This document shows positions 1-64,000 of a stretch of 64,000 nt of DNA, piece after piece. Below the pieces are notes generated by a model, which was not told the DNA's origin, did no database searches, and saw only the letters and a list, made by a program, of their open reading frames with translations. The stretch lies in NCBI GenBank assembly GCA_000004985.1, contig GG738850.1; one strand, given 5' to 3'. Position 1 is the stretch's first letter. The number at the start of each line of letters is the position of its first letter. The translations under genes and the position numbers were made by a program. Source of the stretch: Naegleria gruberi. Taxonomy: Eukaryota.

Positions 1-73
1 AGGACCAGATATTTACATTTTTCTTTACAATTTACATTAATATTAATATTTATTACACCCTTAAATAAATAGG

Positions 74-2920
74 TTATTGTTTTTGTTCTTCTGTTTTCTT
101 TTCTTCTTCAGCCTTCTTCTTTGCTGCTTCTTCTTCCTCTAATTCCTTTTGTTGGAAATCTTTGGTCTTCAAATAAGCATCGAATTGAGCATCATTACCA
201 AATGGTCTATGACCGAGCACATCAACCATGTCTTGCGCATCAATCTTTTCCTTTTCCAGTAATAATTTGGCAACTGAAACCATACCATCTTTGTGTTTCA
301 TCAAGAGTTCTTCAGTTCTTTGATAAGCTTCAACAACCATTCTCTTAATTTCATGATCAATTAATCTAGCTGTTTGGGCACTGTATGGTTTTTCAGCTTG
401 GAATCCATCATTTGTATCTGGGAATGAAACGTTACCAATCTTATCACTCATACCATACTTAGTAATCATTTGACTGGCAATTTCAGTGACCTTTTGTAAA
501 TCGTTTTGAGCACCAGTTGACAAGTGACCGAATATTATCTTTTCAGCAGCTCTACCACCAAGAGCAAGACACATAAAGTCAAATAATTGTTCCTTTGTAG
601 TAATATATCTTTCTGATGGAAGGTATTGAGCATAACCCAAAGCACCTGAACCTCTTGGTACAATGGAAACCTTCAAAAGTGGGTCAGTATGTTCCAAATA
701 CCAACCAGCAACAGCGTGACCAGCTTCGTGGTGAGCAACAATGTTTCTTTCTTCTGGAGATAAAACCTTATTCTTCTTTTCCAAACCACCGATAATCTTA
801 TCAATAGCTTGTTCGAAATGACGCATTGTAACATGATCAGATCCTTCTCTAGATGCAATAAGAGCTGCTTCGTTACAAACGTTAGCAATATCAGCACCAG
901 AGAAACCTGGAGTAAGAGTAGCAAGACGAGTAGCGTATTCCTCTGCTGGTTTAGCCAAAACAATACCCTTCATGTGAACCTTGAAGATTTCTTCTCTACC
1001 CTTAATGTCAGCAATTGAAACATCAATGGATCTATCAAAACGACCAGGTCTTGTAAGAGCCTTATCCAAAATTTCAGATCTGTTTGTAGCGGCCAAGACA
1101 ACTACACCAGTAGCTGGAGTAAAACCGTCCATTTCAACAAGCAATTGATTGAGAGTATTTTCTCTTTCATCGTTTCTACCCATGAATTTACCTGTGCCTC
1201 TTTGTCTACCTACAGCATCAATTTCATCAATGAAAATAATAGATGGAGCATTATCCTTAGCTTCTTTGAATAATTTACGAACTCTTGCTGGACCAACACC
1301 AACAACCATTTCAACAAATTCAGAACCGGAAATACTATAGAATGGAACACCAGCCTCACCAGCAACTGCCTTTGCCAACAATGTCTTACCAGTACCTGGA
1401 GGACCAACAAGCAATGCACCCTTTGGAATTCTAGCACCAATATCTCTGAACTTCTTTGGATTCTTCAAAAAGTCGACAAATTCTGTAATTTCTCTCTTGG
1501 CTTCATCGAGACCAGCAACATCTTTGAATTTTACAGAGTGTTGAGATGTAGCCTTAAATGATTTGGTGAACATATTAGTTGGATCCATAGCTCCTAAACC
1601 ACCACCTCTTCCTGGCATTCTCTTGTAAGCATAGTACAATAAACTACCAATAATGAGCAAATGAATAGCTGCTTGAATGGTTTGAGCAAAGTTCTTTTGT
1701 TCCTTTCCTGAATAGAAAATTTCAATACCAGAAACTTGAACACCATTTTGGTGCATTTCTTCCAATAAATCATAATATCTTCTTTCAAAGCTATCACCAC
1801 CAAATCCAATGCTGTATTCTCTTCCTTCCTTTGTTGTGACTGTTGTAGAGCGTTCAAGAATAGTGATCTTACGAACGTTTTGAGTTCTCAAATCTTGACT
1901 GAAATCATCAAAAGATGCTGTATAACCAGTTCCTTGATGTAATTGTTGGTATGAAGTGGCAATCATGATCAAAGTGACGAAAAGCATACCATAGAACATG
2001 TAGTCCAATACGCTCATTTTTGGTTTGTCTTTTTCTTCTCCTGATTCTTGCTTTACTGTTTCAGTTTTAACTTCTTCCTTTGGCTTAATCGTACCCAATT
2101 TCAAGTTTGAATGGACAGATTCTCCTTTTTTGACCTCGTGTGAAATAATTTTACCCTTTTCGGCAGCTCTGACATTAATTCTTTGAGGAGTATCTTCATC
2201 TGTATATTTGACTTCAATTTCAGCAATAACTTCACCTTCAAAAACTTCATCTTCAACAAATTTGAACCATTTGTTAATGTATGCGCTTTCAACATTATCT
2301 CCCAAGTGTGGAACAGTAATATCAATTTTAGCTGGCTTCTTTTCCTTCTTTTCATCATTTTCTTTTTCTTCCTTGTCCTTCTGTTCCTTCTTTTCTTTCT
2401 TTTCTTTCTTTTCTTTCTTCTCTTCAGATTTCTTTTCGGAAGTCTTTTCCTCCTGTTCAACTTTTTCTTCAGTTTCGGAAGTCTTTTCCTCCTTCTTTTC
2501 TTCCTTCTTTACTTCCTCTTTTTGATCCGATTCAGATGATTCCTTTCGTTTAAAGTTACCAAATCCTTTTGGTGTTGAATAGAATCTTTTAGATACAAAA
2601 TTGGTCAATACAAAGTTGATGTTTTTCTTAGAGAAAATATTTCTTTCTGTTTTTCTAGACAAAGGATATGAACTCTTTTCACTAGTATTAATATATTCAA
2701 TATTTCCGTATGATGAAAGATATTCTTGTTGGAATGATGGAAGACGATTAATTACAGCCATAATATTCTTAAAAGATGAATATCTTAAATTAAATAAACC
2801 ATTATTACTATTCACTAATCCACTTCTTTCCCATAATTTTTCAGCCCAAGCAGGTAAGTTGATTCGATTCATCAACGAACCAGCCTGCAAACCCACGGCC
2901 TTCATTTGTTGTTGGAACAT
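74..2920 (-). CDS. AFG3L2: Mitochondrial m-AAA (FtsH-family) AAA+ zinc metalloprotease, AFG3L2/paraplegin/Yta10-12-like
   Basis: This is a 948-aa ORF with the ATG verified at 2918-2920. It has Walker A LLVGPPGTGKT, Walker B IIFIDEIDAV, and a C-terminal HEAGHAV (HExxH) zinc site. The block FKDVAGLDEAKREITEFVDFLKNPKKFRDIGARIPKGA is near-colinear with AFG3L2. The N-terminus is presequence-like and is followed by a K/E-rich low-complexity insert. Confidence 0.9.
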   Translation of the reverse strand: MFQQQMKAVGLQAGSLMNRINLPAWAEKLWERSGLVNSNNGLFNLRYSSFKNIMAVINRLPSFQQEYLSSYGNIEYINTSEKSSYPLSRKTERNIFSKKNINFVLTNFVSKRFYSTPKGFGNFKRKESSESDQKEEVKKEEKKEEKTSETEEKVEQEEKTSEKKSEEKKEKKEKKEKKEQKDKEEKENDEKKEKKPAKIDITVPHLGDNVESAYINKWFKFVEDEVFEGEVIAEIEVKYTDEDTPQRINVRAAEKGKIISHEVKKGESVHSNLKLGTIKPKEEVKTETVKQESGEEKDKPKMSVLDYMFYGMLFVTLIMIATSYQQLHQGTGYTASFDDFSQDLRTQNVRKITILERSTTVTTKEGREYSIGFGGDSFERRYYDLLEEMHQNGVQVSGIEIFYSGKEQKNFAQTIQAAIHLLIIGSLLYYAYKRMPGRGGGLGAMDPTNMFTKSFKATSQHSVKFKDVAGLDEAKREITEFVDFLKNPKKFRDIGARIPKGALLVGPPGTGKTLLAKAVAGEAGVPFYSISGSEFVEMVVGVGPARVRKLFKEAKDNAPSIIFIDEIDAVGRQRGTGKFMGRNDERENTLNQLLVEMDGFTPATGVVVLAATNRSEILDKALTRPGRFDRSIDVSIADIKGREEIFKVHMKGIVLAKPAEEYATRLATLTPGFSGADIANVCNEAALIASREGSDHVTMRHFEQAIDKIIGGLEKKNKVLSPEERNIVAHHEAGHAVAGWYLEHTDPLLKVSIVPRGSGALGYAQYLPSERYITTKEQLFDFMCLALGGRAAEKIIFGHLSTGAQNDLQKVTEIASQMITKYGMSDKIGNVSFPDTNDGFQAEKPYSAQTARLIDHEIKRMVVEAYQRTEELLMKHKDGMVSVAKLLLEKEKIDAQDMVDVLGHRPFGNDAQFDAYLKTKDFQQKELEEEEAAKKKAEEEKKTEEQKQ
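2330..2530 (-). repeat. Charged (KKEEK)n-like low-complexity coding repeat inside the m-AAA protease gene
   Basis: Reiterated ttcttttctttc/gaagaaaag units on the + strand encode EKKEEKKEKKEKKEKKEQKDKEEKE. They also generate the spurious antisense ORFs 2101..2460, 2183..2539 and 2208..2525. Confidence 0.6.
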
Positions 2921-4225
2921 TTTTTATTTAAAGATTCTCCAAAAATACATTGGCTGCCACCGCTTATTCAATCAAAACACAATCGGGCGGTGTAATTTTT
3001 TTGAGTGAAAATGTGCTTTTTGAAAAACAATGCACTTCCATCTCTTCAAAATAATCCTTCAAGGATGAATTCATACAGGTGTAAGGATCATTCTTATTGA
3101 TTGAGAGGATTTTTTGTTAATGGCCGATGCACTGTTGAATTGGTTGAAGGGTTTATTGAGGATAAACCCTTTAAATTGAATATTAAATTTATGGATTTCC
3201 TCAGGAGTTTCTGTAAAATAATCAACAGCCATTGCCTCAATTAGAATAATGACAATCTCAAGAATTATCATTGTAATTGGTTTATTATTTGGGCATTCTA
3301 TTGATTTGATGGACGGGAAGCCTGCCAGGAATATGGCGACAATCCCGCTACAGTCTTTGACTGTATGAACAGTGAAGGCAACTAGACGAATCTTGTTGGT
3401 TCAGTAAGGTTTGTTGAAGAAATTGAAAGGGTTGATCACCTTCGTATTTATTGAACATTCTATGTTGCATTGGTTGGTGCAAATTTTGGTATAACATTTT
3501 CTTTATCAAATCGAAATTGAAACTTCATCTTTCTCAACATTTTGTGTTAATCATTGTAAATAAAACCAAAAAGTTACTCGATTCTTCCATCCATTATTCT
3601 TTCCTTCGAATTCCTCTTAATCTCCTTATCATAAACTATGATATTTTAAGATACAACTTCCAAAGTAATAGTTATGCCAGTGTATTCAAATGTTTTACTA
3701 ATGAGCATGTTGTTATTAATCCTCATATTGAATCATCAATTTGTTAAAATGTGATGAATTCCTATTTGAAGAGATATCTTTGATCACAACTTCCAATCAT
3801 GCAAAGAGCATGCTTACATGTACATGTAGTACAGCTAATTTTTTCGTTATACTAATAGGTAATTTTATTTGTTACACTGAGTTCCAAACTAATTATTTTA
3901 AGCAGCACTATCATGACGGTTAAATGAGAATATTGTAAACTTGTATCCTCCCTTTTTCCATATCCAATTTTTGGTGTTCGATAGTTAGATGATACTGAGG
4001 TGTTACCATTCCTCTTACTGACTTCTCAATAAGGTTGTTCCACAAATGTTCAACCAATTCAATTCTCAGAAAACCATTGAACTCTAATAAACTCCATTGT
4101 AACTATTGTAATCTTACTCATTAAAAACTGCTATAAATTCAATTTACCATTCATTGGATGATTAAACAAATCAAAAAACAAATTCAATATTTGAAAAAAC
4201 TCAAAAGCTATTGAAATCTAAAGAA

Positions 4226-4762
4226 ATGACTGAACAAACTCACGAAGAATTATTCAACCAAAACGTATGTGGAAGTGGTTTGGCATTCAAGAAGGTAGTT
4301 CGTGAATTATTCAACAATCGTATTGTTCCTGCAACCAAGAATCTTCAACAAGTCAATCCAAAGATGCTCATCTTGTTGGATTGGGCTTCTCTTGCTGCAT
4401 TGCCAACTGAAACCAAGTACAAGTATGGTGATAGATTTGCTGAAGATACCTTGTTGAATAATTGCATCAAATTCTTAACCGAATGTCCAAGATTGAGTAA
4501 TATGAGTGAAATTGCCAAGGTTTTCATCAAGGATCCTGATTGTAAGGATGCTTTCATGGGATTGGAAAAATTGATTTTCAGAGTTGTTCACAATGCTGAT
4601 AGTAAGGATTCTTCTGGTTTCCTTGGCTATTCTTACAAGGTTAATGGAGCTGATTTGGTAGTCACTTTGGAATGTAATTTGACTCTTGTTATGAAGGTTG
4701 CCAATGAAAGACAAAGTCCTTCTGCTGATTCTGAAGCTAAAAAGTTGATTAATGCTTTCTAA
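4226..4762 (+). CDS. Hypothetical protein of about 178 aa
   Basis: The ORF is intact. The track start at 4211 is TTG and the first ATG is at 4226. I recognise no domain. Confidence 0.4.
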   Translation: MTEQTHEELFNQNVCGSGLAFKKVVRELFNNRIVPATKNLQQVNPKMLILLDWASLAALPTETKYKYGDRFAEDTLLNNCIKFLTECPRLSNMSEIAKVFIKDPDCKDAFMGLEKLIFRVVHNADSKDSSGFLGYSYKVNGADLVVTLECNLTLVMKVANERQSPSADSEAKKLINAF

Positions 4763-5137
4763 TTATGAAAATGGTGGTCCTCAATGCATCAATAAAAACA
4801 TGCTTCCAACTTTGAAGCATATGTTGATAATAAGTAAAATCTTTATTTGCAAAAAGACTACAGCACCACAGGTTCCCAAGTTGTCTCCAACCTCAGTACT
4901 GATGTGGCTCGACGATGCTTAACTTCTCAAATCGGACGGGATGAGGTGCATGAATCGTGATATGGCTGTAGCATTCACTTTCGCAATTTCTGAAATTTTA
5001 ATCTAGCACAATCAGTTTTTGTTTCATTTATTGAGCCTTTTTCAAATTAATTATGGAAACAAACCTCTGTCATTCACCACCGAATGTTTTCTTTTTGGAT
5101 GGAATTACTTAGAATAATTTATTCTATTGACCAGATA

Positions 5138-5968
5138 TTAGAGTTTCATTGAAGAAATGATGGATTTTCTCGTGTTATTTCCATCTAACAAACTCTTGAA
5201 TTCTTGTGTGAAAGAAGAAATGAGAGGAAGTGCTTCTTCCAACCATAAACATTGCTCTGTAATCTTGAAAGAGGTATCACAGTTGACAGTACCAATTTCT
5301 AGAGGAGGATCATGCTTGGCAATAAATTCTCTATTAACATCAAGCTCCTGAACAATATCATATTTTGAAGGATGTGAAAGAGCATTTGGCCCAAACACAA
5401 GAAAACCTCTTTGTAAAGATTCTAAATGGAAAATATCATTAACTTCAGGCATGAGATCAATATAAATAATTTCGCCACTTTTCATTTGAATTGAGAAAAT
5501 ATGGTGATCATCTCCCCATCTACTCAAAGCACCTCCTCTATAAGATGGTGCAGTATTCCAATTTACAGTACTACACCTAACCATTGTTTTTTGAATTCCA
5601 ATCTTCTCAATTTCTTCTCCATTCCATTTGAAAATTATTCCACCTTGTTGCACCTTGTTAAACAATGAACAAAATGCTAAAACATTTAAAATTCCCTTAC
5701 TTCTTTCACATCCCATCACATATTTGTTATATAAAGGAATGGACATGTCAGGATTTGCCAAGTAGAAAATTTCAGGTTTAGTAATTGTAAACTTGGATGA
5801 TTCTGCAGTAGGATCAAAATTATCTTCTAAAATCCATGTTGTATGGTGTGATTTTTGTTGGATTCTCCTCAGTGATTGATCAGTCGAGAAGGTGGATCGG
5901 AGCACTTTTCCGAGAGTAATCAACTCTTGATGTAAATCAACTTCTCCTGCTACTTGTGATGGAATCAT
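5138..5968 (-). CDS. Hypothetical protein, 276 aa
   Basis: The ORF has an ATG at 5966-5968 and I recognise no motif. Upstream exons cannot be excluded. Confidence 0.4.
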   Translation of the reverse strand: MIPSQVAGEVDLHQELITLGKVLRSTFSTDQSLRRIQQKSHHTTWILEDNFDPTAESSKFTITKPEIFYLANPDMSIPLYNKYVMGCERSKGILNVLAFCSLFNKVQQGGIIFKWNGEEIEKIGIQKTMVRCSTVNWNTAPSYRGGALSRWGDDHHIFSIQMKSGEIIYIDLMPEVNDIFHLESLQRGFLVFGPNALSHPSKYDIVQELDVNREFIAKHDPPLEIGTVNCDTSFKITEQCLWLEEALPLISSFTQEFKSLLDGNNTRKSIISSMKL

Positions 5969-6025
5969 TTTTTATTAAATTATTATTTTAATATTTGATA
6001 TTGAATTAAATTACAAAAAATTGTG

Positions 6026-6916
6026 ATGATATCTGCCAACAGCCGTGACACACAAACTTCAAAACAAAATTCCATTGTTGTGGAGAACAATCAATCCAAT
6101 GAAGATCAAGATGAAAAGGAAAAATTAAATAATATTCAACAAGATTCATCCAACAACAAATCAATTCCTCCTATCAATCATGAATCCCGAACAACACATT
6201 CATCATCATCATGGAATTTCATTCTCCTCTCCCTCCTCTTCATCACTATAGAATTGATCATTTATTTATATAACAACAAGATTGCTTCCTACTTATTAAT
6301 TGCTACCAATTGTTCATCATCATCAGAACAATCTCCTGAATTTTCTACTATTAGTTGTTTGTCTCCGAGGAGAGTTATCTATGGCTGGTCATCAAATGCT
6401 CAACCTCAAATTCTACTTTCAATTCTTCTCTATCCAATTATCTTTCCCAATTGGATTACATTAATAGTTGGTTTGATTATTCTCTATTCAATTCGTGAGA
6501 GTGATTCATTCTCAAAGCCTTCGATTTTTAAGCATTTAATTAGACTCTATCAGATACAATATAGTACTTTTATTATTAGGATGGTGTTATCTTTCATTAG
6601 ATTTAGAGCATTTGGATGGACAGAGGATTTATTGTGGGCCTTTGATGCTCATCATTTTGTTTCGTGTAATATGGGAGGAACAAGTTTTATATTGTATCAT
6701 CTTGTGAAATACTTTTCTGATGTGAGTAGTCAGCAACATGGTGGAATATTGAAAATGATTGTACCAGCCTTTATTGCTTTTATTCTTCACTTTACAAGTC
6801 ATTTACCACTTGCATATATTCCTATGGTTTCGTCCACTTTCGCGAACCAGATTCCTTCCAACTATTTGATTGATCACATATCTGCCATCATACTAACCAT
6901 TGTATTCTCAGAATAA
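6026..6916 (+). CDS. Hypothetical multi-pass membrane protein with a disordered N/Q/S-rich N-terminus
   Basis: The track starts the ORF at a GTG (6023) and the first ATG is at 6026. At least five hydrophobic segments follow a low-complexity N-terminus. Confidence 0.4.
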   Translation: MISANSRDTQTSKQNSIVVENNQSNEDQDEKEKLNNIQQDSSNNKSIPPINHESRTTHSSSSWNFILLSLLFITIELIIYLYNNKIASYLLIATNCSSSSEQSPEFSTISCLSPRRVIYGWSSNAQPQILLSILLYPIIFPNWITLIVGLIILYSIRESDSFSKPSIFKHLIRLYQIQYSTFIIRMVLSFIRFRAFGWTEDLLWAFDAHHFVSCNMGGTSFILYHLVKYFSDVSSQQHGGILKMIVPAFIAFILHFTSHLPLAYIPMVSSTFANQIPSNYLIDHISAIILTIVFSE

Positions 6917-7045
6917 TTCATTGTAAAATCCAAAAATTGAGAAAATACAACTCTTTGATTTTAAGGCTAAACACAATTTAAGGCTTTTTTCACTCTGATT
7001 CAACTCTCTCTCAATTCTAAAAAAAAATAACTCAATTAATTAACA

Positions 7046-8838
7046 ATGTTTTTTGGAAACGAACTGGTCTCAAAGAAGGGTATGTATTCTGAAAATTTTC
7101 AAAGCCTTACATGTTATTTTCTGTAGAACCTATCCGAGTATTGTGGTTGGCAGCAACACTTGGAAAGAGAAGTAAAAAGCTGAGTAAGAAGAAGATACTC
7201 GAGGCTAATATTCCATCGTTGACAAGTGAAATTATTGAGAAGGGTAGTAAAATGATCATCTCTTCATCTATTAATGGTCAATCATCAGGTAACATGGATG
7301 GATATGTTGATTATTCTAGTTATTCACTCCGTCTATCAAGTACTCTTCTATTGGGAGTTGTTGTCATCTTTAATAAGAAGGCTCAATATTTACTATCGGA
7401 AGGAAATCAAATGGTTCGTAAGGCTAGACAAATTTCTGTTCGTTTAGATCAAACAACTGACTCGACATTATTGGACAAGAAAGAGGCTAGATTTGAAGCA
7501 ATTACTTTAAAGCCTTTCAAAGATTTCGAATTGATTGCTGACACTTCAGTTTTAACTATGGATGAGGAATTGATGGCAAGATGGTATAGATTAGTAGGAG
7601 CAAATAGTAACGGAGAGTGTAATAATGAGGAGTTGAGTAACTTGCAATCATCATCAGCAATAATAGAAGCTGAATTGAATGGATCCAAGACTTTGGAAAA
7701 TGAACAACAGGGTGCTGACATTAGTATGATTAAACCAGTACGTGAGTCTGACATTTTCATGGCTGGATTAGATATCTTCGAAGCTGGTATTGATCCTATG
7801 CATGAGCAACATGAGGAAGACTTGAACAACAATGGTGGCGATCATGAGTTGGGTGGATTGGAAACCTCAATAATTGAGCAAGCTCCTATGATGATAGGGA
7901 ATGATAATGAGCTCGATACTGCATTCACCAATCCAAAGAAGAGAAAGAGAACCTCTGTTGGTAAATTAATTATTGATGACCAAACTCAGATATCAAGCGA
8001 TACTATGCGTTCCATGATACAGGACTGCTCCTCTCTACTAACTACAAGAGGTTCCGTAAAGAACAATCCATTCTCAAAGACTGATGACTGGTTCAGTACA
8101 AACATCTTTTCCAGAGACAAGCTTGATAAGATAACAATGGATAGATTATTCTATACAATTCCATGTGGTTATGACTCAACCAACCGACAGTTCAATAACG
8201 ACTTTTCTAATATTTGCACAAAGAGTTTAAAGAGACGAAAATCCAACGAACCATCTAATGATAACAATAATGCAGCAGTAGAAACATCCAAACAGCTACC
8301 TGATGAAGATATTCAACATCTTAACAATTTCCTTGATGGAGAGCTTGGAGGTATTGATGTAGACATTGAACAACCTAGAGAGGAGCATTTCGATATTCCA
8401 GAAAGACAACTAGATGAAGATGAGTTGACTTCAATATTGCTTAATCCTGGAGACCTTTCTGTATTACTATCACCAAACGGGCCAACATTCCAAAAACAAA
8501 CCTCACCTCAAAAGAGACCATCTCTAATTGCTGACGAAACTGACGAATTGTTAAAGGTATTTGAAGATAACTCTGCAATTCCTGCATATTCTGGATCAAC
8601 AATGGTACCTAAGAGTTGGGGAATGTTGGAATACATGAAAAAGAAGGTTGAAGAGGAATCATTGAACGTGAATAATGGTGGAAAGGTTTATCTGTCATTT
8701 GACAAGCTTATTAGGGAAGGTAACAACACCAAACGGTTGAGGGAAAAAGCAAGCCAAGGTTTTTATCAGTTATTGGTATTGGCCTCAAATAATCATATTG
8801 AGATTAAGAGTTTGGACAAAATTTATGTAAAGCAATAG
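7046..8838 (+). CDS. RAD21: Cohesin kleisin subunit Rad21/Scc1/Rec8 family
   Basis: Gene model is join(7046..7079,7127..8838). The 47-nt intron has a GTATGT donor at 7080 and a CTGTAG acceptor ending at 7126, in phase 1. The spliced N-terminus MFFGNELVSKKEPIRVLWLAATLGKRSKKLSKKKILEANI...LLLGVVVIFNKKAQYLL matches the Rad21/Rec8 N-terminal domain. The C-terminus FYQLLVLASNNHIEIKS matches the Rad21 C-terminal winged-helix FYSFLVLKKQQAIEL. Confidence 0.8.
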
Positions 8839-8867
8839 AAAATACAAATTGCTCATATCTCGAAAGC

Positions 8868-9964
8868 TTAATGTAACTTGGTAAACACTAATAAAACTAA
8901 TTGAATAAGAATCAAAATCATTGGATTGAAAACAACAAAATATCTAGTCAAATCCAAAACACTCAAATAAAATTCAGAATCAGAGTTCCATGGATTTTTC
9001 TATAAAATTATTAATTTCCAATAATTATTTCACTTAAACTTACCTGAAGCAAATCCTCTTGTTTAGTATTGACAACTTCCTTACAAATTGGGCATGAATC
9101 CTTCTTACCAAGGATCAACCAACCATACAAGCAAAACTCATGGAATTTGTGTTGACAAGATAAAACCTTAGTTTCTTGAATTGTCTTTCTCTTTGATTCT
9201 TGAGCAGCATCACCAGTAATTCTTCTTGTGAATGGTTGATCTGAAGAGCTTTCAAAATCAGCTGCAGATCCACCTCCTTCAAAATCTAAATTGGTATCAT
9301 TCTTTAATTCCTGATTACAAATTCCACAAACATGATGTAATTGAGAAGGTGAAACATAAAACTTATTTCTATCAGCTTCCAAAGATGCACTAATAGCAGT
9401 AGAACAAATTTCACCACAATCTCTAACAAGAACACCAAAATAAAGTCCATAGAAAATCCAAATTTCAGCTGAAGGGAAAATAAATCTTCCAAAATCAGAA
9501 TCCATAAGTAAATATTTGATAATTAAAGTGTGAAATCCAAATAATATTTGTAAAACAAGCATTACTGTTCCGAACAAGACAGAAAAGTGAGAGATTTTGT
9601 AAACTGAGAAAAACCAAACATAAACCTTCTTTGGTGTGTTAGGAGCCAAAGCCCTTCTGAGAGAAATATAACCAAGATAAACTGTAAATAGAGAATAAAC
9701 AAGCCACACAATCATCATTCGTGAAAAGTGTGTCAATCCTCCGATAAATATACAATATATTGCAGGGAATAACCACATTAAAAAGAAGGAAGTCATCACA
9801 TATGAATGTCTATGATATTTCTTCCACAATTGTACAACAAGTTGTAAAACAATAACCATCACAACAACAAAAAGGAAAAATCCAGCAGGAGCTGCCGGAT
9901 GTTGTTCATGTTGATTATGTAATTGTTGGTGTTGTTGCATCACCAAGTCTTGTTGTGATGCCAT
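8868..9964 (-). CDS. RNF121: Multi-pass transmembrane RING-H2 E3 ubiquitin ligase, RNF121/RNF175-like
   Basis: Gene model is join(complement(8868..8999),complement(9044..9964)). The 44-nt intron has a GTAAGT donor at 9043 and a TTTTATAG acceptor. Exon 1 has hydrophobic helices with YVWFFSVYKISHF and IFYGLYFGVLVRDCGEICS, then the RING CGICNQEL...CQHKFHEFCLYGWLILGKKDSCPICKE. These are colinear with RNF121. The inferred 3' exon KNPWNSDSEFYLSVLDLTRYFVVFNPMILILIQLV matches the RNF121 tail [33 protein letters not shown]. Confidence 0.75.
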
Positions 9965-10064
9965 TTTTTAGTATTTTTATATTAAATTCTTAAATATTTC
10001 AGATATTTTGTGATTTTAAAAAAGAAATATCAAAATTATTAACAAAATTGGTTTTTTAAATAAT

Positions 10065-11655
10065 TTAATCATCTTCATCTTCAATTTCAACATCAGATCC
10101 TCCTTCAACTTCTTCTTCATCACCATCTCCCATTTCAGCATCACCATCTTCATCATCGGAATCAACTGTGATAAAAACATCATCCTCAATTGGTTTAGAA
10201 GCAACCATTGGAATAAATTCATTATTTGGATCATTGACACTTGTCAATTTGTTAAGAACATTAGAATCATCAATTTGCATCATTGCATTATCCATGTTGA
10301 ATTGTTCCACAACACTTTCTCCTCTCTTTGGTGGAAGTGTATAGAAAGGTATTTTACCTGTATTCCAATCTCTCAAAACAATTTTACCTGCTTCTTTAAT
10401 ATTTGGTTTAGATCCCTTCAACAATTTACCACTTTGTTTAGCAACTTGTGTCAAGAATTCTTCTGCTGTTGTGAATGCTTGAACATTATATCTCCTCATA
10501 AGTCTTTCTGGTTTACATCTCTTCAAAATAATTCTAACAGGTTCCACAGTATCTTCCAATTGTTCAATTCTGACAGCATTACGAAGAATAACATCTGAAT
10601 CCAAAGAAGCTGATGAGAAAATAATACCTGGACTATCAATAAGTTTGATATTACTATCTAATTGAATTTCCTTAGCACAAGTTGTGACACCAGGTCTTGA
10701 ACCAACAACAGCAACACGTTGTCTCTTTAAAGAATTGATAACAGAACTCTTACCAACGTTTGGATAACCAATAATACCAACTGAAATAGACTTTTTGATA
10801 TCTTCGCTTCTGGCATAATTCTTCAATAATTGCATTAATGTATCAGCACCCAAACATCCTTTCATATCTTCTGTTGATCCTTGTGAAAGATTCTTTGATT
10901 GTTTTTGTGTATTAGATTTGAAAGCAATTGTTGGGAATTCCTTTCTCAAATATTCAAGCCATTGTGTAACAACTTCACGTGGAACCATATCAATCTTGTT
11001 CAAAAGAAGAATAATCTTCTTATTCATATGTTTAGAAAGAATAGCCTTTTCAATATTCAAACATCTACAACCCATTGGATCTCTGGCATCCAAAACTTCA
11101 ATAATAACATCACTTGCTTCAACAGTCTTATTGAATTCCTTATAATAAGCTCTCTTAGAAGCTGTTGAAAGTGAAGCTTGTTTAATATCTCTAGCATCAA
11201 ATGCATCACCTTGACCATCTTTCATAAGTTCTTCCTTGGCATTGAATTCCATTTGTTTACGTTGGGCCATATATTGAAGATGGGCCATTTCAGAAAGACG
11301 ATTATTTTCCTTTTGTGTTTCTACTCTATTGGTCTTCTTTGAAAGTTGGTCCTTTTCCTTTTGTTGTTTTTCTTCTTGTTTCTTTTGATAGATCTTTTCT
11401 AAAATTTGCTTTTTATCAGGAAGAAGATTTGGAATTCCGAGATCCTTCTTAAGTTCTAATCATCATCATAGTATTGGATGAAAACAATCACATCGGAATC
11501 AATAATTTGAATCTACTTGAGAACAACTTACTATTTCTTGGGAGAGCAATACCCTTCTTGGCGGCCTTTCTAACCTTTCTATCACGTTCCATTTTCTTCT
11601 TGATGAGATTAACCTTCTTCTTCTTGGTTACTCTACTACTCGATTGTTTGCCCAT
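10065..11655 (-). CDS. GNL3: Nucleolar circularly-permuted GTPase, GNL3 (nucleostemin)/Nug1 family
   Basis: Gene model is join(complement(10065..11455),complement(11532..11655)). The 76-nt intron has a GTAAGT donor and TGATTAG acceptor, in phase 1. Exon 1 encodes the basic Grn1-type N-terminus MGKQSSSRVTKKKKVNLIKKKMERDRKVRKAAKKG. G-motifs are permuted in the order G4 LLNKIDMV, G1 GYPNVGKSS, G3 DSPG. There is an acidic D/E-rich C-terminal tail. Confidence 0.8.
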
Positions 11656-12007
11656 CTTTTATGTTTAACGTTATTTTTTTTGCGAATCACACAATTATTT
11701 GAACAAGAGAGTTTCAACATCATAATGTTGACCATAATAAATATAATAAATAATTTATTTTCGTTTATTGGAAGCAATTAATGACACTGTTTACTTTTGA
11801 ATGGCAATGTTGAATGAATGGAACTGTGTTTTGCTTCAATTCTATGGTTGATGATCTTGATTCGTAAGGGAAGTGAGCATTCTTTCCGTGAGAGGAAAGG
11901 TACTATGAGAGCTACTCTATTTTAACTTCTTTAATTTGATGAGTGTTTGAATTTTGGAAATGGCCTCTGTGAATCGATCTCTATAGACACTGTTTCCAAT
12001 AATTATT

Positions 12008-12934
12008 CTAATGAATATTATGAATCCAATTATTGTTGTAATCAGAAAGAGATACTTTTGAAGTTTTGAGAAATAGGAGAAGTGAATCAAAGACTACATG
12101 CTGTGTAAATAATTCATTTGAAATAGAATTAATACTTACATTTGTTGAATTGATAGATTTTTCCAATATTTGATATGATTCTTTCAGATTCTTGAGCAAT
12201 CCTTCAACATTATCATCTGTTCCTTTCGAATTTCTGATCAACTCTTCAACTTCCTCAATTGATAAGTCAGGATTATTCATTTCTGACAATATATGTTCCA
12301 TATCATTAATTTCTGCCACTTTTTCTTGAATTTTCTGTGTGTAAATGCGTGTTTCTCTGATCAAATGCTCTTCCATCTCAACACATTTGTTTTTCAAATC
12401 ACCAATTGTGATCACTTCAACTTCTCTGGGTGGTAGCGTATTTTCATCTGGTGTCAATTTGTTAATGAGTGAAAATGAAACAATATCATTATTACTAAGT
12501 TCAGATGTTGAAGATGATTCGAGAGTGATCGTCTCATTCAACCAACGAGTCCAATTATCATCCAGTAATCCACTATCTTCTTCTACTTGAATGCATTGTA
12601 ATAATTTAATCAAATATTGTCTTTTTGCATCAACACTTTTTACACCATTTAGGCTTTTCCACATTTTGTATTTCACACTTTCCGAAAATTTAAACCAATA
12701 TGGCTTCATGCTATCTAAACAATCCCCGATCATTGCTTGCTTAAAAAGAGCAGACATTTCCACTTGATCTTCCTCATCAGGAAAAAGATCTACTGGCAAT
12801 TTTGGTAAACCTGTTGTTGTGTTGATCAAATCCAAATTTATCAATTTATTGAAATTACTTTCAATAAGTCCATCCATCACGGTTGATTCTTCATCCTCCG
12901 ATTGAGTACTTTCCTTCTCATATTCTTCAGCCAT
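12008..12934 (-). CDS. Hypothetical acidic coiled-coil protein, 308 aa
   Basis: The ATG is at 12932-12934 and I recognise no family. A 39-nt in-frame GTAAGT...CAG segment at 12100..12138 could be a small intron. Confidence 0.4.
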   Translation of the reverse strand: MAEEYEKESTQSEDEESTVMDGLIESNFNKLINLDLINTTTGLPKLPVDLFPDEEDQVEMSALFKQAMIGDCLDSMKPYWFKFSESVKYKMWKSLNGVKSVDAKRQYLIKLLQCIQVEEDSGLLDDNWTRWLNETITLESSSTSELSNNDIVSFSLINKLTPDENTLPPREVEVITIGDLKNKCVEMEEHLIRETRIYTQKIQEKVAEINDMEHILSEMNNPDLSIEEVEELIRNSKGTDDNVEGLLKNLKESYQILEKSINSTNVSINSISNELFTQHVVFDSLLLFLKTSKVSLSDYNNNWIHNIH

Positions 12935-13111
12935 TTTTTTTAAATTTAATAAAAATCAAATTTAATTAAATTTTTAATATCATGGAAAGGGAAGAACACT
13001 ACTTTATGCAAACAGTGGACCTTCCAAGCAATAAACTTAAAGAGACATAATTTACAACATTTAAATTATTCTAATGTTTAATGGAAAATATTTTTAAAAA
13101 AATATGGAAAG

Positions 13112-16100
13112 ATGAATGAAATATTGAGTAGACTTGATGAAGCGAGTGAATCCTCGTCATTATCACCAAAGGATCTATTGAAATATTTAAAGGAACAGGA
13201 GCAAACTATTGAATTGTTGATCACCAACCATCGGAACGATTTTAACTTTAATCAATTTGTTTTGAAAATTATACATCATGCTCACAAGTGTGGATTTGAA
13301 GAGTTGGTGAGGTTGATATTTGAAAGGATTCAAAGTGATGATTTATTACGAATTTTAAAAGAATCATTGGAAAATTATATTCTTTCTAATGATGATTCTA
13401 CTTTATGTAGTGTAAATAATTTATTCATGGGGTTGAGATCTTTTCAATCACCATTTGGAATGCTTTCGGAAATGGTTAGAAATAATGTACATAATAATTA
13501 CCTATCAAAGCAATACGGAGATAAGAATCATGTATATACATTCCTCAAATATTGCTTCAATGAATTTGTAAATATAGTTTTTTGCAATGATCCATACTCC
13601 TTTTTCAAAAGTTTGCTGTATAGCTTGATTGTGATTAGGAAAGAGGAAGTTGGAAAGCGAAGGAAAACAGTACAAGGAGCAGATGTAACCAGCAAGGGGT
13701 TATACCAATTCAATTTTAAGAACATATTACAATTGTGTGATACAAGCGCTCTGAGGAAACAATTCTTTGGACTTCTTATTCTAGTAGTATTGGAAATACC
13801 ACAAGAAAAATTGGAAACTCTACTTCCCTCATTCATAGAACAGGAAATTTTAGAAAATGAAGAGATTCTTGGATTATTATTGGAAACTCTGAAAGAAAAG
13901 AATGTTGAAAATAGTACTATTGCAATGATTTATAACGCCTTGGTAGTTTTGGAAGATGAGTTAGGACGTGAAGAGGAAAGTAGAGGAATTAACTCGTTTT
14001 GTAAAGTCTCTACAATGAAAGACAAGATCTTGAACGATTATCCAAATATGTTCTACTCTGAAGATGAAGTATTCTTGAGAGAAATCAATGCTACAAACAA
14101 CTTTGATGTCATCATTTATCAGCTTGAGGCAAAATCAATTGAGGATCTGTTGAAACTGTTAAGTTTATCTGACAATACTCATAATTTGACGAACTCAACA
14201 TTGGCTTGCATTTTTATAATAATTGAACGAATAATGAGTGGAGCAATTGAAAGCTCTCTTACCGAAAAATTATTGTTAGCACAACAGATCAAAGAATATT
14301 TACTTAAATTTATCAATTTTGCAACCACTGAGTTCTGTAATTATTACAAAGATATTGTACTGGAGGGAAAGGACGTGTTGGATATGAATCCAAATACAAA
14401 GAGATGGAAAGAAACAATGGTTAAGATATTTCAACTGATTGGAAATCTTCAAACAGTTTTCTTTGATGACAATATCACCCAGGAACAAACGGGCTTAGCA
14501 TTGCTATCTGTAGACAATCAAATCATTCAAAACATTACCTACCTTTACCTGTTTTCCAAAGTATTGGAAGCCACTGGATGTGCTGAGCTCAGTATGGGAC
14601 TTTCTCAAACACTTCTGAAATTATTGAATATTTCCAATACAGATCACCGAGTAACAATCAATAACAACGATATCAAAGAGGTTTGTATCACATTTTCATT
14701 ACCAAAAAATCTAAAACTCTTAAAGTTATTCAATGGATCACTGTATATAACACTCTGTATTATGAAGGATGAAAGCATGAGAATTTCAATGGGAGCGGAG
14801 GAAATTGAGGCAGTCCAATATATGCATGATCTTTTCAAAAAGACTGAAAGCATTTCAATTCCTAAAATTACTGTGGAAACTCTTGGTTTCATGATGTATA
14901 GTATTGTAAATAGCGAAGAAGAGGCGAATAATATTATTTCCAATCCCATGATGTATGTTATTACACGGCTTGGCCCTTTTAGAGATACTATTGAAATCAA
15001 GTTATCTTCCAGTGGAACTGTTAAGACTAATGTTCCTCAACCTCTTTATATGTTGACCAGTAAGTATTTAGATATAATGTTGATTTATTAGAAATGATTA
15101 GAGTTTATTGAGATTTTTGGAAATGACAAAACAATTTCACCAAGAAATGTTTACACTGCAATGTGTTTCATGATTGGTATAATTGAATCCTACTCAAAGC
15201 ATTTTTATGAAAGATTAGATTCCACACCATCAGAAAAAAGACCTGCCATGTTTTTATACATTGAAGAGTGTTCAAAACTTTTAGTTTTCAAATTCTCAAC
15301 CTTGATACCATTATTGAATACTGGAATGAATGCATTTAAAGGGCTAGATAGTATATATTTGAAGGCTTGCACCTCATACATGTCATTTATTAGTGCATTT
15401 CTATTGAAATTATCAAAGTCAAGAAAAATTGAGCTGGTTTCAGTGTTAATCAAACAGTGGTATGATAGGTTGCTCCAAGAACCAAAAAATCCCAACTACC
15501 ATTCAGATCTACAAGCTATGGAACAGGTTCCTGTGTTCTTCATGTTTCATCACCTTCTCAAAACTAATTATTTCTTCAAAATGATGTCCCACGAAGATTC
15601 AATTGTTGGAGTTAAACTCTTGAATTCAGCAGAAAAAACAGGAAAGGTATTTGAATTTTTCTCGATATATGTGGATGCATGGCTAGACATAGCAATGAAT
15701 ACTGATTCCCTTAATTTTGACAAGATAACATCCAAATCATTGACCAAAGCAATATTGGAAATATTTAATCAATATATTTCCGCTAAAGACTCTTTCGAGT
15801 CACTTTCAAATATTGATATGTTTGTCAATTCCACACTCAAAATATTCAAAAGCGAATTTATTAATGATGCAAGAGGTAACCTTTTGAAAATATATGATAA
15901 GATAACAGAGATAGATAAGGTAGCTCTTGCTTTCTTGGACTCTTTGGAAAGCTTGGATAACAAGCATCCATTACATAATTTTTTGGAAATTTTGGAAAAG
16001 AAGCCAAAAGAAGATGGTGTAACATTCTCAGTCAAATATAATACTCTAATGATTTTTGAGAAAATGGCCAAGCACATGAAACGAGTTATTCCCAAAAATC

Positions 16101-17020
16101 CTGAAAAGATTGATTCTCTTATTGATTTTTTGAAAAAGCATTCCATAGTTCAGAGAATGGTTGCAATAATCAATATCAAAGATGTAGATCCTAATATTAG
16201 CGAGGAAAGTCTCACTTCATATTTCAATTACTACGAGTCATTGTTGGATGCAATCCTTCCACTCTTGACAGTACTTCCTAAAAACGAGGAATACTCTATC
16301 AATTTAATTTCTGAACCACCTCTCACTACATTGTTGTGTAAATTATTCCAAAATAACCGAAAGCACATACTGAAAAAGTTTCCAAAACTATTGAGCACAC
16401 TTTTTACTCTCTATGAGAAGTGTCTACAAATATTTGTAGTCTATTCCAAAACATCAAAAGAACATGCAAAATTAGAAGAATTGCGTGAGAAACTCTTTTC
16501 CAAATCTTTCATTTTCATTATCAAGACATGCTTTGTAAATATTCCACTGAGTAATCAAGATGCTTATTTGTGGAAAAGAAGTGATGATCCTGGTAGAGAT
16601 CTTGCTAACTCATTAATTAATATCATTTCAGAAATAACTCAAGCGATAACTTCTGCTCCAAACTTGTTCAGGAATTATTCCCAAGTTTTAGAGGAAAATG
16701 GTGTGTTGCCAATTTTACAGAAAGTTGATCTTCCACATCCAAAATTGAAAATTATTATTGAAAGATTATCCAATAATAACTCATCATCTCCCTCCTTGAA
16801 ACAATATCCTTCATTTGCTAAGCCAAGCTCATCAAGTTCTGTACCACCAGCCACAAATACACCACCAGCAAATGACAGCAGTAATAACTCAAACAATGCA
16901 AGGTTTCAAACTACAAATGCATCATCGTCCACACCAAAACCTCCTGTTTTTAGACCTCCAGATTCGGCTTCAAATCAGACAGCTACCAAACAAGTATTTA
17001 AACCACCTCCTAGAAAATAA
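13112..17020 (+). CDS. Large alpha-helical (HEAT/ARM-like) repeat protein of about 1288 aa, function unknown
   Basis: Gene model is join(13112..15059,15102..17020). The 42-nt intron (GTAAGT donor at 15060, GATTAG acceptor, phase 1) fuses track ORFs 13112..15091 and 15161..17020 into one frame. The second ORF is open upstream to 15098, just past the acceptor. The C-terminus is an S/P/N-rich disordered tail. Confidence 0.6.
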
Positions 17021-17021
17021 A

Positions 17022-17309
17022 TTATTTCCTTCTTTTTTGATTATAATTCTTACTGTTATTATTACTGCTAGAAGCATTAGAATTAGGATTTTTAAGCTTT
17101 TCAATTTCTTGTTTTGCAGTATAATATAGTTTGGAAATATTAACACGAAGTTGATTGTTTTCAGTTTCCTTCTCCTTCAATTTATGTCTTGTTTCATCCA
17201 ATTGTTGTCTGAGTTTTTCCACTTCAGTTTTCAACTCTTCTATTACTTTCCGATCATAGTCCCTTCCTAACAAATCACTGACAAAATCGTGTACTTCTTC
17301 GTTAGACAT
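17022..17309 (-). CDS. Small coiled-coil protein, 95 aa
   Basis: The ATG is at 17307-17309. It has a charged heptad-like coiled coil and an S/N-rich tail. Its stop lies 1 bp from the stop of the convergent upstream gene. Confidence 0.4.
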   Translation of the reverse strand: MSNEEVHDFVSDLLGRDYDRKVIEELKTEVEKLRQQLDETRHKLKEKETENNQLRVNISKLYYTAKQEIEKLKNPNSNASSSNNNSKNYNQKRRK

Positions 17310-17347
17310 TTTTTATTATTAATTTACAACCTTTAGACAATATTCAA

Positions 17348-18808
17348 TTACAATCTTTCAGCAAAGATTTGAGTCATATCAAACTTGATAAAGGTTCTTT
17401 GATAGGCAAACAATGGTCCAGAAGCATTGTCTTGTCTTTCGTAAGCAACGTAGACGTTATTCTTAGCAAAATCAAAAACAGCAGCTTGAACATTACCAGT
17501 GGCAGCCATACCCATAATTTGAATTGCTGTTTCAACATCATATTGACCATAATACTTTTGCATCAAAGCACCAAGACAGTATGAGTGAGTTGGTTGTGGA
17601 TGCTTATCCCAGTAAACAACTTGCTTCAATCTTGGATGTTGTGGATAGACAGGTTGAGTCATCCAATTGTAGACATTGAGTTGTTTGGCACTATATTCAA
17701 CACCTCTGAATTCACCATTAGTACTAGAACCAATACCAACATGAATACTGCAAGTTCTTTGAGTATTAATCAATTGAGTGAGACCAGAATCCAAATCAGT
17801 AGCAAATTGGAGAACATCACGAAGAGCAAAAGTCCATGGCTATATTTTAAATCCATATTAAAATTATATTGTTATAATTGAAATAGCATTGATAAATTAT
17901 AAAAAGGAAAATAAAAATCTTAATATTAAAAATCATCACTCAACACTTACCTTACCAATTCTAGCATTATTTTCTGGATGGCCCAACCAAACCTTTTCAG
18001 AAATGGCAATGCTTGAATTACTGTAACCAGTAATAGAACCAATCAAACCACAGAAACCAATGTTAGCAAAAGCTTGAGAACCAGGTTCAGTTGGGTGATA
18101 AACAACCATAGCTTTGCATGATCTGACAGGACTGTGAATATCCCAATCCAATGCACGAATTTGCAACAAGGTTCCATTAATTGATTTAGTAGCATCACCC
18201 CAAGCTCCGAACATTGAGCATGCAGCTTGAATAATTTCAGGAATATAATTCATACGGATCAATGATTTAAAACTCATTCCAGAACCATCAGCAATACCTT
18301 GTAATTCATCAATGAAACGTTTAGGAACATATGATTTAGTAAATTCATAATTTAAATCAAGAGCAGACTCCAAACCAAATTCAACAATATATTCAGCCCA
18401 TTCCTTTGGCAACTTATCAAGAATATGTGTCATATTCAAGATTAAGTCATCCAAATACTTATCAAAGGTTGGAATTAAAACACTCAATTCAGGTTTAAAC
18501 AATTCACCATAGGCTTTACCCATTTCATAGGCTGATCCATAAACATGAACCAAAAACATGGTATCATCACCAGCACCAGCAAGGAAACGTTTACCATTTT
18601 GTGTTGATCTGACAAAGGATGGTGGTCTTGTATAGATGGTATTAGTATTTGGTGCTCCATCACAATCAGAGAATTTATCTTGTTGTTGTGCTTGTTTGAT
18701 AATGTGTGAGAGTTTTCCCTGTCTCGATTCAACAAGTGTTGTAGAACAAATCGACAAGATAACCAACAACAAGGTGATGGTCAATAAATTAGATATTTTG
18801 ATCTTCAT
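17348..18808 (-). CDS. Secreted Ntn-hydrolase of the choloylglycine-hydrolase superfamily (acid ceramidase/NAAA/phospholipase-B-like), 449 aa
   Basis: Gene model is join(complement(17348..17839),complement(17951..18808)). The 111-nt intron has a GTAAGT donor after ...ARIGK and a TATAG acceptor immediately after an in-frame TAG, in phase 0. The N-terminus is a signal peptide, MKIKISNLLTITLLLVILSICS. A candidate self-processing nucleophile lies at AACSMFGAWGD, followed by LLQIRALDWD. This resembles the Cys...GRNxD(W/F) signature of CBAH Ntn-hydrolases. Confidence 0.5.
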
Positions 18809-19229
18809 GATGATAGATAGCTCACTCCTCCGAAGATTTGGTTTTGTTTTTTAAAAGCATCCAGTTAATTAGCCAATGTGCTTCCTTCCTCACATCTCTC
18901 TTCAAGACAACATATGGAAAACAATGTTCTTTGAAGAATCATCAACAAAAAAAATGGACGGTTGACGATGGAGTAAGCCTCAAACCAAGTTAAAATGGAA
19001 TATTAAATCAGTAAGGAGTTATTAAAGGAGTTAAGAATGGTTTTTTGTAATCTTGAGTTTAAATAAGAGGTTACAGAGGGAGGTGTTATTAGTTTCGAAA
19101 TTGTATGCTCTGTTCAACAAAGTGATGAGTCAAATCATGTTTGCTGCTTGTTACTTATTGCATTTACTTGAACAGTAGATAACTTAGTAAAGAATAATTT
19201 TGTTTTAAGTGTTATACAGAATTTACAGA

Positions 19230-20705
19230 TTAAATAATTATTTCAGTTTTGAGCCAAAATACTCCAGGTCCTCTAACGATATAATGTTCACCATGTGGAC
19301 AAATAGAAAGAGATTCTTCAAATGCAGTAAGTCTTCCAATATCCTCAATAATAAATTCATCACTGGCTGTTAATGGAATTTCAATATGTGTGTCAGTGGC
19401 AAAGACAATAACTTGAGATTCTTGTGGATCTTTAGCTCTCACTTTATGGAAGTTATGAGCGGATTGTGTTGTGCTATTGCTAATGGTTACTTCTTCCACT
19501 TGGAAATTTGATAATGGCAAAACTGTTGTGACAAAGAGAATATCTTCCAATGATTTCAAACAGAGTACAGGATTTTTCTATTCCATAATTAATAACAAGA
19601 TTTAAAACACTCAAAAACTTACACAATCCAATTCTAGGGCTGTAATTCTTTGATTTCCAGACTGTGTTGATAAATAAATGTCATCACTTCCACTATTACT
19701 TCCATTTTGGAAAACTTTAACTGGTACCTTATCTTCAAAAATGTTGGTCAAAGAAGAAGAAAGAGATGCTGCTCTTGCCAGAGTTATCACATTGGAATTA
19801 AGCATAGGTACAATAATCTTTTGATTCTTATTGTTTAAAGTGAGATGTACAACAGAGTGATGTAAAATATTGTACTGTTGGAGAATCAATTTGAGAGAAG
19901 ATGGTGGACTTGGTGTTGCAATTGATATGATATTTCTGGATTGGTGGGTTTGCAATGGTGGTGGTTTTTTCTTAAATGCTGGAACAGGGGGAAGATGAAA
20001 TTTGGACATTTCCATTTTTTCTGCTTCGAATTGGCTCTTTTTTGAGTTAAATGGTGGTGGAACTTTTGGTGGTTGACTTGATCTCAATAATTCGTCATCA
20101 GTAAGATCAGTTGAATCAGCAGTAAGGGAAGCGATTGGCTCGGAAGTATGTTGAACAGAGCCATTTCCAACTAATAAATCGAGGGCTTCATCATCTTCTG
20201 GGCTTTTAATCTCCTCATCCAATCCACAGGTATTTAAACCTGTTTCAGTATTTTGATAACACAAATCAACAACAAAATCATTTGCACTCATGTCCTCACT
20301 CTTCTTTGGGGTAAGAGTAGATTCTGAAGATACAGTTTCTGTATGGAAATAAGTAGTGTTCATAGATCCAAAAGTTGAGAATGAAGAAATCCCCAACTCT
20401 GAAGATGGAGTTTGACTATATTTTTCATGAAGTCTTTCCAAATATTCATCCTCACTAATAGATTCGGAACTACTAACAGTACCAGCTGATGGATTGATAA
20501 TTGTCAAATGATGTGGAGAGGTTGGTGTTGTTCTATTTGAACGTGGTTGTTCTGTTTCTAACTTGGAACCAATAGTGAGAGTCGGTTGTTCCTCTTGATG
20601 ATGATCATTATTACCTGTTACTGTTGGATCAAGTAGAGGTTTATCCGATACTACATCATCGGATGCTGTGAGTTGTGGTGTTGGTTCTTGATGTTCTTCA
20701 GCCAT
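19230..20705 (-). CDS. Hypothetical S/T/P-rich protein with a conserved-looking C-terminal globular domain, about 479 aa
   Basis: Gene model is join(complement(19230..19577),complement(19623..20705)). The 45-nt intron has a GTAAGT donor after ...ITALELDC and a GGAATAG acceptor, in phase 0, linking two track ORFs. I recognise no family. Confidence 0.5.
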
Positions 20706-20950
20706 TTTTTATGTTGATTTTTCTTCCTTGTCCTTTTTTTACATTCAAAGGTAAATTTAGAGGTCGGTAGTAAGAGCGGCAGATGACGAAGTACTTGTGA
20801 AACATTTTTGGAACTCAAATATTTATCTCCTACCAAAAATTACATTATTAATCTTTTATAAATTCTTCCTAAACAAGAGTTTTAATGATTGGGGGAATTT
20901 ATAATTTTAATTAATATCCAAATTTTATTCTAAAAATTGAAATAAAAAAA

Positions 20951-22258
20951 ATGGCTAGTCATGATGAGGAAGTTTACATTGCTGAATTTTATAGTGGTAT
21001 CGGAGGAACAAGAATGTCTCTTGAAATGATTCAAGCCTTTTTTGAGGCACAAGTAAATGGAAAGAAAATTAAATTTAATTGGATTGAAGCTTTTGATATT
21101 AATGAAAATGCAAATACTCTTTATAATAATTTATTTAATCACAAACCATGTGCAAAGGATATTGTGCATATTCCTATTGGTGATTTTCAAAATCATTATT
21201 TTAAATTATTTAAAAATTCATCATTGGAGCAAGCAAAGAAGAAATTAAAAACTGAACAAACAAGAAAATTAATGTGGACCATGTCTCCTCCTTGTCAACC
21301 ATTTACTTTGAACGGAAATAGAAAAGATAGTGAAGATGATAGGTCTAAGAGTTTTCTCTTCTTGATGGCAGATTTATTTCCTCAAGTTCTACCAGATTAC
21401 ATTTTTGTGGAAAATGTAAAGAATTTTGAAATATCTAAAACAAGACAACATTTAGTGAATCAATTGGAAAATTTTGGATACAAGTATGAAGAATACTTGA
21501 TTTGTCCAACACAATTAGGACTTCCAAATCAGAGAGTTAGATACTATTTAATTGGAAAGAGAGTAGCTAATATTACACCTCCATTAGAAAAAACAGAAGA
21601 GCTTAGAGAAATACCATTACATCTGATAACAGATCCACCAAAAACTATTTTAAGAGATCAGGAGCCTTTACGACCAAAAATTGATTTTGAGAGCTCATAT
21701 GGAAAAGAGAAAATTCTACAATTAGGAGCAAAGTTAATCGACTTGTATGATTTAAATTCTATTTTACTCACACCTGGGGAAGAGAAAAAATACCAAACTG
21801 ATATGATTTATTTGAACGAGAAAAATATAACAAAAATCAAAGGTTACAGATACGACCTAATTTTCAAAGATCCATATGGAAAGAAGAATTTAACACCAAT
21901 CAAATCTGAGTGTAGTTGTATCACAAAATCATATGGTCAAGTTCAATTCCTTAGAGGAACAGGACCTATAGTATTGATTCTTGATGAAAATCAAATGTTA
22001 GATATTGATTCTAATGAAACCATTTATAAGAAAATTGATTTTGAAAATCCAGTAGAAACCATGATGCCACTTGGAAAGCTTCGATTTTTACATCCAATTG
22101 AGGTATCACGACTAATGACATTTGTTCCTTGGATAATGAACAACACAGGCAAACTTACCGTTAAGCAACTTTACAAGTTGATGGGAAATTCTGTTAATCC
22201 AATTACTCTTGCAAACATAATTTATTTACTATTTTCAAGTGATTCATTTTTGGCTTAA
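20951..22258 (+). CDS. TRDMT1: DNA (cytosine-5)-methyltransferase-like tRNA methyltransferase, Dnmt2/TRDMT1
   Basis: This is a 435-aa ORF with these motifs: motif I EFYSGIGG, motif IV PPCQPFT, motif VI ENVKNF, motif VIII QRVRYY, and a Dnmt2-specific target-recognition CxTKSY...GTG (SECSCITKSYGQVQFLRGTG). Motif X is GNSVN. Lysine-rich insertions make it longer than a typical Dnmt2. Confidence 0.85.
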   Translation: MASHDEEVYIAEFYSGIGGTRMSLEMIQAFFEAQVNGKKIKFNWIEAFDINENANTLYNNLFNHKPCAKDIVHIPIGDFQNHYFKLFKNSSLEQAKKKLKTEQTRKLMWTMSPPCQPFTLNGNRKDSEDDRSKSFLFLMADLFPQVLPDYIFVENVKNFEISKTRQHLVNQLENFGYKYEEYLICPTQLGLPNQRVRYYLIGKRVANITPPLEKTEELREIPLHLITDPPKTILRDQEPLRPKIDFESSYGKEKILQLGAKLIDLYDLNSILLTPGEEKKYQTDMIYLNEKNITKIKGYRYDLIFKDPYGKKNLTPIKSECSCITKSYGQVQFLRGTGPIVLILDENQMLDIDSNETIYKKIDFENPVETMMPLGKLRFLHPIEVSRLMTFVPWIMNNTGKLTVKQLYKLMGNSVNPITLANIIYLLFSSDSFLA

Positions 22259-24232
22259 TTTGTCTACAATCCTCTTAAGGTTATTTTTTGCGCTTGTGTA
22301 GCAATTGTCAATCTTGATTGCAGTTTCGAAATCAAATCTAGCTGCCTCCAGGTCTTCCATACATGTTTCGTATATACGACCCCTCATATTGAAAAGCACA
22401 GCGTTGGAAGGATCATTTGCTATTGCTTGATTAATGATGCTTAATCCTGTTTTGTGGTCTTTTAATTTGTAGCAATACAAGTTAGCACGATTTAAAAATA
22501 CATGGACTGATTTCGAATCATACTTATCAGTGATTAAACTATAATCCTTAAGTGCTTGTTGATAGTTTTGCATATCCTCGTAACATAATGCTCTTATGAA
22601 ATGAGTAAGTGCTTTAAACGGTCTACAACTGTCATCCATATCATGTATTATTGAATCTAGGTCACTGAGGCAATTTTCATAATCCTTTTTGATTATTCTA
22701 TTGTACAGAACTCTTATCAACATAGATTCATCTTCAGTAGTAGTGTTAATATTTGCTTCTACCATATTTTCAATGAGTTTTTCGGTTATAGAGTGTGATT
22801 GCAGTTCCAAAACATCTATAATGGTCAAATATATTTTGAAGGAATCGTTAAGACTTCTAGAATTCCTTATTTCCTTTGATTTAGAGACAAGAATGTCCAA
22901 TATGTGAGTGTGAGATTTCTGAGCTGGTTTTTCTTTCTTGACATCTTTGAAAATTTTCTCTATTCTTTGTAAATTATCCTTCGCTTCCAGATTCTTTGGA
23001 TCAAGCTTTAATGCAAGAATGTAATCAAGCCTAGCTGATTCAAAATTTTTAAACCCAACTTCGAAAACCTTTCCTCTTCCAACCAAACAAGGTACTGAGC
23101 TGGCTTGTATTTTCAATGCTCGATTGTAATCTGCTAAAGCCATATCAAATTCACTAATCTTGAAGAATAATTGAGCTCTACTTAAAAATGCTGCAAAGTA
23201 ATCTGGAGATAGAATGATTGCATGATTGTAATCTCTCAATGCGCTTTCCCAGTCATCTAATGAATTCTTGTACAAATCTGCTCTGCATTTATAAAGCATT
23301 GCAATGTTAGGATGATTTTCAATACCAATATTTAAATCGTTGAGAGCTGCCTCTACTTGGTCTGATCTTTGTAATATTAATGATCTGGAAACATATGCTT
23401 TGTAATAGTCGTAATCCTCAATTATTTTTCCGAAATCCATTTTGGCTTCAGAATATCTTTTAAGATCAACGTAGCAACATCCCCTTATATAGTGTGTTAA
23501 ACATACAAGTAAATTGTGTTCACTTGTTTGGATTTCCAACAAATTAGTGCAGAAAGAAATGGTCTTGTGATTGTCCATTAAAATAGATCTGGAAAATATA
23601 GCACAACAAAATAAGGCAAGGGTGTAGTTTGGACTTTCTTTAACAGAATCCAAAAAGGAATACATATTATGTTCTTTGGAGTCCAGAATTGATATTTTCC
23701 TCTTCATTTCATTGTATATTTGTTCAGCTTTTGAGCATTCTGTTTGTACAATTATTTCATTTGATAAAAAGAGCAAATAATCCACAGTCATTATTTCATC
23801 AGATGATGAGCTTGGTTTGGAATCATCATTTCTATCAACTCTTTTGGGAGTGTACTGTCTTGACCTTGCTGTTTCCTTAACTTCATCAGCAGCATCCTTC
23901 TTGATTTTTTCAATCAGTGCATCCTTCTTCTTTTCAACCATCTTCTTAGCTTCATTGATGATATTCTCGATTAGATTTTTAACAAGCCTTTCCTGTTCCT
24001 CAAAAATCTGTTTTACATTTGTATCCTTACTAAGTTCTGCTTGCTTTTCCAATTCCTCGATCATTTCATCAATATTATATTTAGGTTGCTCCTCTTCCAT
24101 CAAAACTTCTGGTTGATCACTTGCTCTCAACTCCTCTAGCTTTTTCGTATATTCCTGTTCGGTAAGAAATCCCTCCCTTAGTAGTGTGTTGAGAAGTATT
24201 TCCGAACTGGGACCTTCAGTATTGTTGTTCAT
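22244..24232 (-). CDS. Tetratricopeptide (TPR) repeat protein, about 662 aa
   Basis: It carries multiple TPR-like 34-aa units, for example ...MLYKCRADLYKNSLDDWESALRDYNHAIILSPDYFAAFLSRAQLFFKISEFDMALADYNRALKI.... The track start at 24253 is TTG and the first ATG is at 24232. Its 3' end overlaps the Dnmt2 CDS by 15 bp. Confidence 0.65.
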   Translation of the reverse strand: MNNNTEGPSSEILLNTLLREGFLTEQEYTKKLEELRASDQPEVLMEEEQPKYNIDEMIEELEKQAELSKDTNVKQIFEEQERLVKNLIENIINEAKKMVEKKKDALIEKIKKDAADEVKETARSRQYTPKRVDRNDDSKPSSSSDEIMTVDYLLFLSNEIIVQTECSKAEQIYNEMKRKISILDSKEHNMYSFLDSVKESPNYTLALFCCAIFSRSILMDNHKTISFCTNLLEIQTSEHNLLVCLTHYIRGCCYVDLKRYSEAKMDFGKIIEDYDYYKAYVSRSLILQRSDQVEAALNDLNIGIENHPNIAMLYKCRADLYKNSLDDWESALRDYNHAIILSPDYFAAFLSRAQLFFKISEFDMALADYNRALKIQASSVPCLVGRGKVFEVGFKNFESARLDYILALKLDPKNLEAKDNLQRIEKIFKDVKKEKPAQKSHTHILDILVSKSKEIRNSRSLNDSFKIYLTIIDVLELQSHSITEKLIENMVEANINTTTEDESMLIRVLYNRIIKKDYENCLSDLDSIIHDMDDSCRPFKALTHFIRALCYEDMQNYQQALKDYSLITDKYDSKSVHVFLNRANLYCYKLKDHKTGLSIINQAIANDPSNAVLFNMRGRIYETCMEDLEAARFDFETAIKIDNCYTSAKNNLKRIVDKLSQK

Positions 24233-24420
24233 TTTTTTAAAATCTTTTTTCAAATTAAACGGCTAGTTATCAATAAGGGTTATGGAAAGTTTATTCATTG
24301 ATAAGGAACAAATATCGAATTGTGTTTACACCTTTAATTCTTGCTAAATATCACTCTCAGATGAACAAAATGATGTTTGCCGCCAAAACCCATACAATTT
24401 TTGCGCCAACTTTAAAAAAA

Positions 24421-25380
24421 ATGTCAACAGGGGATATTAAAAACAACGTTGAAAAATTAAGAACGCAATTAAGAAGTATTCATTATAATGGGAGTTTTGA
24501 TGTTGAGGGAATAATAAACGGAAAACCAGAAGTGTTTCTGCCGTTATTGAATTATACACTGCTGCAGTTTAGCAAATCTTTAGCCAAATTCTTTATACAA
24601 AAGGGATATTTATTCCATAATCTTTCCGATTCAAAGTTTATTGAAACTGTTTACCGATTATTAATTAACGAGTTTGCATACAATCCAAGTTTGAGCATTA
24701 TTTACTTCTTATCTAGCGGATTTTCAGAGAGAAAGGTCTTGTTCCTTTGTGATGTAATTCATTACTGTAAAAAAAAGCATAATGAATTGGTAAAGACTAA
24801 AAAGAAGAGCCTCTTTGAAAGAGGAAAGGAAAAGGAAAAAGATCATCCAAAGAAGACTGAGGAATCAAAATCTCAACAGCCAGAAGTACAAAAGAATATT
24901 CCTGATATTGTTAGAGAACCAAAGCATGTTGTTTTGGTCAGAAAAGAACCTGAATATCAACTAGATGTCGATGACTCGAACGTCGATACTACAGTATCTT
25001 CTGCTCTCAATGAGAGTGACATATTTATACGTGCTTTGAATGATCTTTCGCATAGAATGATGGATAGTATTCAAAAGCTTGACGATAAGGTTGACAAGAA
25101 TTTATCCAGTCTTAGAGACAGAGTATTTTTAGTGGAGAGAAGAGTTCAAGCTCTGGAAGAAAGTGCAAAACAGAAAGCTCAAAAGGAAGAAGCACTACAA
25201 CTAAATCCAACATCTCGAATTTCTCGATCGCCTGAAAGGATACCAAACACAAACCACATACCTCAACAATTTTTTACACCTGCAGTGAATCATGGCAGTC
25301 CGCCAATGCCAAAAAGGCAAATCAGCGACACTGAAGATTTTATCAACCAACTAGCTCAAAAACATAAAATAAAATTGTAA
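24421..25380 (+). CDS. CEP44: Centrosomal protein CEP44 homologue
   Basis: The N-terminal 130 aa MSTGDIKNNVEKLRTQLRSIHYNGSFDVEGIINGKPEVFLPLLNYTLLQFSKSLAKFFIQKGYLFHNLSDSKFIETVYRLLINEFAYNPSLSIIYFLSSGFSERKVLFLCDVIHYCKKKHNEL are colinear with the CEP44 N-terminal domain. The track ORF starts earlier at 24298, but homology begins at the ATG at 24421. Confidence 0.7.
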   Translation: MSTGDIKNNVEKLRTQLRSIHYNGSFDVEGIINGKPEVFLPLLNYTLLQFSKSLAKFFIQKGYLFHNLSDSKFIETVYRLLINEFAYNPSLSIIYFLSSGFSERKVLFLCDVIHYCKKKHNELVKTKKKSLFERGKEKEKDHPKKTEESKSQQPEVQKNIPDIVREPKHVVLVRKEPEYQLDVDDSNVDTTVSSALNESDIFIRALNDLSHRMMDSIQKLDDKVDKNLSSLRDRVFLVERRVQALEESAKQKAQKEEALQLNPTSRISRSPERIPNTNHIPQQFFTPAVNHGSPPMPKRQISDTEDFINQLAQKHKIKL

Positions 25381-25381
25381 T

Positions 25382-27956
25382 TTATTGTAAAAACTTTTCA
25401 AGTTGAGATTCTTGTGATTTTTCAGCATCTTCTGCTCTTAACACCTCAATTGAACCCTTACTATCACCAACCAACACAATTGGAACATCTTCAGCGAATA
25501 TTGTGCAATTCAGCTTTCCAGGTTTTGTCTTGGAATATTTTGGTCTAACTGTTGAATAGCTCAAATCCCAAAGCTCCAAATCTCCAACAATGGATGAAGT
25601 AGCAAACATTGTCGAGCAATACTTACTCCAAGCAACATCTGTCACAGAGTAAGAACGTTGATCACTCTTCTCAGAGTATGACTCGATAGTAAATATTGGT
25701 GTTAATGATTCTTGATTCCATATCTTCACTGTCCAGTCAGCACTACAAGAAATAAACATGTCAGGAACGACAGGATTCCATCTCACAGAGTAAACAGGAC
25801 CTGTGTGATCAATGTATGTTTCAAGAGGGTGTTCATTATATGAGCTAGAGCACTTGAAGATAGCACCATCTTCTGTACCAACAAGATAAATCAAATTGTC
25901 AGAAGGTGAGAAATCAATACTCATACCACCCGATTCTCTTGAAATCATGGCATCTCCTCCCATATCTGTTGCTCTTCCTATTCTCTTCAATCTCATTATT
26001 TCTGATGATTCCAAACCTTTCTTAATTGTCCATGAATTTACTCTACCATCTACACCAACCGAGTGCAATTTCTCGCCAACATCCTTTCCTCGATTTACCC
26101 ATTTTAGATCCCAAACTGTACCTGTATGACTCTTAATAGTTTCCATTACTGGCGTATTTTCCTTTCTTCTGATATCGTAAATTGATACAGTACCATCACT
26201 TAAACCAGCTGCCAAAATACTAGGATTAGTGGCAGAGAAATTTACACTGTTAACACCAGCTCCATCTACCTTAAGAATACGTTCTGGGTAGGCTGGATTC
26301 TTAACATTCCAACAGAGAATGACACCATTAGATTGATGTAAATCAGTAACATCTCCAGATCCATAAGCTGCTGCCAGTATGTCATTATTCTGCTTATTCC
26401 ATGTGAGGTTGTTGACATTGTAGTTTTTAACCACATCACAATTATATTCCCAAAGAGTTGTGAGAACTCCTGATGGTTTAGTGTTGACAACATCTTCTTC
26501 AGTATCACTTTCAGCCTTATCTTTTTCTTCATCCTCCCTTTCCTTTTCTTTTTCGTCCTCTCCTTTAGCAACTTCTTCCTCTTCGAAAGTGTCACTTCTT
26601 GGAGTTTCTTGAGAGTCGTTTGGCGATTTTGAGGCAACCTCCTCTTGAACTTCTTTAGTTTCAGATTGTTCTTCAGGAAGTGGTAATAAAGGCACATCTC
26701 TATCATCTGCATTAATGTATCGTTTTTGTCTGTTATGGAATATATTTTGTACAACTGCTCTTGTTATTACAAGTTCTTGGTAGGATGAAACAGATGTCTT
26801 TTCGCTGCCAACTCTTCCACTCTTAACACTGATATCATCAGCTCCATCATCCTCCAAATCTCCTTCTTCCTCGTCTTCCTCATCTTGCTTGTTTGATAGT
26901 GAGGTCATTATTTCCCTTTCTTCCCTTTCTCGTTCTTCTCTTTCTCGAATATCTTTATAATCATCAAATATTTGATAAGCTGAAACTTGAACTTCAACTT
27001 CTTCGTATTCTGTCTTCGAAGTGTTTGTTCTCTTGTTTTTGTAAAACTTTTCCATTGTTTGTACATGTTTATCCATATAATTATCTCTATTATTTTCCTT
27101 ATTTTTCAGCAATTCCTTATAGACCTTGTTTTTTTCTCTAATTTCTTCAATCTTAGGATCGTCAACCTTTACACTCTCATCAAATTTATCAAACAGGAAA
27201 AATGTTTCAGTTTCTGTTAAGGATATAGTAAAATCCACTTCTTGTAACATTTCCAATTGTTTTTCAGTTAATTTTTCCTCGTTGGAACGATCCAAACTTA
27301 TTGAAGGAACGTCACTCTTTTTAATAAAACTATCCACTGCTCCAATATTATCCAAATCTTGAGCTAAACTCAAATCTACAGATCCAGCAGTGCTGAAAGT
27401 GTCATCATTACCCACAGGACCACTGAACACAAATGACTCCTCATCGTCACTCACAACAGATGGACTTGATGAGCCAGCTTGACTAGCCTCTCCTTGAGGA
27501 ATATCTCTTCCGAAACTGTATGAAGAAGCTCTATCAAAATCAGAAATTGATTCACTCTAAAACAATATTAAATACAATTCCATCTTATTAAAAACCTACT
27601 GCTGATGAAGGAGAAATATTTCCCGATTGATATGATCCTGCCATATCTGCTGATGTATTTTGAGAGAATAATGGTGCAGGATTTTTGATTTGTTTTGTTA
27701 CTGGGTCAACAGCATCAAATGAATCCTTAGTTTTTCCTAGCATTGTTTGAAATCTCTTCTTCATTCCTTGAAGAGTAATTGATGATCCAACATTCTTTTT
27801 TCCAAATCCTTTTTTCGAATCGGATTTTCTTGATTTTGATGTTCTCGATGTTGACGACCCTGTATTGAGTTGAGTGGACATTCTACGAGATTCCCTGTTT
27901 GTAGAACTGCCTGCTCTAGAGGACGTTGGTGGATCTTGGAATGGGTTTCTATTCAT
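25382..27956 (-). CDS. DNAI1: Axonemal outer-arm dynein intermediate chain (DNAI1/IC78-like), WD40
   Basis: Gene model is join(complement(25382..27556),complement(27600..27956)). The 43-nt intron has a GTAGGT donor and TTTTAG acceptor, in phase 0. The track ORF's GTG 'start' is internal, and the frame is open upstream exactly to the acceptor. WD-repeat blocks match DNAI1: LCWNVKNPAYPE, IYLVGTEDGAIFKCSSSYNEHPLETYIDHTGPVYSVRWNP and MFISCSADWTVKIWN. The DNAI1 equivalents are MFLVGTEEGKIYKCSKSY and FMSCSSDWTVKIWD. Acidic and charged low-complexity inserts lie in the N-terminal half. Confidence 0.7.
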
Positions 27957-28023
27957 TTTTTTTTGTAGATAAAATTGGCGGTAAATTTTGAACCAACAAT
28001 AATGACAAAATTGTGTTTTTAAT

Positions 28024-29319
28024 TTAGAAAGCAGCAAGACCAGTAATGCTTCTACCTAAAATCAAAGCATGGATATCATGAGTTCCTTCGTAAGTATTTA
28101 CAGATTCAAGATTGGCAGAATGTCTAATAATATGATATTCATCAGCAATACCATTACCACCCAACATATCTCTACAAACTCTGGCAATTTCAAGAGCTTT
28201 ACCAGCATTATTTCTCTTCAACATTGAAATCATTTCAGGAGCCCATTCACCCTTATCCTTAAGTCTACCCAATTGAACACATGAAACAAGTCCTAAAGAA
28301 ATTTCAGTAAGCATGTCAGCCATCTTCTTTTGTGGCAATTGATTTTGAGCAAGTGGTCTACCAAATTGCTTTCTATCAATTTGATATTGACGAGCAGTGT
28401 GGAAACAGTATTCAGCTGCACCCAAAGCTCCCCAAGCAATACCATATCTAGCACTATTTAAACAAGAGAATGGACCACCAAGACCAGAAGCATGAGGCAA
28501 CAAATTTTCAACTGGAACATGGACATCATCCATACCAATTGAACCTGTAATTGAAGCTCTGAGAGACATCTTTCCTTCAATCTTTGGTGCAGTGAGACCC
28601 TTCATTCCCTTTTCAAGAATGAAACCTTTAATTTTACCTTCGTGTGCTTCACTTCTAGCCCAAACAACGAAAATATCAGCAATTGGTGAGTTAGTAATCC
28701 ACATCTTTGAACCATTCAAAATATAATATTTTCCACATTGTGATAACTTGGCTTTTGTTTCCATACTACTTGGATCCGATCCGTGATTTGGTTCAGTTAA
28801 TCCAAAACAACCAATTAATTCACCAGTAGCAAGTTTTGGCAAATACTTTTGCTTTTGTGCTTCATTACCCCATTGGTTAATAGGATGCATAACAAGGGAG
28901 CTTTGAACAGACATTGCAGAACGATAACCACTATCAACTCTTTCAACTTCACGAGCAACAAGTCCATAAGCAACATTTGAAGCACCAGCACAACCATGTC
29001 CATGAATATTGATACCTAACATACCCATTTCACCCATTTCTCTCATAATTTCAGGGTCAAAATGTTCCTTTCTATTGGCTTCCAAAACTCTTGGCATGAG
29101 TTTTGCTTGACAGTAACCATGGACTTGATCACGAATTTCCTTTTCTTCTTCGGTGAGCAAACTTTCAACATTAAGTGGGTCTTTCCAGTTGAAGCTAACC
29201 ATAACTTCCTTGTGTTGGGTTGCGTTTGTTGAAAAACATCTGGAGTTATTGCTGATGAGTGATGCAAGACCGGACTTGTTGGAATTTTTGGTGATGACTT
29301 TTCTAGCTGATGAAAGCAT
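28024..29319 (-). CDS. GCDH: Glutaryl-CoA dehydrogenase, mitochondrial (acyl-CoA dehydrogenase family)
   Basis: It is near-colinear with GCDH throughout. Matching blocks are [81 protein letters not shown] and [19 protein letters not shown]. The presequence-like start [13 protein letters not shown] is at ATG 29319. An upstream in-frame ATG at 29403 is a less likely alternative. Confidence 0.9.
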
Positions 29320-29904
29320 CTTGGTGGTGATTTGAAATTTTTTAATTGTTGTAATTTTAATTTCAATTCGATAGACCACCTCAAGCACAACATTATCCTG
29401 CATGAAGCTTCAACGGATATTGAGTGAAGCTCATTTTTGATTGAGGTGATTCTATTCAACCCCAAAGAGGTAGTTAGTTTTGGAACAACCCCAGCCGCTC
29501 ATTCAGGTTTACATTAAGAATAAACTTTTAAATTGCTGCACTAGTTCCTTACTTGATGACATATCATTTGCCTTGTCCATTAGTATGAATAATTTGACAC
29601 GATTAATATCTCAAGGAACATTTCTGAATTTCTAACAAGTGCAAATGGATATTTGAAATTGAGAGAAGTTTCAAATCTAAATTGTAATACTGAGTGCAGA
29701 GGAACAACGCTTCATCTTTTAATATATTTCCTTATTATCTTTTTTGTAATAAAAAATTAAATTTAAATTGAGAATATTAAATATTTTAGTTTTTTTACAT
29801 GCTATTTGGAGTTAGCTAGCTTACAATGTACAGTTTGAATTGAAATGATGATGACGTTGTTGTTGTTGTATTCAAACCTCCAATCCAAAAAAAGTTTGAT
29901 TAAT

Positions 29905-30339
29905 TTAAACTCGGTGGAAATTAACATTAATACCAAAAGCCTTTTCAGCTGATGCGTGAGCATCGTCTGATGGCAAGCTTTCTGACATTGTTGGATCGCA
30001 CAAGAAATCCTCAAATTCAATATTTTCATCGTCTCCCATTAATACACTCAAGCCAACTTTGTTTGATTGAAGTGATGGCAATCTTAAAGAAGCACCGAAT
30101 ATCTTTTTTTGCATCTCCATATGCATAGGCATATGACTTCCGAAGTTTCTAGCCATAATAAAGTATTGTCTCTTCAATTCATCTTTTTCATACTAAAATA
30201 TACAATCATCACAAGATCAAATAATTATTCTACCTACCTTCCTGAGCACTGATTCAACAGGATGAGAAATTGGTGTGGCAACTCTTTGGGTACCAGTGGA
30301 AACATTAACGGATGGAGGATCTAATGGGATTTGGTTCAT
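29905..30339 (-). CDS. POMP: Proteasome maturation factor POMP/Ump1
   Basis: Gene model is join(complement(29905..30192),complement(30238..30339)). The 45-nt intron has a GTAGGT donor and TATTTTAG acceptor, in phase 0. Exon 1 ...PISHPVESVLRK matches POMP LPSHPLELSEKN. Exon 2 LPSLQSNKVGLSVLMGDDENIEFEDFLCDPTMSE matches POMP LPFLSSSNLSLDVLRGNDETIGFEDILNDPSQSE. Confidence 0.75.
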
Positions 30340-31008
30340 TTTTTATGATTTGATTAAATGACGCAAGTTATTTTTAGCATCCATTTTACGTAAATACAAT
30401 TTTTCAGAGGTGTAGAATCGAACACTTGACCTTTGCAAACAAGAATTTAAATTAAAATATTTATTATTAAATCATTGTTAGTAGTGACCTGATGGTAAAA
30501 CATTGAACTCTTGGGTGTTCACAGTTAAAAAAAAAAGTTAAATGAAGGAGTATAACTGTGATGAATCAGAGTCTAGAATTCCAAAACTCATCAGATACTT
30601 TATTAATCCTTATAATATTATTATAAGGGTGGGCTCATTTGTTGAGCGAATTGTTTATTAACTCTAAATAAGGTTGTTTACAGTTCAGTAAAGTATCTCC
30701 ATTTTCTAGGTCAGTGACTTTTTAAGCCTCTAGACGGTTCAAATACATTGGCTGTATCTTCAATAATGACTCTAGACATTGTATCCAACACACAATTTTC
30801 ACACAAAGCCAATCCAATCATTGGTAATACTTTGCATGAGGGAAGTGTAAGGGTTTCATTTTCTGTAGAATACATGTTGTAATCTTTGTTTCACACAGAG
30901 GTTGTTGTGTTGAAAAATGGACTTGAACGCACTGCATTCATTATTTGCGCTCTCCTTTGAAAACAATTTGGCTAATTTGAATTTTTGAAAAATTTATTGC
31001 ATAAAAAA

Positions 31009-33231
31009 ATGAAAAACGTCGCTAGAATTATTTCCAGCAAAAAGTTAGCAAAGTCATCATCTAGAGCCCTTGCTTTAGCTAGTACCCAGGAATGCAAGAA
31101 TAGTTTGATCAGATCAACAACAGGGTTTGCTACTCCACAACAACAACAATTTTCTACATTTATTAATCCTTCTGTTTTCAAGACTACTAATTATGTTAGA
31201 GCTCCAGAAACCAACGATCAACCAAAAGAACATTACTTTAACAAAATCTTGATTGCCAACAGAGGTGAAATTGCCGTCCGTATCATTAAAACTTGTAGAA
31301 AGCTTGGAATTAAGACCGTAGCCGTTTACAGTGATGCTGATGCTAACAACAAACATGTTAGAATGGCTGATGAAGCTGTATATATTGGTGGTTCTTCTCC
31401 TGCTGATTCATATTTGAGAGCCAACAGAATTATTGCTGCAATGAAGCAAACCGGAGCTGAAGCTGTGCATCCAGGTTTTGGTTTCTTATCTGAAAATGCC
31501 TCTTTTGCTAAAGCTATTGAAGATGCTGGACTCGTTTTTATTGGTCCACCATCATCTGCAATTTCTGCTATGGGAGACAAGATTGAAAGTAAGATTATTG
31601 CTGAAAGAGCTAAAGTTAACATTATTCCTGGCCATCAAGGTGAAGTTTTCAGTGCTGATGAATGTATCAAAATTGCTGCTGAAAAGATTGGTTATCCAGT
31701 CATGATTAAAGCTTCCGCTGGTGGTGGTGGTAAGGGTATGAGAATTGCCTATAATGAACAAGAATTGAGAGAAGGTTTCAGATTGAGTCAAGATGAAGCT
31801 ATTAGAAACTTTGGTAGTGATAAGATGTTGATCGAAAGATTCGTTGAAAATCCAAGACACATTGAAATTCAAATTATTTGTGACCAACATGGAAATTATC
31901 TTTATTTGCCAGAAAGAGAATGTTCCATTCAAAGAAGAAATCAAAAGGTCATTGAAGAAGCTCCATCTTCAGTAATTGATGAAGCAACTAGAAAGGCTAT
32001 GGGTGAACAAGCTGTTGCTTTGGCTAAGGAAGTTGGTTATTTCTCAGCTGGTACTGTTGAAATGTTGATTGACTCAAATAAGAACTTCTACTTCTTGGAA
32101 ATGAATACTCGTTTGCAAGTTGAACACCCTATTACTGAATTCATTACTGGTATTGATTTGGTTGAACAAATGATTCGTGTTGCTGCCAAGAAGCCATTGT
32201 TGCTCAAGCAAAAGGATATTAAGATTACTGGTCACGCTACTGAATCCAGAGTTTATGCTGAAGATCCAATGAATAACTTCTCACCATCTGTTGGTACTCT
32301 TCACACATACATTGAACCAAGAGATGACGAAGGAAGAATCAGAGTTGACTCTGGTATTTTGGAAGGTTCTGAAATTTCAGTTTTCTACGATCCAATGATC
32401 AGTAAGACTATTGCTTACGGAAAGGACAGAATGGAATCTATTAACAGAATGGTTGAAGCTCTCGATACCTATGTCATTCAAGGTGTTCGTCATAACATTT
32501 CTTTGCTTCGTGATATTTTGGTTACTGAAGATTACAGGAAGGGTAACATTACTACTAAATTCATTCAAAAGCACTACCCAGAAGGATTCAAGGGTATTAA
32601 GCTTTCATCTGATGCTAAATCATCACTCATTGCTTCAGTCGGTTTGATGGAATATATTGCTAATAGAAGAGATTTCCAAATTACTGGTCAATTGCCAAGA
32701 GCTCAACCACCTAAGACTACTAAACTCTTCGTTAACATTGATAAGGAAGCCTATCCAGTTTCAATTACCCAAGAAAAGGGCAAGTATATTGTTGAATTTA
32801 AGGATCACCTCTATGTCGCCAAGACTAGCTGGGTTGTTGGTACACCAATCTTCCGTGCTGTTCTCAATGATAATCAATCAGTCATTGTTCAAGTTGGTGA
32901 AAGAAAAGGTACTACTCAATTTGTCAGTTTCATGGGTACTGAATTCAAGTTTGATATCAGAACTCCAAAGGAACAAGAATTACACAAGCACATGCCAGTT
33001 ATTATTCCACCAGATCGTTCTAAGATGTTGATTGCTCCTATGCCAGGTGCTATTGTTTCAGTTGCTGTTCAACCAGGTCAAAAGGTTTTGGCTCACCAAG
33101 AATTGGTCGTCATTGAAGCCATGAAGATGCAAAACGTCCTTAAGTCTTCTACTGAAGGTATCATTAAGGAAATCAAGGTTAAGGCCGGTGATATTGTTGG
33201 TAATGAAGCTGTCTTGATCACTTTCGAATAA
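31009..33231 (+). CDS. PCCA: Propionyl-CoA carboxylase alpha chain, mitochondrial (biotin carboxylase + BCCP)
   Basis: It is colinear with PCCA. Matching blocks are ILIANRGEIAVRIIKTCRKLGIKTVAVYSD, GYPVMIKASAGGGGKGMRIA, ERECSIQRRNQKVIEEAPS and EMNTRLQVEHPITE. The C-terminal biotinyl domain carries IEAMKMQN. The first ATG is at 31009 and the track start at 30985 is TTG. Confidence 0.9.
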   Translation: MKNVARIISSKKLAKSSSRALALASTQECKNSLIRSTTGFATPQQQQFSTFINPSVFKTTNYVRAPETNDQPKEHYFNKILIANRGEIAVRIIKTCRKLGIKTVAVYSDADANNKHVRMADEAVYIGGSSPADSYLRANRIIAAMKQTGAEAVHPGFGFLSENASFAKAIEDAGLVFIGPPSSAISAMGDKIESKIIAERAKVNIIPGHQGEVFSADECIKIAAEKIGYPVMIKASAGGGGKGMRIAYNEQELREGFRLSQDEAIRNFGSDKMLIERFVENPRHIEIQIICDQHGNYLYLPERECSIQRRNQKVIEEAPSSVIDEATRKAMGEQAVALAKEVGYFSAGTVEMLIDSNKNFYFLEMNTRLQVEHPITEFITGIDLVEQMIRVAAKKPLLLKQKDIKITGHATESRVYAEDPMNNFSPSVGTLHTYIEPRDDEGRIRVDSGILEGSEISVFYDPMISKTIAYGKDRMESINRMVEALDTYVIQGVRHNISLLRDILVTEDYRKGNITTKFIQKHYPEGFKGIKLSSDAKSSLIASVGLMEYIANRRDFQITGQLPRAQPPKTTKLFVNIDKEAYPVSITQEKGKYIVEFKDHLYVAKTSWVVGTPIFRAVLNDNQSVIVQVGERKGTTQFVSFMGTEFKFDIRTPKEQELHKHMPVIIPPDRSKMLIAPMPGAIVSVAVQPGQKVLAHQELVVIEAMKMQNVLKSSTEGIIKEIKVKAGDIVGNEAVLITFE

Positions 33232-33655
33232 ATTGTAAAAAATCTCTTTGTAATATTTACTACAGTTAAAATGTGATGTATCAGGATAATGTTTTGGATA
33301 TTAAACTACAATACTGCTTCGTCCAATTACGTGATATCAAATTATTGTTTTTATTAAAATGGGTGATGAAAATCATAAAAAATAGACCTATGGCTGATGA
33401 ATCAACCAAAAAAAACCAACCATCAACACTTGTCCCATCAAGTAAACTCAATGGGTGATGTTTTTGCCCAACAATTTAAAATTCAGTGCACTATGATGTT
33501 CAAAGGCTTATTTTACGAGTATCTCCATCAACACATTACCCACTCATCATGAATGGCAACGGCTGCTGCTGTGGTGTTGCATCAAAGTCTGATTGAGGTT
33601 GTTATTATCACGCTGCAACAATTAAGAAGAATAACAATTAGAAAAAAAGAAACAA

Positions 33656-35953
33656 ATGTTTAGAATTTCTCCTTCGACTGGAACACCTCCAAGACCAGTT
33701 ATGAATAATCAATTATCATCACAACAACAACACTATTCTAATACTAACAATACTACTCCTAATAATACAACTAATCAAAAGCAACAACTAATGCAACAAG
33801 ATAATCAATTATCATCTCCTACCACTACTCAATATCCATCACCTCCAACTCTTTCAATGTTTACCAATTCAACTACTTCAAGTAGTAGTGACAATGCCAG
33901 TACTAACGACAGTTATATGAGTGATGATAGTTCGAATTTGAGGAGAAGAAGAGACTTTGATGCACTCTCCTCAATGGAAAATACCACACCACAAGGAACA
34001 ATGGAAGAAGAGAATCAAACAGTTTCATTTTCCAATATTTCTGCAGCACAACCAACTAGAAACAAGAAGAGAAAAAAGAATTCCTCACCAAACTTTGAAG
34101 AGATTTCATCCCCAAGTTCTCCTAAAGGACGTGATACAAATAATATTGAGCTTGATGACTCTTTCGAACAAAAGTTTTCTAAAGCAATTTCCAATTTTGG
34201 TGACGATAGTCCTGTACTCAATAATGATTCATGTTTTACCAATAGATATACAGGACCTAAATTTGAATCTACCAATAAGACAATAGCAAGATATGGTGAC
34301 GATAATAGAACATTCATTGTTGGTCTTCTTGGTTATGAATTCAATGAGAGTGAAATTGAAGTAACACCAAGTAATGATTCGACAGGTCTATTGCAACGTT
34401 TGGGAAGAATGTTTAGTAATATATTCTCATCAACCAGTCTCAATCAAACACTTCCATTCAATAATGCTAATGCTGTCACGACCAGTAATTCAACTCTGAG
34501 ACATCATACACTTCAAGAAGATCACACTGTTATCCATTCGAATCCTGCTGTAGAATGTGAGTTGATTTCTCATTGGAGAGAAGTTCCACTCTTGAGAAAT
34601 GTTAAAATCAAACAAATTTCATGTGGTGGTTATCACGTTTTACTTTTAACTGAAGATAATGTTGTATACACATCTGGGTGGAATAAGTATGGTCAATTAG
34701 GTACAAGTAAGAGTGGGTCAAGTAGCAAGATTGTAAAGATTGTAGAGAATGAACAAACTGATTATTGTGAAGTTCAATCCTTCCATAGAATTGAATTCCC
34801 TGAAAAGATTATTTCACTGAATGCCAGTGGTAGACACAGTTTGTTTTTGAGTGAGAGTGGAAGAGTTTATGGAACTGGTTGTAATTTGCATGGAAGAATG
34901 GGATCTGAATTCATTGAACCAGAAGAATTGGGATTGAAGCAATCCCAAGACTTACAACAAGTTACTGGAAATCAAATACTAGAACCAAATATTAATTGTG
35001 GTGTTTTCTCTCCAATTCTTTTGGGAGGAATTTTGAAACAAAAGAGAGCTTACTATGTTGGTAAAGCATTTTGGCACTCTATCATTGCAACCTGTGATGG
35101 AGGAGTTTATGTAATGGGACAAAGTGATGAAGGCAAGCTGGGAATTGGCTCTGTAAAGGCTAATCCAATTGACCAAGATACACATTGTTATGAACCAACA
35201 GAGATTATAGAATTGAGAGGAAGAGAAATCATTGAAGCTGAAGGTGGAGCATGGCACACAATTTTCCTTACAAAGGCCAAGTCAAATGAGCTCAATAATG
35301 ATTTATGGGTGTGTGGAAGTAACTATTGGGGTCAACTAGCTCTTCCACCAATTGGAAATAAGCCCGTAACAAGCTTTTTGGTTCCAGTAATTCATCCATT
35401 CTTTAGTGGAAAAAGAGATCCATCTAAGAATGCAGTTCAAATCAGTGCTGGGTCAAACTTTAACGCAGTTTTGACTGAAGATGGTTCTATTTATTGCTTT
35501 GGTTGTGGAAGTAGTGGTAAAACTGGATTGGGTCATGCCAGAACTGTTAGAACTCCAATTAAGGTCAAATCAATTCCAAAGGATGTTATCAAAATTTCAA
35601 CAGGATCAAATCATTTATCTGTAATTACAAAGAGTGGAGAATTGTATAGTGTTGGATGGAACTTTTACGGACAATGTGGTTATGATTCAGACATTTCCAA
35701 TATTTCGAGAGTCGAAGATACTAAAACTGAACTGTCTCCTTCTTGTGATGATATGGTAGAGAGCTACATTATGCCAAGAATTAGAAGACTCACTGGAGTG
35801 GAGGTGAACTCTGTTGGCAGTGGTGCCTATTTTACAATAATTACAACAAGTTCGACAAGTAATCCAATCATTAGAAAGCAAAAAGAAGCAAAATTCAAGG
35901 GAATACAAGTACGAAGAGGCTTTAATGATATTTCAGTTAGATGTACAAAATAA
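33656..35953 (+). CDS. RCC1-repeat (RLD) protein with a long disordered N/S/T/Q-rich N-terminus, 765 aa
   Basis: The C-terminal half has repeated RCC1 blade signatures: ISCGGYHVLLLTEDNVVYTSGWNKYGQLG, ASGRHSLFLSESGRVYGTGCNLHGRMG, SAGSNFNAVLTEDGSIYCFGCGSSGKTG and STGSNHLSVITKSGELYSVGWNFYGQCG. Confidence 0.7.
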   Translation: MFRISPSTGTPPRPVMNNQLSSQQQHYSNTNNTTPNNTTNQKQQLMQQDNQLSSPTTTQYPSPPTLSMFTNSTTSSSSDNASTNDSYMSDDSSNLRRRRDFDALSSMENTTPQGTMEEENQTVSFSNISAAQPTRNKKRKKNSSPNFEEISSPSSPKGRDTNNIELDDSFEQKFSKAISNFGDDSPVLNNDSCFTNRYTGPKFESTNKTIARYGDDNRTFIVGLLGYEFNESEIEVTPSNDSTGLLQRLGRMFSNIFSSTSLNQTLPFNNANAVTTSNSTLRHHTLQEDHTVIHSNPAVECELISHWREVPLLRNVKIKQISCGGYHVLLLTEDNVVYTSGWNKYGQLGTSKSGSSSKIVKIVENEQTDYCEVQSFHRIEFPEKIISLNASGRHSLFLSESGRVYGTGCNLHGRMGSEFIEPEELGLKQSQDLQQVTGNQILEPNINCGVFSPILLGGILKQKRAYYVGKAFWHSIIATCDGGVYVMGQSDEGKLGIGSVKANPIDQDTHCYEPTEIIELRGREIIEAEGGAWHTIFLTKAKSNELNNDLWVCGSNYWGQLALPPIGNKPVTSFLVPVIHPFFSGKRDPSKNAVQISAGSNFNAVLTEDGSIYCFGCGSSGKTGLGHARTVRTPIKVKSIPKDVIKISTGSNHLSVITKSGELYSVGWNFYGQCGYDSDISNISRVEDTKTELSPSCDDMVESYIMPRIRRLTGVEVNSVGSGAYFTIITTSSTSNPIIRKQKEAKFKGIQVRRGFNDISVRCTK

Positions 35954-35955
35954 AA

Positions 35956-37500
35956 CTAAATAATAATCAAATCAGATAATTGTTTGTGTTGGGTTGTATG
36001 GAGTAACTTTTCAAAGAAATCAAGAATACTACAGCTTAGACCAGTTCTTTTCACATAAATATTTTGACTACTGTTGCATGAATAGACTTGCAAGGAGTAC
36101 TGTTTTAGAGAATCGAATAAAATAGGTTTTGGTATTTCATTAACAATTACTACTCTTCCAATTAATGAGTGTGAGTGTTGGTACATGATTTGGAAATAAT
36201 AGAGTTGATTCTTAGATTGAAGAATTATGGCATCAGAGGTTATATAAACCTGTCTAATGGCAATATTATGTTTGTTGAAGTAATCTAGTTCATAAAAACC
36301 AATTGCTTCTTGTTTAGGTAGCTTTCTACTTCCAATATTTTGAATTGTTGAAAATACCCTTCCCTTATTAGTAATTGCAACAGTGAAATATTGACCACAA
36401 TTCACTTCCTTAATCTTATCAATATTATAATCAAATTCATTCAATGTTACTTTCATCACATCTATAATACAAATATATTCCTTCTTTTTTCCAGTTTGTT
36501 GATAAGTATTATCTCCACACACATACAAATATCCATTCAATGTTAAGAATACAGAATGATAAAGTCCACATTTGATATCTACCACTTGATCCTTACTTGA
36601 TTTTGGTAATATCTTAATTTCTGTCAATACATTCGAATAGTTATTGAGAACACTCCATTGATTAGATTCAGAACTTCCAAATCCGAGAACCTTCCTCTTT
36701 CCAGTGCTCCTTTCTCTCACCAGAATGAGAACATGTCCACATCCTGCTGCAATTTTCTCAGCATGAAACAAACTCTTATCAATATCCAAAACTGATCCAA
36801 TCAGAGCTCCATTCTTGTTCTTTACCTTTTTAGTTGCCAATGATTTACAATCTGAAAAAACTCTACCATCATGAGTTAAATAGACACTTTCATCCTCAAA
36901 ACATGCAATTGAAACAATAGTATTGAATGATTTTCCGTCGACCATTTCATATCCTTTCTGAATAAATTCCTCCAAATCATTCAATCTTTTAAAATGTGGC
37001 ATTCGATCAGACTTTGAATATTTCCACATAAATAACATGAATGGAATTTCAGTAGCAGAATTCATATTGGCACTACTATTAGAACCATTGAATGGTTGAC
37101 CATTCTTGTCCACCATTACCACTAAAATTCGTGAACTGCCAGCAATCATTGAAACGTTACATGGCATTGATTGACCTTTTTTCACAATACTCAACTCAAC
37201 TCTATCCAATACATGATATAATTCTTTACCATCATATCTATTTGTTGAAAGTATTTCCTCCGATGGCACACTTGCAAATTTCGTTGGGGTGAAAATTAAT
37301 TGTTCCATTTGATCGAAATTCTTTGCAAGCTTTTTTCTATTAGAATTTGGTGCATTTTTACTGAAAATGTAATTAGTAAAGAGGGAACTGTCGTGTTGTT
37401 GCTGTAGTTGGTCTTGAATCATTTTTTTTTTGTAATTTACATAAATTTCGAAATTGAACTCATTTTGATATTCAATGCTTTGAATATGAATAATTTTCAT
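35956..37500 (-). CDS. RCC1-like beta-propeller protein, 514 aa
   Basis: Degenerate RCC1-like blades are present: AAGCGHVLILVRERSTGKRKVLGFGSSESNQW, KCGLYHSVFLTLNGYLYVCGDNTYQQTG and NCGQYFTVAITNKGRVFS. Its stop lies 2 bp from the stop of the preceding RCC1 gene, which is convergent. Confidence 0.5.
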   Translation of the reverse strand: MKIIHIQSIEYQNEFNFEIYVNYKKKMIQDQLQQQHDSSLFTNYIFSKNAPNSNRKKLAKNFDQMEQLIFTPTKFASVPSEEILSTNRYDGKELYHVLDRVELSIVKKGQSMPCNVSMIAGSSRILVVMVDKNGQPFNGSNSSANMNSATEIPFMLFMWKYSKSDRMPHFKRLNDLEEFIQKGYEMVDGKSFNTIVSIACFEDESVYLTHDGRVFSDCKSLATKKVKNKNGALIGSVLDIDKSLFHAEKIAAGCGHVLILVRERSTGKRKVLGFGSSESNQWSVLNNYSNVLTEIKILPKSSKDQVVDIKCGLYHSVFLTLNGYLYVCGDNTYQQTGKKKEYICIIDVMKVTLNEFDYNIDKIKEVNCGQYFTVAITNKGRVFSTIQNIGSRKLPKQEAIGFYELDYFNKHNIAIRQVYITSDAIILQSKNQLYYFQIMYQHSHSLIGRVVIVNEIPKPILFDSLKQYSLQVYSCNSSQNIYVKRTGLSCSILDFFEKLLHTTQHKQLSDLIII

Positions 37501-37553
37501 GAATTTACAATTTTATTCAATTGTACAATTATATTTACAATTAAAAAGTAATA

Positions 37554-38312
37554 TTACAATGCAGCAGAATATAAATTAATAATTGGTGGTCTAGTCAACT
37601 CAAATCTTCCAAGAATATTTTCAAATCCATATGTAATACTCCATTGAAATTTACCAGATAATTGTTGATTCTTCTTTTCAATAGCAAATGAAATAGCTCT
37701 CTTACATTCCCTATGAATTTCAAAATTATTCCTTCTTCTAATAAAAATCAACCATGTGAAAAAAACCACAGGTGGAATCCACAACACATACATGTAGAAT
37801 AAAATTAATCCCTGACCAGCAGCTGATGCATTGAATGTAGCTCCCAATCTAATCACCAAGAATAGTCCAAATAAGAGGAAAATTACAATGGAAATCAACA
37901 TGGCACAACTGGCATAAAATATTTCAACATCTCCTTCTTTGAGTTGTGTATGAAATTTGTTTAAAATTGTGGAAATTTGTTCGGTGAAGGAGTGATAATC
38001 TTCTTGGGACATTTGGTTGTTTAATTCTTCAGGGTAGGAAGAGGTAAATTGTTTAAAGGAATAATCATATGGAATGGAAATGATGCAATTGGAAATATTC
38101 GAAACTAGATTGGAAGTGTTGGTAATTTCAATCACGTGTTCTACTTCATCATCGTGGTATGATGATGGTTGTTGTTGTTGGTCGGTTGTGGATTCTTCCG
38201 TGTAGAGCATTTTTTTATGAGGATTTTTTATGGAGTTTCGAATAAAATCAAACGTGTGAAATTCGAAAGAGGAATGAATTACATGCTCTATTGTGAACAT
38301 GTTAAAATACAT
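37554..38312 (-). CDS. Hypothetical membrane protein with two adjacent TM helices
   Basis: The hydrophobic hairpin is MLISIVIFLLFGLFLVIRL...LILFYMYVLWIPPVVFFTWLIFI. The start is ambiguous: ATG at 38312, or MLYTEE... at 38210. It lies in the same frame as the upstream SBP-like gene, separated by a single TAA. Confidence 0.4.
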   Translation of the reverse strand: MYFNMFTIEHVIHSSFEFHTFDFIRNSIKNPHKKMLYTEESTTDQQQQPSSYHDDEVEHVIEITNTSNLVSNISNCIISIPYDYSFKQFTSSYPEELNNQMSQEDYHSFTEQISTILNKFHTQLKEGDVEIFYASCAMLISIVIFLLFGLFLVIRLGATFNASAAGQGLILFYMYVLWIPPVVFFTWLIFIRRRNNFEIHRECKRAISFAIEKKNQQLSGKFQWSITYGFENILGRFELTRPPIINLYSAAL

Positions 38313-38330
38313 TAATTTATTGAAAAACAA

Positions 38331-39481
38331 TTAGAAAATGAATGAAATAATCAAACTAATCAAAATAGCCAACATTCCAACGTTATTCGAAACAACTTGA
38401 TATGAAACTCCAGCACTTGTAGAATTAAATGCAGTAAAAGTAGCAAATCCATATGAATCTCCAAACAATGAAACAGAACATCCCTTACAACTATTACCAT
38501 TCAAACTCATCCAATTTCTATATTGAATAGCATCTCCAATAATAGCATGAACTGATTGATCCAAAACTCCTTGATAAGATGAAGCAGCACTTGAGAATTG
38601 AACATAGGTAGCTTTTGGAAGATAGGTTTTAACGTAGGTTGAGTAAACAGTTCCTTCATAGGCACCAACAATCATATCAGGTGAATTGAATTGATTAATG
38701 TCTGTAATGGAAATACTTTGATTTCTGAGTGATCTTAAGAAACCCTATTAATTTGATGAAATTGAAACGTATTGGAATTTTGATATGTGAATATTTGTGA
38801 AAAAAGTTATTGGAATTATAGTCATGAAATTTGTGTTAATAATGAATTGGTTTTTTTGGTGGAATGAACTTACATTGGATCCAGTACCATAATTACATTG
38901 GAAGTGAGCAACTGTAGTTCTTTCAGGAAGAGGTGTAGCCTACAAGTTTCGAATATAAATTTTCACACAATTTCCAATAGAAACTTACATTACTTGTAAT
39001 AATATCACATTCTCCATCATCAACCAACTTTCTCAATGTATTAAAATACCCCAAACTACTTGTATTATACTGAGTAAAAGAGGCAGCATAATTTGTTGAA
39101 TATTTTGCATTAATTTTCTTAATGATATATTGACCAACTGTTCTCTTGATGGTCAACCATGGATCTTGAGTACCTAATTCAAAGCATAATCTGATATTGC
39201 TTCTAGATGCGAAAGGATTGGTGGATGGCCAAACTGGTTTAGAGGTAGAACACTATATGATTCGAATAATTATATGAGAAATGATAATTAGAAAGTAGTA
39301 AACATACAATAGGAACTGGGAAAAGCATCAAGTTGGAATATGTTTGTTGGAAATCATTATCAGAAACAACTTCTTGCACTGCAGCATCAAAAGCTGCTGT
39401 CATTTGGCTGGTGATGACTTGTGCCTTCACGCCAACTGTCAAACACACAATAAACAATAACAGGATAACAATTTGTTTCAT
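38331..39481 (-). CDS. Secreted, probably GPI-anchored, bacterial-type solute-binding-protein family 3 (SBP_bac_3 / iGluR ligand-binding-like) protein, about 305 aa
   Basis: Gene model is join(complement(38331..38744),complement(38874..38939),complement(38989..39252),complement(39308..39481)). Three phase-0 introns of 55, 49 and 129 nt have GTATGT, GTAAGT and GTAAGT donors. Each acceptor is immediately preceded by an in-frame stop. The signal peptide is MKQIVILLLFIVCLTVGVKAQ. SBP_3 signatures are CDIITSN-ATPLPERTTVAHFQCNY (compare DIIIAGMTITPERKK..FS.PY) and MIVGAYEGTVYSTYVKTYLPKATYVQFSSAASSYQGVLDQSVHAIIGDAIQY...GFATF. The C-terminus is SNNVGMLAILISLIISFIF, an omega-site-like stretch plus a hydrophobic tail. 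Confidence 0.6.
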
Positions 39482-40628
39482 TTTCTCTAGTAGAAGTAAT
39501 AGGTGGATGATGTTTTGTTAATTTTTTCTTGTTGATTTTGGTACGAAATGCAAAATGCTTTTTAACTCGCACACTTACGCATTTATCCAAATTTAGAAGG
39601 CGATTCTTTGTTGAGTGAATGCTAAATATTTTCAATAATATCTAAATTCGATAAGAATACACTAATGAGAAAAAGTGAATTGTGTCTCTTCTCCAAAATG
39701 CACCTTTTTATCTCTTTTATCTCTGATGCCAAATGTCAATAAGATAGCAAACACATCTATAAAGAATATGGCAAGATTTTGATGGCAAGACGAATCAGAA
39801 GAGAGAAAGCTCTACAAATTCCATTCCTCCAGTAATAGTTGTGAAATATGGATGGTTGATTTCCGTGAAGTATGTCAGATGCCAATTTCAAAGTTGTTTC
39901 GGGGGAAGTATTGAAAAGGGTATGAGAAATGTGTCCTGTTAGCATTTAAATATTTGGAAAGTAAATTGTGAACGAAGGATTCGTCAATTGCATGCTTTGT
40001 ATTACACACTGTCAATTGTTTCTAATATTTCTTGAAACTATACTGTAAACTAAATCATATATGAAGAAATTCCATACTTCTTACTCTTCTTGTGTTTTCT
40101 AACTGGCTAAATGTCGTGGCTATAATCCCATCTTGTTATCCAAATGAAAGCTAACACGAAATGGATAAATGAAAAAATGTAAAATGGGTTATACAATGCT
40201 AATAAACATTTTTAGTATCCACTTCTGCTAAAAGAAATTATCAAACTGCAATAGATCTTATGGCACGTTGTTGCAAACTTATGAGAATGCAGTACTGATT
40301 CTCACCAAGAACCCCTTAAAATTGTCCAGGAACATTAATCATCCGATGCTTTGGTCTGGACTACTCAGTGATCCCTCACTGAGGTTCACCTTAATAACAA
40401 TAGAGCACTCAGTTGTAAACACACAGTGTAATACTTGTTCAACAAGTGAAAATTTCCTTTTGAATTTGGCCGACATTTATCAATATAATTACTCAGAAGC
40501 ACTTGCCACTGAACCTACTGTTAGAGTTGTTGGAAGTGGTGATCCTGTAGTATTAGACAATTCTTGAATGTCACTAATGGAAATACAATCAATGGTATTT
40601 ATTGGACTTCAAGTCCATCAAATCCAGG

Positions 40629-41609
40629 TCAATAATAACCACTTCCATAAACCTTCTCCACAATGATGAGATTTTCCTTTTCATTTAAGGTTACACGCAT
40701 CTCATAGAAACTATATGGTGCACCAGCATTGAAAAAGATTGGAAACATTTGCTTATCATAATCTTCCCACGAGGATGAAGTTGATGATTGGCTTGTGTAA
40801 TGTCCATCCAAGTTTGAAAAATAGCAAAATGGTGTAATTTGCTGAGATAAATATTGTTCCAATTTGTCAGTTGATGTTTCCTCCTCTTCTTCTTCTGAAT
40901 CATCATCTGATGTTATAATATAAGGTGATACTCCATAAACAATCTTACTGTACTTGACATTACAATTCAATCTCTTTTTGAAGAATAACAAATCCAAACA
41001 TGAAAACCATTCATCTCCTTCACTAATCAAAATAATAAAACAAAATAATGAGAATGGTATTAAAATTTTGGCCTCTTTCACAATATCTGAATTATCATCC
41101 CAGAAACATTGATGTAAAATAACTTGATCTGTCACAGGATTAGGTCTGTATTCATCCGAAATTAAACTTGTCATAATCACAACCAATTTCATCAAGTTTT
41201 CTCTCCTCCGTATCTCAAAAAACTCTCCAACCAATGTATTCTTCAAGAGAGGAAAAGAAAATGTAAATACTTGTTCCAAACTCAGAGAATCTCCTTGAAC
41301 AATTGTAACATCTTCATTCCTCTCCTCCACTGATATAAATTTAGGAATGATCGAAAAGAGGTACTCTAAATAATCATAATGATCAGATAAACCTTCATCG
41401 GAATTTTGTAATTCAATTTCAATTTCAGGAAACATTGGATTCACAAAATCTTCCCATCTAAAATGTGTATTCAACAGGGCAGTCCACAATCCTAAATTTC
41501 CAAAGGCAGCCTCTCTCCAATACTTGCAAACGAGCATTTTACTATTCACCAAATCCTCCAATGGCAAGAATGAAAAAATCACCGACAATTCATCACGACA
41601 AGGAAACAT
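40629..41609 (-). CDS. F-box protein, 326 aa
   Basis: The N-terminal F-box is LSVIFSFLPLEDLVNSKMLVCKYWREAAFGNLGLWTALL. The ATG is at 41607-41609. An acidic tract lies near the C-terminus. Confidence 0.6.
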   Translation of the reverse strand: MFPCRDELSVIFSFLPLEDLVNSKMLVCKYWREAAFGNLGLWTALLNTHFRWEDFVNPMFPEIEIELQNSDEGLSDHYDYLEYLFSIIPKFISVEERNEDVTIVQGDSLSLEQVFTFSFPLLKNTLVGEFFEIRRRENLMKLVVIMTSLISDEYRPNPVTDQVILHQCFWDDNSDIVKEAKILIPFSLFCFIILISEGDEWFSCLDLLFFKKRLNCNVKYSKIVYGVSPYIITSDDDSEEEEEETSTDKLEQYLSQQITPFCYFSNLDGHYTSQSSTSSSWEDYDKQMFPIFFNAGAPYSFYEMRVTLNEKENLIIVEKVYGSGYY

Positions 41610-41755
41610 TTTTTTAAACTTCAGAATTGCACCAAAGTTTTTTCAAAAGGAACCTAGTAGGAGGAGGAATTGAGAAAATAAAGAGATAATGAAGTGTCAA
41701 TGCCAATCAAGAGTTGGATTTATGTGAAGAGATAATTGAGTATTTCAATAAAAAA

Positions 41756-42154
41756 ATGTTGCCATTTGAAAATCAGTATTGTTTGAAAGTGGAAATTAAT
41801 TCATTGGACGATATTATTGGAAAGAATATGACATTGGACGAGGTGATGGAGGAAAATAAGGAATGGTTTATTAGAAACTCAATTTTGGTCTTTTTTACTG
41901 ACTTTCTTCCAATTATTACAACACCATTTGCTAAAATTAATCAAATTATTGAAAATCTCAAAGTACTCAAATCTGATATTCATAAAAAGGAAAGCTGTAT
42001 AGAATTTCTTGAACATTGTCAAGTGGTGTGGGGTCACGATAAGTTGGGAAATATATTTAGAAAAACTGCATTGGATGAATTGGTTTCAACTGTTATGGCA
42101 TTGTTTCCAGATTATTTGGATCCAGTACTGCTATCACATATGACATCCATATGA
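41756..42154 (+). CDS. Hypothetical small protein of about 132 aa
   Basis: The track ORF begins at a TTG (41714) and the first ATG is at 41756. I recognise no domain, and there may be an upstream exon. Confidence 0.3.
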   Translation: MLPFENQYCLKVEINSLDDIIGKNMTLDEVMEENKEWFIRNSILVFFTDFLPIITTPFAKINQIIENLKVLKSDIHKKESCIEFLEHCQVVWGHDKLGNIFRKTALDELVSTVMALFPDYLDPVLLSHMTSI

Positions 42155-42251
42155 ATCAATGAATGAAATATATATTTGTTTCTTTGAATTAACTATTGAA
42201 AACTAATTAATTTTGTGTTTTTGTGTTTTTTTATTTAAAAAAAATAGCACA

Positions 42252-43082
42252 ATGATTATTGATAGGACCATTATTTCATTCGGATTGATCACGTGTTGTA
42301 TCTCGTGGTTGGTGTGGTCATGTTTATTATTTAGAACAAGTATTGGAAGATTATTGATTGATTTGGAGAGTGATCCAACGTTAATTTTGATAATGATTAT
42401 TGGAGGAATAATTCCGTCCATTGTTGGACTTTCATTCGTTGAATCTTCTTTAAAAACCTACTTGAAGGAAACATTTTCAATTAGCAAATTACTTAATTTA
42501 CCTAGTATTTGTTGGATTAGTTTGTCAATTCCTGTTGTAGTTAATTTATTATTGTTCCTTGCCATGCATAGTATTTTCCCATTAAAAGTACATTTGTTGG
42601 ATATTGTAAAAGAAAGAATATTTCCTGGTTTAGTTATGGGTGTATGTGCTTCATTGGGAGAGGAGTTTGGATGGAGAGGTTGTGTTTTATTTAATCTCAT
42701 CAAGACAAACAAACCAAAGGAAAAATCAGAGATTATCAAAATTGGAATAATTGTTGGAATTATGTGGTCAATTTGGCATTCGTTTGGAAATTATATTGCA
42801 TTGGGTCATTATCAATCAGTTGCCCTCATTATTTTCATGAACGCATTCATTAATTTGACTAATTATTCAATAATCTTGTCAATGCTCTATGTGAAAAGTG
42901 GAGGATGCATGCTTTTAGAAATAATCTTTCATTCTATGATATCATTTAGTAGTTTTACATTCAATCACAATAACACAAGTGAAAGAGAACAATTAGTGGA
43001 ATCCTTCCTTGGATGCCTCTTCAGTTTTATTGGAATGTTATTCATTGTAAAATTGATACAATTGCCTTCACCATTAAGGTAA
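42252..43082 (+). CDS. CPBP-family intramembrane metalloprotease (CAAX protease/Abi domain)
   Basis: It is a multi-TM protein with the CPBP motif-1 EE..R in GVCASLGEEFGWRGCVLFNLI. Motif 2 FxxxH is in IMWSIWHSFGN, and a later conserved His is in EIIFHSMISF. The ATG is at 42252 and the track start at 42213 is TTG. Confidence 0.65.
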   Translation: MIIDRTIISFGLITCCISWLVWSCLLFRTSIGRLLIDLESDPTLILIMIIGGIIPSIVGLSFVESSLKTYLKETFSISKLLNLPSICWISLSIPVVVNLLLFLAMHSIFPLKVHLLDIVKERIFPGLVMGVCASLGEEFGWRGCVLFNLIKTNKPKEKSEIIKIGIIVGIMWSIWHSFGNYIALGHYQSVALIIFMNAFINLTNYSIILSMLYVKSGGCMLLEIIFHSMISFSSFTFNHNNTSEREQLVESFLGCLFSFIGMLFIVKLIQLPSPLR

Positions 43083-43736
43083 AATTATCGCCTCGTCGTT
43101 GTGCACAATAAGAACGACTCAATTATTTCCAATTTTCCTGAAAAACCCACTCCCGATTAGTTTTTAATCCAACTAATGTATCCTGTTAGTTTTAGGCACT
43201 ACATCATGTCCTCATCATCGAGAACAATTTTGCTGATGATAACTTCATGAAGTATGAAAAGGTTCAAATTTGCAACAGGAAAAATAAGACAAAATTTTCA
43301 TCACAGAACTAAAATAATTGACTTTAAATTGTTTTCTGAATGTATTATGATATTATTATCAACATTCTTCATCTACTCTCCCTAATATTTAAAGTCAATA
43401 TATTTATTGTTTTTACGCTTAATGAGCCTTATTGGGTGGGAGGTGCTTGCAAGTAAAAATTAGTCTTGATAAAACAAAATTTGTGTCTTCAAAAAAAAAT
43501 TAGCAAGCCCTTGAAAAGTGTTGCTTCTTCTGCTTCACAACAGCTTTCACAGTATAAGAAGTAGTACTACAACTGACTCTCTGCGATTTGTTTTTGTTGC
43601 AGTATCGAAAAGGCAATTATATAAAATTGCTTAATCTTGTAGAGTTTTTTTCCGACTCGGTCTATTCTTCTGATCAATACAATCCACTTGTTCGGATTAC
43701 AACAACAACATTTACTAGTATTAATAGCAGTTAAAA

Positions 43737-44753
43737 ATGACTTCTGGAGCCCTTTGTGGATTTTATGATACAAATAATGGCTTAATAAGTAATTTTGTTA
43801 ATAGATGGAGTTGGTATGCAAACAATGGTGCTTTTACATCTCCAAGATATCCTCCTAAAAATTTTGGTTTATTACTTCCTGTGGTGAGCGTTTTAAGTTT
43901 AATCTTTCACTCTCTGATTTATTATTACGGGGCAGATTGGTTTTCAAAGAAATATAGTACTACATTTAAGAAGAAGATTTTTGGTGATGAGAAGGCAAGA
44001 AGAGAATGGAATAGCAGAATTGTTTCAAATGTTCATGCAATTATTTCTTCTCTATTTTCATTGTATTGTATCGTATTTGTTTTTCTTCCAGCCCCTTACG
44101 AAAGAATTTTGTCAATTTCCAATAATTCATGTATTTGCTTGATTGGCTATGGTATTGGCTACTTTTTATATGACTTGTTCATTGTGACTAGAAATTATCC
44201 TCAACTGGGAGGTATGGAAACACTTCTTCACCATTCTATTTCAATACTTGCATTGCTAGGAAGTTCCATCTGGGAAAATGGTATTGTGTTGGTGGTTGTC
44301 ATGATGTTTACTGAAATTTCTACACCTTTTGTGAATCAAAGATATTTCTTTTCTAAATGCAATATGAAAGATTCCAAAATATATACTTATAATGGTATCA
44401 TGATGTGGTTGACATTTGGTATTGTTAGAATTTATTTCTGCTATTACATTCCACATTTTGTGTGGGAAGACTCTGAAACATTTTGTTCATTCCCAATTGG
44501 TTGGATTATTCTTATTTCTTTAATGATGACCTTAATGAGTAGTTTAAATATTTTCTGGTTCTATAAGATTACTGTGGGTATCGTGCAAGTTGTTTTTGCC
44601 AAGCAACCAACTTCAGCTCCATCCACATCCTCAACTCCAAGTGCTCCTGATAGTATCAATGTTAAGGATGATAAGAAAAGTGATGAAGATGACGCCGACA
44701 AAAAGGAATTGGACGAAAAAGTTGCCACAACTTCACCTTTAGTAAGAAGATAA
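43737..44753 (+). CDS. TLC (TRAM/LAG1/CLN8) domain-containing membrane protein, TLCD/TMEM56-like
   Basis: The six-TM core has LLHHSISILALLGS, MMFTEISTPFVNQRYFF and the YYIPHFVW pattern. The C-terminus is a low-complexity S/T/P and acidic tail. Confidence 0.6.
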   Translation: MTSGALCGFYDTNNGLISNFVNRWSWYANNGAFTSPRYPPKNFGLLLPVVSVLSLIFHSLIYYYGADWFSKKYSTTFKKKIFGDEKARREWNSRIVSNVHAIISSLFSLYCIVFVFLPAPYERILSISNNSCICLIGYGIGYFLYDLFIVTRNYPQLGGMETLLHHSISILALLGSSIWENGIVLVVVMMFTEISTPFVNQRYFFSKCNMKDSKIYTYNGIMMWLTFGIVRIYFCYYIPHFVWEDSETFCSFPIGWIILISLMMTLMSSLNIFWFYKITVGIVQVVFAKQPTSAPSTSSTPSAPDSINVKDDKKSDEDDADKKELDEKVATTSPLVRR

Positions 44754-44777
44754 TCATAAAATGTATAATATTGCAAA

Positions 44778-47249
44778 TCATCTTTTGATTTTATATTCTC
44801 CCCCGTCGCATTCCAGAACTTCTTCCTTTACAAGGATATTCAAGAATGAACTCAGTTCAGAAAGTGATTTGTCGAATGGAGGTAAAGGATCAAGAGCAAA
44901 CATTGCCAACATGTTATGAATTTTGGCAAGTGGCATGCTATCAAAGTTTTCAATCATATTAATGATAATATCTTGATAAACTCTGAGTTCTTCTTCTTGA
45001 CTTTGAGCAGTTGTCATCTCTTCCATGTTTTCATCTTCTCCTTGTTCAGTGGCGGCAGAAGTCAGACTATCCACTAATCTGTACGTCTTATTTCCCTCAT
45101 CTATAATAATTCCTCTCTTTACCCAAGTATTAATACGTTTTTGGAATGTTTTATCGTCAATCTTCATCATTTCCATTATTTCATCCATAGTCCAAACATT
45201 TCTATCAGAGAAGTGGAATAGAATAGATGCAGCAACAGGATGAATGTTGGTGAGCTCTAGCTCTTCACCTCCAATTTCAATATCAAAATCTATTGAACCC
45301 ATTTGCTTTTCCCATAATAATTTTCTAGGGGCCTTAATAGCATTATATTGATTTGCATATTCTTCCATTAATTGTTCAATAAATGGATGCAATAGGATTG
45401 TAGGCTTGTTTTCATCAGTCATCAATTGCTGTCCAGGAGGTGCACCTTGATTGAATACTACCTGAGGCCAATAATTCTTAGATAGCATGAACACACTTGG
45501 AATTTGGGAGTCTGCTTGAATTGAAATTTCAGCAATTTGACTGTTAGAAAGTTCAATGTAATCACTTCTATTTGCAAGTCTAGATTGAATGCCAGAGTTA
45601 AGGAATTTGGAATCGGAAATATCTTTCAGCATAATTTCACAATTTTGCATATTCTTATCACCAAACCTAATTTTCAACAATTCAGCCATCTTGGCTTCGT
45701 TATTGGTATCATAGGTTTCATTCTTCAAAAGTGACTCAGCCAGTATCATTCTATATTCATTAACAAATATTTCCTTATTTCCTCTGTACATTTCTATGAA
45801 TATTTTGATAATATCAGGTTTCTCCATTTTAGATTTAGATGAAGAAGGATGAATAGGTTTTGGATTCCAATTCTCACTTGCATCATCCGAATCGTAATCT
45901 AAACTGCTTTGTGGTTCTGAGGTCAACAATTCACGGTAAAGAGCAGAATCATTTTGTTCATCGGTCATTTCATTAATTATACATCTGACAGCATCTGGAC
46001 GTTTTTCACGTAAGTATTCCTTGATATGGAATGATACGCTTTCTAACGAAATCCCAGTTGGATCAATTATGAGAAGAGATTTGATTATTCTAATAAAAGC
46101 CATTATAATATTCTTGGTTTCTACACTCGCTAAAAGTAATCTAGATTTTACACCCTTACTTAGTTCTTTAACAAGCTCATTATGCATTCCACAATGATTT
46201 AAACAGTCCTTTAAATCCGTTATTGCTTGTTGGCTATTTGGGAAATCAATAACGATATCGAAAATTTGACTTATTCTAATCTTGGCTAAATTTTCAAACA
46301 CAAAATAATCAACCTGTGATTTAAGAGTATTGAACATTTCGTGAGAAGAATCGCCACAAAAATAAATTTCCATATACGAATAAATAATTTGTTCTTTCCA
46401 TTGTTGAATATAGGTCAATATTTCCTGTTCAAAGTCAGTTGTTGATACTTCTGTGATTTTCTCTTTGATGGCTGAAAACATGAATGCTATCCAACTGTTT
46501 GAACAAATTGAATTCATGAAATTAGCTCTAAGTAATCTTAATTTGTCACAAAATTGTCTAAAATTTGAAATAATGTCTTCCATCTCCTGAGACGATTCTC
46601 CTGATTCAATACTTGTCGAAAAAGCATTAAAAGTCTCTCTAAAGTATTGTACCATAATTTCTGAGATATTCCCTTTGATTAAATACTCTCTTTGGTCGAT
46701 ATTCAACTTGTAAAATAGAGCTGATTGCACAAATACTATAAATTGTTCTCTCAGTCTCTCTTTAATTTCCAAACAGTTTTCTAATGTCGAAAATACAATT
46801 AAATATCGTTCTGTTATATTACAAATCATATGTACAGCCTGTACCAATGAATTAATATCCGAAATACTATTAAATATTGATACATGATTCTTAATAAAAT
46901 GTTGTCTCATATTTTGAATATATGGTTCAACAATTTGAGTTTTATCCATCACATTCCTCTCTGCCAACAATTTAATTTGCTGAAAACAAATTCCATTCGG
47001 ATTTTCCAACAATTCTGCACAATGAGCTGCATTAATTGCAATAGTTTTTAATAATTCCTGATGACCATCTAGCAACCAATTACTTTTTAAACTAGTCGAT
47101 TCCGAACCCGAACCAGAACCTCCAACACTATATATTTCTTGTTGTTCTTTTTGTATGGATAATGATGATGCTGAGGAACAAGCCTTGTTTAAATTCCCAA
47201 CAGCATTCCAACTTTGCACTTGTTGTGCAAGAATTAAATTGTTCATCAT
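44778..47249 (-). CDS. ANAPC2: Anaphase-promoting complex subunit 2 (cullin-homology protein)
   Basis: It is 823 aa. Colinear APC2 blocks are IFIEMYRGNKEIFVNEYRMILAESLL (APC2 LFQMYRSSKDLFINEYRSLLADRLL), ELLKIRFGDKNMQNCEIMLKDISDSKFLN (ELLKLRFGEAPMHFCEVMLKDMADSRRIN), and the C-terminal WHB LAKIHNMLAMF...GGEYKI (LDRIYNMLRMF...AGVYRL). Confidence 0.8.
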   Translation of the reverse strand: MMNNLILAQQVQSWNAVGNLNKACSSASSLSIQKEQQEIYSVGGSGSGSESTSLKSNWLLDGHQELLKTIAINAAHCAELLENPNGICFQQIKLLAERNVMDKTQIVEPYIQNMRQHFIKNHVSIFNSISDINSLVQAVHMICNITERYLIVFSTLENCLEIKERLREQFIVFVQSALFYKLNIDQREYLIKGNISEIMVQYFRETFNAFSTSIESGESSQEMEDIISNFRQFCDKLRLLRANFMNSICSNSWIAFMFSAIKEKITEVSTTDFEQEILTYIQQWKEQIIYSYMEIYFCGDSSHEMFNTLKSQVDYFVFENLAKIRISQIFDIVIDFPNSQQAITDLKDCLNHCGMHNELVKELSKGVKSRLLLASVETKNIIMAFIRIIKSLLIIDPTGISLESVSFHIKEYLREKRPDAVRCIINEMTDEQNDSALYRELLTSEPQSSLDYDSDDASENWNPKPIHPSSSKSKMEKPDIIKIFIEMYRGNKEIFVNEYRMILAESLLKNETYDTNNEAKMAELLKIRFGDKNMQNCEIMLKDISDSKFLNSGIQSRLANRSDYIELSNSQIAEISIQADSQIPSVFMLSKNYWPQVVFNQGAPPGQQLMTDENKPTILLHPFIEQLMEEYANQYNAIKAPRKLLWEKQMGSIDFDIEIGGEELELTNIHPVAASILFHFSDRNVWTMDEIMEMMKIDDKTFQKRINTWVKRGIIIDEGNKTYRLVDSLTSAATEQGEDENMEEMTTAQSQEEELRVYQDIIINMIENFDSMPLAKIHNMLAMFALDPLPPFDKSLSELSSFLNILVKEEVLECDGGEYKIKR

Positions 47250-47271
47250 TTTTTAATTTTGGAGGGAAATT

Positions 47272-48387
47272 ATGAAAAAATATTTAAATTTTAATAAACA
47301 AGTTTTACTTTCAATTCTCTCTCGACAACAGCAGCAGAAACAACAACAACAACGAGTAGATAGCTTTGAATCAAAAATACATAATAGAATAACAAATATT
47401 GAAGGATTGAATAGGAGTTTTATAGTACAAGAAAGATTTTATAATACAAGCCTCATTAGAATGTCATCATCATCCGATAATAATAATAATTCATCATCAC
47501 ATGATGAGAGTATTGCACCTTCCTCTTCATCATCAGAACAACAAGTAGATAATAATAATACAAATTTTGAACAAGTGGGATGGAATCAAACTAAAATTGA
47601 TAGACCAACACAGGAAGATATTCAAGTCATTGAAAAGATACAATTGAAGAAGGCTATTACAGTGCCGAATGCTATTGTGAAGAGATGTAAATGGGGATAT
47701 CCACAAGTGACATTTGCATTCACTAGTAAAAACAAGGCAGAAACTTCTGAGAATACCTATGTACCAGGAACATTCCTTTGGTTGACATGTCCTAGAGTTA
47801 ATTTAATTATTGATAAAGTGGAAACATCTGATGAATTTAATGAAATAAGAAGAGAATTCGGAGCAGAACTTAACTTTTCCAAGACTAAATTGAAAAATCA
47901 AAATAAGAGAAAATCAGAGAATAATAATTCTTCAGAAAAGAAACAAAAACAAGAATCTGAAGCAACTGTTACCATTCATGAATCTCAAAAGAATAATTTA
48001 TTGATGGAATCATTTGAAAATTATGACAAGTGGTTGTTAGAAGAAGCCAAAGTAACTGAAGGTCAAGATAAGGGACAAGCTTTATTGACACCAGATGAAT
48101 TTAACATGTGGAAATATTCCGTATATGAAAAGGATTTGAATAACTTGCCACCTCAAAGAAAGAGATATGGTAATGCAGGTGTTTCACATCCATCCTCAAT
48201 CAAGTGTCTTCATTCACACATTTCTTCGTATTTTGCTGGTTCAAAGGATCATGTTGGTAAACGAGCATTTGAAGCAGGTAAACGAGTCATTACAGAAGTT
48301 TTGAATGAAACAGATATTGAAGATTTGGCCAATCCACTCGATTGTCGATCCAACTGTATCAAGTGTCAGATGAATAAAAAAGATTAA
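47272..48387 (+). CDS. Hypothetical protein of 371 aa with N/S/Q low-complexity N-terminus and conserved-looking C-terminal half
   Basis: The intact ORF has an ATG at 47272. The segments CKWGYPQVTFAFTS...FLWLTCPRVNLI and NAGVSHPSSIKCLHSHISSYFAG look like conserved motifs. I cannot assign a family. Confidence 0.4.
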   Translation: MKKYLNFNKQVLLSILSRQQQQKQQQQRVDSFESKIHNRITNIEGLNRSFIVQERFYNTSLIRMSSSSDNNNNSSSHDESIAPSSSSSEQQVDNNNTNFEQVGWNQTKIDRPTQEDIQVIEKIQLKKAITVPNAIVKRCKWGYPQVTFAFTSKNKAETSENTYVPGTFLWLTCPRVNLIIDKVETSDEFNEIRREFGAELNFSKTKLKNQNKRKSENNNSSEKKQKQESEATVTIHESQKNNLLMESFENYDKWLLEEAKVTEGQDKGQALLTPDEFNMWKYSVYEKDLNNLPPQRKRYGNAGVSHPSSIKCLHSHISSYFAGSKDHVGKRAFEAGKRVITEVLNETDIEDLANPLDCRSNCIKCQMNKKD

Positions 48388-48391
48388 AAAA

Positions 48392-49130
48392 ATGCCAACA
48401 AACGCTTATTTCACAATTGTTGCTAAAGATTGTCCGATTTATGAATTGGAAATTTCAACATCAAAGGTTGGTTATCTAATGATGATTGAATTTTATTATA
48501 ATCATTATGTTTTTTTAATTTATGTTCATTCCGATCATGTGATGATGATATTTTAAAATATTAATAATAATAATAATGATGAATATTTGGAATTAATTGT
48601 GATGATTTGATGATGAAAATATATTTTTGATGAATAATAATAATATGATTAATCCGCGAATATATATTTGTTTAATTGTTTATTAATTAATAATAATAAT
48701 AATAGAAAACCGATCAATCACAACTTAAACAATTTGTTTTACATGCTTCTCTTGATGCAGTTGAAGAATTACAATGGACAACTAATGCTTTATTCTTGAA
48801 ATCTGTTGATAGATTTAATGAATTTAACATTTATGGATTTGTTACTGGTGGAAGTAAGTATGAACATTAATAGAATTAATTTTTAAATATTATAATAATG
48901 ATAACAATTTAATTATTTATTCAATATTTCCTAAAATAGATATCAGATTTTTATTACTTTTTGAAAATGATAAAAAGAATGATGATCAAACAATTAAGAG
49001 TTTCTTTAGTGATGTTTTTGAATTGTATATTAAAATCCAAATGAATCCATTCTATGAATTGTATACTCCAATTACTTCACATGATTTTGATACAAGAGTT
49101 AAACAATTAGCAAATAAGTATATTTCGTAA
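48392..49130 (+). CDS. TRAPPC2: TRAPP complex subunit 2 (sedlin)
   Basis: Gene model is join(48392..48466,48706..48853,48940..49130). Intron 1 is 239 nt with a weak GTTGGT donor, (TAA)n-rich, in phase 0. Intron 2 is 86 nt, GTAAGT, in phase 1. The spliced 137-aa product MPTNAYFTIVAKDCPIYELEISTSK|KTDQSQLKQFVLHASLDAVEELQWTTNALFLKSVDRFNEFNIYGFVTGG|NIRFLLLFENDKKNDDQTIKSFFSDVFELYIKIQMNPFYELYTPITSHDFDTRVKQLANKYIS is colinear with sedlin. Sedlin has YFVIVGHHDNPVFEMEF..., [36 protein letters not shown] and FFTDVYDLYIKFSMNPFY. Confidence 0.75.
48540..48700 (+). repeat. AT-rich microsatellites inside TRAPPC2 intron 1: (TAA)n/(ATA)n runs and repeated 'gtgatgat' units
   Basis: Runs such as taataataataataatgatg, aataataataatatga and aattaataataataataatag are read directly. 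This is the only long intron in the window. Confidence 0.55.
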
Positions 49131-49227
49131 ATAAAGACAAATTAGAGTTGTGTTATTGAATTGGTTATTGATTGAATTATGAAAGGTTCTTTTTTAGACA
49201 TTTTCAGTCAGTAATCATTAAAAAAAA

Positions 49228-50490
49228 ATGTCAACATTTAAAAAGTACTCATCAGAAGATATTGCAACACTAACAATTGCTCGTAATATTGGTTCTTGCA
49301 AAGGATGGCATGTTACTAGCGAATTTTTATGTTTTGGAACTATGGAAAGTGAAGGATGTGTTTATGTGTAAGTTTTTCACACTCAATTGACTAGAAAGTG
49401 GTAATAAACAGATATCGAGTTGATAAATTAGATAATTTACAAGAAGCAGTTCACAGTATGGTAAAAAGTCCATTCAATAAGACCTTTCCAGTAACTGTTT
49501 TTTATTTACCAAAATTAGATTTAATATTTGTTGGATATGATAATGGATGCATTGTAATATTTGATGGAAAATCAAGAGAGAAAAAGTCAATTATTAGAGG
49601 TTGTCATCATATTAAAAAGATTCAAGTAATTTACAATAACAAATTGGATAAACATTTACTTGTTGCTGCTTGTAATCAAGGTGAAAAGAGTCATTTACTT
49701 TTTTGGAAGATTACAAAGAATTCAAATCATAATGTTGATTATTCTTCAACTGATTTGAAACAATTTGAGTTTAATTCACAAATTTCAGATTTATATACTA
49801 CTGATATCTTTATTGAATCAATTAATAAGGAAAATAGAGTTTTAATTTGTCCATTAATGGATGATTCATTTAAATTACTTTACAATTTATTTGAACATGA
49901 AATTGTTGAATTACATTTCAATAAGGATCATTTAAATATGAATGGTGGTATTAGTAGTATGTCATTCGATCAAGATAAGGAAGGAATCAATGATTTAGCA
50001 TTAAGTGGAATGTTAAATGGTAAATTCCAAGTTTACAATTTATCAAATGGTACTTTACAAAAAACAATTAAGGCTGAAAAACATAATAGTATTGAATGTA
50101 TTGCATTTGATGGTGCATTAATGAATGTTTGTATTGGTGGAAGTGAAGGAAATGTTTCAATTTACAATATTGAAAATCAAGAACCAATTCTTGTGAAATG
50201 CATTGAAAATTGTCATGATGGATTTATTACAGCAATTGCACAATGTGAAAATTTCTTTACAACAGGTTCACAAGATGGTACCATTAAAGTTCTAGATAAG
50301 GTAAGTTAAATACTCATTGTAAAGTGTTTCAAACAATACAAAGACAAATGGAACATTAATTGTAAACTTGGATCAAAAACATACAAGTTGCATCACTCAT
50401 TTGGAATTTATTGAAGAACATTTATTAATTTCATCAAGTGAAGATGGTACCATTAGAATGCACATTTTAAATATTGCCAAATTAGAATAA
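49228..50490 (+). CDS. WD40-repeat protein of about 391 aa
   Basis: Gene model is join(49228..49367,49412..50300,50344..50490). A 44-nt intron (GTAAGT, phase 2) joins an upstream ATG exon to track ORF 49398..50309. A 43-nt intron (GTAAGT...CAATACAAAG, phase 0) restores the C-terminal blade ...TNGTLIVNLDQKHTSCITHLEFIEEHLLISSSEDGTIRMHILNIAKLE. WD signatures are LIFVGYDNGCIVIFD and FFTTGSQDGTIKVLD. Confidence 0.6.
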
Positions 50491-50495
50491 AAAAA

Positions 50496-51413
50496 ATGTC
50501 ACCAAAGCTTTTCAAAGATTTTGACACTTGTCACGTGTTTAGGTTTTTAAATTTTAAAGAATTATGTAAAATATCACTTGTTTGTAAGAAATGGTTTATT
50601 ACAAGTCGATCGGATTTATTGTGGAAACAACTTTATAGATTTTATCAAATTGATGTTTTTTGTAATCAACCACAAGAATTAAATCAAGTTAAATGTTCAA
50701 TCATTTCGGATTTTACTCTCATGAATATAATGTTGAGATTGGAAAATTTATCAATAGCGGCACATTCAACATCATGTTGTGCTGAAATTTCAGTACCAAT
50801 TTATTATATTGCCATGTTGAAACCTAAAAAACAATTTAAATTGATTTTTGCTTCGGAATATTCATTTTCACGTACATTTGTCAAGTATGTGAATGTGAGT
50901 TTGGATTCAAAATCAATATTTATGCAATATAATCATGACAAATTTCATAATAATTTATTCGAGTTGATTTGTGAACATTATGTGAAGAAAATTATGAAGA
51001 GAATGAAACCTGAAGTTTTTACAGATTTGATAAGGAGTGAAGATATTTCGGATAATAACATTTTGATTAGTAAGAATGAATTTGTGTTTGCCATTTCAAT
51101 TCCATCAATTTATTCGATTTGTTATTGTTTATTTAATGTTCAGACAAGACAATGCTATCATGTTATTACAAGTAATATGTATCCCTATCAATATGCTATT
51201 CGATTTGTACTATTATTACAAGCTCAGTGTAGAGATTCACTTTCAGAATTTGATTTTAATAAGAATTTAACGAAGACAGTAGAGCATTTATTTTCAATTT
51301 TTGAGTTGAACAGGAATAGTGAAGGTCAATTTAAGATTGGGGTTGATAATAATGAACTTTATGAACCAATAACATTTGAAGATATGCATGTAATTGATAT
51401 TAGTGAAATTTAA
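50496..51413 (+). CDS. F-box protein, 305 aa
   Basis: The N-terminal F-box is FDTCHVFRFLNFKELCKISLVCKKWFITSRSDLLWKQLY. The ATG is at 50496. Its stop TAA at 51411-51413 overlaps the stop of the convergent gene, giving a TTAA palindrome. Confidence 0.6.
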   Translation: MSPKLFKDFDTCHVFRFLNFKELCKISLVCKKWFITSRSDLLWKQLYRFYQIDVFCNQPQELNQVKCSIISDFTLMNIMLRLENLSIAAHSTSCCAEISVPIYYIAMLKPKKQFKLIFASEYSFSRTFVKYVNVSLDSKSIFMQYNHDKFHNNLFELICEHYVKKIMKRMKPEVFTDLIRSEDISDNNILISKNEFVFAISIPSIYSICYCLFNVQTRQCYHVITSNMYPYQYAIRFVLLLQAQCRDSLSEFDFNKNLTKTVEHLFSIFELNRNSEGQFKIGVDNNELYEPITFEDMHVIDISEI

Positions 51414-52789
51414 TTTTTACTTCTCTTCAAAATCAAGCATTCATTTGTAATTGATTCAATAATTAAATTTTGAGCCATATTTTGATAAGTTAATTCAATA
51501 TGTACACCACCGTGTTGTTCTACAAATCTCCAAGTTCCGACCATCGTTTCTCCATGGTTTGACATACTGACGTGACCGTGGGAAGAGTATAAAATACATT
51601 CACTAAGAGAGCTAGAGCCCAAGTTTGAATCTCCCAAATGTCTATAAACAGTAGTACCTGTTTGCTCATTACTTTCAGACTTGGACAAAATCCATTGTTT
51701 TTCACATAAAAGCAAAGTATAAGCTTCCTTATTGAAATTTGAATTTCCCTTCAAAATAGCATTAAGGGCTGGTTCTTCGTCAATTGGCTTTGTATGACCT
51801 CCCAAAACATGTCCACCAGTTGTTCTACCACCAGTTACTGGTAAAGTTGGTTCCTCATCTCCACTATCACTTCCATCGTCTACAGGCATTGTGGTTGTTG
51901 GCATTGTTGTATCTGATTTGATAACTACGCCTTTGTTTTTAGTCAATTGTAGAATTACAGAACCTTTTGGAACTAATCCAGCTTGATCAAGAGTTGTGTT
52001 TTGCCAATCTTCCTCGAAATATTCTTTACGAGGGAATGGAGTCAAGATACTATATGCTTCATTAGAATCCAAATGTGAAGAAACAGCTTTGAACAAATCA
52101 GCAAGAGTTCCAGGAGTATTGAGTTGAATCTTTTCAGTACTACCTCTTGGTAATCTAACTTGAATGAGTGCTGATGTTGCAGAACTTTCAGAAGGCTTTG
52201 GAGTTACTGTTGAAGAAGAAGAAGCTGTTGAACTACTAGCAGAAGATGAAGATCCACTCAATCTTGCTTGTTTTTCTTCCTTTTCCTTTTTCATTGCATC
52301 TTTCAAAGCCTTTACTCTCTTCTTTTCTTCCAATTTTTCCTTTCTGATTCTTTCTTGTTCTTTCAATCTTTCTCTTTCTGCAAAAGCTAATTTAGCTTCA
52401 ACAGAATCTCCTTTCAATTTGTTTGGATTTGTATAAATAACAGGAATACTACCACCAGAGTTTAAAATTGATGATGGTTGATTATTTACAGGTTCAGAAG
52501 ATGTTGTTACTACTGGAGTCGGATTGGTTGTTACAGGAGTGCTTGTTGTTGTTGTTGAAGAAGTATCCATAATTTCCTCTTGATCCAATTCAGCAAAGTG
52601 ATCATAAATATATTGAATTGCTTGATCAATAGAAACATTATTAACCATTTGAAGCGCTCTATTAGATTTGTATCTAGAAAAGCCCATATCTACTAGAGTT
52701 GCCGACATTACAGGATTGGCGATCACATAATCATTGTTGTTGGATCCAGTGTTTGGACGTCCTCCGAGTTTGAGTGTTGGTTGAGACAT
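51410..52789 (-). CDS. UBA- and UBX-domain protein (p97/Cdc48 adaptor-like), 459 aa
   Basis: The N-terminal UBA-like segment is VMSATLVDMGFSRYKSNRALQMVNNVSIDQAIQYIYDHF. A charged coiled-coil stretch sits in the middle. The UBX-like ubiquitin fold is ALIQVRLPRGSTEKIQLNTPGTLADLFKAVSSHL...FPRKEYFEEDWQNTTLDQAGLVPKGSVILQL. A C-terminal domain is not identified. Confidence 0.65.
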   Translation of the reverse strand: MSQPTLKLGGRPNTGSNNNDYVIANPVMSATLVDMGFSRYKSNRALQMVNNVSIDQAIQYIYDHFAELDQEEIMDTSSTTTTSTPVTTNPTPVVTTSSEPVNNQPSSILNSGGSIPVIYTNPNKLKGDSVEAKLAFAERERLKEQERIRKEKLEEKKRVKALKDAMKKEKEEKQARLSGSSSSASSSTASSSSTVTPKPSESSATSALIQVRLPRGSTEKIQLNTPGTLADLFKAVSSHLDSNEAYSILTPFPRKEYFEEDWQNTTLDQAGLVPKGSVILQLTKNKGVVIKSDTTMPTTTMPVDDGSDSGDEEPTLPVTGGRTTGGHVLGGHTKPIDEEPALNAILKGNSNFNKEAYTLLLCEKQWILSKSESNEQTGTTVYRHLGDSNLGSSSLSECILYSSHGHVSMSNHGETMVGTWRFVEQHGGVHIELTYQNMAQNLIIESITNECLILKRSKN

Positions 52790-52896
52790 TTTTTATTCTT
52801 TTTTTAAAGAATGAACTTGTGCTATTTTTAATTTCCTTCTTCCAACAGCTGATAATATTTTTGTAAAGTATTGAATATTTTAATATTCTTAATTTA

Positions 52897-54918
52897 TTAA
52901 GGTAATTCTTTCAATAGTGATTGAATAAGTGTTTTAAAATATGATATTGATCTATCCATTTGAGTATCAATGGAGAGAGGTGTTTCATTTCGGAGTAAGT
53001 TGAGAGTGTTCAGAGAAACAAGTTCTCTATGAATGGAAGTGTAAAGTTTGCAATAGGATACATCCTTTGTTAGATGAGCCAATTTGTAACACAATTGTTG
53101 GCTCTTGTGTAAACAAAATGATTTCAGATAGTGTGATAAGGATACTTTCAAATCATCCACTCTATTGTGTTTTAATCCACGTAATTCATGATAATAGGCA
53201 ATATCAGTTTTAGATCCATGAGTGAGAATATGTGAAGAATTAGTCAGATAATCAACATCCTTGTATAAATATAATAATAATCTGTTTTTGTGAGTTTCAA
53301 AATGATTCTTTTCACAGAAATCAATAGCTTTCAATAAATAAGGAAGAATTAGGGCAGTGGTTTCTTCATTCTTTAACAGCTCACAATTTGTTAAATATAC
53401 AGTTACTAGCTGGATAAAATTGAATTCTGTTGATGATTGAAAACAGAGTTTCATCTTTGTGACAGACTCGTGTATGTTATTGTCAAGATGATAGGCTATT
53501 AAAGATTCCAAATATAATAAATCACATGTATCTATTACCAGTGTATTATCCATGATATTTTTGTATTGATTCATTAGTAAATTTACATTTTCTCTATCTC
53601 TCAACTCAATAAAGTGAGTAATAAGCAATCGGTAACATGAACTATCTGATGTTGGAATAGACCTCGAAGATAGTAATTCATAGTCGCTATATAAATCGAG
53701 ACTGGACTTGGTATAACCAATAGAAGATGTTTGATTCTTGATTGAAAGTCTATTGTGACAACTATACAACATCTTATCTCCAATAAGTCTGTAGAAATGA
53801 GCTTTGACATTGGTTAATAATGATTTTGGAAATATTTCAGTTAACAACAAAGGTTTAGATTGATCATAAAGATCCAATGAGTTTTGTTGTTGTAATTGTT
53901 CACATTTACGAATTAAAGAATATATTTGTTGGCAGGCTATTTGATTGTTGAAACCTGTCAGTAACTTGAATTGAATAAAATCCAAAGTAATATAGAATAA
54001 AATAGAAGTGTTATGACTTTGAGCAAACTTGAGTGCCTGAAGAATGAATAATTCAACATTCGAAGATTGATTATGGAAATATTCAATCATTTTGATTTTG
54101 TACAATATTATAAAAGAAAGCAATAGGCAATCATGCTCATTGTTTTGTTGAGATATTTTGATACTTTCCTTTAAAGAGATAGTAGCTTGTTTGTAATATT
54201 TAAAATGATAGTACAGAAGTGCCTTATTCAGTGCCGAATATGATCTATTTTGGAAATAATCATAATAGATATGTACATAGAAATTAGCATTAATAAAATC
54301 CAATTCTCTACAGCTCTGTATATAATTATTATAATAAAGTTTCGGAAATATTTTACTAACACCAATAGGGCTAGTTTTTTTCATACTTCTATTAGAATTA
54401 CTCTCAATAGAATCATTATTTAGCAGCAAAACTTGGGAGTGATTAGATTTAAATCTATTAATACTATCATATAAAGTTTTAACTCCATCAAAAAGTAAAT
54501 TATTAAATAATAAAATAATTTTCCTGAGAAATATTCCATAAATTGAAGTTTTGTTTGCATCAATAGATTTCAATGTATCAAATAATGTTAATAATGCATC
54601 AACACTGTCAATGGTATTGTAAAGTGCGAAAAATCTTGGTATTACTTCGGAATTAATATTTGTTAATTCCGCAATAAATTTATGTATATTTCCATATATT
54701 GGTGTTACTTTATGTTGTATACAATCAATAATAAACTTGTTTACTCCTTCCAAATTTAAATTCTTACATGATACATCCTGAGTAATACTAATTAAAATTG
54801 CTGTACAAATATCATGAGGTGTAATCTTATTGATGGAATATTCTAATAATACTGATGATGGAAGTGAAGGATTGTTTGATGGTATTATTGCTTGTTGATG
54901 CGTTGCAATACCACTCAT
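52897..54918 (-). CDS. ANAPC5: Anaphase-promoting complex subunit 5
   Basis: It is 673 aa. Colinear APC5 blocks are DICTAILISITQDVSC (APC5 YKIAVLVLLNEMSRTG), GIFLRKIILLFNNLLFDGVKTLYDSINRF (GLFLRHMILAYSKLSFSQVFKLYTALQQYF) and ISLKESIKISQQNNEHDCLLLSFIILYKIK (LALQEAIRIAQESNDHVCLQHCLSWLYVLG). The C-terminal half is helical and TPR-like. Confidence 0.65.
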   Translation of the reverse strand: MSGIATHQQAIIPSNNPSLPSSVLLEYSINKITPHDICTAILISITQDVSCKNLNLEGVNKFIIDCIQHKVTPIYGNIHKFIAELTNINSEVIPRFFALYNTIDSVDALLTLFDTLKSIDANKTSIYGIFLRKIILLFNNLLFDGVKTLYDSINRFKSNHSQVLLLNNDSIESNSNRSMKKTSPIGVSKIFPKLYYNNYIQSCRELDFINANFYVHIYYDYFQNRSYSALNKALLYYHFKYYKQATISLKESIKISQQNNEHDCLLLSFIILYKIKMIEYFHNQSSNVELFILQALKFAQSHNTSILFYITLDFIQFKLLTGFNNQIACQQIYSLIRKCEQLQQQNSLDLYDQSKPLLLTEIFPKSLLTNVKAHFYRLIGDKMLYSCHNRLSIKNQTSSIGYTKSSLDLYSDYELLSSRSIPTSDSSCYRLLITHFIELRDRENVNLLMNQYKNIMDNTLVIDTCDLLYLESLIAYHLDNNIHESVTKMKLCFQSSTEFNFIQLVTVYLTNCELLKNEETTALILPYLLKAIDFCEKNHFETHKNRLLLYLYKDVDYLTNSSHILTHGSKTDIAYYHELRGLKHNRVDDLKVSLSHYLKSFCLHKSQQLCYKLAHLTKDVSYCKLYTSIHRELVSLNTLNLLRNETPLSIDTQMDRSISYFKTLIQSLLKELP

Positions 54919-55124
54919 TTTTTTACTATTTATTTTAAATTTTAAATTTAGGCGGGAATTATTTCTTAACGTTATGATGATAGCATAATTGTTACTTTCT
55001 TGGTGTCATTAAGTATTGATACTAACAGCCTTGCAAAGATATAAATTAAAAGGAATTAGAATTTTAATTATTATTATTTTAATCTTGGTTCAATTTTAGA
55101 AATTGAATTAAAAATTATTAAAAA

Positions 55125-56039
55125 ATGTTCAAAACTAAAGTGATTGGAAATCAATGTTCAACATTTTATAAAATCGGAAGTCAACAACAATGCATTAATA
55201 ACAATAGTATTAATAGGAAATTTACAACAAGCTTTAAAACTTTGGACCATTCTTATAATTTGACCAAACTCTTCCCAATTTATAATCCTAATAATTTTAA
55301 TAATACAACAAAAAGCACCACAACACCTGCTACTAGTAATAGTACAAATACACCAATTCAACAAACGATAGGAAGTGGCTCTGGAGAAAAAATTGTATTT
55401 AATCAATTTCAAAAACAAAAGAATAGTACACCTAAAAAGTTGAATAAGAGTTTATCAAAATTCAATTCATTGAGTATTATTACAAAACATACAGTCACAT
55501 TTAATGAAGTTAAAGATGGAAAGGATGATTCTAAACTTGTACCTCAAATAAGTGCAGGTACACCTATTTTACGTATTAACCATGATCCAATATCAGATGT
55601 TATTGATCTGAACAAATTGGGAAGTAGTATGAATACTATCAAGGCATCAAACAAAATTCAACATTATAGACTTCATGCAATAATTTATAATTGGCATAAT
55701 GTTATCGAATGCTTAAATTTTGAATCTAAATTACAAAATACTTTCACTTTGAAACAATTAATGAACAAACTTGCGAACGTTCTTTCCAATCCAAACAGTG
55801 ATTTTTATCTTGGAAAAGAATCAAAAGAGACCAATACTATTTTAAATGAAGGTAAAACTCTGCATTTTGCATTCCTGTCTAGAGAGATTATTGAATGTAT
55901 TTCTTCAATCAACAATCCTTTGTATAGAGAAATGATTTCAAATTTTTCGACTGATTCTGATATTATCAAGTCCACAAACTATGATATTGTCTACAAGTTA
56001 GATGATGAATTGTTGAAGAAACATGACATAAAAATCTAA
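55125..56039 (+). CDS. Hypothetical low-complexity protein (N/T/S-rich), 304 aa
   Basis: The ORF has an ATG at 55125 and I recognise no family. Its stop (56037-56039) directly abuts the stop of the convergent downstream gene. Confidence 0.4.
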   Translation: MFKTKVIGNQCSTFYKIGSQQQCINNNSINRKFTTSFKTLDHSYNLTKLFPIYNPNNFNNTTKSTTTPATSNSTNTPIQQTIGSGSGEKIVFNQFQKQKNSTPKKLNKSLSKFNSLSIITKHTVTFNEVKDGKDDSKLVPQISAGTPILRINHDPISDVIDLNKLGSSMNTIKASNKIQHYRLHAIIYNWHNVIECLNFESKLQNTFTLKQLMNKLANVLSNPNSDFYLGKESKETNTILNEGKTLHFAFLSREIIECISSINNPLYREMISNFSTDSDIIKSTNYDIVYKLDDELLKKHDIKI

Positions 56040-57012
56040 TTATTTTTCCACTAACTTCATCCATTCATGCAATTCCTTTTTTGTTGACATGTACAGTTCT
56101 GACAATCTTTTGATTTCGTCCTGTTGTGCTTTTCTTTCTTCCTCTCTTTCCATCATCAATTTAGTAATGAATTGATTTTTTGTGTGTAATAGTTTTTTAA
56201 GCTCTTCATAGCTGCAAATTGTAAGCAAAAATCATTCCAATAACTTACTTGTACTTGTAAAAAGTCAAATCTTTCATATCTCCTTGATCGTATTCTAATA
56301 AGGTTGTCATGTATGAGGGGTTGTCAATTGAGAGGCATAAATTCTTCTCAGATAAAAACATTGATTCTGTTATCAAATTCGAAATGTCTGAAAATGTTGA
56401 ATACTCTGCATTAGCCGGAATATCGTCTCTTCCTTGAGTTAATTCCAATCCAACCTTATTCGAGAAAATCTGTATCTGATTCAATTGATTTAGAACACTA
56501 CTTTCGTCCTGTTTTAAAACAAGCATTTTGTTTGACTCTTGAAGATTGAGATTGTTGATGAGTGTATCCATTTGAACTTTATACTCATTGCACAGCTTGT
56601 CTTTTGCCTTTCTAACCAGAGTCATTTTACTCTGTATTTTGTATAACTGTGACAGAAGAGATTGTTTGGTTGGAATTAATTTAGAGTTGATTAGGAATTG
56701 AAGTTCTGTAAGTTGTTTTTCATAAACATGATTATTAATATTTCTTGAGGCAATAAAGTTTAGCTTATGTAAATCATAATTTTGAGAGGTGGGTATTTGA
56801 TTTTCTTGAGTGGTCTCAACCTTCTTTGGTTCCTCAATTTTAGGCTCTTCCTCACTTGTTGATTTTCTTGATTTTTTAGATGAAGATGATCTCTTTTCCT
56901 TCTTTTCCTTTTTATCTTTCTTTTTCTTCTTGTCTTCCGATTCATCTGAAGATTTTGATGATTTGGACTTTTTGGAGGATGAGGAGGAACGAGACTTTTT
57001 CTCTGAAGGCAT
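56040..57012 (-). CDS. Hypothetical protein with S/K-rich basic N-terminus and C-terminal coiled coil
   Basis: The probable model is join(complement(56040..56211),complement(56249..57012)). A 37-nt intron (GTAAGT donor overlapping the apparent stop ...YKYK*, acceptor TTTGCAG, phase 2) links track ORFs 56245..57012 and 56040..56228. The unspliced alternative gives 255 aa ending at 56245. Confidence 0.45.
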
Positions 57013-57099
57013 TTTTTTGTACTTTTTTTGGCGCCAAAAACATTTCCATTAAGAAAATTATAATGCTGTTCACGAGAAATGATTAATGATATTATTATG

Positions 57100-59341
57100 T
57101 TATGGATTCAGTAATTTACTGAAAAATCCATTGTACTTTTTCACAGCAACTTTTGCAGATTTTTCTCCTTGTTCAGCTAATTTTCTAATCTTTGATATGG
57201 CAGATTGAATTCCAGCATCTGCTGCCTTTTCATAGTAGTGACAAGCTTTGGCTAAATCACGTGGAACATAATTTCCCTCTTCATACATAATTCCAAGCCA
57301 TGCATTTGCATTGATATTGCCACCACTAGCACTCCTGGAAAAGTATTTGAATGCCAATTCTTTATCCACTTTAGTTCCAATGCCCATCAAATGAATTCTT
57401 CCCATATCACACATGGCTGTCATATTTCCATTAGATGCACTCTGTTCATACCAATATTTTGCAGAATCATCATTTTTTACAACACTTCCACAACCATTTT
57501 TAAAGAAATAGGCAACATGTAGTTGACTTTCATGAAATCCTAATTTTGCTGATTTCTGGAAATATTCAAAAGCTTTATCAACATCTTTCTTAACTCCAGT
57601 ACCATTTTCGTACATTAATCCTAATCTATTAAGAGCCCACGGAGTATTACTCTCCAAATAATATTCTGATAAAATTAATTACAATAGATTAATTTTCAAT
57701 AAACTTACTAATAGCATTTCTATAGTTTTGTTTCACACCATACCCATGTTCATGCATTGCTCCTAACAGAAAAGTGGCATTTGAATTGCTATTGTTTGTC
57801 ATTTCAAAATTGCAGCAGTCTAATAATCTCTTGAGATCCTTCTTGTCTGAATAATATTTCAACAAGTGAATGATATTTTGCATGGAATTGAAATCAAAGT
57901 TTCTATGTGTGGTGAAAATTTCAAACATTAATTGAAATGCTTCCTTATAGTTTTTACAATCCATGGCAAGAATAGCTTTTCTCTCACTTTCAGCAATAAA
58001 AGTTTCTGCTCTATCAGAGCTTTTCATTATTAATGGATTGGATAATATGCTTTCGTAGGAAGGTCTTGAGAGAGGATCCTTTGCCAACATTTTGAGCAAT
58101 AGGTCAATAATGGAGCTATCACATTTTGCTAATTTCAACGAGTTTTCAATTTCTTCCATGGAAATGTTAGCACATCTAGAACGTAAATCAAAGGTTAACA
58201 ACTGATAAACAGATACTCCAATTGCAAAGATATCACTCTTAATAGAATAGGGAAGAACCCTCTCATTAGACGAAAGTATTTCAGGTGCTAGGTATTGTTC
58301 CGTTCCAGCCAAACTCAAAGAAGTTAAACTATCTGATATAACAGTACTTCCACCAAAATCCGCAAGTACAATTTCAATCCGATTTCCAATAGGATCAAAC
58401 TTTCTTAGTAGGATATTCAAAGGTTTAATATCTCGATGCACAATTATTCCTCTTTTCTGTTGATTGAAATAATGTAAAGCAGCACACAACTGATAAATAC
58501 ATTGGAATATCATTTCATTGGAAAGAGGTATCTTTTTTTCAATAATGGCCTTTTTCATGCTTCCTAGCTCCATATATTCCATTACAATACAAAATACATC
58601 AAATAATGTAAACATTTCATAAACTTTGATCGAATAATTGTGACTGAACACTATTGTCTTGGTTCCTTCATTAAAATCCATCGTCCCCTCAATACAAGTA
58701 ACTGGAACAACTTTGATTGCTACAATTTTAGAGTCCAACTTTCGAGTTGCTTTAAAAACTTTTCCAAAAGCACCTTCTCCAATTATACTCATCTCTGAAT
58801 ATTGATTCAATAGTACTGAGAGAATTTCACTAGCTCTAGTACTCTTCAAACCCACGATAAGTTCATCATAATTCGAATCAATTGAAGTAGAAACAACAGG
58901 TGCTTCATCATGATGACTTGATTGATTCGTACTATTTTCAGTAGTATTATTATTCGAAAGACTATTTTCCCTACTATCGGTTGATGTACTACTACCACTA
59001 TTACTACTAACAGTACTTTTAGTACTTGTAATACTGCTATTGTTAGTAGAAGTATTGGAAGTGTTACTATTAATTTTCTTTTCATTACTTTCGAATACTA
59101 CTTCAACAATCAGTGGATGATCTAGTTGAGTACTAAATGTCTTCATCATGTTTCTTACATCTGTATCATTTCTGAGTGTAATTAATAAATTTGCCGTTGG
59201 ATGTTTATATTTCAAAAAGAAGTGAATTTCATTTGATGATGAGAGAAGATCTAGCACTTGACTTGTTATGAATTCCAATGTTGAACATTCGTCCAGAAAG
59301 AGGAGAATATTATGAGATAAACACTGAACAATACATTGCAT
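57100..59341 (-). CDS. Ser/Thr protein kinase with C-terminal Sel1-like repeats, about 732 aa
   Basis: Gene model is join(complement(57100..57665),complement(57709..59341)). The 43-nt intron has a GTAAGT donor and TTTTATCAG acceptor, in phase 1. Splicing fuses the kinase ORF to the Sel1 ORF, giving a continuous Sel1 unit ...LLGAMHEHGYGVKQNYRNAIKYYLESNTPWALNRLGLMYENGTGVKKD.... Kinase motifs are GEGAFGKVFKA, VAIKVV, HRDIKPLNILL, ADFGGS and YLAPE. At least four Sel1 units of the form G.MYE.G.GV..D...A..Y follow. Confidence 0.75.
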
Positions 59342-59919
59342 TGTTTAATATTTTTTCAATTATTATTAAAAACAACAAATCTCCTTTTCACAACAGTTTT
59401 CAACAGTTCAAAAATCTTCACGTCAAACAAAATTCTTTTAAAAAATGTCTTCAAATTGGTATAGAGCTTCACCTTTCGGAAAGTGTCTGCTCATATTGAC
59501 TTGTTCATGTTTTGTGGGGTGTTGTGCTGACAGAGACACTGACATTGAAGAGTACGAACAAGATGGCAATAGTAGATTCCATAAATTTCATTCCACTGTG
59601 TAATTGGATATTTATTTTTTTGCAATGTTTGTTGTGATTCTTTTAATTGGATTTTGATGTTGTGCAAAATGTTGTAGCCTTAGTATACTAGTAATCCATC
59701 TCATGTTACCTGTACATTCATTGTAAACTATTTAAATATTAAATATAATATTCCAGAAATTCAACCCTTAAGAGAAACTAATCACAGATTAAACAGTTTC
59801 ATTTTCTTTTGAAAAAATATGTAAAAAGTTCTAGTTACTAACTTTCTCTGAAAGAACTGTCTGTTTGTCTGTTTATCTCATAAACAATTTGGAAGTTCAA
59901 ACTTTAATTTATCAAAAAA

Positions 59920-60755
59920 ATGTTAGCACAAGACAATGATATAAAGAACAAAGTTAGAAGATTTGTTAGAAAGTATCACATCAAACAACCTCTTCAAAAA
60001 CGAATCTTTGATAAGCACAAATTCGAACCATTAACAGAATCTCCCTTAATAGCATCTGAAGAAAATACAGAGTTTCTTTCCCATCAGAACTCTGCCTACT
60101 CGGGTTTATCCCAATACCAAATACACAAAACTGCAGAATTGAAAAAAGGTCCTTGTGGAGTTGGACTAGCAAACTTTCAATTCTAGTTGAAATGGAAAGT
60201 TTAGGAGATGATGCTTACTTTACCTTTGATTCCACCACGCATTCAATGATAGGAATTGCAGATGGAGTTGGAGGTTGGAATAGGAATGGTTCCACAGGTA
60301 TTGCAGCACTAGTTAGCAATAGAATAATGTCGGAATGCTTAAAATGTTGTGAGAATGGGGAACGTGATCCTAGAAATGTAATGAAACAATCATTTGAGAA
60401 TATTGTGAAAGATAACTTGAGTAAAGGTAGTTCAACAGTTTGCATTGCATCCATTGATAAGATGGCTAACAAGCTCAGTGTTTGTAATTTTGGAGATTCT
60501 CAATATGATATCATTCTATTATTTACAGATGGAGTGTGTGATAATCTCTTTCAATCTGAAATTCTTGAAATTTGTACTGGACTTGATACATCCTATGAAA
60601 TTGCTTGTTCAATTGTGAAAAAATCAAAAGAAAAAACGAGAACACCATCCACTGACTTTGCAGAAATCTATCCCACACCATTTTCAAAAAGCAGAAATTT
60701 GAAATATACTGCAAAACCAGATGATATCACTTGTGTATGTCAAATAATTGAATAA
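59920..60755 (+). CDS. PPTC7: PP2C-family phosphatase, PPTC7 (TA-PP2C)-like, with an internal frame discontinuity
   Basis: Both track ORFs, 59920..60186 and 60153..60755, match PPTC7. Matching blocks are ...ELKK..., ESLGDDAYF (PPTC7 GACYGDDACF), IGIADGVGGW (LGVADGVGGW), GSSTVCIASID, NFGDS, DIILLFTDGVCDN (DIILTATDGLFDN) and KPDDITCV (KPDDITVL). The two halves are in different frames around 60147-60190. Either a 38-nt intron 60149..60186 with an atypical GTCCTT donor joins them, or there is an indel/frameshift. A segment of roughly 55 aa between the GDS and TDG motifs present in PPTC7 is absent. Confidence 0.55.
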
Positions 60756-60854
60756 CTCAATAAAACCTTAAAACAACAATCCGATATATGGATAACATCA
60801 ATTATCAAATATCTGAATCAGTTGTTTAGATATTTTAAATATTATTTAAAAAAA

Positions 60855-62445
60855 ATGTTTAGAGAACAAGAAGAGGAGGAAATTTATCAACATCAACGAA
60901 ATAATCTTGGTCGACATGGAAACAATGAAGATGATGGTACTCTGACAGAGTATCATCATCGTGATAAATCTTCATCAATTCTACAATTCCTGAGGAATAA
61001 CAAGATTTATATTGCAATCTTTATTGTAGCCTTTATTATTTGTATTGGATTATTAATTGGATTAATTGTTTATAATATTGTTAGTAAACCAAATATTGTA
61101 GATCATGTTTCGGATAGGAGAGTCTTGATGATCTCTATTGATGGATTCCGACCTGATTATTTGGACATGTTTAAGGATGATTGTAAGAATTTAACTCGTG
61201 TATTTATGGATGGTGTTAGAGCCAAGACAATGAAACCAATATTTCCATCAAAAACATTTCCAAATCACTATACGATTGTTACTGGACTTTATGCTGAATC
61301 TCATGGAATAGTTTCAAATTCGTAAGTTTGTTAAATTGATTATTCAACCTGGAAAATGTTAGTTTTTATGATCCAAATTTCAATGCCAAGTTTAGTATGG
61401 GATCTGATGAATCCATCAAATCTAGATGGTGGTTAGGAGAACCTATTTGGGTAACTGCTGAAAAACAAGGAATGGTTGCAGGAAGTTTCTTCTGGCCTGG
61501 CTCAGATGTGGAAATTCAAGGAAGATATCCAACCTATTACAAGAAATATGATGGAGATGTTGATTATGAGACAAGAGTCAAAACTGTATTTGAATGGTTA
61601 GATTCAGATAAACCACCACAAATTGTATTGACCTATTTCAGTGCTGTGGATACTGCAGGTCACAAGTAAGTTTTATTTTTCATGTTTACAATATGGATAC
61701 AAATATAATAATAATTAAATAACTATAGATATGGACCTATTTATTCTGAAGAATTGAGGGCAGCTGTAAAAGAAGTGGATAATTCTATAGGACTTGTTCT
61801 TTCACAATTGGAAAAGAGAAATTTGACTGATAAAGTAGATTTGATTATTGTGAGTGATCATGGTATGGCTTACACTCCAGAATCAAAGATTGTGAGAATG
61901 ACAGATATATTAGGAAGAAATGTTTTGGTTGGAGATGAAATTTTCAGTATGAATGATGGTCCATTCTTTGATTTGTATATTAAGGACAAATCTAAAGTTG
62001 AACCCCTATTTAATGAATTAGCGAATTCAATTCAAAATAATAGTACCTTCTCAACTGCCATTCAAGGTGTTTATTTGAAGAATAATATGCCAGATAGATT
62101 CCATTTTGTAAATTCTGACAGAATTCCAGATATTACCATACTTGCCAAACCTGAATACTCGATTTTAAGATATTCTACTAGTACCTTGTACGGTAAGTGC
62201 TAATAATTTAGTATTATTGATCTTAATGCGATTTAAAAGGAAATGGAAATCATGGATGGGATAATGAATCAGATTTAATGGGTAGCTTATTTATTGCCAG
62301 AGGAAAGCACTTTAAACAAGGGTTTACATCTGAGGAATCTGTTAGAAATTTGGATGTTTATTCATTACTTTGTAAATTATTGAATTTAACACCAGCTCCA
62401 AATAACGGTACTGCTGATAATTTTTCGTCCTTCTTGAAACTCTAA
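60855..62445 (+). CDS. Ectonucleotide pyrophosphatase/phosphodiesterase (ENPP) family, type II signal-anchor, about 479 aa
   Basis: Gene model is join(60855..61321,61363..61665,61729..62192,62240..62445). Three GTAAGT introns of 41, 63 and 47 nt are in phases 2, 2 and 1. Together they fuse four track ORFs. The catalytic-domain signatures are ISIDGFRPDY, KTFPNHYTIVTGLYAESHGIVSN, WW.GEPIWVTAEKQG and FFWPGSDVEIQG. The others are SDHGMAY, GNHGWDNESDLMGSLFIARG and LLNLTPAPNNGT, nearly identical to ENPP1 MCDLLNLTPAPNNGT. The N-terminal TM is IYIAIFIVAFIICIGLLIGLIVYNIV. The first ATG is at 60855. Confidence 0.8.
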
Positions 62446-62498
62446 GCATTGATTTCAAATGAATGAAAAATGATTATTAATCAATTGACTACTTCAAT

Positions 62499-63518
62499 TT
62501 ATTTCTTATTGGTGAGATGTATAGTGGAATCTTTATACTGTCTCATGAATTTCAATCCATAAACACACGTAAAAACGAAAAATGTGATAATCCCTAGATA
62601 AACACAGCCAAGATGAAGAATGGTATAATCAATATAGGGCACGTTTGTGGAAAGCATTACACTACTTGGAAATCCATTGATTGGATCTGCATTGGGATTT
62701 GTATAATCGTGTTGAGAGACAAATTTACCACGTCCTCCATATTTTCTATGCTTAATTCTATGTCTCAAACTCCAAACATCAATACATGGTGGTATAATTA
62801 ATAAAATGGGTTGTAATAACCAACGGATTAAACTGAAATCCCCCAATGTGACCAACCATTTAGTGAGCTCAATTTTATGTCCACAATAAGCACCATAGAT
62901 TATAAATTCTTGTTCATCATCTTCATCAGGTCTGAAAACAATGGAATCACCCTCAAAAGTTTGATTCTCAATCCTTCCCCAACAAATTCTTTGATCCAAC
63001 TTGTAAAGGTAAAAGTAGTGCATGAGTCCAAGTGCTTTCCATAAGCCAAGTGATGTAATATCTAAATAGGTGTTCCAAATACAAGGTAAGATCATTTCGA
63101 GGTTTCCATCCCACTTTTTATCTGTATGAGTAAGATCTAGATATCTACCTCCAACCCTTGTACCTCTCATCTCATTTCTTACAATAGTGAAAACAAAAAA
63201 CGGTTTCAAGAAGAATGTTACATCAATAAGCCAAACTAATGTTGGAAAGAATCCATGAATAATATTGAATATCTTATTTTCTATTTGGAGAAGCTGAGAA
63301 GAATCATCGTTCGTATAATCAGATGTATTATCATCTTGGTCCACATGTGATAATAAACCAATATTACTTTCATTGATAGATTGATTATGAGAAGTTGTAA
63401 AACTAAATCTGCCACCAAAGTCAACCTTCTTTACAACCACCAAATATACCTTCATAGCAATAGTAATAATAACAGAAATACAAATGGGTACAATTAATAA
63501 AACAAACAATGGAGCCAT
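62499..63518 (-). CDS. Hypothetical multi-pass membrane protein of about 339 aa
   Basis: The ATG at 63516-63518 begins MAPLFVLLIVPICISVIITIAM, a signal or anchor. Several hydrophobic helices follow, and a His-rich loop WSLRHRIKHRKYGG. I cannot assign a family. Confidence 0.4.
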   Translation of the reverse strand: MAPLFVLLIVPICISVIITIAMKVYLVVVKKVDFGGRFSFTTSHNQSINESNIGLLSHVDQDDNTSDYTNDDSSQLLQIENKIFNIIHGFFPTLVWLIDVTFFLKPFFVFTIVRNEMRGTRVGGRYLDLTHTDKKWDGNLEMILPCIWNTYLDITSLGLWKALGLMHYFYLYKLDQRICWGRIENQTFEGDSIVFRPDEDDEQEFIIYGAYCGHKIELTKWLVTLGDFSLIRWLLQPILLIIPPCIDVWSLRHRIKHRKYGGRGKFVSQHDYTNPNADPINGFPSSVMLSTNVPYIDYTILHLGCVYLGIITFFVFTCVYGLKFMRQYKDSTIHLTNKK

Positions 63519-64000
63519 TTTTTTTATCAATGCTCCTGTCGAATGGAATTCTCATGTCAATATTTATTTGTTCCATTGAAAATTCATTAACTACACGTGT
63601 AAAAAACACTGCAAAACCATTTAAAAATTATTTGTAAATTTCAAATTTTCATGTCTGCTGCTTGTCCAAGGAAATTGAGATGTTTCAATCATATAGGAAT
63701 TAAGCGAAATATAGACCCAGCGTGAGAACTCTAGAATACACAATATAACATTCGAATAATAGATCAATGACACAAGCAATCTGTCTCAACACTACTTCCG
63801 TCTTTTTAGAGAAAAAGTCGTTTTTTGAGGTTTCCACAGTGAAAGAGAGATTAACTTTCAAAAAAATGCCATCAGTCAAACACATCAGATTTTATCTTCC
63901 TTTGGTATTAGTTTTCTTTCTTTTCGTAACCAGTATCAACTTCAAATAATCTCTTTACCAGAAGTCTTTCTAATATTTCTTTTACTCAACCGGTTACAGA

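Follow-up and report, generated by a model that had tools for sequence, protein, structure and literature searches.

The window analysed here is a 64-kb stretch of Naegleria gruberi nuclear DNA, ~85% of which lies within the extents of coding sequences (CDSs). tRNA and Rfam scans of the window returned a 5S rRNA gene as their sole match. At ten convergent junctions, genes on opposite strands meet tail to tail, the geometry of cis-natural antisense pairs, with CDS-CDS gaps of -15, -4, 0, 1, 1, 2, 24, 29, 53, and 375 bp (Table 1). A plus-strand open reading frame (ORF) at 40268..40567 was considered as an eleventh junction and discarded because its coding score was under the cut-off and it had no homologue.

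Table 1. Genes and features at the close convergent junctions (positions counted from the first base of the window)
Feature	Position	Strand	Details
Rad21-like gene	7111..8838	+	Pfam Rad21_Rec8_N; stop TAG 8836..8838
RNF121-like RING gene, two exons	8868..9964	-	Intron 9000..9043; stop TAA 8868..8870
helical15161, large protein without Pfam domain	15161..17020	+	Stop TAA 17018..17020, within AATAAA 17016..17021 (dual-use stop/poly(A) signal)
cc17022, small coiled-coil gene (weak TSC22-like)	17022..17309	-	Coding score 20.9; stop 17022..17024
Dnmt2/TRDMT1 gene	20951..22258	+	Best PDB matches human DNMT2 entries 1g55, 9hgm
Dnmt2 (+)/TPR (-) CDS-CDS overlap	22244..22258		15 bp; affects only non-conserved C-terminal tails of both proteins
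AATAAA for TPR gene	22221..22226	-	Inside Dnmt2 CDS
TPR-repeat gene	22244..24253	-	ORF, Pfam; stop TGA 22244..22246
CEP44 gene	24298..25380	+	Pfam; first ATG 24361; stop 25378..25380
Axonemal dynein intermediate chain, DNAI4/WDR78-like	25382..28037	-	Stop 25382..25384 within AATAAA (25386..25381)
RCC1-like gene a (RCC1a)	33656..35953	+	Pfam; stop 35951..35953 within AATAAA (35949..35954)
RCC1-like gene b (RCC1b)	35956..37500	-	Pfam; stop TAG 35956..35958
TLC (TRAM/LAG1/CLN8) gene	43737..44753	+	Pfam; stop 44751..44753, 24 nt from ANAPC2 stop
ANAPC2 gene	44778..47249	-	Pfam; stop TGA 44778..44780
F-box gene	50496..51413	+	Pfam; stop 51411..51413
UBA-UBX gene (UBX)	51410..52789	-	Pfam; stop 51410..51412 within ATTAAA (51414..51409)
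unk55125, without Pfam domain	55125..56039	+	Stop 56037..56039
cc56040, coiled-coil gene, two exons	56040..57012	-	Intron 56212..56248; stop 56040..56042
Phosphodiesterase-family (PDE) gene, multi-exon	59920..62445	+	Likely last exon ends 62445, 53 nt from next stop
unk62499, without Pfam domain	62499..63530	-	Stop 62499..62501 within AATAAA (62503..62498)

The initial annotation had described a series of tail-to-tail pairs with no real 3' intergenic space, and ORF tables together with direct read-out of the sequence reproduced its gene ends: a 15-bp CDS overlap (Dnmt2/TPR), a 4-bp overlap in which TTAA (51410..51413) is common to both stops (F-box/UBX), directly adjoining stops in TAATTA at 56037..56042 (unk55125/cc56040), and gaps of 1 bp (CEP44/DNAI4; helical15161/cc17022), 2 bp (the two RCC1-like genes), and 29 bp (Rad21/RNF121). 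Two further close pairs were added, TLC/ANAPC2 (24 bp) and PDE/unk62499 (53 bp), the terminal exon of the PDE gene being placed by coding score alone. The CDSs of Dnmt2/TPR and F-box/UBX thus overlap, both stops included in the latter, and the remaining convergent pairs have no CDS bases in common. The last five codons of Dnmt2, stop region included, lie within the TPR CDS, and its conserved core stops at residue 428 of 435. The family names given earlier agreed with Pfam, apart from a gene called DNAI1, which among named proteins is closest to dynein axonemal intermediate chain 4 (DNAI4) and whose protein is a 100% match to NAEGRDRAFT_63304. An inverted duplication was rejected as the source of the RCC1a/RCC1b junction: the repeats are merely 21-28% identical between the proteins, and no inverted DNA repeat is centred there.

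Convergent neighbours in the window had a median gap of 1.5 bp; the tandem median was 100 bp and the divergent median 191 bp (convergent versus tandem/divergent, Mann-Whitney p = 1.4e-4). Nine of the ten convergent gaps were shorter than 78 nt (two median untranslated regions [UTRs]) and eight were shorter than 44 nt. The other spacer classes were also very short, as in compacted genomes: the divergent minimum was 22 bp, and two tandem junctions measured 4-5 nt (TAAAAAAATG).

Direct RNA sequencing of N. gruberi (PMC11529991) gives a median 3' UTR of 39 nt (22 nt where AAUAAA overlaps the stop), cleavage 15-20 nt downstream of AAUAAA, and AAUAAA overlapping 11-13% of stops, which are termed "dual-use" stop codons. 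Of the 31 TAA stops in the window, 6 were overlapped by AATAAA against a background of 5% (p = 0.004), and 9 by AWTAAA (AATAAA or ATTAAA; p = 0.001). Among 37 gene ends, eight had a stop-overlapping AATAAA, either in the -2 register (six ends: helical15161, DNAI4, PCCA, RCC1a, WD40, and unk62499) or in registers +1 and +2 (ANAPC5 and Sedlin), and three more had ATTAAA in the -2 register (GTPase, DUF501, and UBX). AAUAAA overlapping the stop is what that source calls dual use, and the hexamers found here are predicted to be used, in which case cleavage would fall ~15-25 nt downstream and leave a 3' UTR of ~22 nt.

Seven of 14 tight ends (helical15161, CEP44, DNAI4, RCC1a, UBX, DUF501, and WD40) had a canonical AATAAA or ATTAAA that overlapped or closely preceded the stop codon, versus 3 of 23 roomier ends (Fisher p = 0.02). 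The partner CDS is therefore not required to hold the signals, and the claim that poly(A) signals must lie there is not supported. At CEP44, AATAAA (25368..25373) is 10 nt upstream of the stop. Elsewhere the nearest signal does fall in the partner CDS: AATAAA 20 nt beyond the TPR stop (hexamer start counted from the first stop base), ATTAAA at 35926..35921 for RCC1b (in RCC1a), and ATTAAA at 51462..51467 for F-box (in UBX). No canonical hexamer was found within 150 nt of the Dnmt2, cc17022, unk55125, cc56040, TLC, and ANAPC2 ends.

AATAAA density in the window was 0.11/kb in sense CDS versus 1.89/kb in antisense. Only 3 AAT-AAA codon pairs were present where 31 would be expected (p = 1.6e-10), and the TTT-ATT pair was not avoided. 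AATAAA has been purged from sense coding DNA in a strand-specific manner, and the antisense strand has been spared. There was no enrichment of AATAAA in the terminal 150 nt of the partner (~1.85/kb, versus the antisense background of 1.89/kb).

Gaps of -15 to +2 bp leave no spacer for a 3' UTR, as the initial annotation had recognised, and therefore any non-zero 3' UTR covers partner coding sequence. It had offered antisense overlap or very short UTRs as alternatives; both together are indicated, and pervasive antisense transcription through genes is not, since the medians of 39 and 22 nt given in PMC11529991 imply that the overlap would be short. Only a predicted 3' UTR of 10-40 nt would lie in the partner CDS. 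The inferred cleavage sites would give RNA overlaps that we estimate at ~30-100 nt (CEP44/DNAI4, ~30 nt; RCC1a/RCC1b, ~70 nt; F-box/UBX, ~100 nt).

Gaps were also tallied in ~175 kb from N. lovaniensis, N. fowleri, and Willaertia magna. As in N. gruberi, median gaps rose from convergent (51 bp; corrected, 46.5 bp) through tandem (180 bp) to divergent neighbours (255 bp), with p = 1e-3. Convergent gaps in the relatives nonetheless exceeded those in N. gruberi (corrected median of 46.5 versus 1.5 bp), and gaps of ≤2 bp were found at 1 of 16 junctions there versus 6 of 10 here (Fisher p = 0.005). CEP44/DNAI4 was convergent and tight in three species (1, 6, and 17 bp), the gap was 0, 0, and 175 bp for unk55125/cc56040, with the 0-bp TAATTA junction identical in N. 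lovaniensis, and -4, 58, 53, and 29 bp for F-box/UBX. N. lovaniensis has kept the dual-use stops at both DNAI4 and UBX, and Willaertia has kept the one at DNAI4. Separately, the N. lovaniensis annotation contained three visible gene-truncation errors of the kind made when overlaps are barred or spacers presumed.

We consider it likely that the tail-to-tail abutment is the convergent-gene side of genome compaction in N. gruberi. The abutting ends are real yet largely expected in a tightly packed genome, and the published RNA sequencing accounts for most of what is seen. Spacers between tail-to-tail genes would shrink until coding sequences collide, so that gaps accumulate at ~0 and small CDS overlaps are confined to dispensable C-terminal tails. 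Such collapse would be tolerated because very short 3' UTRs suffice for N. gruberi mRNAs, because AAUAAA is a strong signal that can overlap or closely precede the stop codon of its gene, and because the neighbour's antisense strand is unprotected against poly(A) signals. Each transcript would be cleaved ~10-40 nt past its stop, within the last few codons of the partner, which would produce short 3'-3' RNA overlaps. Compaction does not fully account for the exact zero spacing in N. gruberi, the relatives being wider.

It is unlikely that the 3' overlaps are selected and not merely tolerated, with sense-antisense RNA or polymerase collision regulating the partners (nat-siRNAs, transcriptional interference). 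CEP44 and DNAI4, which stay together as described above, are both centriole/cilium genes; N. gruberi and N. lovaniensis have the same TAATTA junction though the flanking proteins are only ~38-82% identical; Naegleria codes for candidate Dicer and Argonaute homologues (PMC13315211); and in yeast, convergent genes interfere with one another through their overlapping 3' UTRs (PMC3900390). However, orthologous gaps drift freely (F-box/UBX; unk55125/cc56040), two of the tightest junctions (Dnmt2/TPR and RCC1a/RCC1b) are adjacencies specific to N. gruberi with unrelated partners, and zero-length spacers without safe breakpoints predict pair conservation equally. Also unlikely is that the zero-gap junctions are a maintained architecture and not passive compaction, their adjoining stop/poly(A) modules imposing 30-100 nt of double-stranded overlap on the partner mRNAs; this overlap would feed an RNAi or interference circuit, or would physically lock pairs of the CEP44/DNAI4 type together for co-regulation in amoeba-to-flagellate differentiation. 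A related, equally unlikely reading is that the 4-5-nt tandem junctions reflect bicistronic expression.

Very unlikely is an absence of transcript overlap, with cleavage at or a few nucleotides past the stop, near-zero 3' UTRs, and mRNAs ending before the partner CDS. The CEP44 hexamer would give a UTR of ~5-13 nt if cleavage falls at the distance reported in PMC11529991, and the AATAAA of DUF501 is 12 nt before its stop. Against this, the UTR medians measured there are longer for dual-use stops and overall alike, a 5-nt UTR already reaches the partner CDS at gaps of ≤2 bp, and two pairs have CDSs that themselves share bases.

C-terminal conservation was checked against orthologues from N. lovaniensis, N. 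fowleri, and Willaertia (one to three species per end). At 8 of 12 gene ends tested (cc56040, unk55125, UBX, TLC, ANAPC2, DNAI4, CEP44, and RCC1a), the last 70 residues reached within 0-4 residues of the orthologue end; because these C-termini align to orthologue ends, extra 3' exons, which the initial annotation had named as a way of moving the stops apart, are excluded there. The C-termini of helical15161, cc17022, RCC1b, and Dnmt2 lack an orthologue alignment, and two pairs need introns to arrive at their stops. Both introns are bounded by canonical GTAAGT..AG, and the last exon of each gene is conserved: the RNF121 intron is 44 nt (GTAAGT..TATAG), with a last exon coding for a conserved NPW...TM tail that resembles human RNF121, and the cc56040 intron is 37 nt (GTAAGT..TTGCAG), with a last exon 76-82% identical to those of N. 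fowleri and N. lovaniensis. Since any additional 3' exon must moreover fall within or past the 1-2.5-kb CDS of the partner, and an independent environmental contig of 99% identity has the same 2-bp RCC1 junction and gene calls, it is extremely improbable that abutment is an artefact of raw-ORF reading with the true stops elsewhere, via unrecognised 3' introns or exons.

Literature searches found no earlier description of convergent abutment in Naegleria. Among the closest parallels to the compaction favoured here is the set of protist dual-use stops (Giardia, Spironucleus, and N. gruberi; PMC11529991), which are alike in having AAUAAA over the stop and, in N. gruberi, UTRs of ~20-40 nt; the available text does not treat gene orientation, convergent abutment, or UTRs over neighbouring CDSs. 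The Giardia signal is WGURAA, whereas here it is AAUAAA. In microsporidia and nucleomorphs (Williams et al. 2005, PMC1182411, via PMC3629993), spacers likewise shrink until transcripts start or end in neighbours, with tight linkage. The genomes concerned, of parasites or endosymbionts, are extremely reduced, and read-through in them is often long and spans several genes, whereas Naegleria is a free-living amoeba in which a canonical AAUAAA sets the predicted overlap, a short one. Microsporidian and nucleomorph genomes are roughly 0.5-3 Mb, and that of Naegleria is ~41 Mb.

In yeast, >20% of genes belong to tail-to-tail pairs sharing termination zones, one short termination region serving both strands (PMC3900390; bioRxiv 10.1101/2022.11.02.514956). 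Here, by contrast, the spacer is ~0 and therefore each UTR falls on partner coding sequence, and CDSs overlap in two pairs. Yeast pairs usually retain a non-coding spacer, and UTR overlaps UTR. Arabidopsis convergent pairs are alike in that sense and antisense transcripts are processed in a common polyadenylation region (PMC3032780), but the overlaps are long, the genome is far less compact, and the stops do not abut.

No new mechanism is involved, since ultrashort UTRs, dual-use stops, and compact-genome overlap are already published. If our reading of the transcript ends holds, most convergent pairs here would yield 3' UTRs that are the reverse complement of the neighbour's last codons. C-terminal codons would then be doubly constrained, serving the neighbour as UTR and downstream element too, and rearrangement breakpoints between such genes would be effectively forbidden, so that conserved gene pairs would be favoured. 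Annotation pipelines that bar overlaps or presume a spacer would cut genes short. Because AATAAA is almost missing from sense coding DNA, its near-absence there provides an in-sequence gauge of poly(A) signal strength.

All coordinates given by the initial annotation for the abutting convergent stops were correct against open reading frame tables and direct sequence read-out (see table). For gap measurement, gene starts were set at the first ATG and gene ends at the terminal exon backed by homology. Convergent gaps (n = 10; −15, −4, 0, 1, 1, 2, 24, 29, 53, and 375 bp; median, 1.5 bp) were as a class smaller than all other gaps in the window (Mann-Whitney p = 1.4e-4), namely tandem (n = 17; 4 to 1376 bp; median, 100 bp) and divergent gaps (n = 10; 22 to 1305 bp; median, 191 bp). 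Nine of the 10 were below 78 nt (two median N. gruberi 3′ UTRs) and eight below 44 nt; the sole wide convergent spacer houses a 5S rRNA gene (Rfam, 96 bits), alone between genes ending at 4762 and 5138. Our map of the window comprised 38 protein-coding genes and this one 5S rRNA gene, with CDS extents covering ~85% and a G+C content of 26 to 37%. The first ATGs of ANAPC2 (−) and DUF501 (+) lie 22 nt apart (47247..47274; 38 nt in the N. lovaniensis annotation), a minimum spacer because both starts are first-ATG calls.

Positions and spacing of features (gap, CDS end to CDS end; negative, overlap)
Feature	Position (strand)	Gap, N. gruberi	N. lovaniensis	N. fowleri	W. magna	Remark
Dnmt2 / TPR gene	20951..22258 (+) / 22244..24253 (−)	−15 bp				CDSs overlap by 15 bp
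CEP44 / dynein IC gene (DNAI4)	ends 25380 / 25382	1 bp	6 bp		17 bp	
RCC1a / RCC1b (RCC1-like genes)	33656..35953 (+) / 35956..37500 (−)	2 bp				
F-box / UBA-UBX (UBX)	51410..51413	−4 bp	58 bp	53 bp	29 bp	TTAA common to both stops
55125 gene (no Pfam domain) / cc56040 (two-exon coiled-coil gene)	55125..56039 (+) / 56040..57012 (−)	0 bp	0 bp (same TAATTA)	175 bp		TAATTA at 56037..56042, stops directly side by side
Large protein gene / small coiled-coil gene	15161..17020 (+) / 17022..17309 (−)	1 nt				
Rad21 / RNF121	ends 8838 / 8868	29 nt				
TLC / ANAPC2		24 bp	50 bp	27 bp		
DUF501 stop to Sedlin ATG	48385..48394	4-5 nt				same strand; TAAAAAAATG
WD40 stop to F-box ATG	50488..50498	4-5 nt				same strand; TAAAAAAAATG
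5S rRNA gene	4855..4973 (−)					
N. lovaniensis coiled-coil gene	L003 6176..6442					last exon missed in annotation
N. lovaniensis F-box orthologue	L003 11472..12238					left out of annotation
N. lovaniensis TPR gene	L001 15001..15594					truncated in annotation
N. lovaniensis RCC1a orthologue	L004 10001..12503					split in two in annotation

The ordering of spacer classes recurred in ~175 kb of annotated sequence from N. lovaniensis, N. fowleri, and Willaertia magna, with median gaps of 51 bp (convergent, n = 16), 180 bp (tandem), and 255 bp (divergent; p = 1e-3). Correction of three obvious annotation errors by open reading frame and homology inspection lowered the convergent median to 46.5 bp. 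N. gruberi was tighter, with gaps of ≤2 bp at 6/10 junctions versus 1/16 in the relatives (p = 0.005). Four errors were noted in the public annotation of N. lovaniensis at the loci compared; the first three (coiled-coil, F-box, and TPR genes) inflate apparent convergent gaps. Where N. gruberi and N. lovaniensis carry TAATTA, N. fowleri has a 175-bp spacer (L007, 5286..5466); spacers are therefore able to grow as well as shrink.

Dnmt2 was absent at the syntenic positions of N. lovaniensis and N. fowleri, where other genes adjoin the TPR gene, and a Dnmt2 adjoining the TPR gene was not found in N. lovaniensis or Willaertia. Also missing from its syntenic position in both N. lovaniensis and N. 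fowleri was the gene block that runs from RCC1b to the Rce1-like gene (35956..43700); in these two species RCC1a is followed directly by a same-strand TLC gene, and in Willaertia by an ARM-repeat gene. Two of the tightest junctions are thus lineage-specific adjacencies. An environmental contig (99% identical) carries the same 2-bp RCC1 junction. Sequence comparison ruled out an inverted duplication as the origin of the RCC1 pair.

Gaps near zero in N. gruberi, set against an average of ~50 bp in its relatives, may reflect a deletion-driven ratchet that would be halted by selection on coding sequences. The conserved core of Dnmt2 stops at residue 428 of 435 (alignment to human DNMT2) and the C-terminal 20 residues of the TPR protein lack conservation, so that the 15-bp overlap is confined to dispensable tails; confinement of the two small overlaps to nonconserved tails fits such a ratchet. 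Convergent overlaps could possibly form a selected antisense or interference architecture. The conservation of gene pairs, a precedent in yeast (PMC3900390), and the existence of candidate Dicer and Argonaute homologues in Naegleria (PMC13315211) speak for it; the drift of gap sizes between species and the equal tightness of lineage-specific pairs speak against it.

Published direct RNA sequencing of N. gruberi (PMC11529991) found a median 3′ UTR of 39 nt, a dominant poly(A) signal AAUAAA ~15 to 20 nt upstream of cleavage, UGUA upstream and U-rich elements downstream, and overlap with AAUAAA (dual use) at 11 to 13% of stop codons, with a median UTR of 22 nt for these. In the window, 6/31 TAA stops lie inside AATAAA (register −2) versus a 5% background for any TAA (p = 0.004), and 9/31 inside AATAAA or ATTAAA (p = 0.001). 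At 7/14 ends with ≤5 nt of downstream space, a canonical hexamer overlaps or precedes the stop of the gene itself, versus 3/23 roomier ends (p = 0.02). N. lovaniensis retains the dual-use stop of both DNAI4 and UBX, and Willaertia retains that of DNAI4. The initial annotation placed both UTRs and poly(A) signals of necessity inside the partner's CDS; this stands for the short segment between stop codon and cleavage site, which must lie there together with any downstream element, and is not supported for the signal, which is often outside it given the 7/14 tight ends. From hexamer positions and published spacings, we estimate RNA overlaps of ~30 nt (CEP44/DNAI4), ~70 nt (RCC1 pair), and ~100 nt (F-box/UBX). 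Near-zero UTRs, with transcripts that do not overlap, conflict with the UTR lengths reported in PMC11529991. Neither AATAAA nor ATTAAA was present within 150 nt of six tight ends (Dnmt2, 17022, 55125, 56040, TLC, and ANAPC2), and our count saw no enrichment of partner-strand hexamers in the last 150 nt of partners over the antisense background.

Across all CDSs of the window (e.g., 74..63530), AATAAA occurs six times in the sense strand (53.4 kb; 0.11/kb) and 101 times antisense (1.89/kb). The Asn-Lys codon pair AAT-AAA was observed 3 times versus 31 expected (p = 1.6e-10), with AAC-AAA in its place, and TTT-ATT showed no avoidance. The sense-strand rarity and the AAT-AAA shortage clearly mark avoidance of the poly(A) signal. 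Genes are therefore protected against premature polyadenylation of their own transcripts and offer no resistance to termination of a neighbor's antisense-running RNA. The strand asymmetry supports the proposed model, in which each transcript would be cleaved a short way past its stop, inside the partner's CDS.

Unseen 3′ exons, named in the initial annotation as what would move the stops apart, were addressed by searching the C-terminal 70 residues at twelve gene ends (tblastn) against the syntenic loci of N. lovaniensis, N. fowleri, and W. magna. Eight of the twelve (cc56040, 55125 gene, UBX, TLC, ANAPC2, DNAI4, CEP44, and RCC1a) aligned to within 0 to 4 residues of the orthologue's end, and this conservation of C termini excludes a gene-model artefact for these eight. 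Any extra 3′ exon would have to sit inside or past the partner's 1- to 2.5-kb CDS. The RNF121 and cc56040 models require introns to reach their stops, and both hold. The RNF121 intron (9000..9043, GTAAGT...TATAG) precedes a last exon encoding KNPWNSDSEFYLSVLDLTRYFVVFNPMILILIQ..., in agreement with the NPW/transmembrane tail that is conserved after the RING in RNF121, the human protein included; the last exon of cc56040, after its intron (56212..56248, GTAAGT...TTGCAG), is 82% identical in N. lovaniensis and 76% in N. fowleri. Both introns are very short for spliceosomal introns (44 and 37 nt) and start with GTAAGT.

The abutting convergent stops are real, statistically clear, and conserved, and a specialist would largely expect them. 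No prior description in Naegleria was found in the literature searched. They are a further case of known compaction because its elements have all been described before: ultrashort UTRs and dual-use stops in N. gruberi itself (PMC11529991), transcript overlap in eukaryotic genomes that have undergone compaction (Williams et al. 2005, as cited in PMC3629993), and bidirectional termination regions common to convergent genes in yeast (PMC3900390) and Arabidopsis (PMC3032780).

Pfam backed the family labels of the genes with the exception of "DNAI1," and PDB matches identified Dnmt2 as a genuine DNMT2/TRDMT1. The open reading frame at 25382..27454 (−) is 100% identical to N. gruberi NAEGRDRAFT_63304, and the next-best matches come from N. 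fowleri, N. lovaniensis, and W. magna; sources name this gene dynein axonemal intermediate chain 4 (WDR78-like), and the label was changed to DNAI4, the name borne by its closest named relatives. The annotated product of DNAI4 (25382..28037, −) has 818 aa versus 690 aa for the open reading frame, so upstream exons beyond it are required.

In both tandem pairs spaced by 4 to 5 nt, the stop of the first gene is overlapped by ATTAAA or AATAAA. The second gene must have its transcription start within the CDS of the first or else be expressed from a bicistronic RNA. N. lovaniensis lacks this arrangement: there Sedlin is preceded, 66 bp away, by a radial-spoke gene, and the spacer between WD40 and F-box genes seems larger than in N. 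gruberi, by an approximate reading. Two anaphase-promoting-complex subunits, ANAPC2 (44778..47249) and ANAPC5 (52897..54918), lie ~5.6 kb apart in the window, and their orthologues share a common N. lovaniensis contig.

What the first reader, a model, noticed from the sequence alone, without database searches (positions are those of the whole stretch)
37554..39481. Intron-containing, GPI-like bacterial-type solute-binding (SBP_bac_3) ectodomain gene, followed in the same frame by a 2-TM protein after a single TAA
SBP_bac_3 is the periplasmic amino-acid-binding fold that eukaryotes normally use only inside iGluR or family-C GPCR receptors. Here it stands alone, with a signal peptide and a hydrophobic C-terminal tail. 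It has three canonical short spliceosomal introns, so it is a bona fide nuclear gene rather than bacterial contamination. That makes it either an ancient horizontal acquisition that has been domesticated, or a free extracellular ligand-sensing module. The next ORF (37554..38330) continues in the same reading frame after one TAA codon and encodes a 2-TM hairpin protein. This raises the possibility of stop-codon readthrough, a sequencing error, or a split receptor made of a ligand-binding ectodomain plus a membrane partner.
Basis: partly seen in the sequence, partly recalled or inferred. Interest (0 to 1): 0.65.

Follow-up and report, generated by a model that had tools for sequence, protein, structure and literature searches.

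The report
Naegleria surface amino-acid-binding-fold protein gene
This is a real, intron-containing Naegleria gruberi gene for a secreted, probably lipid-anchored protein with the bacterial amino-acid-binding fold, one of a small uncharacterised amoeba family, and the membrane-protein ORF after its stop codon is a separate neighbouring gene.

Summary
The sequence facts hold. A four-exon minus-strand gene (39481-38331; GT-AG introns of 55, 49 and 129 nt) encodes 305 aa with a signal peptide and a terminal hydrophobic tail. It aligns without gaps at any exon junction to 17 full-length homologues.

The window is Naegleria gruberi: the downstream 218-aa ORF is 100% identical to an annotated N. gruberi protein.

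The protein alone fails Pfam SBP_bac_3 (E=0.17). The family assignment is still sound:
- A family profile hits solved bacterial amino-acid-binding proteins at E=2e-20.
- A paralogue passes Pfam's threshold.

Residues that align with the ligand-contacting Arg, Gly-Thr and Asp are conserved, as are six cysteines and a GPI-like C-terminus. All named homologues come from Naegleria and Willaertia.

The readthrough or split-receptor idea is not supported:
- The 120-nt spacer has intron-like composition.
- All homologues end at the same point.
- Two N. lovaniensis paralogue loci lack the 2-TM gene.
- A second single-stop in-frame ORF pair occurs in the same window.

Verdict: a new member of a database-known but unstudied family. 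It is most likely a surface amino-acid-type ligand binder. Interest is modest.

The parts
39308..39481 (-). Exon 1 (aa 1-58). It holds the signal peptide (aa 1-20, 39481-39422) and the family-specific N-terminal helix (TAAFDAAVQEVV...).
39253..39307 (-). Intron 1: 55 nt, GTATGT...ATAG, 22% GC, phase 0.
   Evidence: There is no gap at junction 58/59 in alignment A1.
38989..39252 (-). Exon 2 (aa 59-146). It forms the first part of lobe I and carries conserved C59, C81 and C140, plus the GYF and CD(I/V) motifs.
38940..38988 (-). Intron 2: 49 nt, GTAAGT...GTAG, 27% GC, phase 0.
38874..38939 (-). Exon 3 (aa 147-168, 66 nt). It carries the invariant R153 (38921-38919), which aligns with the alpha-carboxylate-binding Arg of bacterial amino-acid-binding proteins, and conserved C161.
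38745..38873 (-). Intron 3: 129 nt, GTAAGT...ATAG, 24% GC, phase 0. Its last codons are in-frame TAA TAG.
38331..38744 (-). Exon 4 (aa 169-305 plus stop TAA 38333-38331). It encodes lobe II with G199-T200, the hinge-strand D239 (38534-38532), and C254/C257. The GPI-like signal follows: S278-A279-G280, a 9-aa spacer, then the 16-aa hydrophobic end V290-F305 (38417-38334).
38211..38330 (-). Intergenic spacer of 120 nt between the TAA and the next gene's ATG. It is 25% GC, carries AATAAA at 38321, and is stop-free in frame by chance.
37554..38210 (-). Separate downstream gene of 218 aa (stop TAA 37556-37554). It has an acidic N-terminus, a weak Erf4/GOLGA7-like motif (aa 43-89) and two hydrophobic segments (about aa 93-125 and 133-158). 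It is identical to an annotated N. gruberi predicted protein.

Best explanation
The locus holds two independent Naegleria gruberi genes.

The upstream gene is a four-exon nuclear gene. It encodes one member of a Naegleria and Willaertia (Heterolobosea) family of proteins of about 280-340 aa, built on the type II periplasmic-binding-protein fold (SBP_bac_3-like, amino-acid-binding type).

Inferred life of the protein:
- The signal peptide (aa 1-20) takes it into the ER.
- Six conserved cysteines form up to three disulfides, and up to four N-x-S/T sequons are glycosylated.
- The C-terminal signal (omega about S278-A-G, a 9-aa spacer, a 16-aa hydrophobic end with no cytosolic residues) is exchanged for a GPI anchor.
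- The two-lobed domain then sits on the outer face of the plasma membrane.

Inferred binding mechanism: the lobes close around a small ligand. R153 in lobe I, G199-T200 in lobe II and D239 are expected to hold its alpha-carboxylate and alpha-ammonium groups, as the aligned residues do in bacterial amino-acid-binding proteins and iGluR ligand-binding domains. The ligand is therefore most likely an amino acid or a close derivative. Paralogues probably differ in side-chain specificity.

Having no transmembrane or cytosolic part, the protein must act in one of two ways. It could be a surface sensor that signals through an unidentified membrane partner, as proposed for the GPI-anchored EhVFT of Entamoeba. 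Or it could be a ligand-capturing or scavenging protein.

What is shown: the gene model, the family, the fold and the residue conservation. What is inferred: GPI anchoring, the ligand class and the signalling role.

The downstream 2-TM ORF is an unrelated neighbouring gene. Its shared reading frame is a coincidence in a very compact genome.
For: Gene model:
- GT-AG introns, with an intron GC of 22-27% against 34% in the exons.
- Collinear alignment with 17 homologues at 22-41% identity, with no indel at any junction.

Host: 100% identity of the neighbouring gene to an N. gruberi protein on a 707,703-nt contig.

Family: exon 4 alone finds 68 proteins, 17 of them below 1e-10. The named ones are all from N. 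lovaniensis, N. fowleri, N. gruberi or Willaertia magna, and some are called 'Solute-binding protein family 3/N-terminal domain-containing protein' by UniRef.

Fold:
- The protein alone against PDB gives AncCDT-1 at E=4e-6.
- The family profile against PDB gives 2e-20 and 71 hits, nearly all bacterial amino-acid binders.
- 10 of 22 members hit PF00497 at E<=0.01.
- Paralogue P0005 scores 32.0 bits, above the 26.4 cut-off.

Binding residues in the 18-sequence alignment: R153 18/18; D239 15 D plus 2 E; G199 15/18; T/S200 17/18; six Cys 17/18 each. Their register with the 'TPERKK' and 'D' positions of solved binders is seen.

GPI-like tails occur throughout the family.

Independence of the 2-TM gene.
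Against: - This protein's own Pfam score is insignificant.
- The structure was predicted for a 41%-identical homologue, not for the window protein itself.
- No GPI predictor was available. A single-pass tail anchor without a cytosolic tail cannot be excluded.
- No transcript, proteomic or ligand data were available.
- The position five residues before the Arg (T148) varies in the family (T/N/I/Q/S), so some members may bind something other than a standard amino acid.
- For the analogous EhVFT, no ligand could be found by ITC (PMC12965686).
Confidence: 0.72

Rival explanations
1. Readthrough, fusion or split receptor. The TAA at 38333-38331 is read through, or is a sequencing error, so that the binding ectodomain is joined to the 2-TM protein. 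Alternatively the two products form a dedicated ligand-binding and membrane-partner pair.
For: The two ORFs share a frame with only one stop between them. A fused product would be topologically possible: ectodomain, hydrophobic segment, cytosolic part, hairpin.
Against: - All 17+ homologues from four species end within a few residues of the same point, after the hydrophobic tail.
- The spacer is 25% GC, like the introns and unlike the 33-34% of the CDS. It translates to an F-rich peptide typical of AT-rich non-coding DNA and carries AATAAA 10 nt after the stop.
- A stop-free in-frame spacer is expected in about 1.3% of tandem gene pairs, and a second such pair exists in this window.
- The 2-TM protein is annotated on its own from ATG 38210.
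- It has no homologue near the paralogues in loci L001 and L002.
Confidence: 0.03
2. Bacterial contamination or a very recent horizontal transfer of an ABC-transporter binding protein.
For: The best sequence and structure matches outside the family are bacterial solute-binding proteins.
Against: - The gene has three spliceosomal introns, and its composition matches its neighbours.
- It is embedded between N. gruberi genes.
- Paralogues with introns at different positions exist in N. lovaniensis.
- Identity to bacterial proteins is only about 13-19%.
- No close relative was found in 185,579 prokaryotic species genomes, although that pattern-based scan is insensitive.
Confidence: 0.01
3. The fold is retained but the protein is not an amino-acid binder. 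It could be an enzyme derived from a binding protein, such as a cyclohexadienyl-dehydratase-like enzyme. Or it could be a structural, adhesive or variable surface-coat protein.
For: The top PDB matches include the cyclohexadienyl dehydratase lineage. The family is multi-copy, sits in tandem arrays and diverges fast, at 22-41% identity. The pocket position five residues before the Arg is variable.
Against: The best match is AncCDT-1, which its PDB entry describes as an ancestral amino acid-binding protein, a precursor of cyclohexadienyl dehydratase. The Arg, Gly-Thr/Ser and Asp that align with ligand main-chain contacts are conserved across the family. That is not expected for a pure coat protein.
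Confidence: 0.12
4. The protein is as in the best explanation, but anchored by its C-terminal hydrophobic segment as a single-pass membrane protein, or released as a soluble secreted protein, rather than by GPI.
For: No GPI predictor or experiment was available. PfVFT1, a stand-alone VFT protein of Plasmodium, has a signal peptide but no detectable anchor (PMC13199436).
Against: The protein ends in the hydrophobic stretch with no charged cytosolic residues. That stretch is only 16 residues long and is preceded by a polar spacer and a small-residue S-A-G triplet. The same layout recurs in nearly all homologues.
Confidence: 0.12

Closest known systems
Bacterial polar amino-acid ABC-transporter substrate-binding proteins (Pfam SBP_bac_3, type II PBP fold; examples GlnBP/GlnH, LAOBP/HisJ, ArtJ, GlnPQ SBDs, and the reconstructed AncCDT-1 and AncQR)
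   Different: This is a eukaryotic nuclear gene with introns. It has an extra N-terminal helical extension of about 40 aa, six conserved cysteines and N-glycosylation sequons. The tether is a C-terminal GPI-like signal, not an N-terminal lipobox. No SBP-dependent ABC importer partner is known or seen nearby. Identity is only about 13-19%.
EhVFT of Entamoeba histolytica (GPI-anchored stand-alone Venus-flytrap receptor; PMC12965686)
   Same: It is also an amoeba surface protein made of a signal peptide, a stand-alone periplasmic-binding-protein-type bilobed domain and a GPI signal, with no transmembrane or cytosolic part. An amino-acid-binding motif is retained, and a bacterial origin has been suggested. 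It is the best functional analogue: knockdown affects motility and phagocytosis.
   Different: EhVFT belongs to the type I (ANF_receptor / LIVBP-like) class, not type II SBP_bac_3. It is a single gene in a different supergroup (Amoebozoa versus Heterolobosea). This is convergence of architecture, not family membership.
PfVFT1 (Plasmodium falciparum PF3D7_0606800; PDB 5jkq)
   Different: Identity is 11%. It has no predicted membrane anchor and is thought not to be GPI-anchored (PMC13199436). Its function and ligand are unknown. It was not listed among the 60 best of the 71 profile hits.
Ligand-binding domain (S1S2) of ionotropic glutamate receptors, including prokaryotic GluR0
   Different: No ion-channel domain is inserted between the lobes, and there is no PF10613 or PF00060 hit. 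The sequence is much closer to ABC-type binders than to iGluR domains.

Membership tests
SBP_bac_3 (PF00497) / type II amino-acid-binding PBP superfamily | The protein's own score reaches Pfam's gathering threshold (26.4 bits) | tested here: not met
   The score is 12.1 bits, E=0.17, covering only aa 128-172. TIGR01096 gives E=0.0033, far below its cut-off. Paralogue P0005 does pass, at 32.0 bits. 10 of 22 family members hit at E<=0.01.
SBP_bac_3 (PF00497) / type II amino-acid-binding PBP superfamily | Significant sequence similarity to proteins of proven SBP_bac_3 structure | tested here: met
   phmmer of the protein alone finds AncCDT-1 at E=4.4e-6 over aa 135-240. The family profile gives E=2e-20 and 71 PDB sequences, nearly all amino-acid-binding SBPs.
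SBP_bac_3 (PF00497) / type II amino-acid-binding PBP superfamily | Two alpha/beta lobes joined by a two-strand hinge (type II topology) | tested here: met
SBP_bac_3 (PF00497) / type II amino-acid-binding PBP superfamily | Conserved residues that hold the ligand's alpha-carboxylate (Arg) and alpha-ammonium (Asp/Glu, Gly-Ser/Thr) | tested here: met
   R153 is invariant, D239 is D or E in 17/18, G199 is 15/18 and T/S200 is 17/18. They are in register with solved binders. The roles of the aligned residues come from established knowledge of LAOBP/HisJ R77 and D161, GlnBP R75 and D157, and GluA2 R485 and E705.
SBP_bac_3 (PF00497) / type II amino-acid-binding PBP superfamily | Works with a cognate ABC permease, or a chemoreceptor or sensor kinase | not tested
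   No such partner was looked for genome-wide. None was noticed among the ORFs of at least 130 aa in the window (a subset scanned with Pfam). The W. magna model P0043 carries ABC exporter fragments at its N-terminus, but this looks like a merged gene model.
Ionotropic glutamate receptor ligand-binding domain | Pore-forming transmembrane domain (PF00060) inserted between S1 and S2; PF10613 match | tested here: not met
   There is no PF10613 or PF00060 hit at E<=1. The only hydrophobic segments are the signal peptide and the C-terminal tail.
GPI-anchored surface proteins | Cleavable N-terminal signal peptide | tested here: met
   The N-terminus reads MKQIVILLLFIVCLTVGVKA|Q, with a hydropathy peak over aa 1-26 and V-K-A before the predicted cut. 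This rests on rules and inspection only; no SignalP run was possible.
GPI-anchored surface proteins | C-terminal signal: small omega/omega+2 residues, a polar spacer of 8-12 aa, and a hydrophobic end of 12-20 aa with no cytosolic tail | tested here: inconclusive
   S278-A279-G280, a 9-aa spacer and a 16-aa uncharged hydrophobic end are present. The same layout occurs in nearly all homologues. No dedicated predictor (NetGPI, PredGPI, big-PI) was available.
GPI-anchored surface proteins | Experimental lipid anchor (PI-PLC release, mature C-terminus) | not testable with these tools
   This needs wet-lab work.
Programmed stop-codon readthrough or gene fusion | The extension is conserved in homologues and looks like coding sequence | tested here: not met
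   Homologues end at the aligned stop. The spacer has 25% GC, like the introns. No 2-TM homologue lies next to the paralogues in L001 and L002. The in-frame state is expected by chance and occurs twice in this window.
Erf4 / GOLGA7 (PF10256), for the downstream 2-TM gene | Pfam match above the gathering threshold (29.3 bits) | tested here: not met
   The score is 18.9 bits, E=0.0016, over aa 43-89 against profile positions 1-51 of 116. There is no PDB sequence hit. The single-sequence AF2 model is too poor to use, at pLDDT 55. This is a lead only.

The most novel reading that the evidence does not exclude
Naegleria and its relatives may carry a repertoire of GPI-anchored amino-acid sensors. 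On this reading the family descends from a bacterial ABC-transporter binding protein taken up before Naegleria and Willaertia diverged. The proteins would detect prey- or host-derived amino acids at the cell surface and signal through an unknown transmembrane co-receptor. That would be a second, independent case, beside the type I EhVFT of Entamoeba, of a free binding-protein module serving as a eukaryotic receptor without fusion to a channel or a 7TM domain.
Probability: 0.25. Interest if true: 0.6.

Novelty: new member of a known kind. Interest (0 to 1): 0.35.

Why it matters
Stand-alone binding-protein modules on eukaryotic cell surfaces are rare and poorly understood. They bear on how iGluR-type and class C-type receptors arose from bacterial binding proteins. 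This family is present in the human pathogen N. fowleri as well as in N. gruberi. If it proves to be a set of surface amino-acid sensors, it would offer a tractable entry into how these amoebae sense food or host tissue, and possibly new surface antigens. As it stands, the gene is one more copy of an uncharacterised family, some of whose members are already labelled by automatic annotation. The more exciting readthrough or split-receptor idea does not hold.

Tried and rejected
- The word-indexed search with the spliced protein returned nothing. With the family profile it returned only one metagenomic member, P0052, even though N. lovaniensis members were in the query alignment. That index evidently does not expose this family, so its silence is not evidence of absence.
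I used exon 4 alone for the search and the closest full-length homologue for the structure.
- Exact look-ups of the window proteins found no contig. The exact 305-aa model is not in the 15-billion collection. So I cannot say whether N. gruberi's annotation contains this gene under another model.
- afdb50 was unavailable.
- The alignment was too divergent for a pattern scan of prokaryotic genomes. The single-protein scan found no relative.
- PMC5563136 (the PfVFT1 structure paper) is not held.
- Literature searches for Naegleria with solute-binding, periplasmic-binding, Venus flytrap or GPI terms found no description of this family.

Matches judged to be chance:
- Weak Pfam hits to Metallophos_C (E=0.005) and DUF6705.
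- Long bacterial proteins among the exon-4 hits (P0031, P0035, P0045 and others). They contain many copies of a repeat built around 'ADLNGDGKPD(I/L)VVAN...NTVSVLLNTT', which I read as FG-GAP/VCBS-type. They match only a short 'DLN..V.V' stretch and are unrelated.

Other negatives:
- No paralogue of either gene exists elsewhere in the window.
- The single-sequence AF2 model of the 2-TM protein was too poor for a fold search.
Full report
**Observation.** On the minus strand of 37554-39481 there are two consecutive open reading frames.

The upstream one is interrupted. Exons 39481-39308, 39252-38989, 38939-38874 and 38744-38331 join into a 918-nt CDS of 305 codons plus TAA at 38333-38331. The introns are 55, 49 and 129 nt. 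Each begins GTATGT or GTAAGT, ends YAG and lies in phase 0. Exons are 34% GC and introns 22-27%.

The product has a hydrophobic N-terminus with a V-K-A|Q cleavage-type motif. Its C-terminus ends in 16 uncharged hydrophobic residues, preceded by a 9-residue polar spacer and the small-residue triplet S278-A279-G280.

The next ORF (38330-37554) is indeed in the same frame immediately after the TAA and has two strong hydrophobic segments.

**Host.** The window is AT-rich (about 32% GC) and extremely compact. It has short introns and genes for F-box, RCC1-repeat and Rce1-like proteins, among others.

The 218-aa protein read from ATG 38210 is 100% identical over its full length to 'predicted protein [Naegleria gruberi]' on a 707,703-nt contig. 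The window is therefore N. gruberi nuclear DNA.

**Is the gene model right?** Exon 4 alone (137 aa) was searched with phmmer against 1.84 billion representative proteins. It found 68 hits, 17 of them below 1e-10. Many are 280-340 aa long and match through their C-terminal third.

Seventeen full-length homologues align with the spliced 305-aa product at 22-41% identity over the whole length. There is no insertion or deletion at any of the three exon junctions. The 22-aa exon 3 carries the only invariant arginine and a conserved cysteine.

The homologues also end where this protein ends. The TAA is therefore the authentic stop, not an error.

Pfam SBP_bac_3 scores 12.1 bits (E=0.17, cut-off 26.4), and PF10613 is not hit. 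NCBIfam TIGR01096 gives only E=0.0033. The assignment is nevertheless correct at family level:

- The protein alone matches the solved amino-acid binder AncCDT-1 at E=4.4e-6 over aa 135-240.
- A profile of the 18-sequence alignment matches AncCDT-1 at 2e-20, and 71 PDB sequences in all. Almost all are bacterial polar-amino-acid-binding proteins. iGluR domains trail far behind (GluR0 2e-5, GluD2 9e-4).
- Ten of 22 family members hit PF00497 at E<=0.01. The N. gruberi paralogue P0005 passes the gathering threshold at 32.0 bits.

The spliced protein was not accepted by the structure tool. I therefore modelled P0004, the closest full-length homologue (41% identical), with a 22-sequence alignment.

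- The model has pLDDT 88.3 and pTM 0.74.
- Foldseek against the PDB returns bacterial amino-acid SBPs with probability 1.0, E down to 9e-14 and about 210-220 aligned columns.

The model shows a family-specific helical N-terminal extension, a disordered stretch just before the C-terminal hydrophobic helix, and the complete two-lobe core.

**Conserved features.** In the 18-sequence alignment the following positions are conserved:

| Position | Conservation |
|---|---|
| R153 | invariant |
| D239 | D in 15, E in 2 |
| G199 | 15/18 |
| T/S200 | 17/18 |
| C59, C81, C140, C161, C254, C257 | 17/18 each |

In the HMMER alignments, R153 falls on the Arg of the 'T-x-T-P-E-R-K-K' motif, and D239 on the Asp of the second hinge strand of solved binders.

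From established knowledge of LAOBP/HisJ (R77, D161), GlnBP (R75, D157) and GluA2 (R485, E705), these residues hold the alpha-carboxylate and alpha-ammonium of the bound amino acid. The position five residues before the Arg varies between paralogues (T/N/I/Q/S). That fits differing specificities.

Every full-length homologue, and the exon-level fragments too, ends in a Ser/Thr/small-residue stretch followed by a terminal hydrophobic run without a cytosolic tail. This is the layout of a GPI-attachment signal. No dedicated predictor was available, so GPI anchoring remains an inference.

**Distribution and origin.** All homologues that carry a source name come from four species:

- N. lovaniensis: at least five looked up, plus an unlisted tandem copy.
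- N. fowleri: at least three.
- N. gruberi: at least four besides this gene.
- Willaertia magna: at least six.

The rest are unnamed metagenomic fragments. UniRef already labels several of them 'Solute-binding protein family 3/N-terminal domain-containing protein'.

In N. lovaniensis, P0004 has two introns at positions different from the three here. P0006 sits in tandem with another paralogue. These are clearly evolving eukaryotic genes.

A pattern-based scan of 185,579 prokaryotic species genomes found no close relative. The family is much nearer to bacterial ABC-type binders than to iGluR domains. That is compatible with an old bacterial origin predating the Naegleria-Willaertia split.

I could not run a proper phylogeny or a profile search of other eukaryotes, so vertical inheritance with loss elsewhere is not excluded. 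I found no paper describing the family.

**The 2-TM ORF.** The stretch between the TAA and the first ATG (38210) is 120 nt.

- It is 25% GC and translates to an F-rich peptide.
- It contains AATAAA 10 nt after the stop.
- Shuffles of it are stop-free in frame 4% of the time. With the 1/3 chance of a matching frame, this gives about 1.3% per tandem pair.
- The same window contains a second pair of ORFs of at least 100 codons separated by a single in-frame TAA, at 60060-61322.
- Intergenic distances here are tiny anyway. There are 53 nt between this gene's stop and the next ATG, and convergent genes abut or overlap.

The 2-TM protein is annotated independently in N. gruberi. It shows only a sub-threshold resemblance to the Erf4/GOLGA7 N-terminal motif (E=0.0016). 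It has no homologue next to the paralogues in the two N. lovaniensis loci examined. Readthrough, sequencing error and a dedicated split receptor are therefore all unsupported.

**Mechanism proposed.**

- Shown: a spliced nuclear gene; membership of a family found so far only in Naegleria and Willaertia among named sources; the type II binding-protein fold; conservation of the residues that grip an amino-acid main chain; conserved cysteines; and a GPI-type C-terminus.
- Inferred: ER entry, disulfide formation, glycosylation at up to four sequons (N121, N146, N176, N275), GPI attachment near S278, display on the cell surface, and closure of the lobes around an amino acid or close derivative.

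The protein has no membrane-spanning or cytosolic part. It would have to signal through an unknown partner or act in ligand capture.

The nearest functional precedent is EhVFT, a GPI-anchored stand-alone Venus-flytrap protein of Entamoeba whose knockdown impairs motility and phagocytosis (PMC12965686). EhVFT belongs to the other (type I) class of the fold, so this is analogy, not membership. PfVFT1 of Plasmodium is a second stand-alone eukaryotic example, without a known anchor or ligand (PMC13199436).

Class C GPCRs use the type I ANF_receptor fold rather than SBP_bac_3 (my own knowledge). Stand-alone PBP-fold or SBP_bac_3 proteins are already recorded in eukaryotes (PMC12965686, PMC13199436, PMC11291939).

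**Verdict.** This is a real gene, correctly delimited and correctly assigned to the bacterial-type amino-acid-binding fold. It is one more member of an uncharacterised amoeba family that databases already label automatically. The readthrough or split-receptor idea is rejected. Interest is modest (0.35). The main value is as a lead to a possible family of surface amino-acid sensors in Naegleria, including the pathogen N. fowleri.

Noticed in passing
window 4855-4973 (-): A complete 5S rRNA gene (Rfam RF00001, 96.4 bits, E=1e-19) lies among the protein-coding genes. No tRNA genes were found in the window.
   Followed up: no
window 60060-61322 (+): This is a second pair of long ORFs (231 and 189 codons, stop to stop) separated by a single in-frame TAA. 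From their sequences alone they look like two unrelated genes: the second has a hydrophobic segment followed by what I read as a phosphodiesterase-like domain. I used this pair only as a background example for the in-frame coincidence.
   Followed up: partly
window 22244-22258; 25380-25382; 35953-35956: Convergent genes abut or overlap at their 3' ends. ORFs 20951-22258(+) and 22244-24253(-) overlap by 15 nt. ORFs 24298-25380(+) and 25382-27454(-) are 1 nt apart. ORFs 33656-35953(+) and 35956-37500(-) are 2 nt apart. This implies overlapping 3' UTRs.
   Followed up: no
window 39482-40628: About 1.1 kb upstream of the SBP-like gene has no ORF with a Pfam match; the two longest ORFs, of 99 and 62 aa, gave nothing. 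That is unusually long for this compact window. It could hold the promoter, an unrecognised spliced gene or a non-coding RNA.
   Followed up: partly
L002 1860-5293 (N. lovaniensis PYSW02000035.1): Just upstream of the tandem SBP-like paralogues lie two genes. One has OrfB_IS605 (weak) and Cas12f1-like_TNB domains; I read it as a TnpB/Fanzor-type gene. The other has DDE_Tnp_4 (and a faint DDE_Tnp_1), transposase-family domains. Mobile elements may contribute to the family's duplication or relocation.
   Followed up: no
P0043 (Willaertia magna KAL9652493.1) and P0005 (N. gruberi XP_002676195.1): P0043 joins fragments of an ABC-transporter membrane domain and the start of its ATPase domain to an SBP-like protein that begins with what looks like its own signal peptide. 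P0005 contains one and a half SBP-like copies in tandem. Both look like merged or truncated gene models rather than real fusions.
   Followed up: partly
L001 6001-7161 (N. lovaniensis PYSW02000060.1): The closest full-length homologue, P0004, has two introns (after about aa 101 and 207). Neither coincides with any of the three introns of the window gene (after aa 58, 146 and 168). This indicates intron gain or loss within the family.
   Followed up: partly

What the first reader, a model, noticed from the sequence alone, without database searches (positions are those of the whole stretch)
57100..59341. Protein kinase fused to C-terminal Sel1-like repeats through a 43-nt intron
Splicing at GTAAGT and TTTTATCAG joins a canonical Ser/Thr kinase domain in frame to a run of Sel1-like (TPR-related) repeats. 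The first Sel1 unit is actually split by the intron and is completed only after splicing. Kinase-Sel1 is an uncommon architecture. The N-terminal 100 aa also look like a small ubiquitin-like or PB1-like fold. This could be a lineage-specific signalling scaffold.
Basis: partly seen in the sequence, partly recalled or inferred. Interest (0 to 1): 0.5.

Follow-up and report, generated by a model that had tools for sequence, protein, structure and literature searches.

The report
Naegleria PB1-like kinase with Sel1 repeats

Summary
On the minus strand, exon 1 (59341..57709), a 43-nt GTAAGT...CAG intron (57708..57666) and exon 2 (57665..57100) give a 732-aa protein. It contains a Pkinase domain (E=4.5e-45) and five Sel1 units (E=1.4e-42).

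No transcript data were available, but four indirect lines support splicing:
- Splicing completes Sel1 unit 1 (30.3 bits spliced, 21.8 unspliced).
- Naegleria paralogues align without a break across the junction.
- A near-identical environmental strain has a 6-nt deletion and 2 substitutions inside the intron, against 9 substitutions in 1222 exon nt, 8 of them synonymous.
- Other 41-45-nt GTAAGT introns join ORFs elsewhere in the window.

The N-terminal 87 aa are a divergent PB1-like beta-grasp. The AlphaFold model has pLDDT 86, and 10 of the 12 best Foldseek PDB hits are PB1-domain entries. The Pfam score is below threshold, and the canonical PB1 contact residues are missing.

The host is Naegleria, probably N. 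gruberi. Kinase-Sel1, and PB1-like-kinase-Sel1, recur in N. lovaniensis. Kinase-Sel1 alone also occurs in N. gruberi, Tritrichomonas and early-diverging fungi, and Willaertia has a PB1-like kinase with a weak Sel1-like tail. No close orthologue was found (34% identity at best). This is a new member of a known, uncharacterised family, and interest is low.

The parts
57709..59341 (-). Exon 1 (1633 nt, codons 1-544 plus the first base of codon 545). The ATG is at 59341, with an in-frame TAA two codons upstream.
   Evidence: Sequence and ORF list; spliced translation.
57666..57708 (-). 43-nt phase-1 spliceosomal intron, GTAAGTTTATTGAAAATTAATCTATTGTAATTAATTTTATCAG. It contains the in-frame TAA (57691..57689) that ends the unspliced ORF.
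   Evidence: In the near-identical strain contig L001 the intron is 37 nt (6-nt deletion plus 2 substitutions), with GTAAGT and CAG kept and length still 1 mod 3.
57100..57665 (-). Exon 2 (566 nt; last two bases of codon 545, codons 546-732, stop TAA 57102..57100).
   Evidence: All 5 substitutions against L001 within the exon-2 coding sequence are synonymous.
59081..59341 (-). Residues 1-87: divergent PB1-like beta-grasp domain (strands 2-7, 10-15, 41-46, 53-56, 77-83; helices 22-32, 59-70).
   Evidence: Pfam PB1 scores 14.6 bits, E=0.033, below the 23.6-bit cut-off. A family HMM built without the query scores it 15.1 bits, against a maximum of 14.1 in 2000 shuffles. The AF2 model has pLDDT 86.4. 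The best Foldseek PDB hits are mostly PB1 domains, TM 0.57-0.73. The best three hits of a profile search of PDB sequences are MEK5 PB1, E 0.15-0.27.
58832..59080 (-). Residues 88-170: low-complexity spacer rich in Ser, Asn and Thr (23 S, 13 N, 13 T in 83 aa).
   Evidence: no Pfam family there.
58031..58801 (-). Residues 181-437: eukaryotic Ser/Thr protein kinase domain with all catalytic motifs: GEGAFG 188-193, VAIK 207-210, HRDIKPLN 302-309, DFG 328-330, APE 352-354.
   Evidence: Pfam Pkinase 154.5 bits; motif positions. No clear kinase group: the best PDB relatives are CAMK, ULK, NEK and STE20 kinases, all at E 1e-17 to 1e-20.
57806..58030 (-). Residues 438-512: linker between the kinase domain and the Sel1 repeats, with no family match.
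   Evidence: No Pfam hit (protein 7). It lies inside the single collinear BLAST alignments to paralogues.
57655..57781 (-). Sel1 unit 1 (residues 521-548). The intron interrupts it in helix B, and the split codon is K545.
   Evidence: Spliced 30.3 bits against unspliced 21.8 bits; alignment to paralogue repeats 'A..WYEKAA'.
57211..57636 (-). Sel1 units 2-5 (residues 555-587, 590-625, 628-661, 664-696).
   Evidence: 49.8, 29.1, 36.5 and 41.8 bits individually. PDB Sel1-repeat proteins and SEL1L match at E down to 4.9e-54.
57103..57210 (-). Residues 697-732: C-terminal tail after the last Sel1 unit.
   Evidence: Translation; no family match.

Best explanation
The locus is one two-exon nuclear gene of a Naegleria amoeba, most likely N. 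gruberi or a very close strain. Removing a 43-nt GT-AG intron gives a 732-aa soluble protein. From N to C terminus it has a divergent PB1-like beta-grasp, a Ser/Asn/Thr-rich spacer, a catalytically intact Ser/Thr kinase domain, a linker with no family match, and five Sel1 repeats.

It belongs to a fast-evolving family of kinase-Sel1 proteins, many with the PB1-like domain as well, that is expanded in vahlkampfiid heteroloboseans (Naegleria, Willaertia).

The mechanism is inferred, not shown. The kinase is the catalytic unit. The C-terminal Sel1 solenoid probably serves as a docking platform for a substrate or regulator and may pack against the kinase, as the SEL1-like C-terminal domain of eEF-2K does for eEF-2. 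The N-terminal PB1-like domain probably tethers the kinase to a partner, as PB1 domains do in MEK5, MEKK2/3 and aPKC-Par6. Because the canonical PB1 contact residues are absent, any such contact would be non-canonical.
For: Gene model:
- The frame is restored only by the 57708..57666 intron.
- Sel1 unit 1 gains 8.5 bits and 4 HMM positions on splicing.
- Single collinear BLAST alignments run from the kinase through the junction into the Sel1 repeats. Query 179-661 aligns to N. gruberi P0445 36-509 (E=1e-53) and query 186-665 to N. lovaniensis P0426 136-629 (E=1e-51). There is no gap at K545.
- In strain contig L001 the intron has a 6-nt deletion and 2 substitutions in 43 nt. The exons have 9 substitutions in 1222 coding nt: 8 synonymous and 1 causing Ser to Asn.
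- Other 41-45-nt GTAAGT...AG introns join ORFs in the window. The single intron of N. lovaniensis homologue P0426, inferred by mapping the protein to its locus, also starts with GTAAGT.

Domains: Pfam Pkinase and Sel1; catalytic motifs; PB1-like fold.

Family:
- N. lovaniensis P0362 carries Pfam PB1 (37.7 bits), Pkinase and Sel1 x6.
- P0384, P0431 and P0426 have an N-terminal PB1-like domain by the family HMM (P0384 also a weak Pfam PB1 hit), then Pkinase and Sel1.
- Willaertia magna P0368 and P0376 carry the PB1-like domain plus a kinase.

Host: the AFG3/FtsH-like ORF is 77% identical to N. fowleri and 76% to Willaertia magna, and window GC is 32.6%.

Against: - No transcript evidence. A 30-nt spliced-junction probe found nothing in the JGI metagenome contigs, and no spliced protein is in the databases.
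- No orthologue above 34% identity was found even in an exhaustive search, so function cannot be transferred from any characterised protein.
- The PB1 assignment is below Pfam's threshold for this protein (14.6 against 23.6 bits). The OPCA acidic motif is degenerate ('YKHPTANLLITLRNDTDV'). The beta-1 basic residue found in most family members is Gln here.
- The AF2 model rests on only 7 sequences, which I chose because they looked PB1-like.
- The intron position is not shared with the one homologue whose gene structure I could read: its intron lies in the HRD motif.
Confidence: 0.8

Rival explanations
1. There is no splicing. The locus holds two adjacent genes: a 550-aa kinase ending at TAA 57691..57689 with a truncated Sel1 unit, and a separate small Sel1 protein translated from the downstream ORF.
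For: Prokaryote-style gene callers split it this way: P0241 is a 185-aa Sel1 ORF on contig L001. No transcript proves splicing.
Against: - The downstream ORF has no ATG until inside helix A of Sel1 unit 2 ('LGLMYENG'). Its 185-aa form needs a TTG start.
- That ORF starts only 31 nt after the upstream stop, which leaves almost no room for a promoter.
- Sel1 unit 1 would be cut in helix B.
- Paralogues are collinear across the junction.
- The 43-nt piece evolves like non-coding DNA while keeping GTAAGT and CAG.
Confidence: 0.04
2. The intron is real but is retained under regulation. Retention places a stop codon in frame and yields a PB1-like-kinase isoform without the Sel1 platform, giving two functional isoforms.
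For: In both strains the retained intron leads quickly to a stop: TAA inside the intron in the window, and TAA 20 nt into exon 2 in L001. Intron retention is the commonest form of alternative splicing in non-animal eukaryotes (general knowledge).
Against: Nothing here points to regulation. The intron-internal TAA is not conserved between the two strains, because the 6-nt deletion removes it. The splice sites match the genome's apparent consensus.
Confidence: 0.1
3. The gene is a decaying or non-functional member of an expanded family (a pseudogene or pseudokinase).
For: The family evolves fast, no orthologue exceeds 34% identity, and the PB1 contact residues are degenerate.
Against: - The 732-codon frame is intact after splicing.
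- All catalytic kinase motifs are present.
- 8 of the 9 coding differences from the sister strain are synonymous.
- All five Sel1 units score individually.
Confidence: 0.04

Closest known systems
Naegleria/Willaertia kinase-Sel1 proteins: N. lovaniensis C9374_005935 (P0426), C9374_009419 (P0431), C9374_012870 (P0384), C9374_012872 (P0362); N. gruberi NAEGRDRAFT_67434 (P0445); Willaertia magna ABK040_013012 (P0368)
   Same: They have the same order of domains (PB1-like where present, then Pkinase, linker, Sel1 repeats). Single collinear alignments cover kinase, linker and Sel1 at E about 1e-50.
   Different: - Identity is only 27-31%.
- Sel1 copy number varies from 4 to 12, and P0445 lacks the PB1-like domain.
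- P0362 and P0384 are much longer and may be merged gene models.
- In the one case I could read, the intron position differs.
- All are 'hypothetical' or 'predicted' proteins, and none has been characterised.
eEF-2K (eukaryotic elongation factor 2 kinase)
   Same: It is a kinase domain followed by a C-terminal all-helical domain of SEL1-like repeats. That domain docks the substrate and packs on the kinase (PMC9258954).
   Different: - Its catalytic domain is an alpha-kinase, not a eukaryotic protein kinase (ePK).
- It is calmodulin-regulated and has no PB1-like domain.
- I did no sequence comparison with eEF-2K. It serves only as an analogy for how the protein might work, not as a family assignment.
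PB1-domain kinases MEK5 (MAP2K5), MEKK2/MEKK3 and atypical PKC
   Same: They have an N-terminal PB1 beta-grasp ahead of a Ser/Thr kinase domain. Their PB1 structures are among the best structural and profile matches to residues 1-87.
   Different: - The match is to the fold only (12-17% identity).
- The OPCA motif and the beta-1 lysine that make canonical PB1-PB1 contacts are not conserved here.
- The kinase domain does not group specifically with MAP2K, MAP3K or PKC.
- None of these kinases carries Sel1 repeats.
Kinase-Sel1 proteins of Rhizophagus and Mortierella-type fungi, and of Tritrichomonas
   Same: Pkinase and Sel1 sit on one polypeptide: Rhizophagus irregularis 'Skt5p' P0246, Actinomortierella P0429, Tritrichomonas musculus P0510. 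Kinase and Sel1-like genes are both reported as highly expanded signalling families in Rhizophagus (PMC8647823, PMC6123716).
   Different: These lineages are distant, and identity in the Sel1 region is about 30-36%. The architecture has probably been assembled independently or is ancient. No PB1-like domain was seen in them here.

Membership tests
Eukaryotic protein kinase, Ser/Thr type (Pfam PF00069) | Profile match above the curated threshold over the full domain | tested here: met
   154.5 bits against a 31.7-bit cut-off, residues 181-437 on HMM positions 1-262 of 263.
Eukaryotic protein kinase, Ser/Thr type (Pfam PF00069) | Catalytic motifs: Gly-rich loop, VAIK lysine, HRDxKxxN, DFG, APE | tested here: met
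   GEGAFG 188-193, VAIK 207-210, HRDIKPLN 302-309, DFG 328-330, APE 352-354.
Eukaryotic protein kinase, Ser/Thr type (Pfam PF00069) | Phosphotransfer activity | not testable with these tools
   Needs recombinant protein.
Sel1 repeat (Pfam PF08238) | Tandem 36-residue units matching the profile above threshold | tested here: met
   143 bits against a 30.7-bit cut-off, 5 units. The units score 30.3, 49.8, 29.1, 36.5 and 41.8 bits individually. PDB Sel1 proteins and SEL1L match at E 4.9e-54 to 1e-39.
Sel1 repeat (Pfam PF08238) | Alpha/alpha solenoid structure | not tested
PB1 domain (Pfam PF00564) | Profile match above the curated threshold | tested here: not met
   14.6 bits, E=0.033, against a 23.6-bit cut-off. 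Family members do better: P0362 scores 37.7 bits in the whole-protein scan and 23.7 bits for its isolated third copy, and P0376 scores 23.1 bits.
PB1 domain (Pfam PF00564) | Beta-grasp with beta-beta-alpha-beta-beta-alpha-beta topology that superposes on solved PB1 domains | tested here: met
   AF2 model with pLDDT 86.4 and pTM 0.74. Ten of the 12 best Foldseek PDB hits are PB1-domain entries, best E=4e-5, TM 0.57-0.73. This is a predicted structure from a 7-sequence alignment.
PB1 domain (Pfam PF00564) | OPCA acidic motif (type A) or conserved beta-1 lysine (type B) for front-to-back PB1-PB1 contacts | tested here: not met
   The OPCA region reads YKHPTANLLITLRNDTDV, with 2 acidic residues. 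The beta-1 position that is R or K in 5 of 6 aligned relatives is Gln2 here.
U2-type spliceosomal intron | GT...AG boundaries with a donor consensus shared by the genome's other introns | tested here: met
   GTAAGT...CAG. Six other candidate introns in the window that join ORFs start with GTAAGT, as does the inferred intron of N. lovaniensis P0426.
U2-type spliceosomal intron | Removal restores one reading frame and a conserved protein sequence | tested here: met
U2-type spliceosomal intron | Spliced transcript observed | tested here: inconclusive
   A junction probe found no contig in the JGI metagenome collection. No RNA-seq was available.
eEF-2K / alpha-kinase family | Alpha-kinase catalytic domain | tested here: not met
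   The catalytic domain is a classical Pkinase, and no alpha-kinase family was among the Pfam hits. The resemblance lies only in the layout of a kinase followed by a SEL1-like domain.

The most novel reading that the evidence does not exclude
PB1-like-kinase-Sel1 proteins may form a signalling module specific to heteroloboseans. The degenerate PB1-like domains lack both the OPCA motif and the beta-1 basic residue. They might link family members, or link a member to its Sel1-bound substrate, through a non-canonical interface. This would parallel the PB1-scaffolded MEKK2/3-MEK5 cascades of animals, possibly in the amoeba-flagellate-cyst transitions. A smaller add-on is that retention of the 43-nt intron switches the Sel1 platform off.
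Probability: 0.3. Interest if true: 0.35.

Novelty: new member of a known kind. Interest (0 to 1): 0.2.

Why it matters
The practical value is modest. It gives a correct gene model for a locus that prokaryote-style gene callers split in two: the database holds only the 185-aa exon-2 ORF. It also shows that short (about 40-45 nt) GTAAGT introns need to be modelled in this genome.

Biologically, it adds one member to an uncharacterised family expanded in Naegleria and Willaertia. The family joins a kinase to two protein-interaction modules (PB1-like and Sel1), and I found no paper that describes this three-part layout. If someone studies Naegleria signalling or differentiation, the family is a reasonable candidate set. 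Nothing here overturns current understanding.

Tried and rejected
- Exact-sequence look-ups of the 550-aa ORF and of the neighbouring APC5 ORF found nothing on record.
- I first suspected a parabasalid, because the window is gene-dense with 33% GC and there was a Tritrichomonas hit. I rejected this when the AFG3/FtsH-like ORF proved 77% identical to N. fowleri.
- The first homologue search was swamped by generic kinases. The Sel1-only search was dominated by bacterial and Rhizophagus Sel1 proteins.
- Single-sequence AlphaFold of residues 1-95 gave pLDDT 49 and was not usable. Only the 7-sequence alignment gave a confident model.
- Searching with this protein's own N-terminus and linker against the proteins fetched up to that point found nothing. 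The PB1-like family had to be assembled by eye and then tested with an HMM built without the query.
- A spliced-junction probe against metagenome contigs found nothing.
- Literature searches for Naegleria with Sel1 and kinase, for a Naegleria kinome, and for PB1 with Sel1 and kinase found no paper on this architecture.
- The window holds no tandem paralogues.
- The intron position is not shared with N. lovaniensis P0426.
- Two GTTAGT 'introns' from my scan (59011..58844 and 54360..54316) lie inside continuous ORFs, so I treat them as false positives.
Full report
**What is in the sequence**

The feature lies on the minus strand.
- An ATG at 59341 follows an in-frame TAA two codons upstream. It opens a 550-codon ORF that ends at TAA 57691..57689.
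- A GTAAGT starts at 57708 and TTTTATCAG ends at 57666.
- Removing these 43 nt (phase 1; the split codon is AAA, K545) joins the ORF to a second open frame that runs to TAA 57102..57100.
- The product is 732 aa.

A scan of every GT[A/T]AGT...AG pair of 25-200 nt that joins open frames of at least 80 codons was run. It shows that 57666 is the only acceptor that restores the frame without deleting part of the Sel1 repeats encoded just downstream.

**Domains**

- Pfam on the spliced protein gives Pkinase at residues 181-437 (154.5 bits, E=4.5e-45) and Sel1 in five stretches (143 bits, E=1.4e-42).
- Scored one at a time, the Sel1 units give 30.3, 49.8, 29.1, 36.5 and 41.8 bits.
- Unit 1 (residues 521-548) straddles the intron. 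With the unspliced C-terminus ('...NAISKFIEN*') it scores only 21.8 bits over HMM positions 2-25. Spliced ('...NAIKYYLES') it scores 30.3 bits over positions 2-29.
- The kinase has every catalytic motif: GEGAFG 188-193, VAIK 207-210, HRDIKPLN 302-309, DFG 328-330, APE 352-354.
- The kinase belongs to no obvious group. CAMK, ULK, NEK, STE20 and MAP2K structures all match at E 1e-16 to 1e-20.
- Residues 88-170 are a Ser/Asn/Thr-rich spacer. Residues 438-512 have no family match.

**Is the intron real?**

No transcript data were reachable. A 30-nt probe across the spliced junction found nothing in the metagenome contigs. Four independent indirect lines agree that the intron is real.

1. Splicing completes the Sel1 unit, as described above.
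2. Paralogues align in one collinear piece from the kinase through the junction into the Sel1 repeats.
   - Query 179-661 aligns to N. gruberi NAEGRDRAFT_67434 (P0445) at E=1e-53, and query 186-665 to N. lovaniensis P0426 at E=1e-51.
   - In a multiple alignment, 'NAIKYYLES' lines up without a gap with 'KAFEWYEKSA', 'TARHWYERAA' and 'KALEYYEQAA'.
3. An ENA metagenome contig (L001, 1272 nt, sample ERZ929261) comes from a nearly identical strain and covers window 58364..57093.
   - The exons differ at 9 of 1222 coding positions: 8 synonymous and one causing Ser to Asn.
   - The 43-nt intron carries a 6-nt deletion and 2 substitutions.
   - The intron keeps GTAAGT, CAG and a length of 1 mod 3 (37 nt).
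4. The splice signals are typical of this genome.
   - Six other candidate introns in the window join otherwise separate ORFs and start with GTAAGT. Their lengths are 41, 42, 45, 63, 111 and 156 nt.
   - One of them joins a WD40 ORF to an F-box ORF.
   - The single 128-nt intron of N. lovaniensis P0426, inferred by mapping the protein to its locus, also starts with GTAAGT. It lies in the HRD motif, so intron positions are not conserved within the family.

The alternative of two separate genes is weak. The downstream ORF has no ATG before the middle of Sel1 unit 2, and it starts only 31 nt after the upstream stop.

**The N-terminal domain**

The evidence is as follows.
- Pfam gives only a sub-threshold PB1 hit (14.6 bits, E=0.033, cut-off 23.6).
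- The N-termini of related Naegleria and Willaertia kinases share the same pattern. Some reach or nearly reach the PB1 threshold: P0362 scores 37.7 bits in the whole-protein scan, and isolated segments of P0362 and P0376 score 23.7 and 23.1 bits.
- An HMM built from ten such segments without the query scores the query at 15.1 bits. The maximum over 2000 shuffles of the query was 14.1.
- BLAST aligns residues 1-86 to Willaertia P0368 residues 6-94 (E=0.001).
- A profile of the 7-sequence alignment finds MEK5 PB1 structures as its three best PDB sequence hits, though weakly (E 0.15-0.27).
- AlphaFold2 on a single sequence was poor (pLDDT 49). With the 7-sequence alignment it gave pLDDT 86.4, pTM 0.74 and a beta-beta-alpha-beta-beta-alpha-beta topology.
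- In the Foldseek search of the PDB, 10 of the 12 best hits are PB1-domain entries: aPKC iota, Par6, NBR1 and MEK5. MEKK2/3 and p40/p67phox PB1 domains follow further down. TM-scores are 0.57-0.73 and the best E-value is 4e-5.

I therefore call the domain PB1-like. It fails two family criteria. The OPCA acidic motif is degenerate ('YKHPTANLLITLRNDTDV'). The beta-1 basic residue found in 5 of the 6 aligned relatives is Gln here. Canonical front-to-back PB1 pairing cannot be assumed.

**Host and family**

- The window has 32.6% GC and is gene-dense.
- Its AFG3/FtsH-like ORF is 77% identical to N. fowleri, 76% to Willaertia magna and 100% to an ENA contig from the same sample as L001.
- N. gruberi proteins are in the database (P0445), but none from this window appear. 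The window is probably N. gruberi itself, or a very close strain, with its own record withheld. This is an inference.
- An exhaustive HMMER search of 1.84 billion representatives with the exon-1 ORF found no orthologue. The best hit is a triple-kinase protein of N. lovaniensis at 34% identity.
- At least 10 of the 150 best hits carry a kinase followed by Sel1.
  - Five are from N. lovaniensis, one from N. gruberi, one from Actinomortierella and one is a Tritrichomonas cluster.
  - The other two are an unnamed JGI metagenome protein and one I did not look up.
- Rhizophagus Pkinase+Sel1 proteins also turned up. Kinase and Sel1-like genes are both reported as hugely expanded in Rhizophagus (PMC8647823, PMC6123716).
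- The full three-part layout (PB1-like, kinase, Sel1) is present in N. lovaniensis P0362, P0384, P0431 and P0426. Willaertia P0368 has a weaker Sel1 match.
- The architecture is therefore unusual only in comparison with model organisms.

**Likely mechanism (inferred)**

Nothing about function is shown here. By domain logic this is a soluble signalling kinase with two protein-interaction modules, one on each side of the kinase domain. The nearest worked example for a kinase followed by SEL1-like repeats is eEF-2K. Its SEL1-like C-terminal domain docks the substrate eEF-2 and packs against the kinase domain (PMC9258954). However, eEF-2K is an alpha-kinase, so this is an analogy and not a family assignment. 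The nearest examples for a PB1 domain ahead of a kinase are MEK5, MEKK2/3 and aPKC, where the PB1 domain links the kinase to its partner (general knowledge; their structures are the hits).

**Rivals**

- Two separate genes with no splicing: about 0.04.
- Regulated intron retention giving a Sel1-less isoform: about 0.1, and compatible with the main model.
- A decaying pseudogene: about 0.04. This is contradicted by the intact frame, the intact catalytic motifs and the 8:1 ratio of synonymous to non-synonymous differences.

**Verdict**

The observation and most of the interpretation are right. The gene is a new, divergent member of an existing but uncharacterised heterolobosean family. I found no paper that describes the family. 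Interest is low at 0.2. The main practical gains are a correct gene model and a note that short GTAAGT introns must be modelled in this genome.

Noticed in passing
window 4855..4973 (-): A single 5S rRNA gene (Rfam 96.4 bits, E=1e-19) sits alone among protein-coding genes. ARAGORN found no tRNA genes in the 64 kb.
   Followed up: no
window +15060..15101, +50301..50456, +61322..61362, +61666..61728, -19622..19578, -17950..17840: Six more candidate GTAAGT...AG introns (41-156 nt) join otherwise separate long ORFs. The one at 50301 joins a WD40 ORF to an F-box ORF. The one at 15060 would merge two ORFs with no family match (659 and 619 aa) into one 1288-aa protein.
   Followed up: partly
window 74..2920 (-): An AFG3/FtsH-like m-AAA protease (AAA + Peptidase_M41) has an unusually long N-terminal extension. 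The extension includes a Biotin_lipoyl-like hit at residues 200-275 that is also precomputed for the N. fowleri and Willaertia orthologues.
   Followed up: no
window 44778..47249 (-) and 52897..54918 (-): Two subunits of the anaphase-promoting complex, APC2 (cullin-type) and APC5, lie about 6 kb apart on the same strand. A UBA-UBX protein (51410..52789) lies between them.
   Followed up: no
window 33656..35953 (+) and 35956..37500 (-): Two RCC1-repeat genes converge, with their stop codons only about 2 nt apart. Elsewhere, only 87 nt separate the stop of the kinase gene (57100) from the next gene's ATG (57012). Intergenic spacers are very short throughout the window.
   Followed up: no
L001 and L002 (ENA metagenome assembly ERZ929261, run ERR1078381, project PRJEB11402): An environmental metagenome holds contigs 99-100% identical to this window, so a near-identical Naegleria strain was present in that sample. 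In that assembly the gene was called as two prokaryote-style ORFs.
   Followed up: partly
P0362 (N. lovaniensis C9374_012872), residues 946-1217: Three tandem PB1-like copies sit ahead of the last kinase-Sel1 unit of a 2270-aa model that has four kinase-like stretches. Its near neighbour C9374_012870 is another PB1-like-kinase-Sel1 gene. This may be a tandem gene cluster, partly merged by the annotation.
   Followed up: no
L003 3780..5084 (N. lovaniensis PYSW02000026.1): The gene immediately downstream of the PB1-like-kinase-Sel1 gene P0426 is another large Pkinase protein (1136 aa). This hints at local kinase clustering in N. lovaniensis. The window itself has no such paralogues.
   Followed up: no
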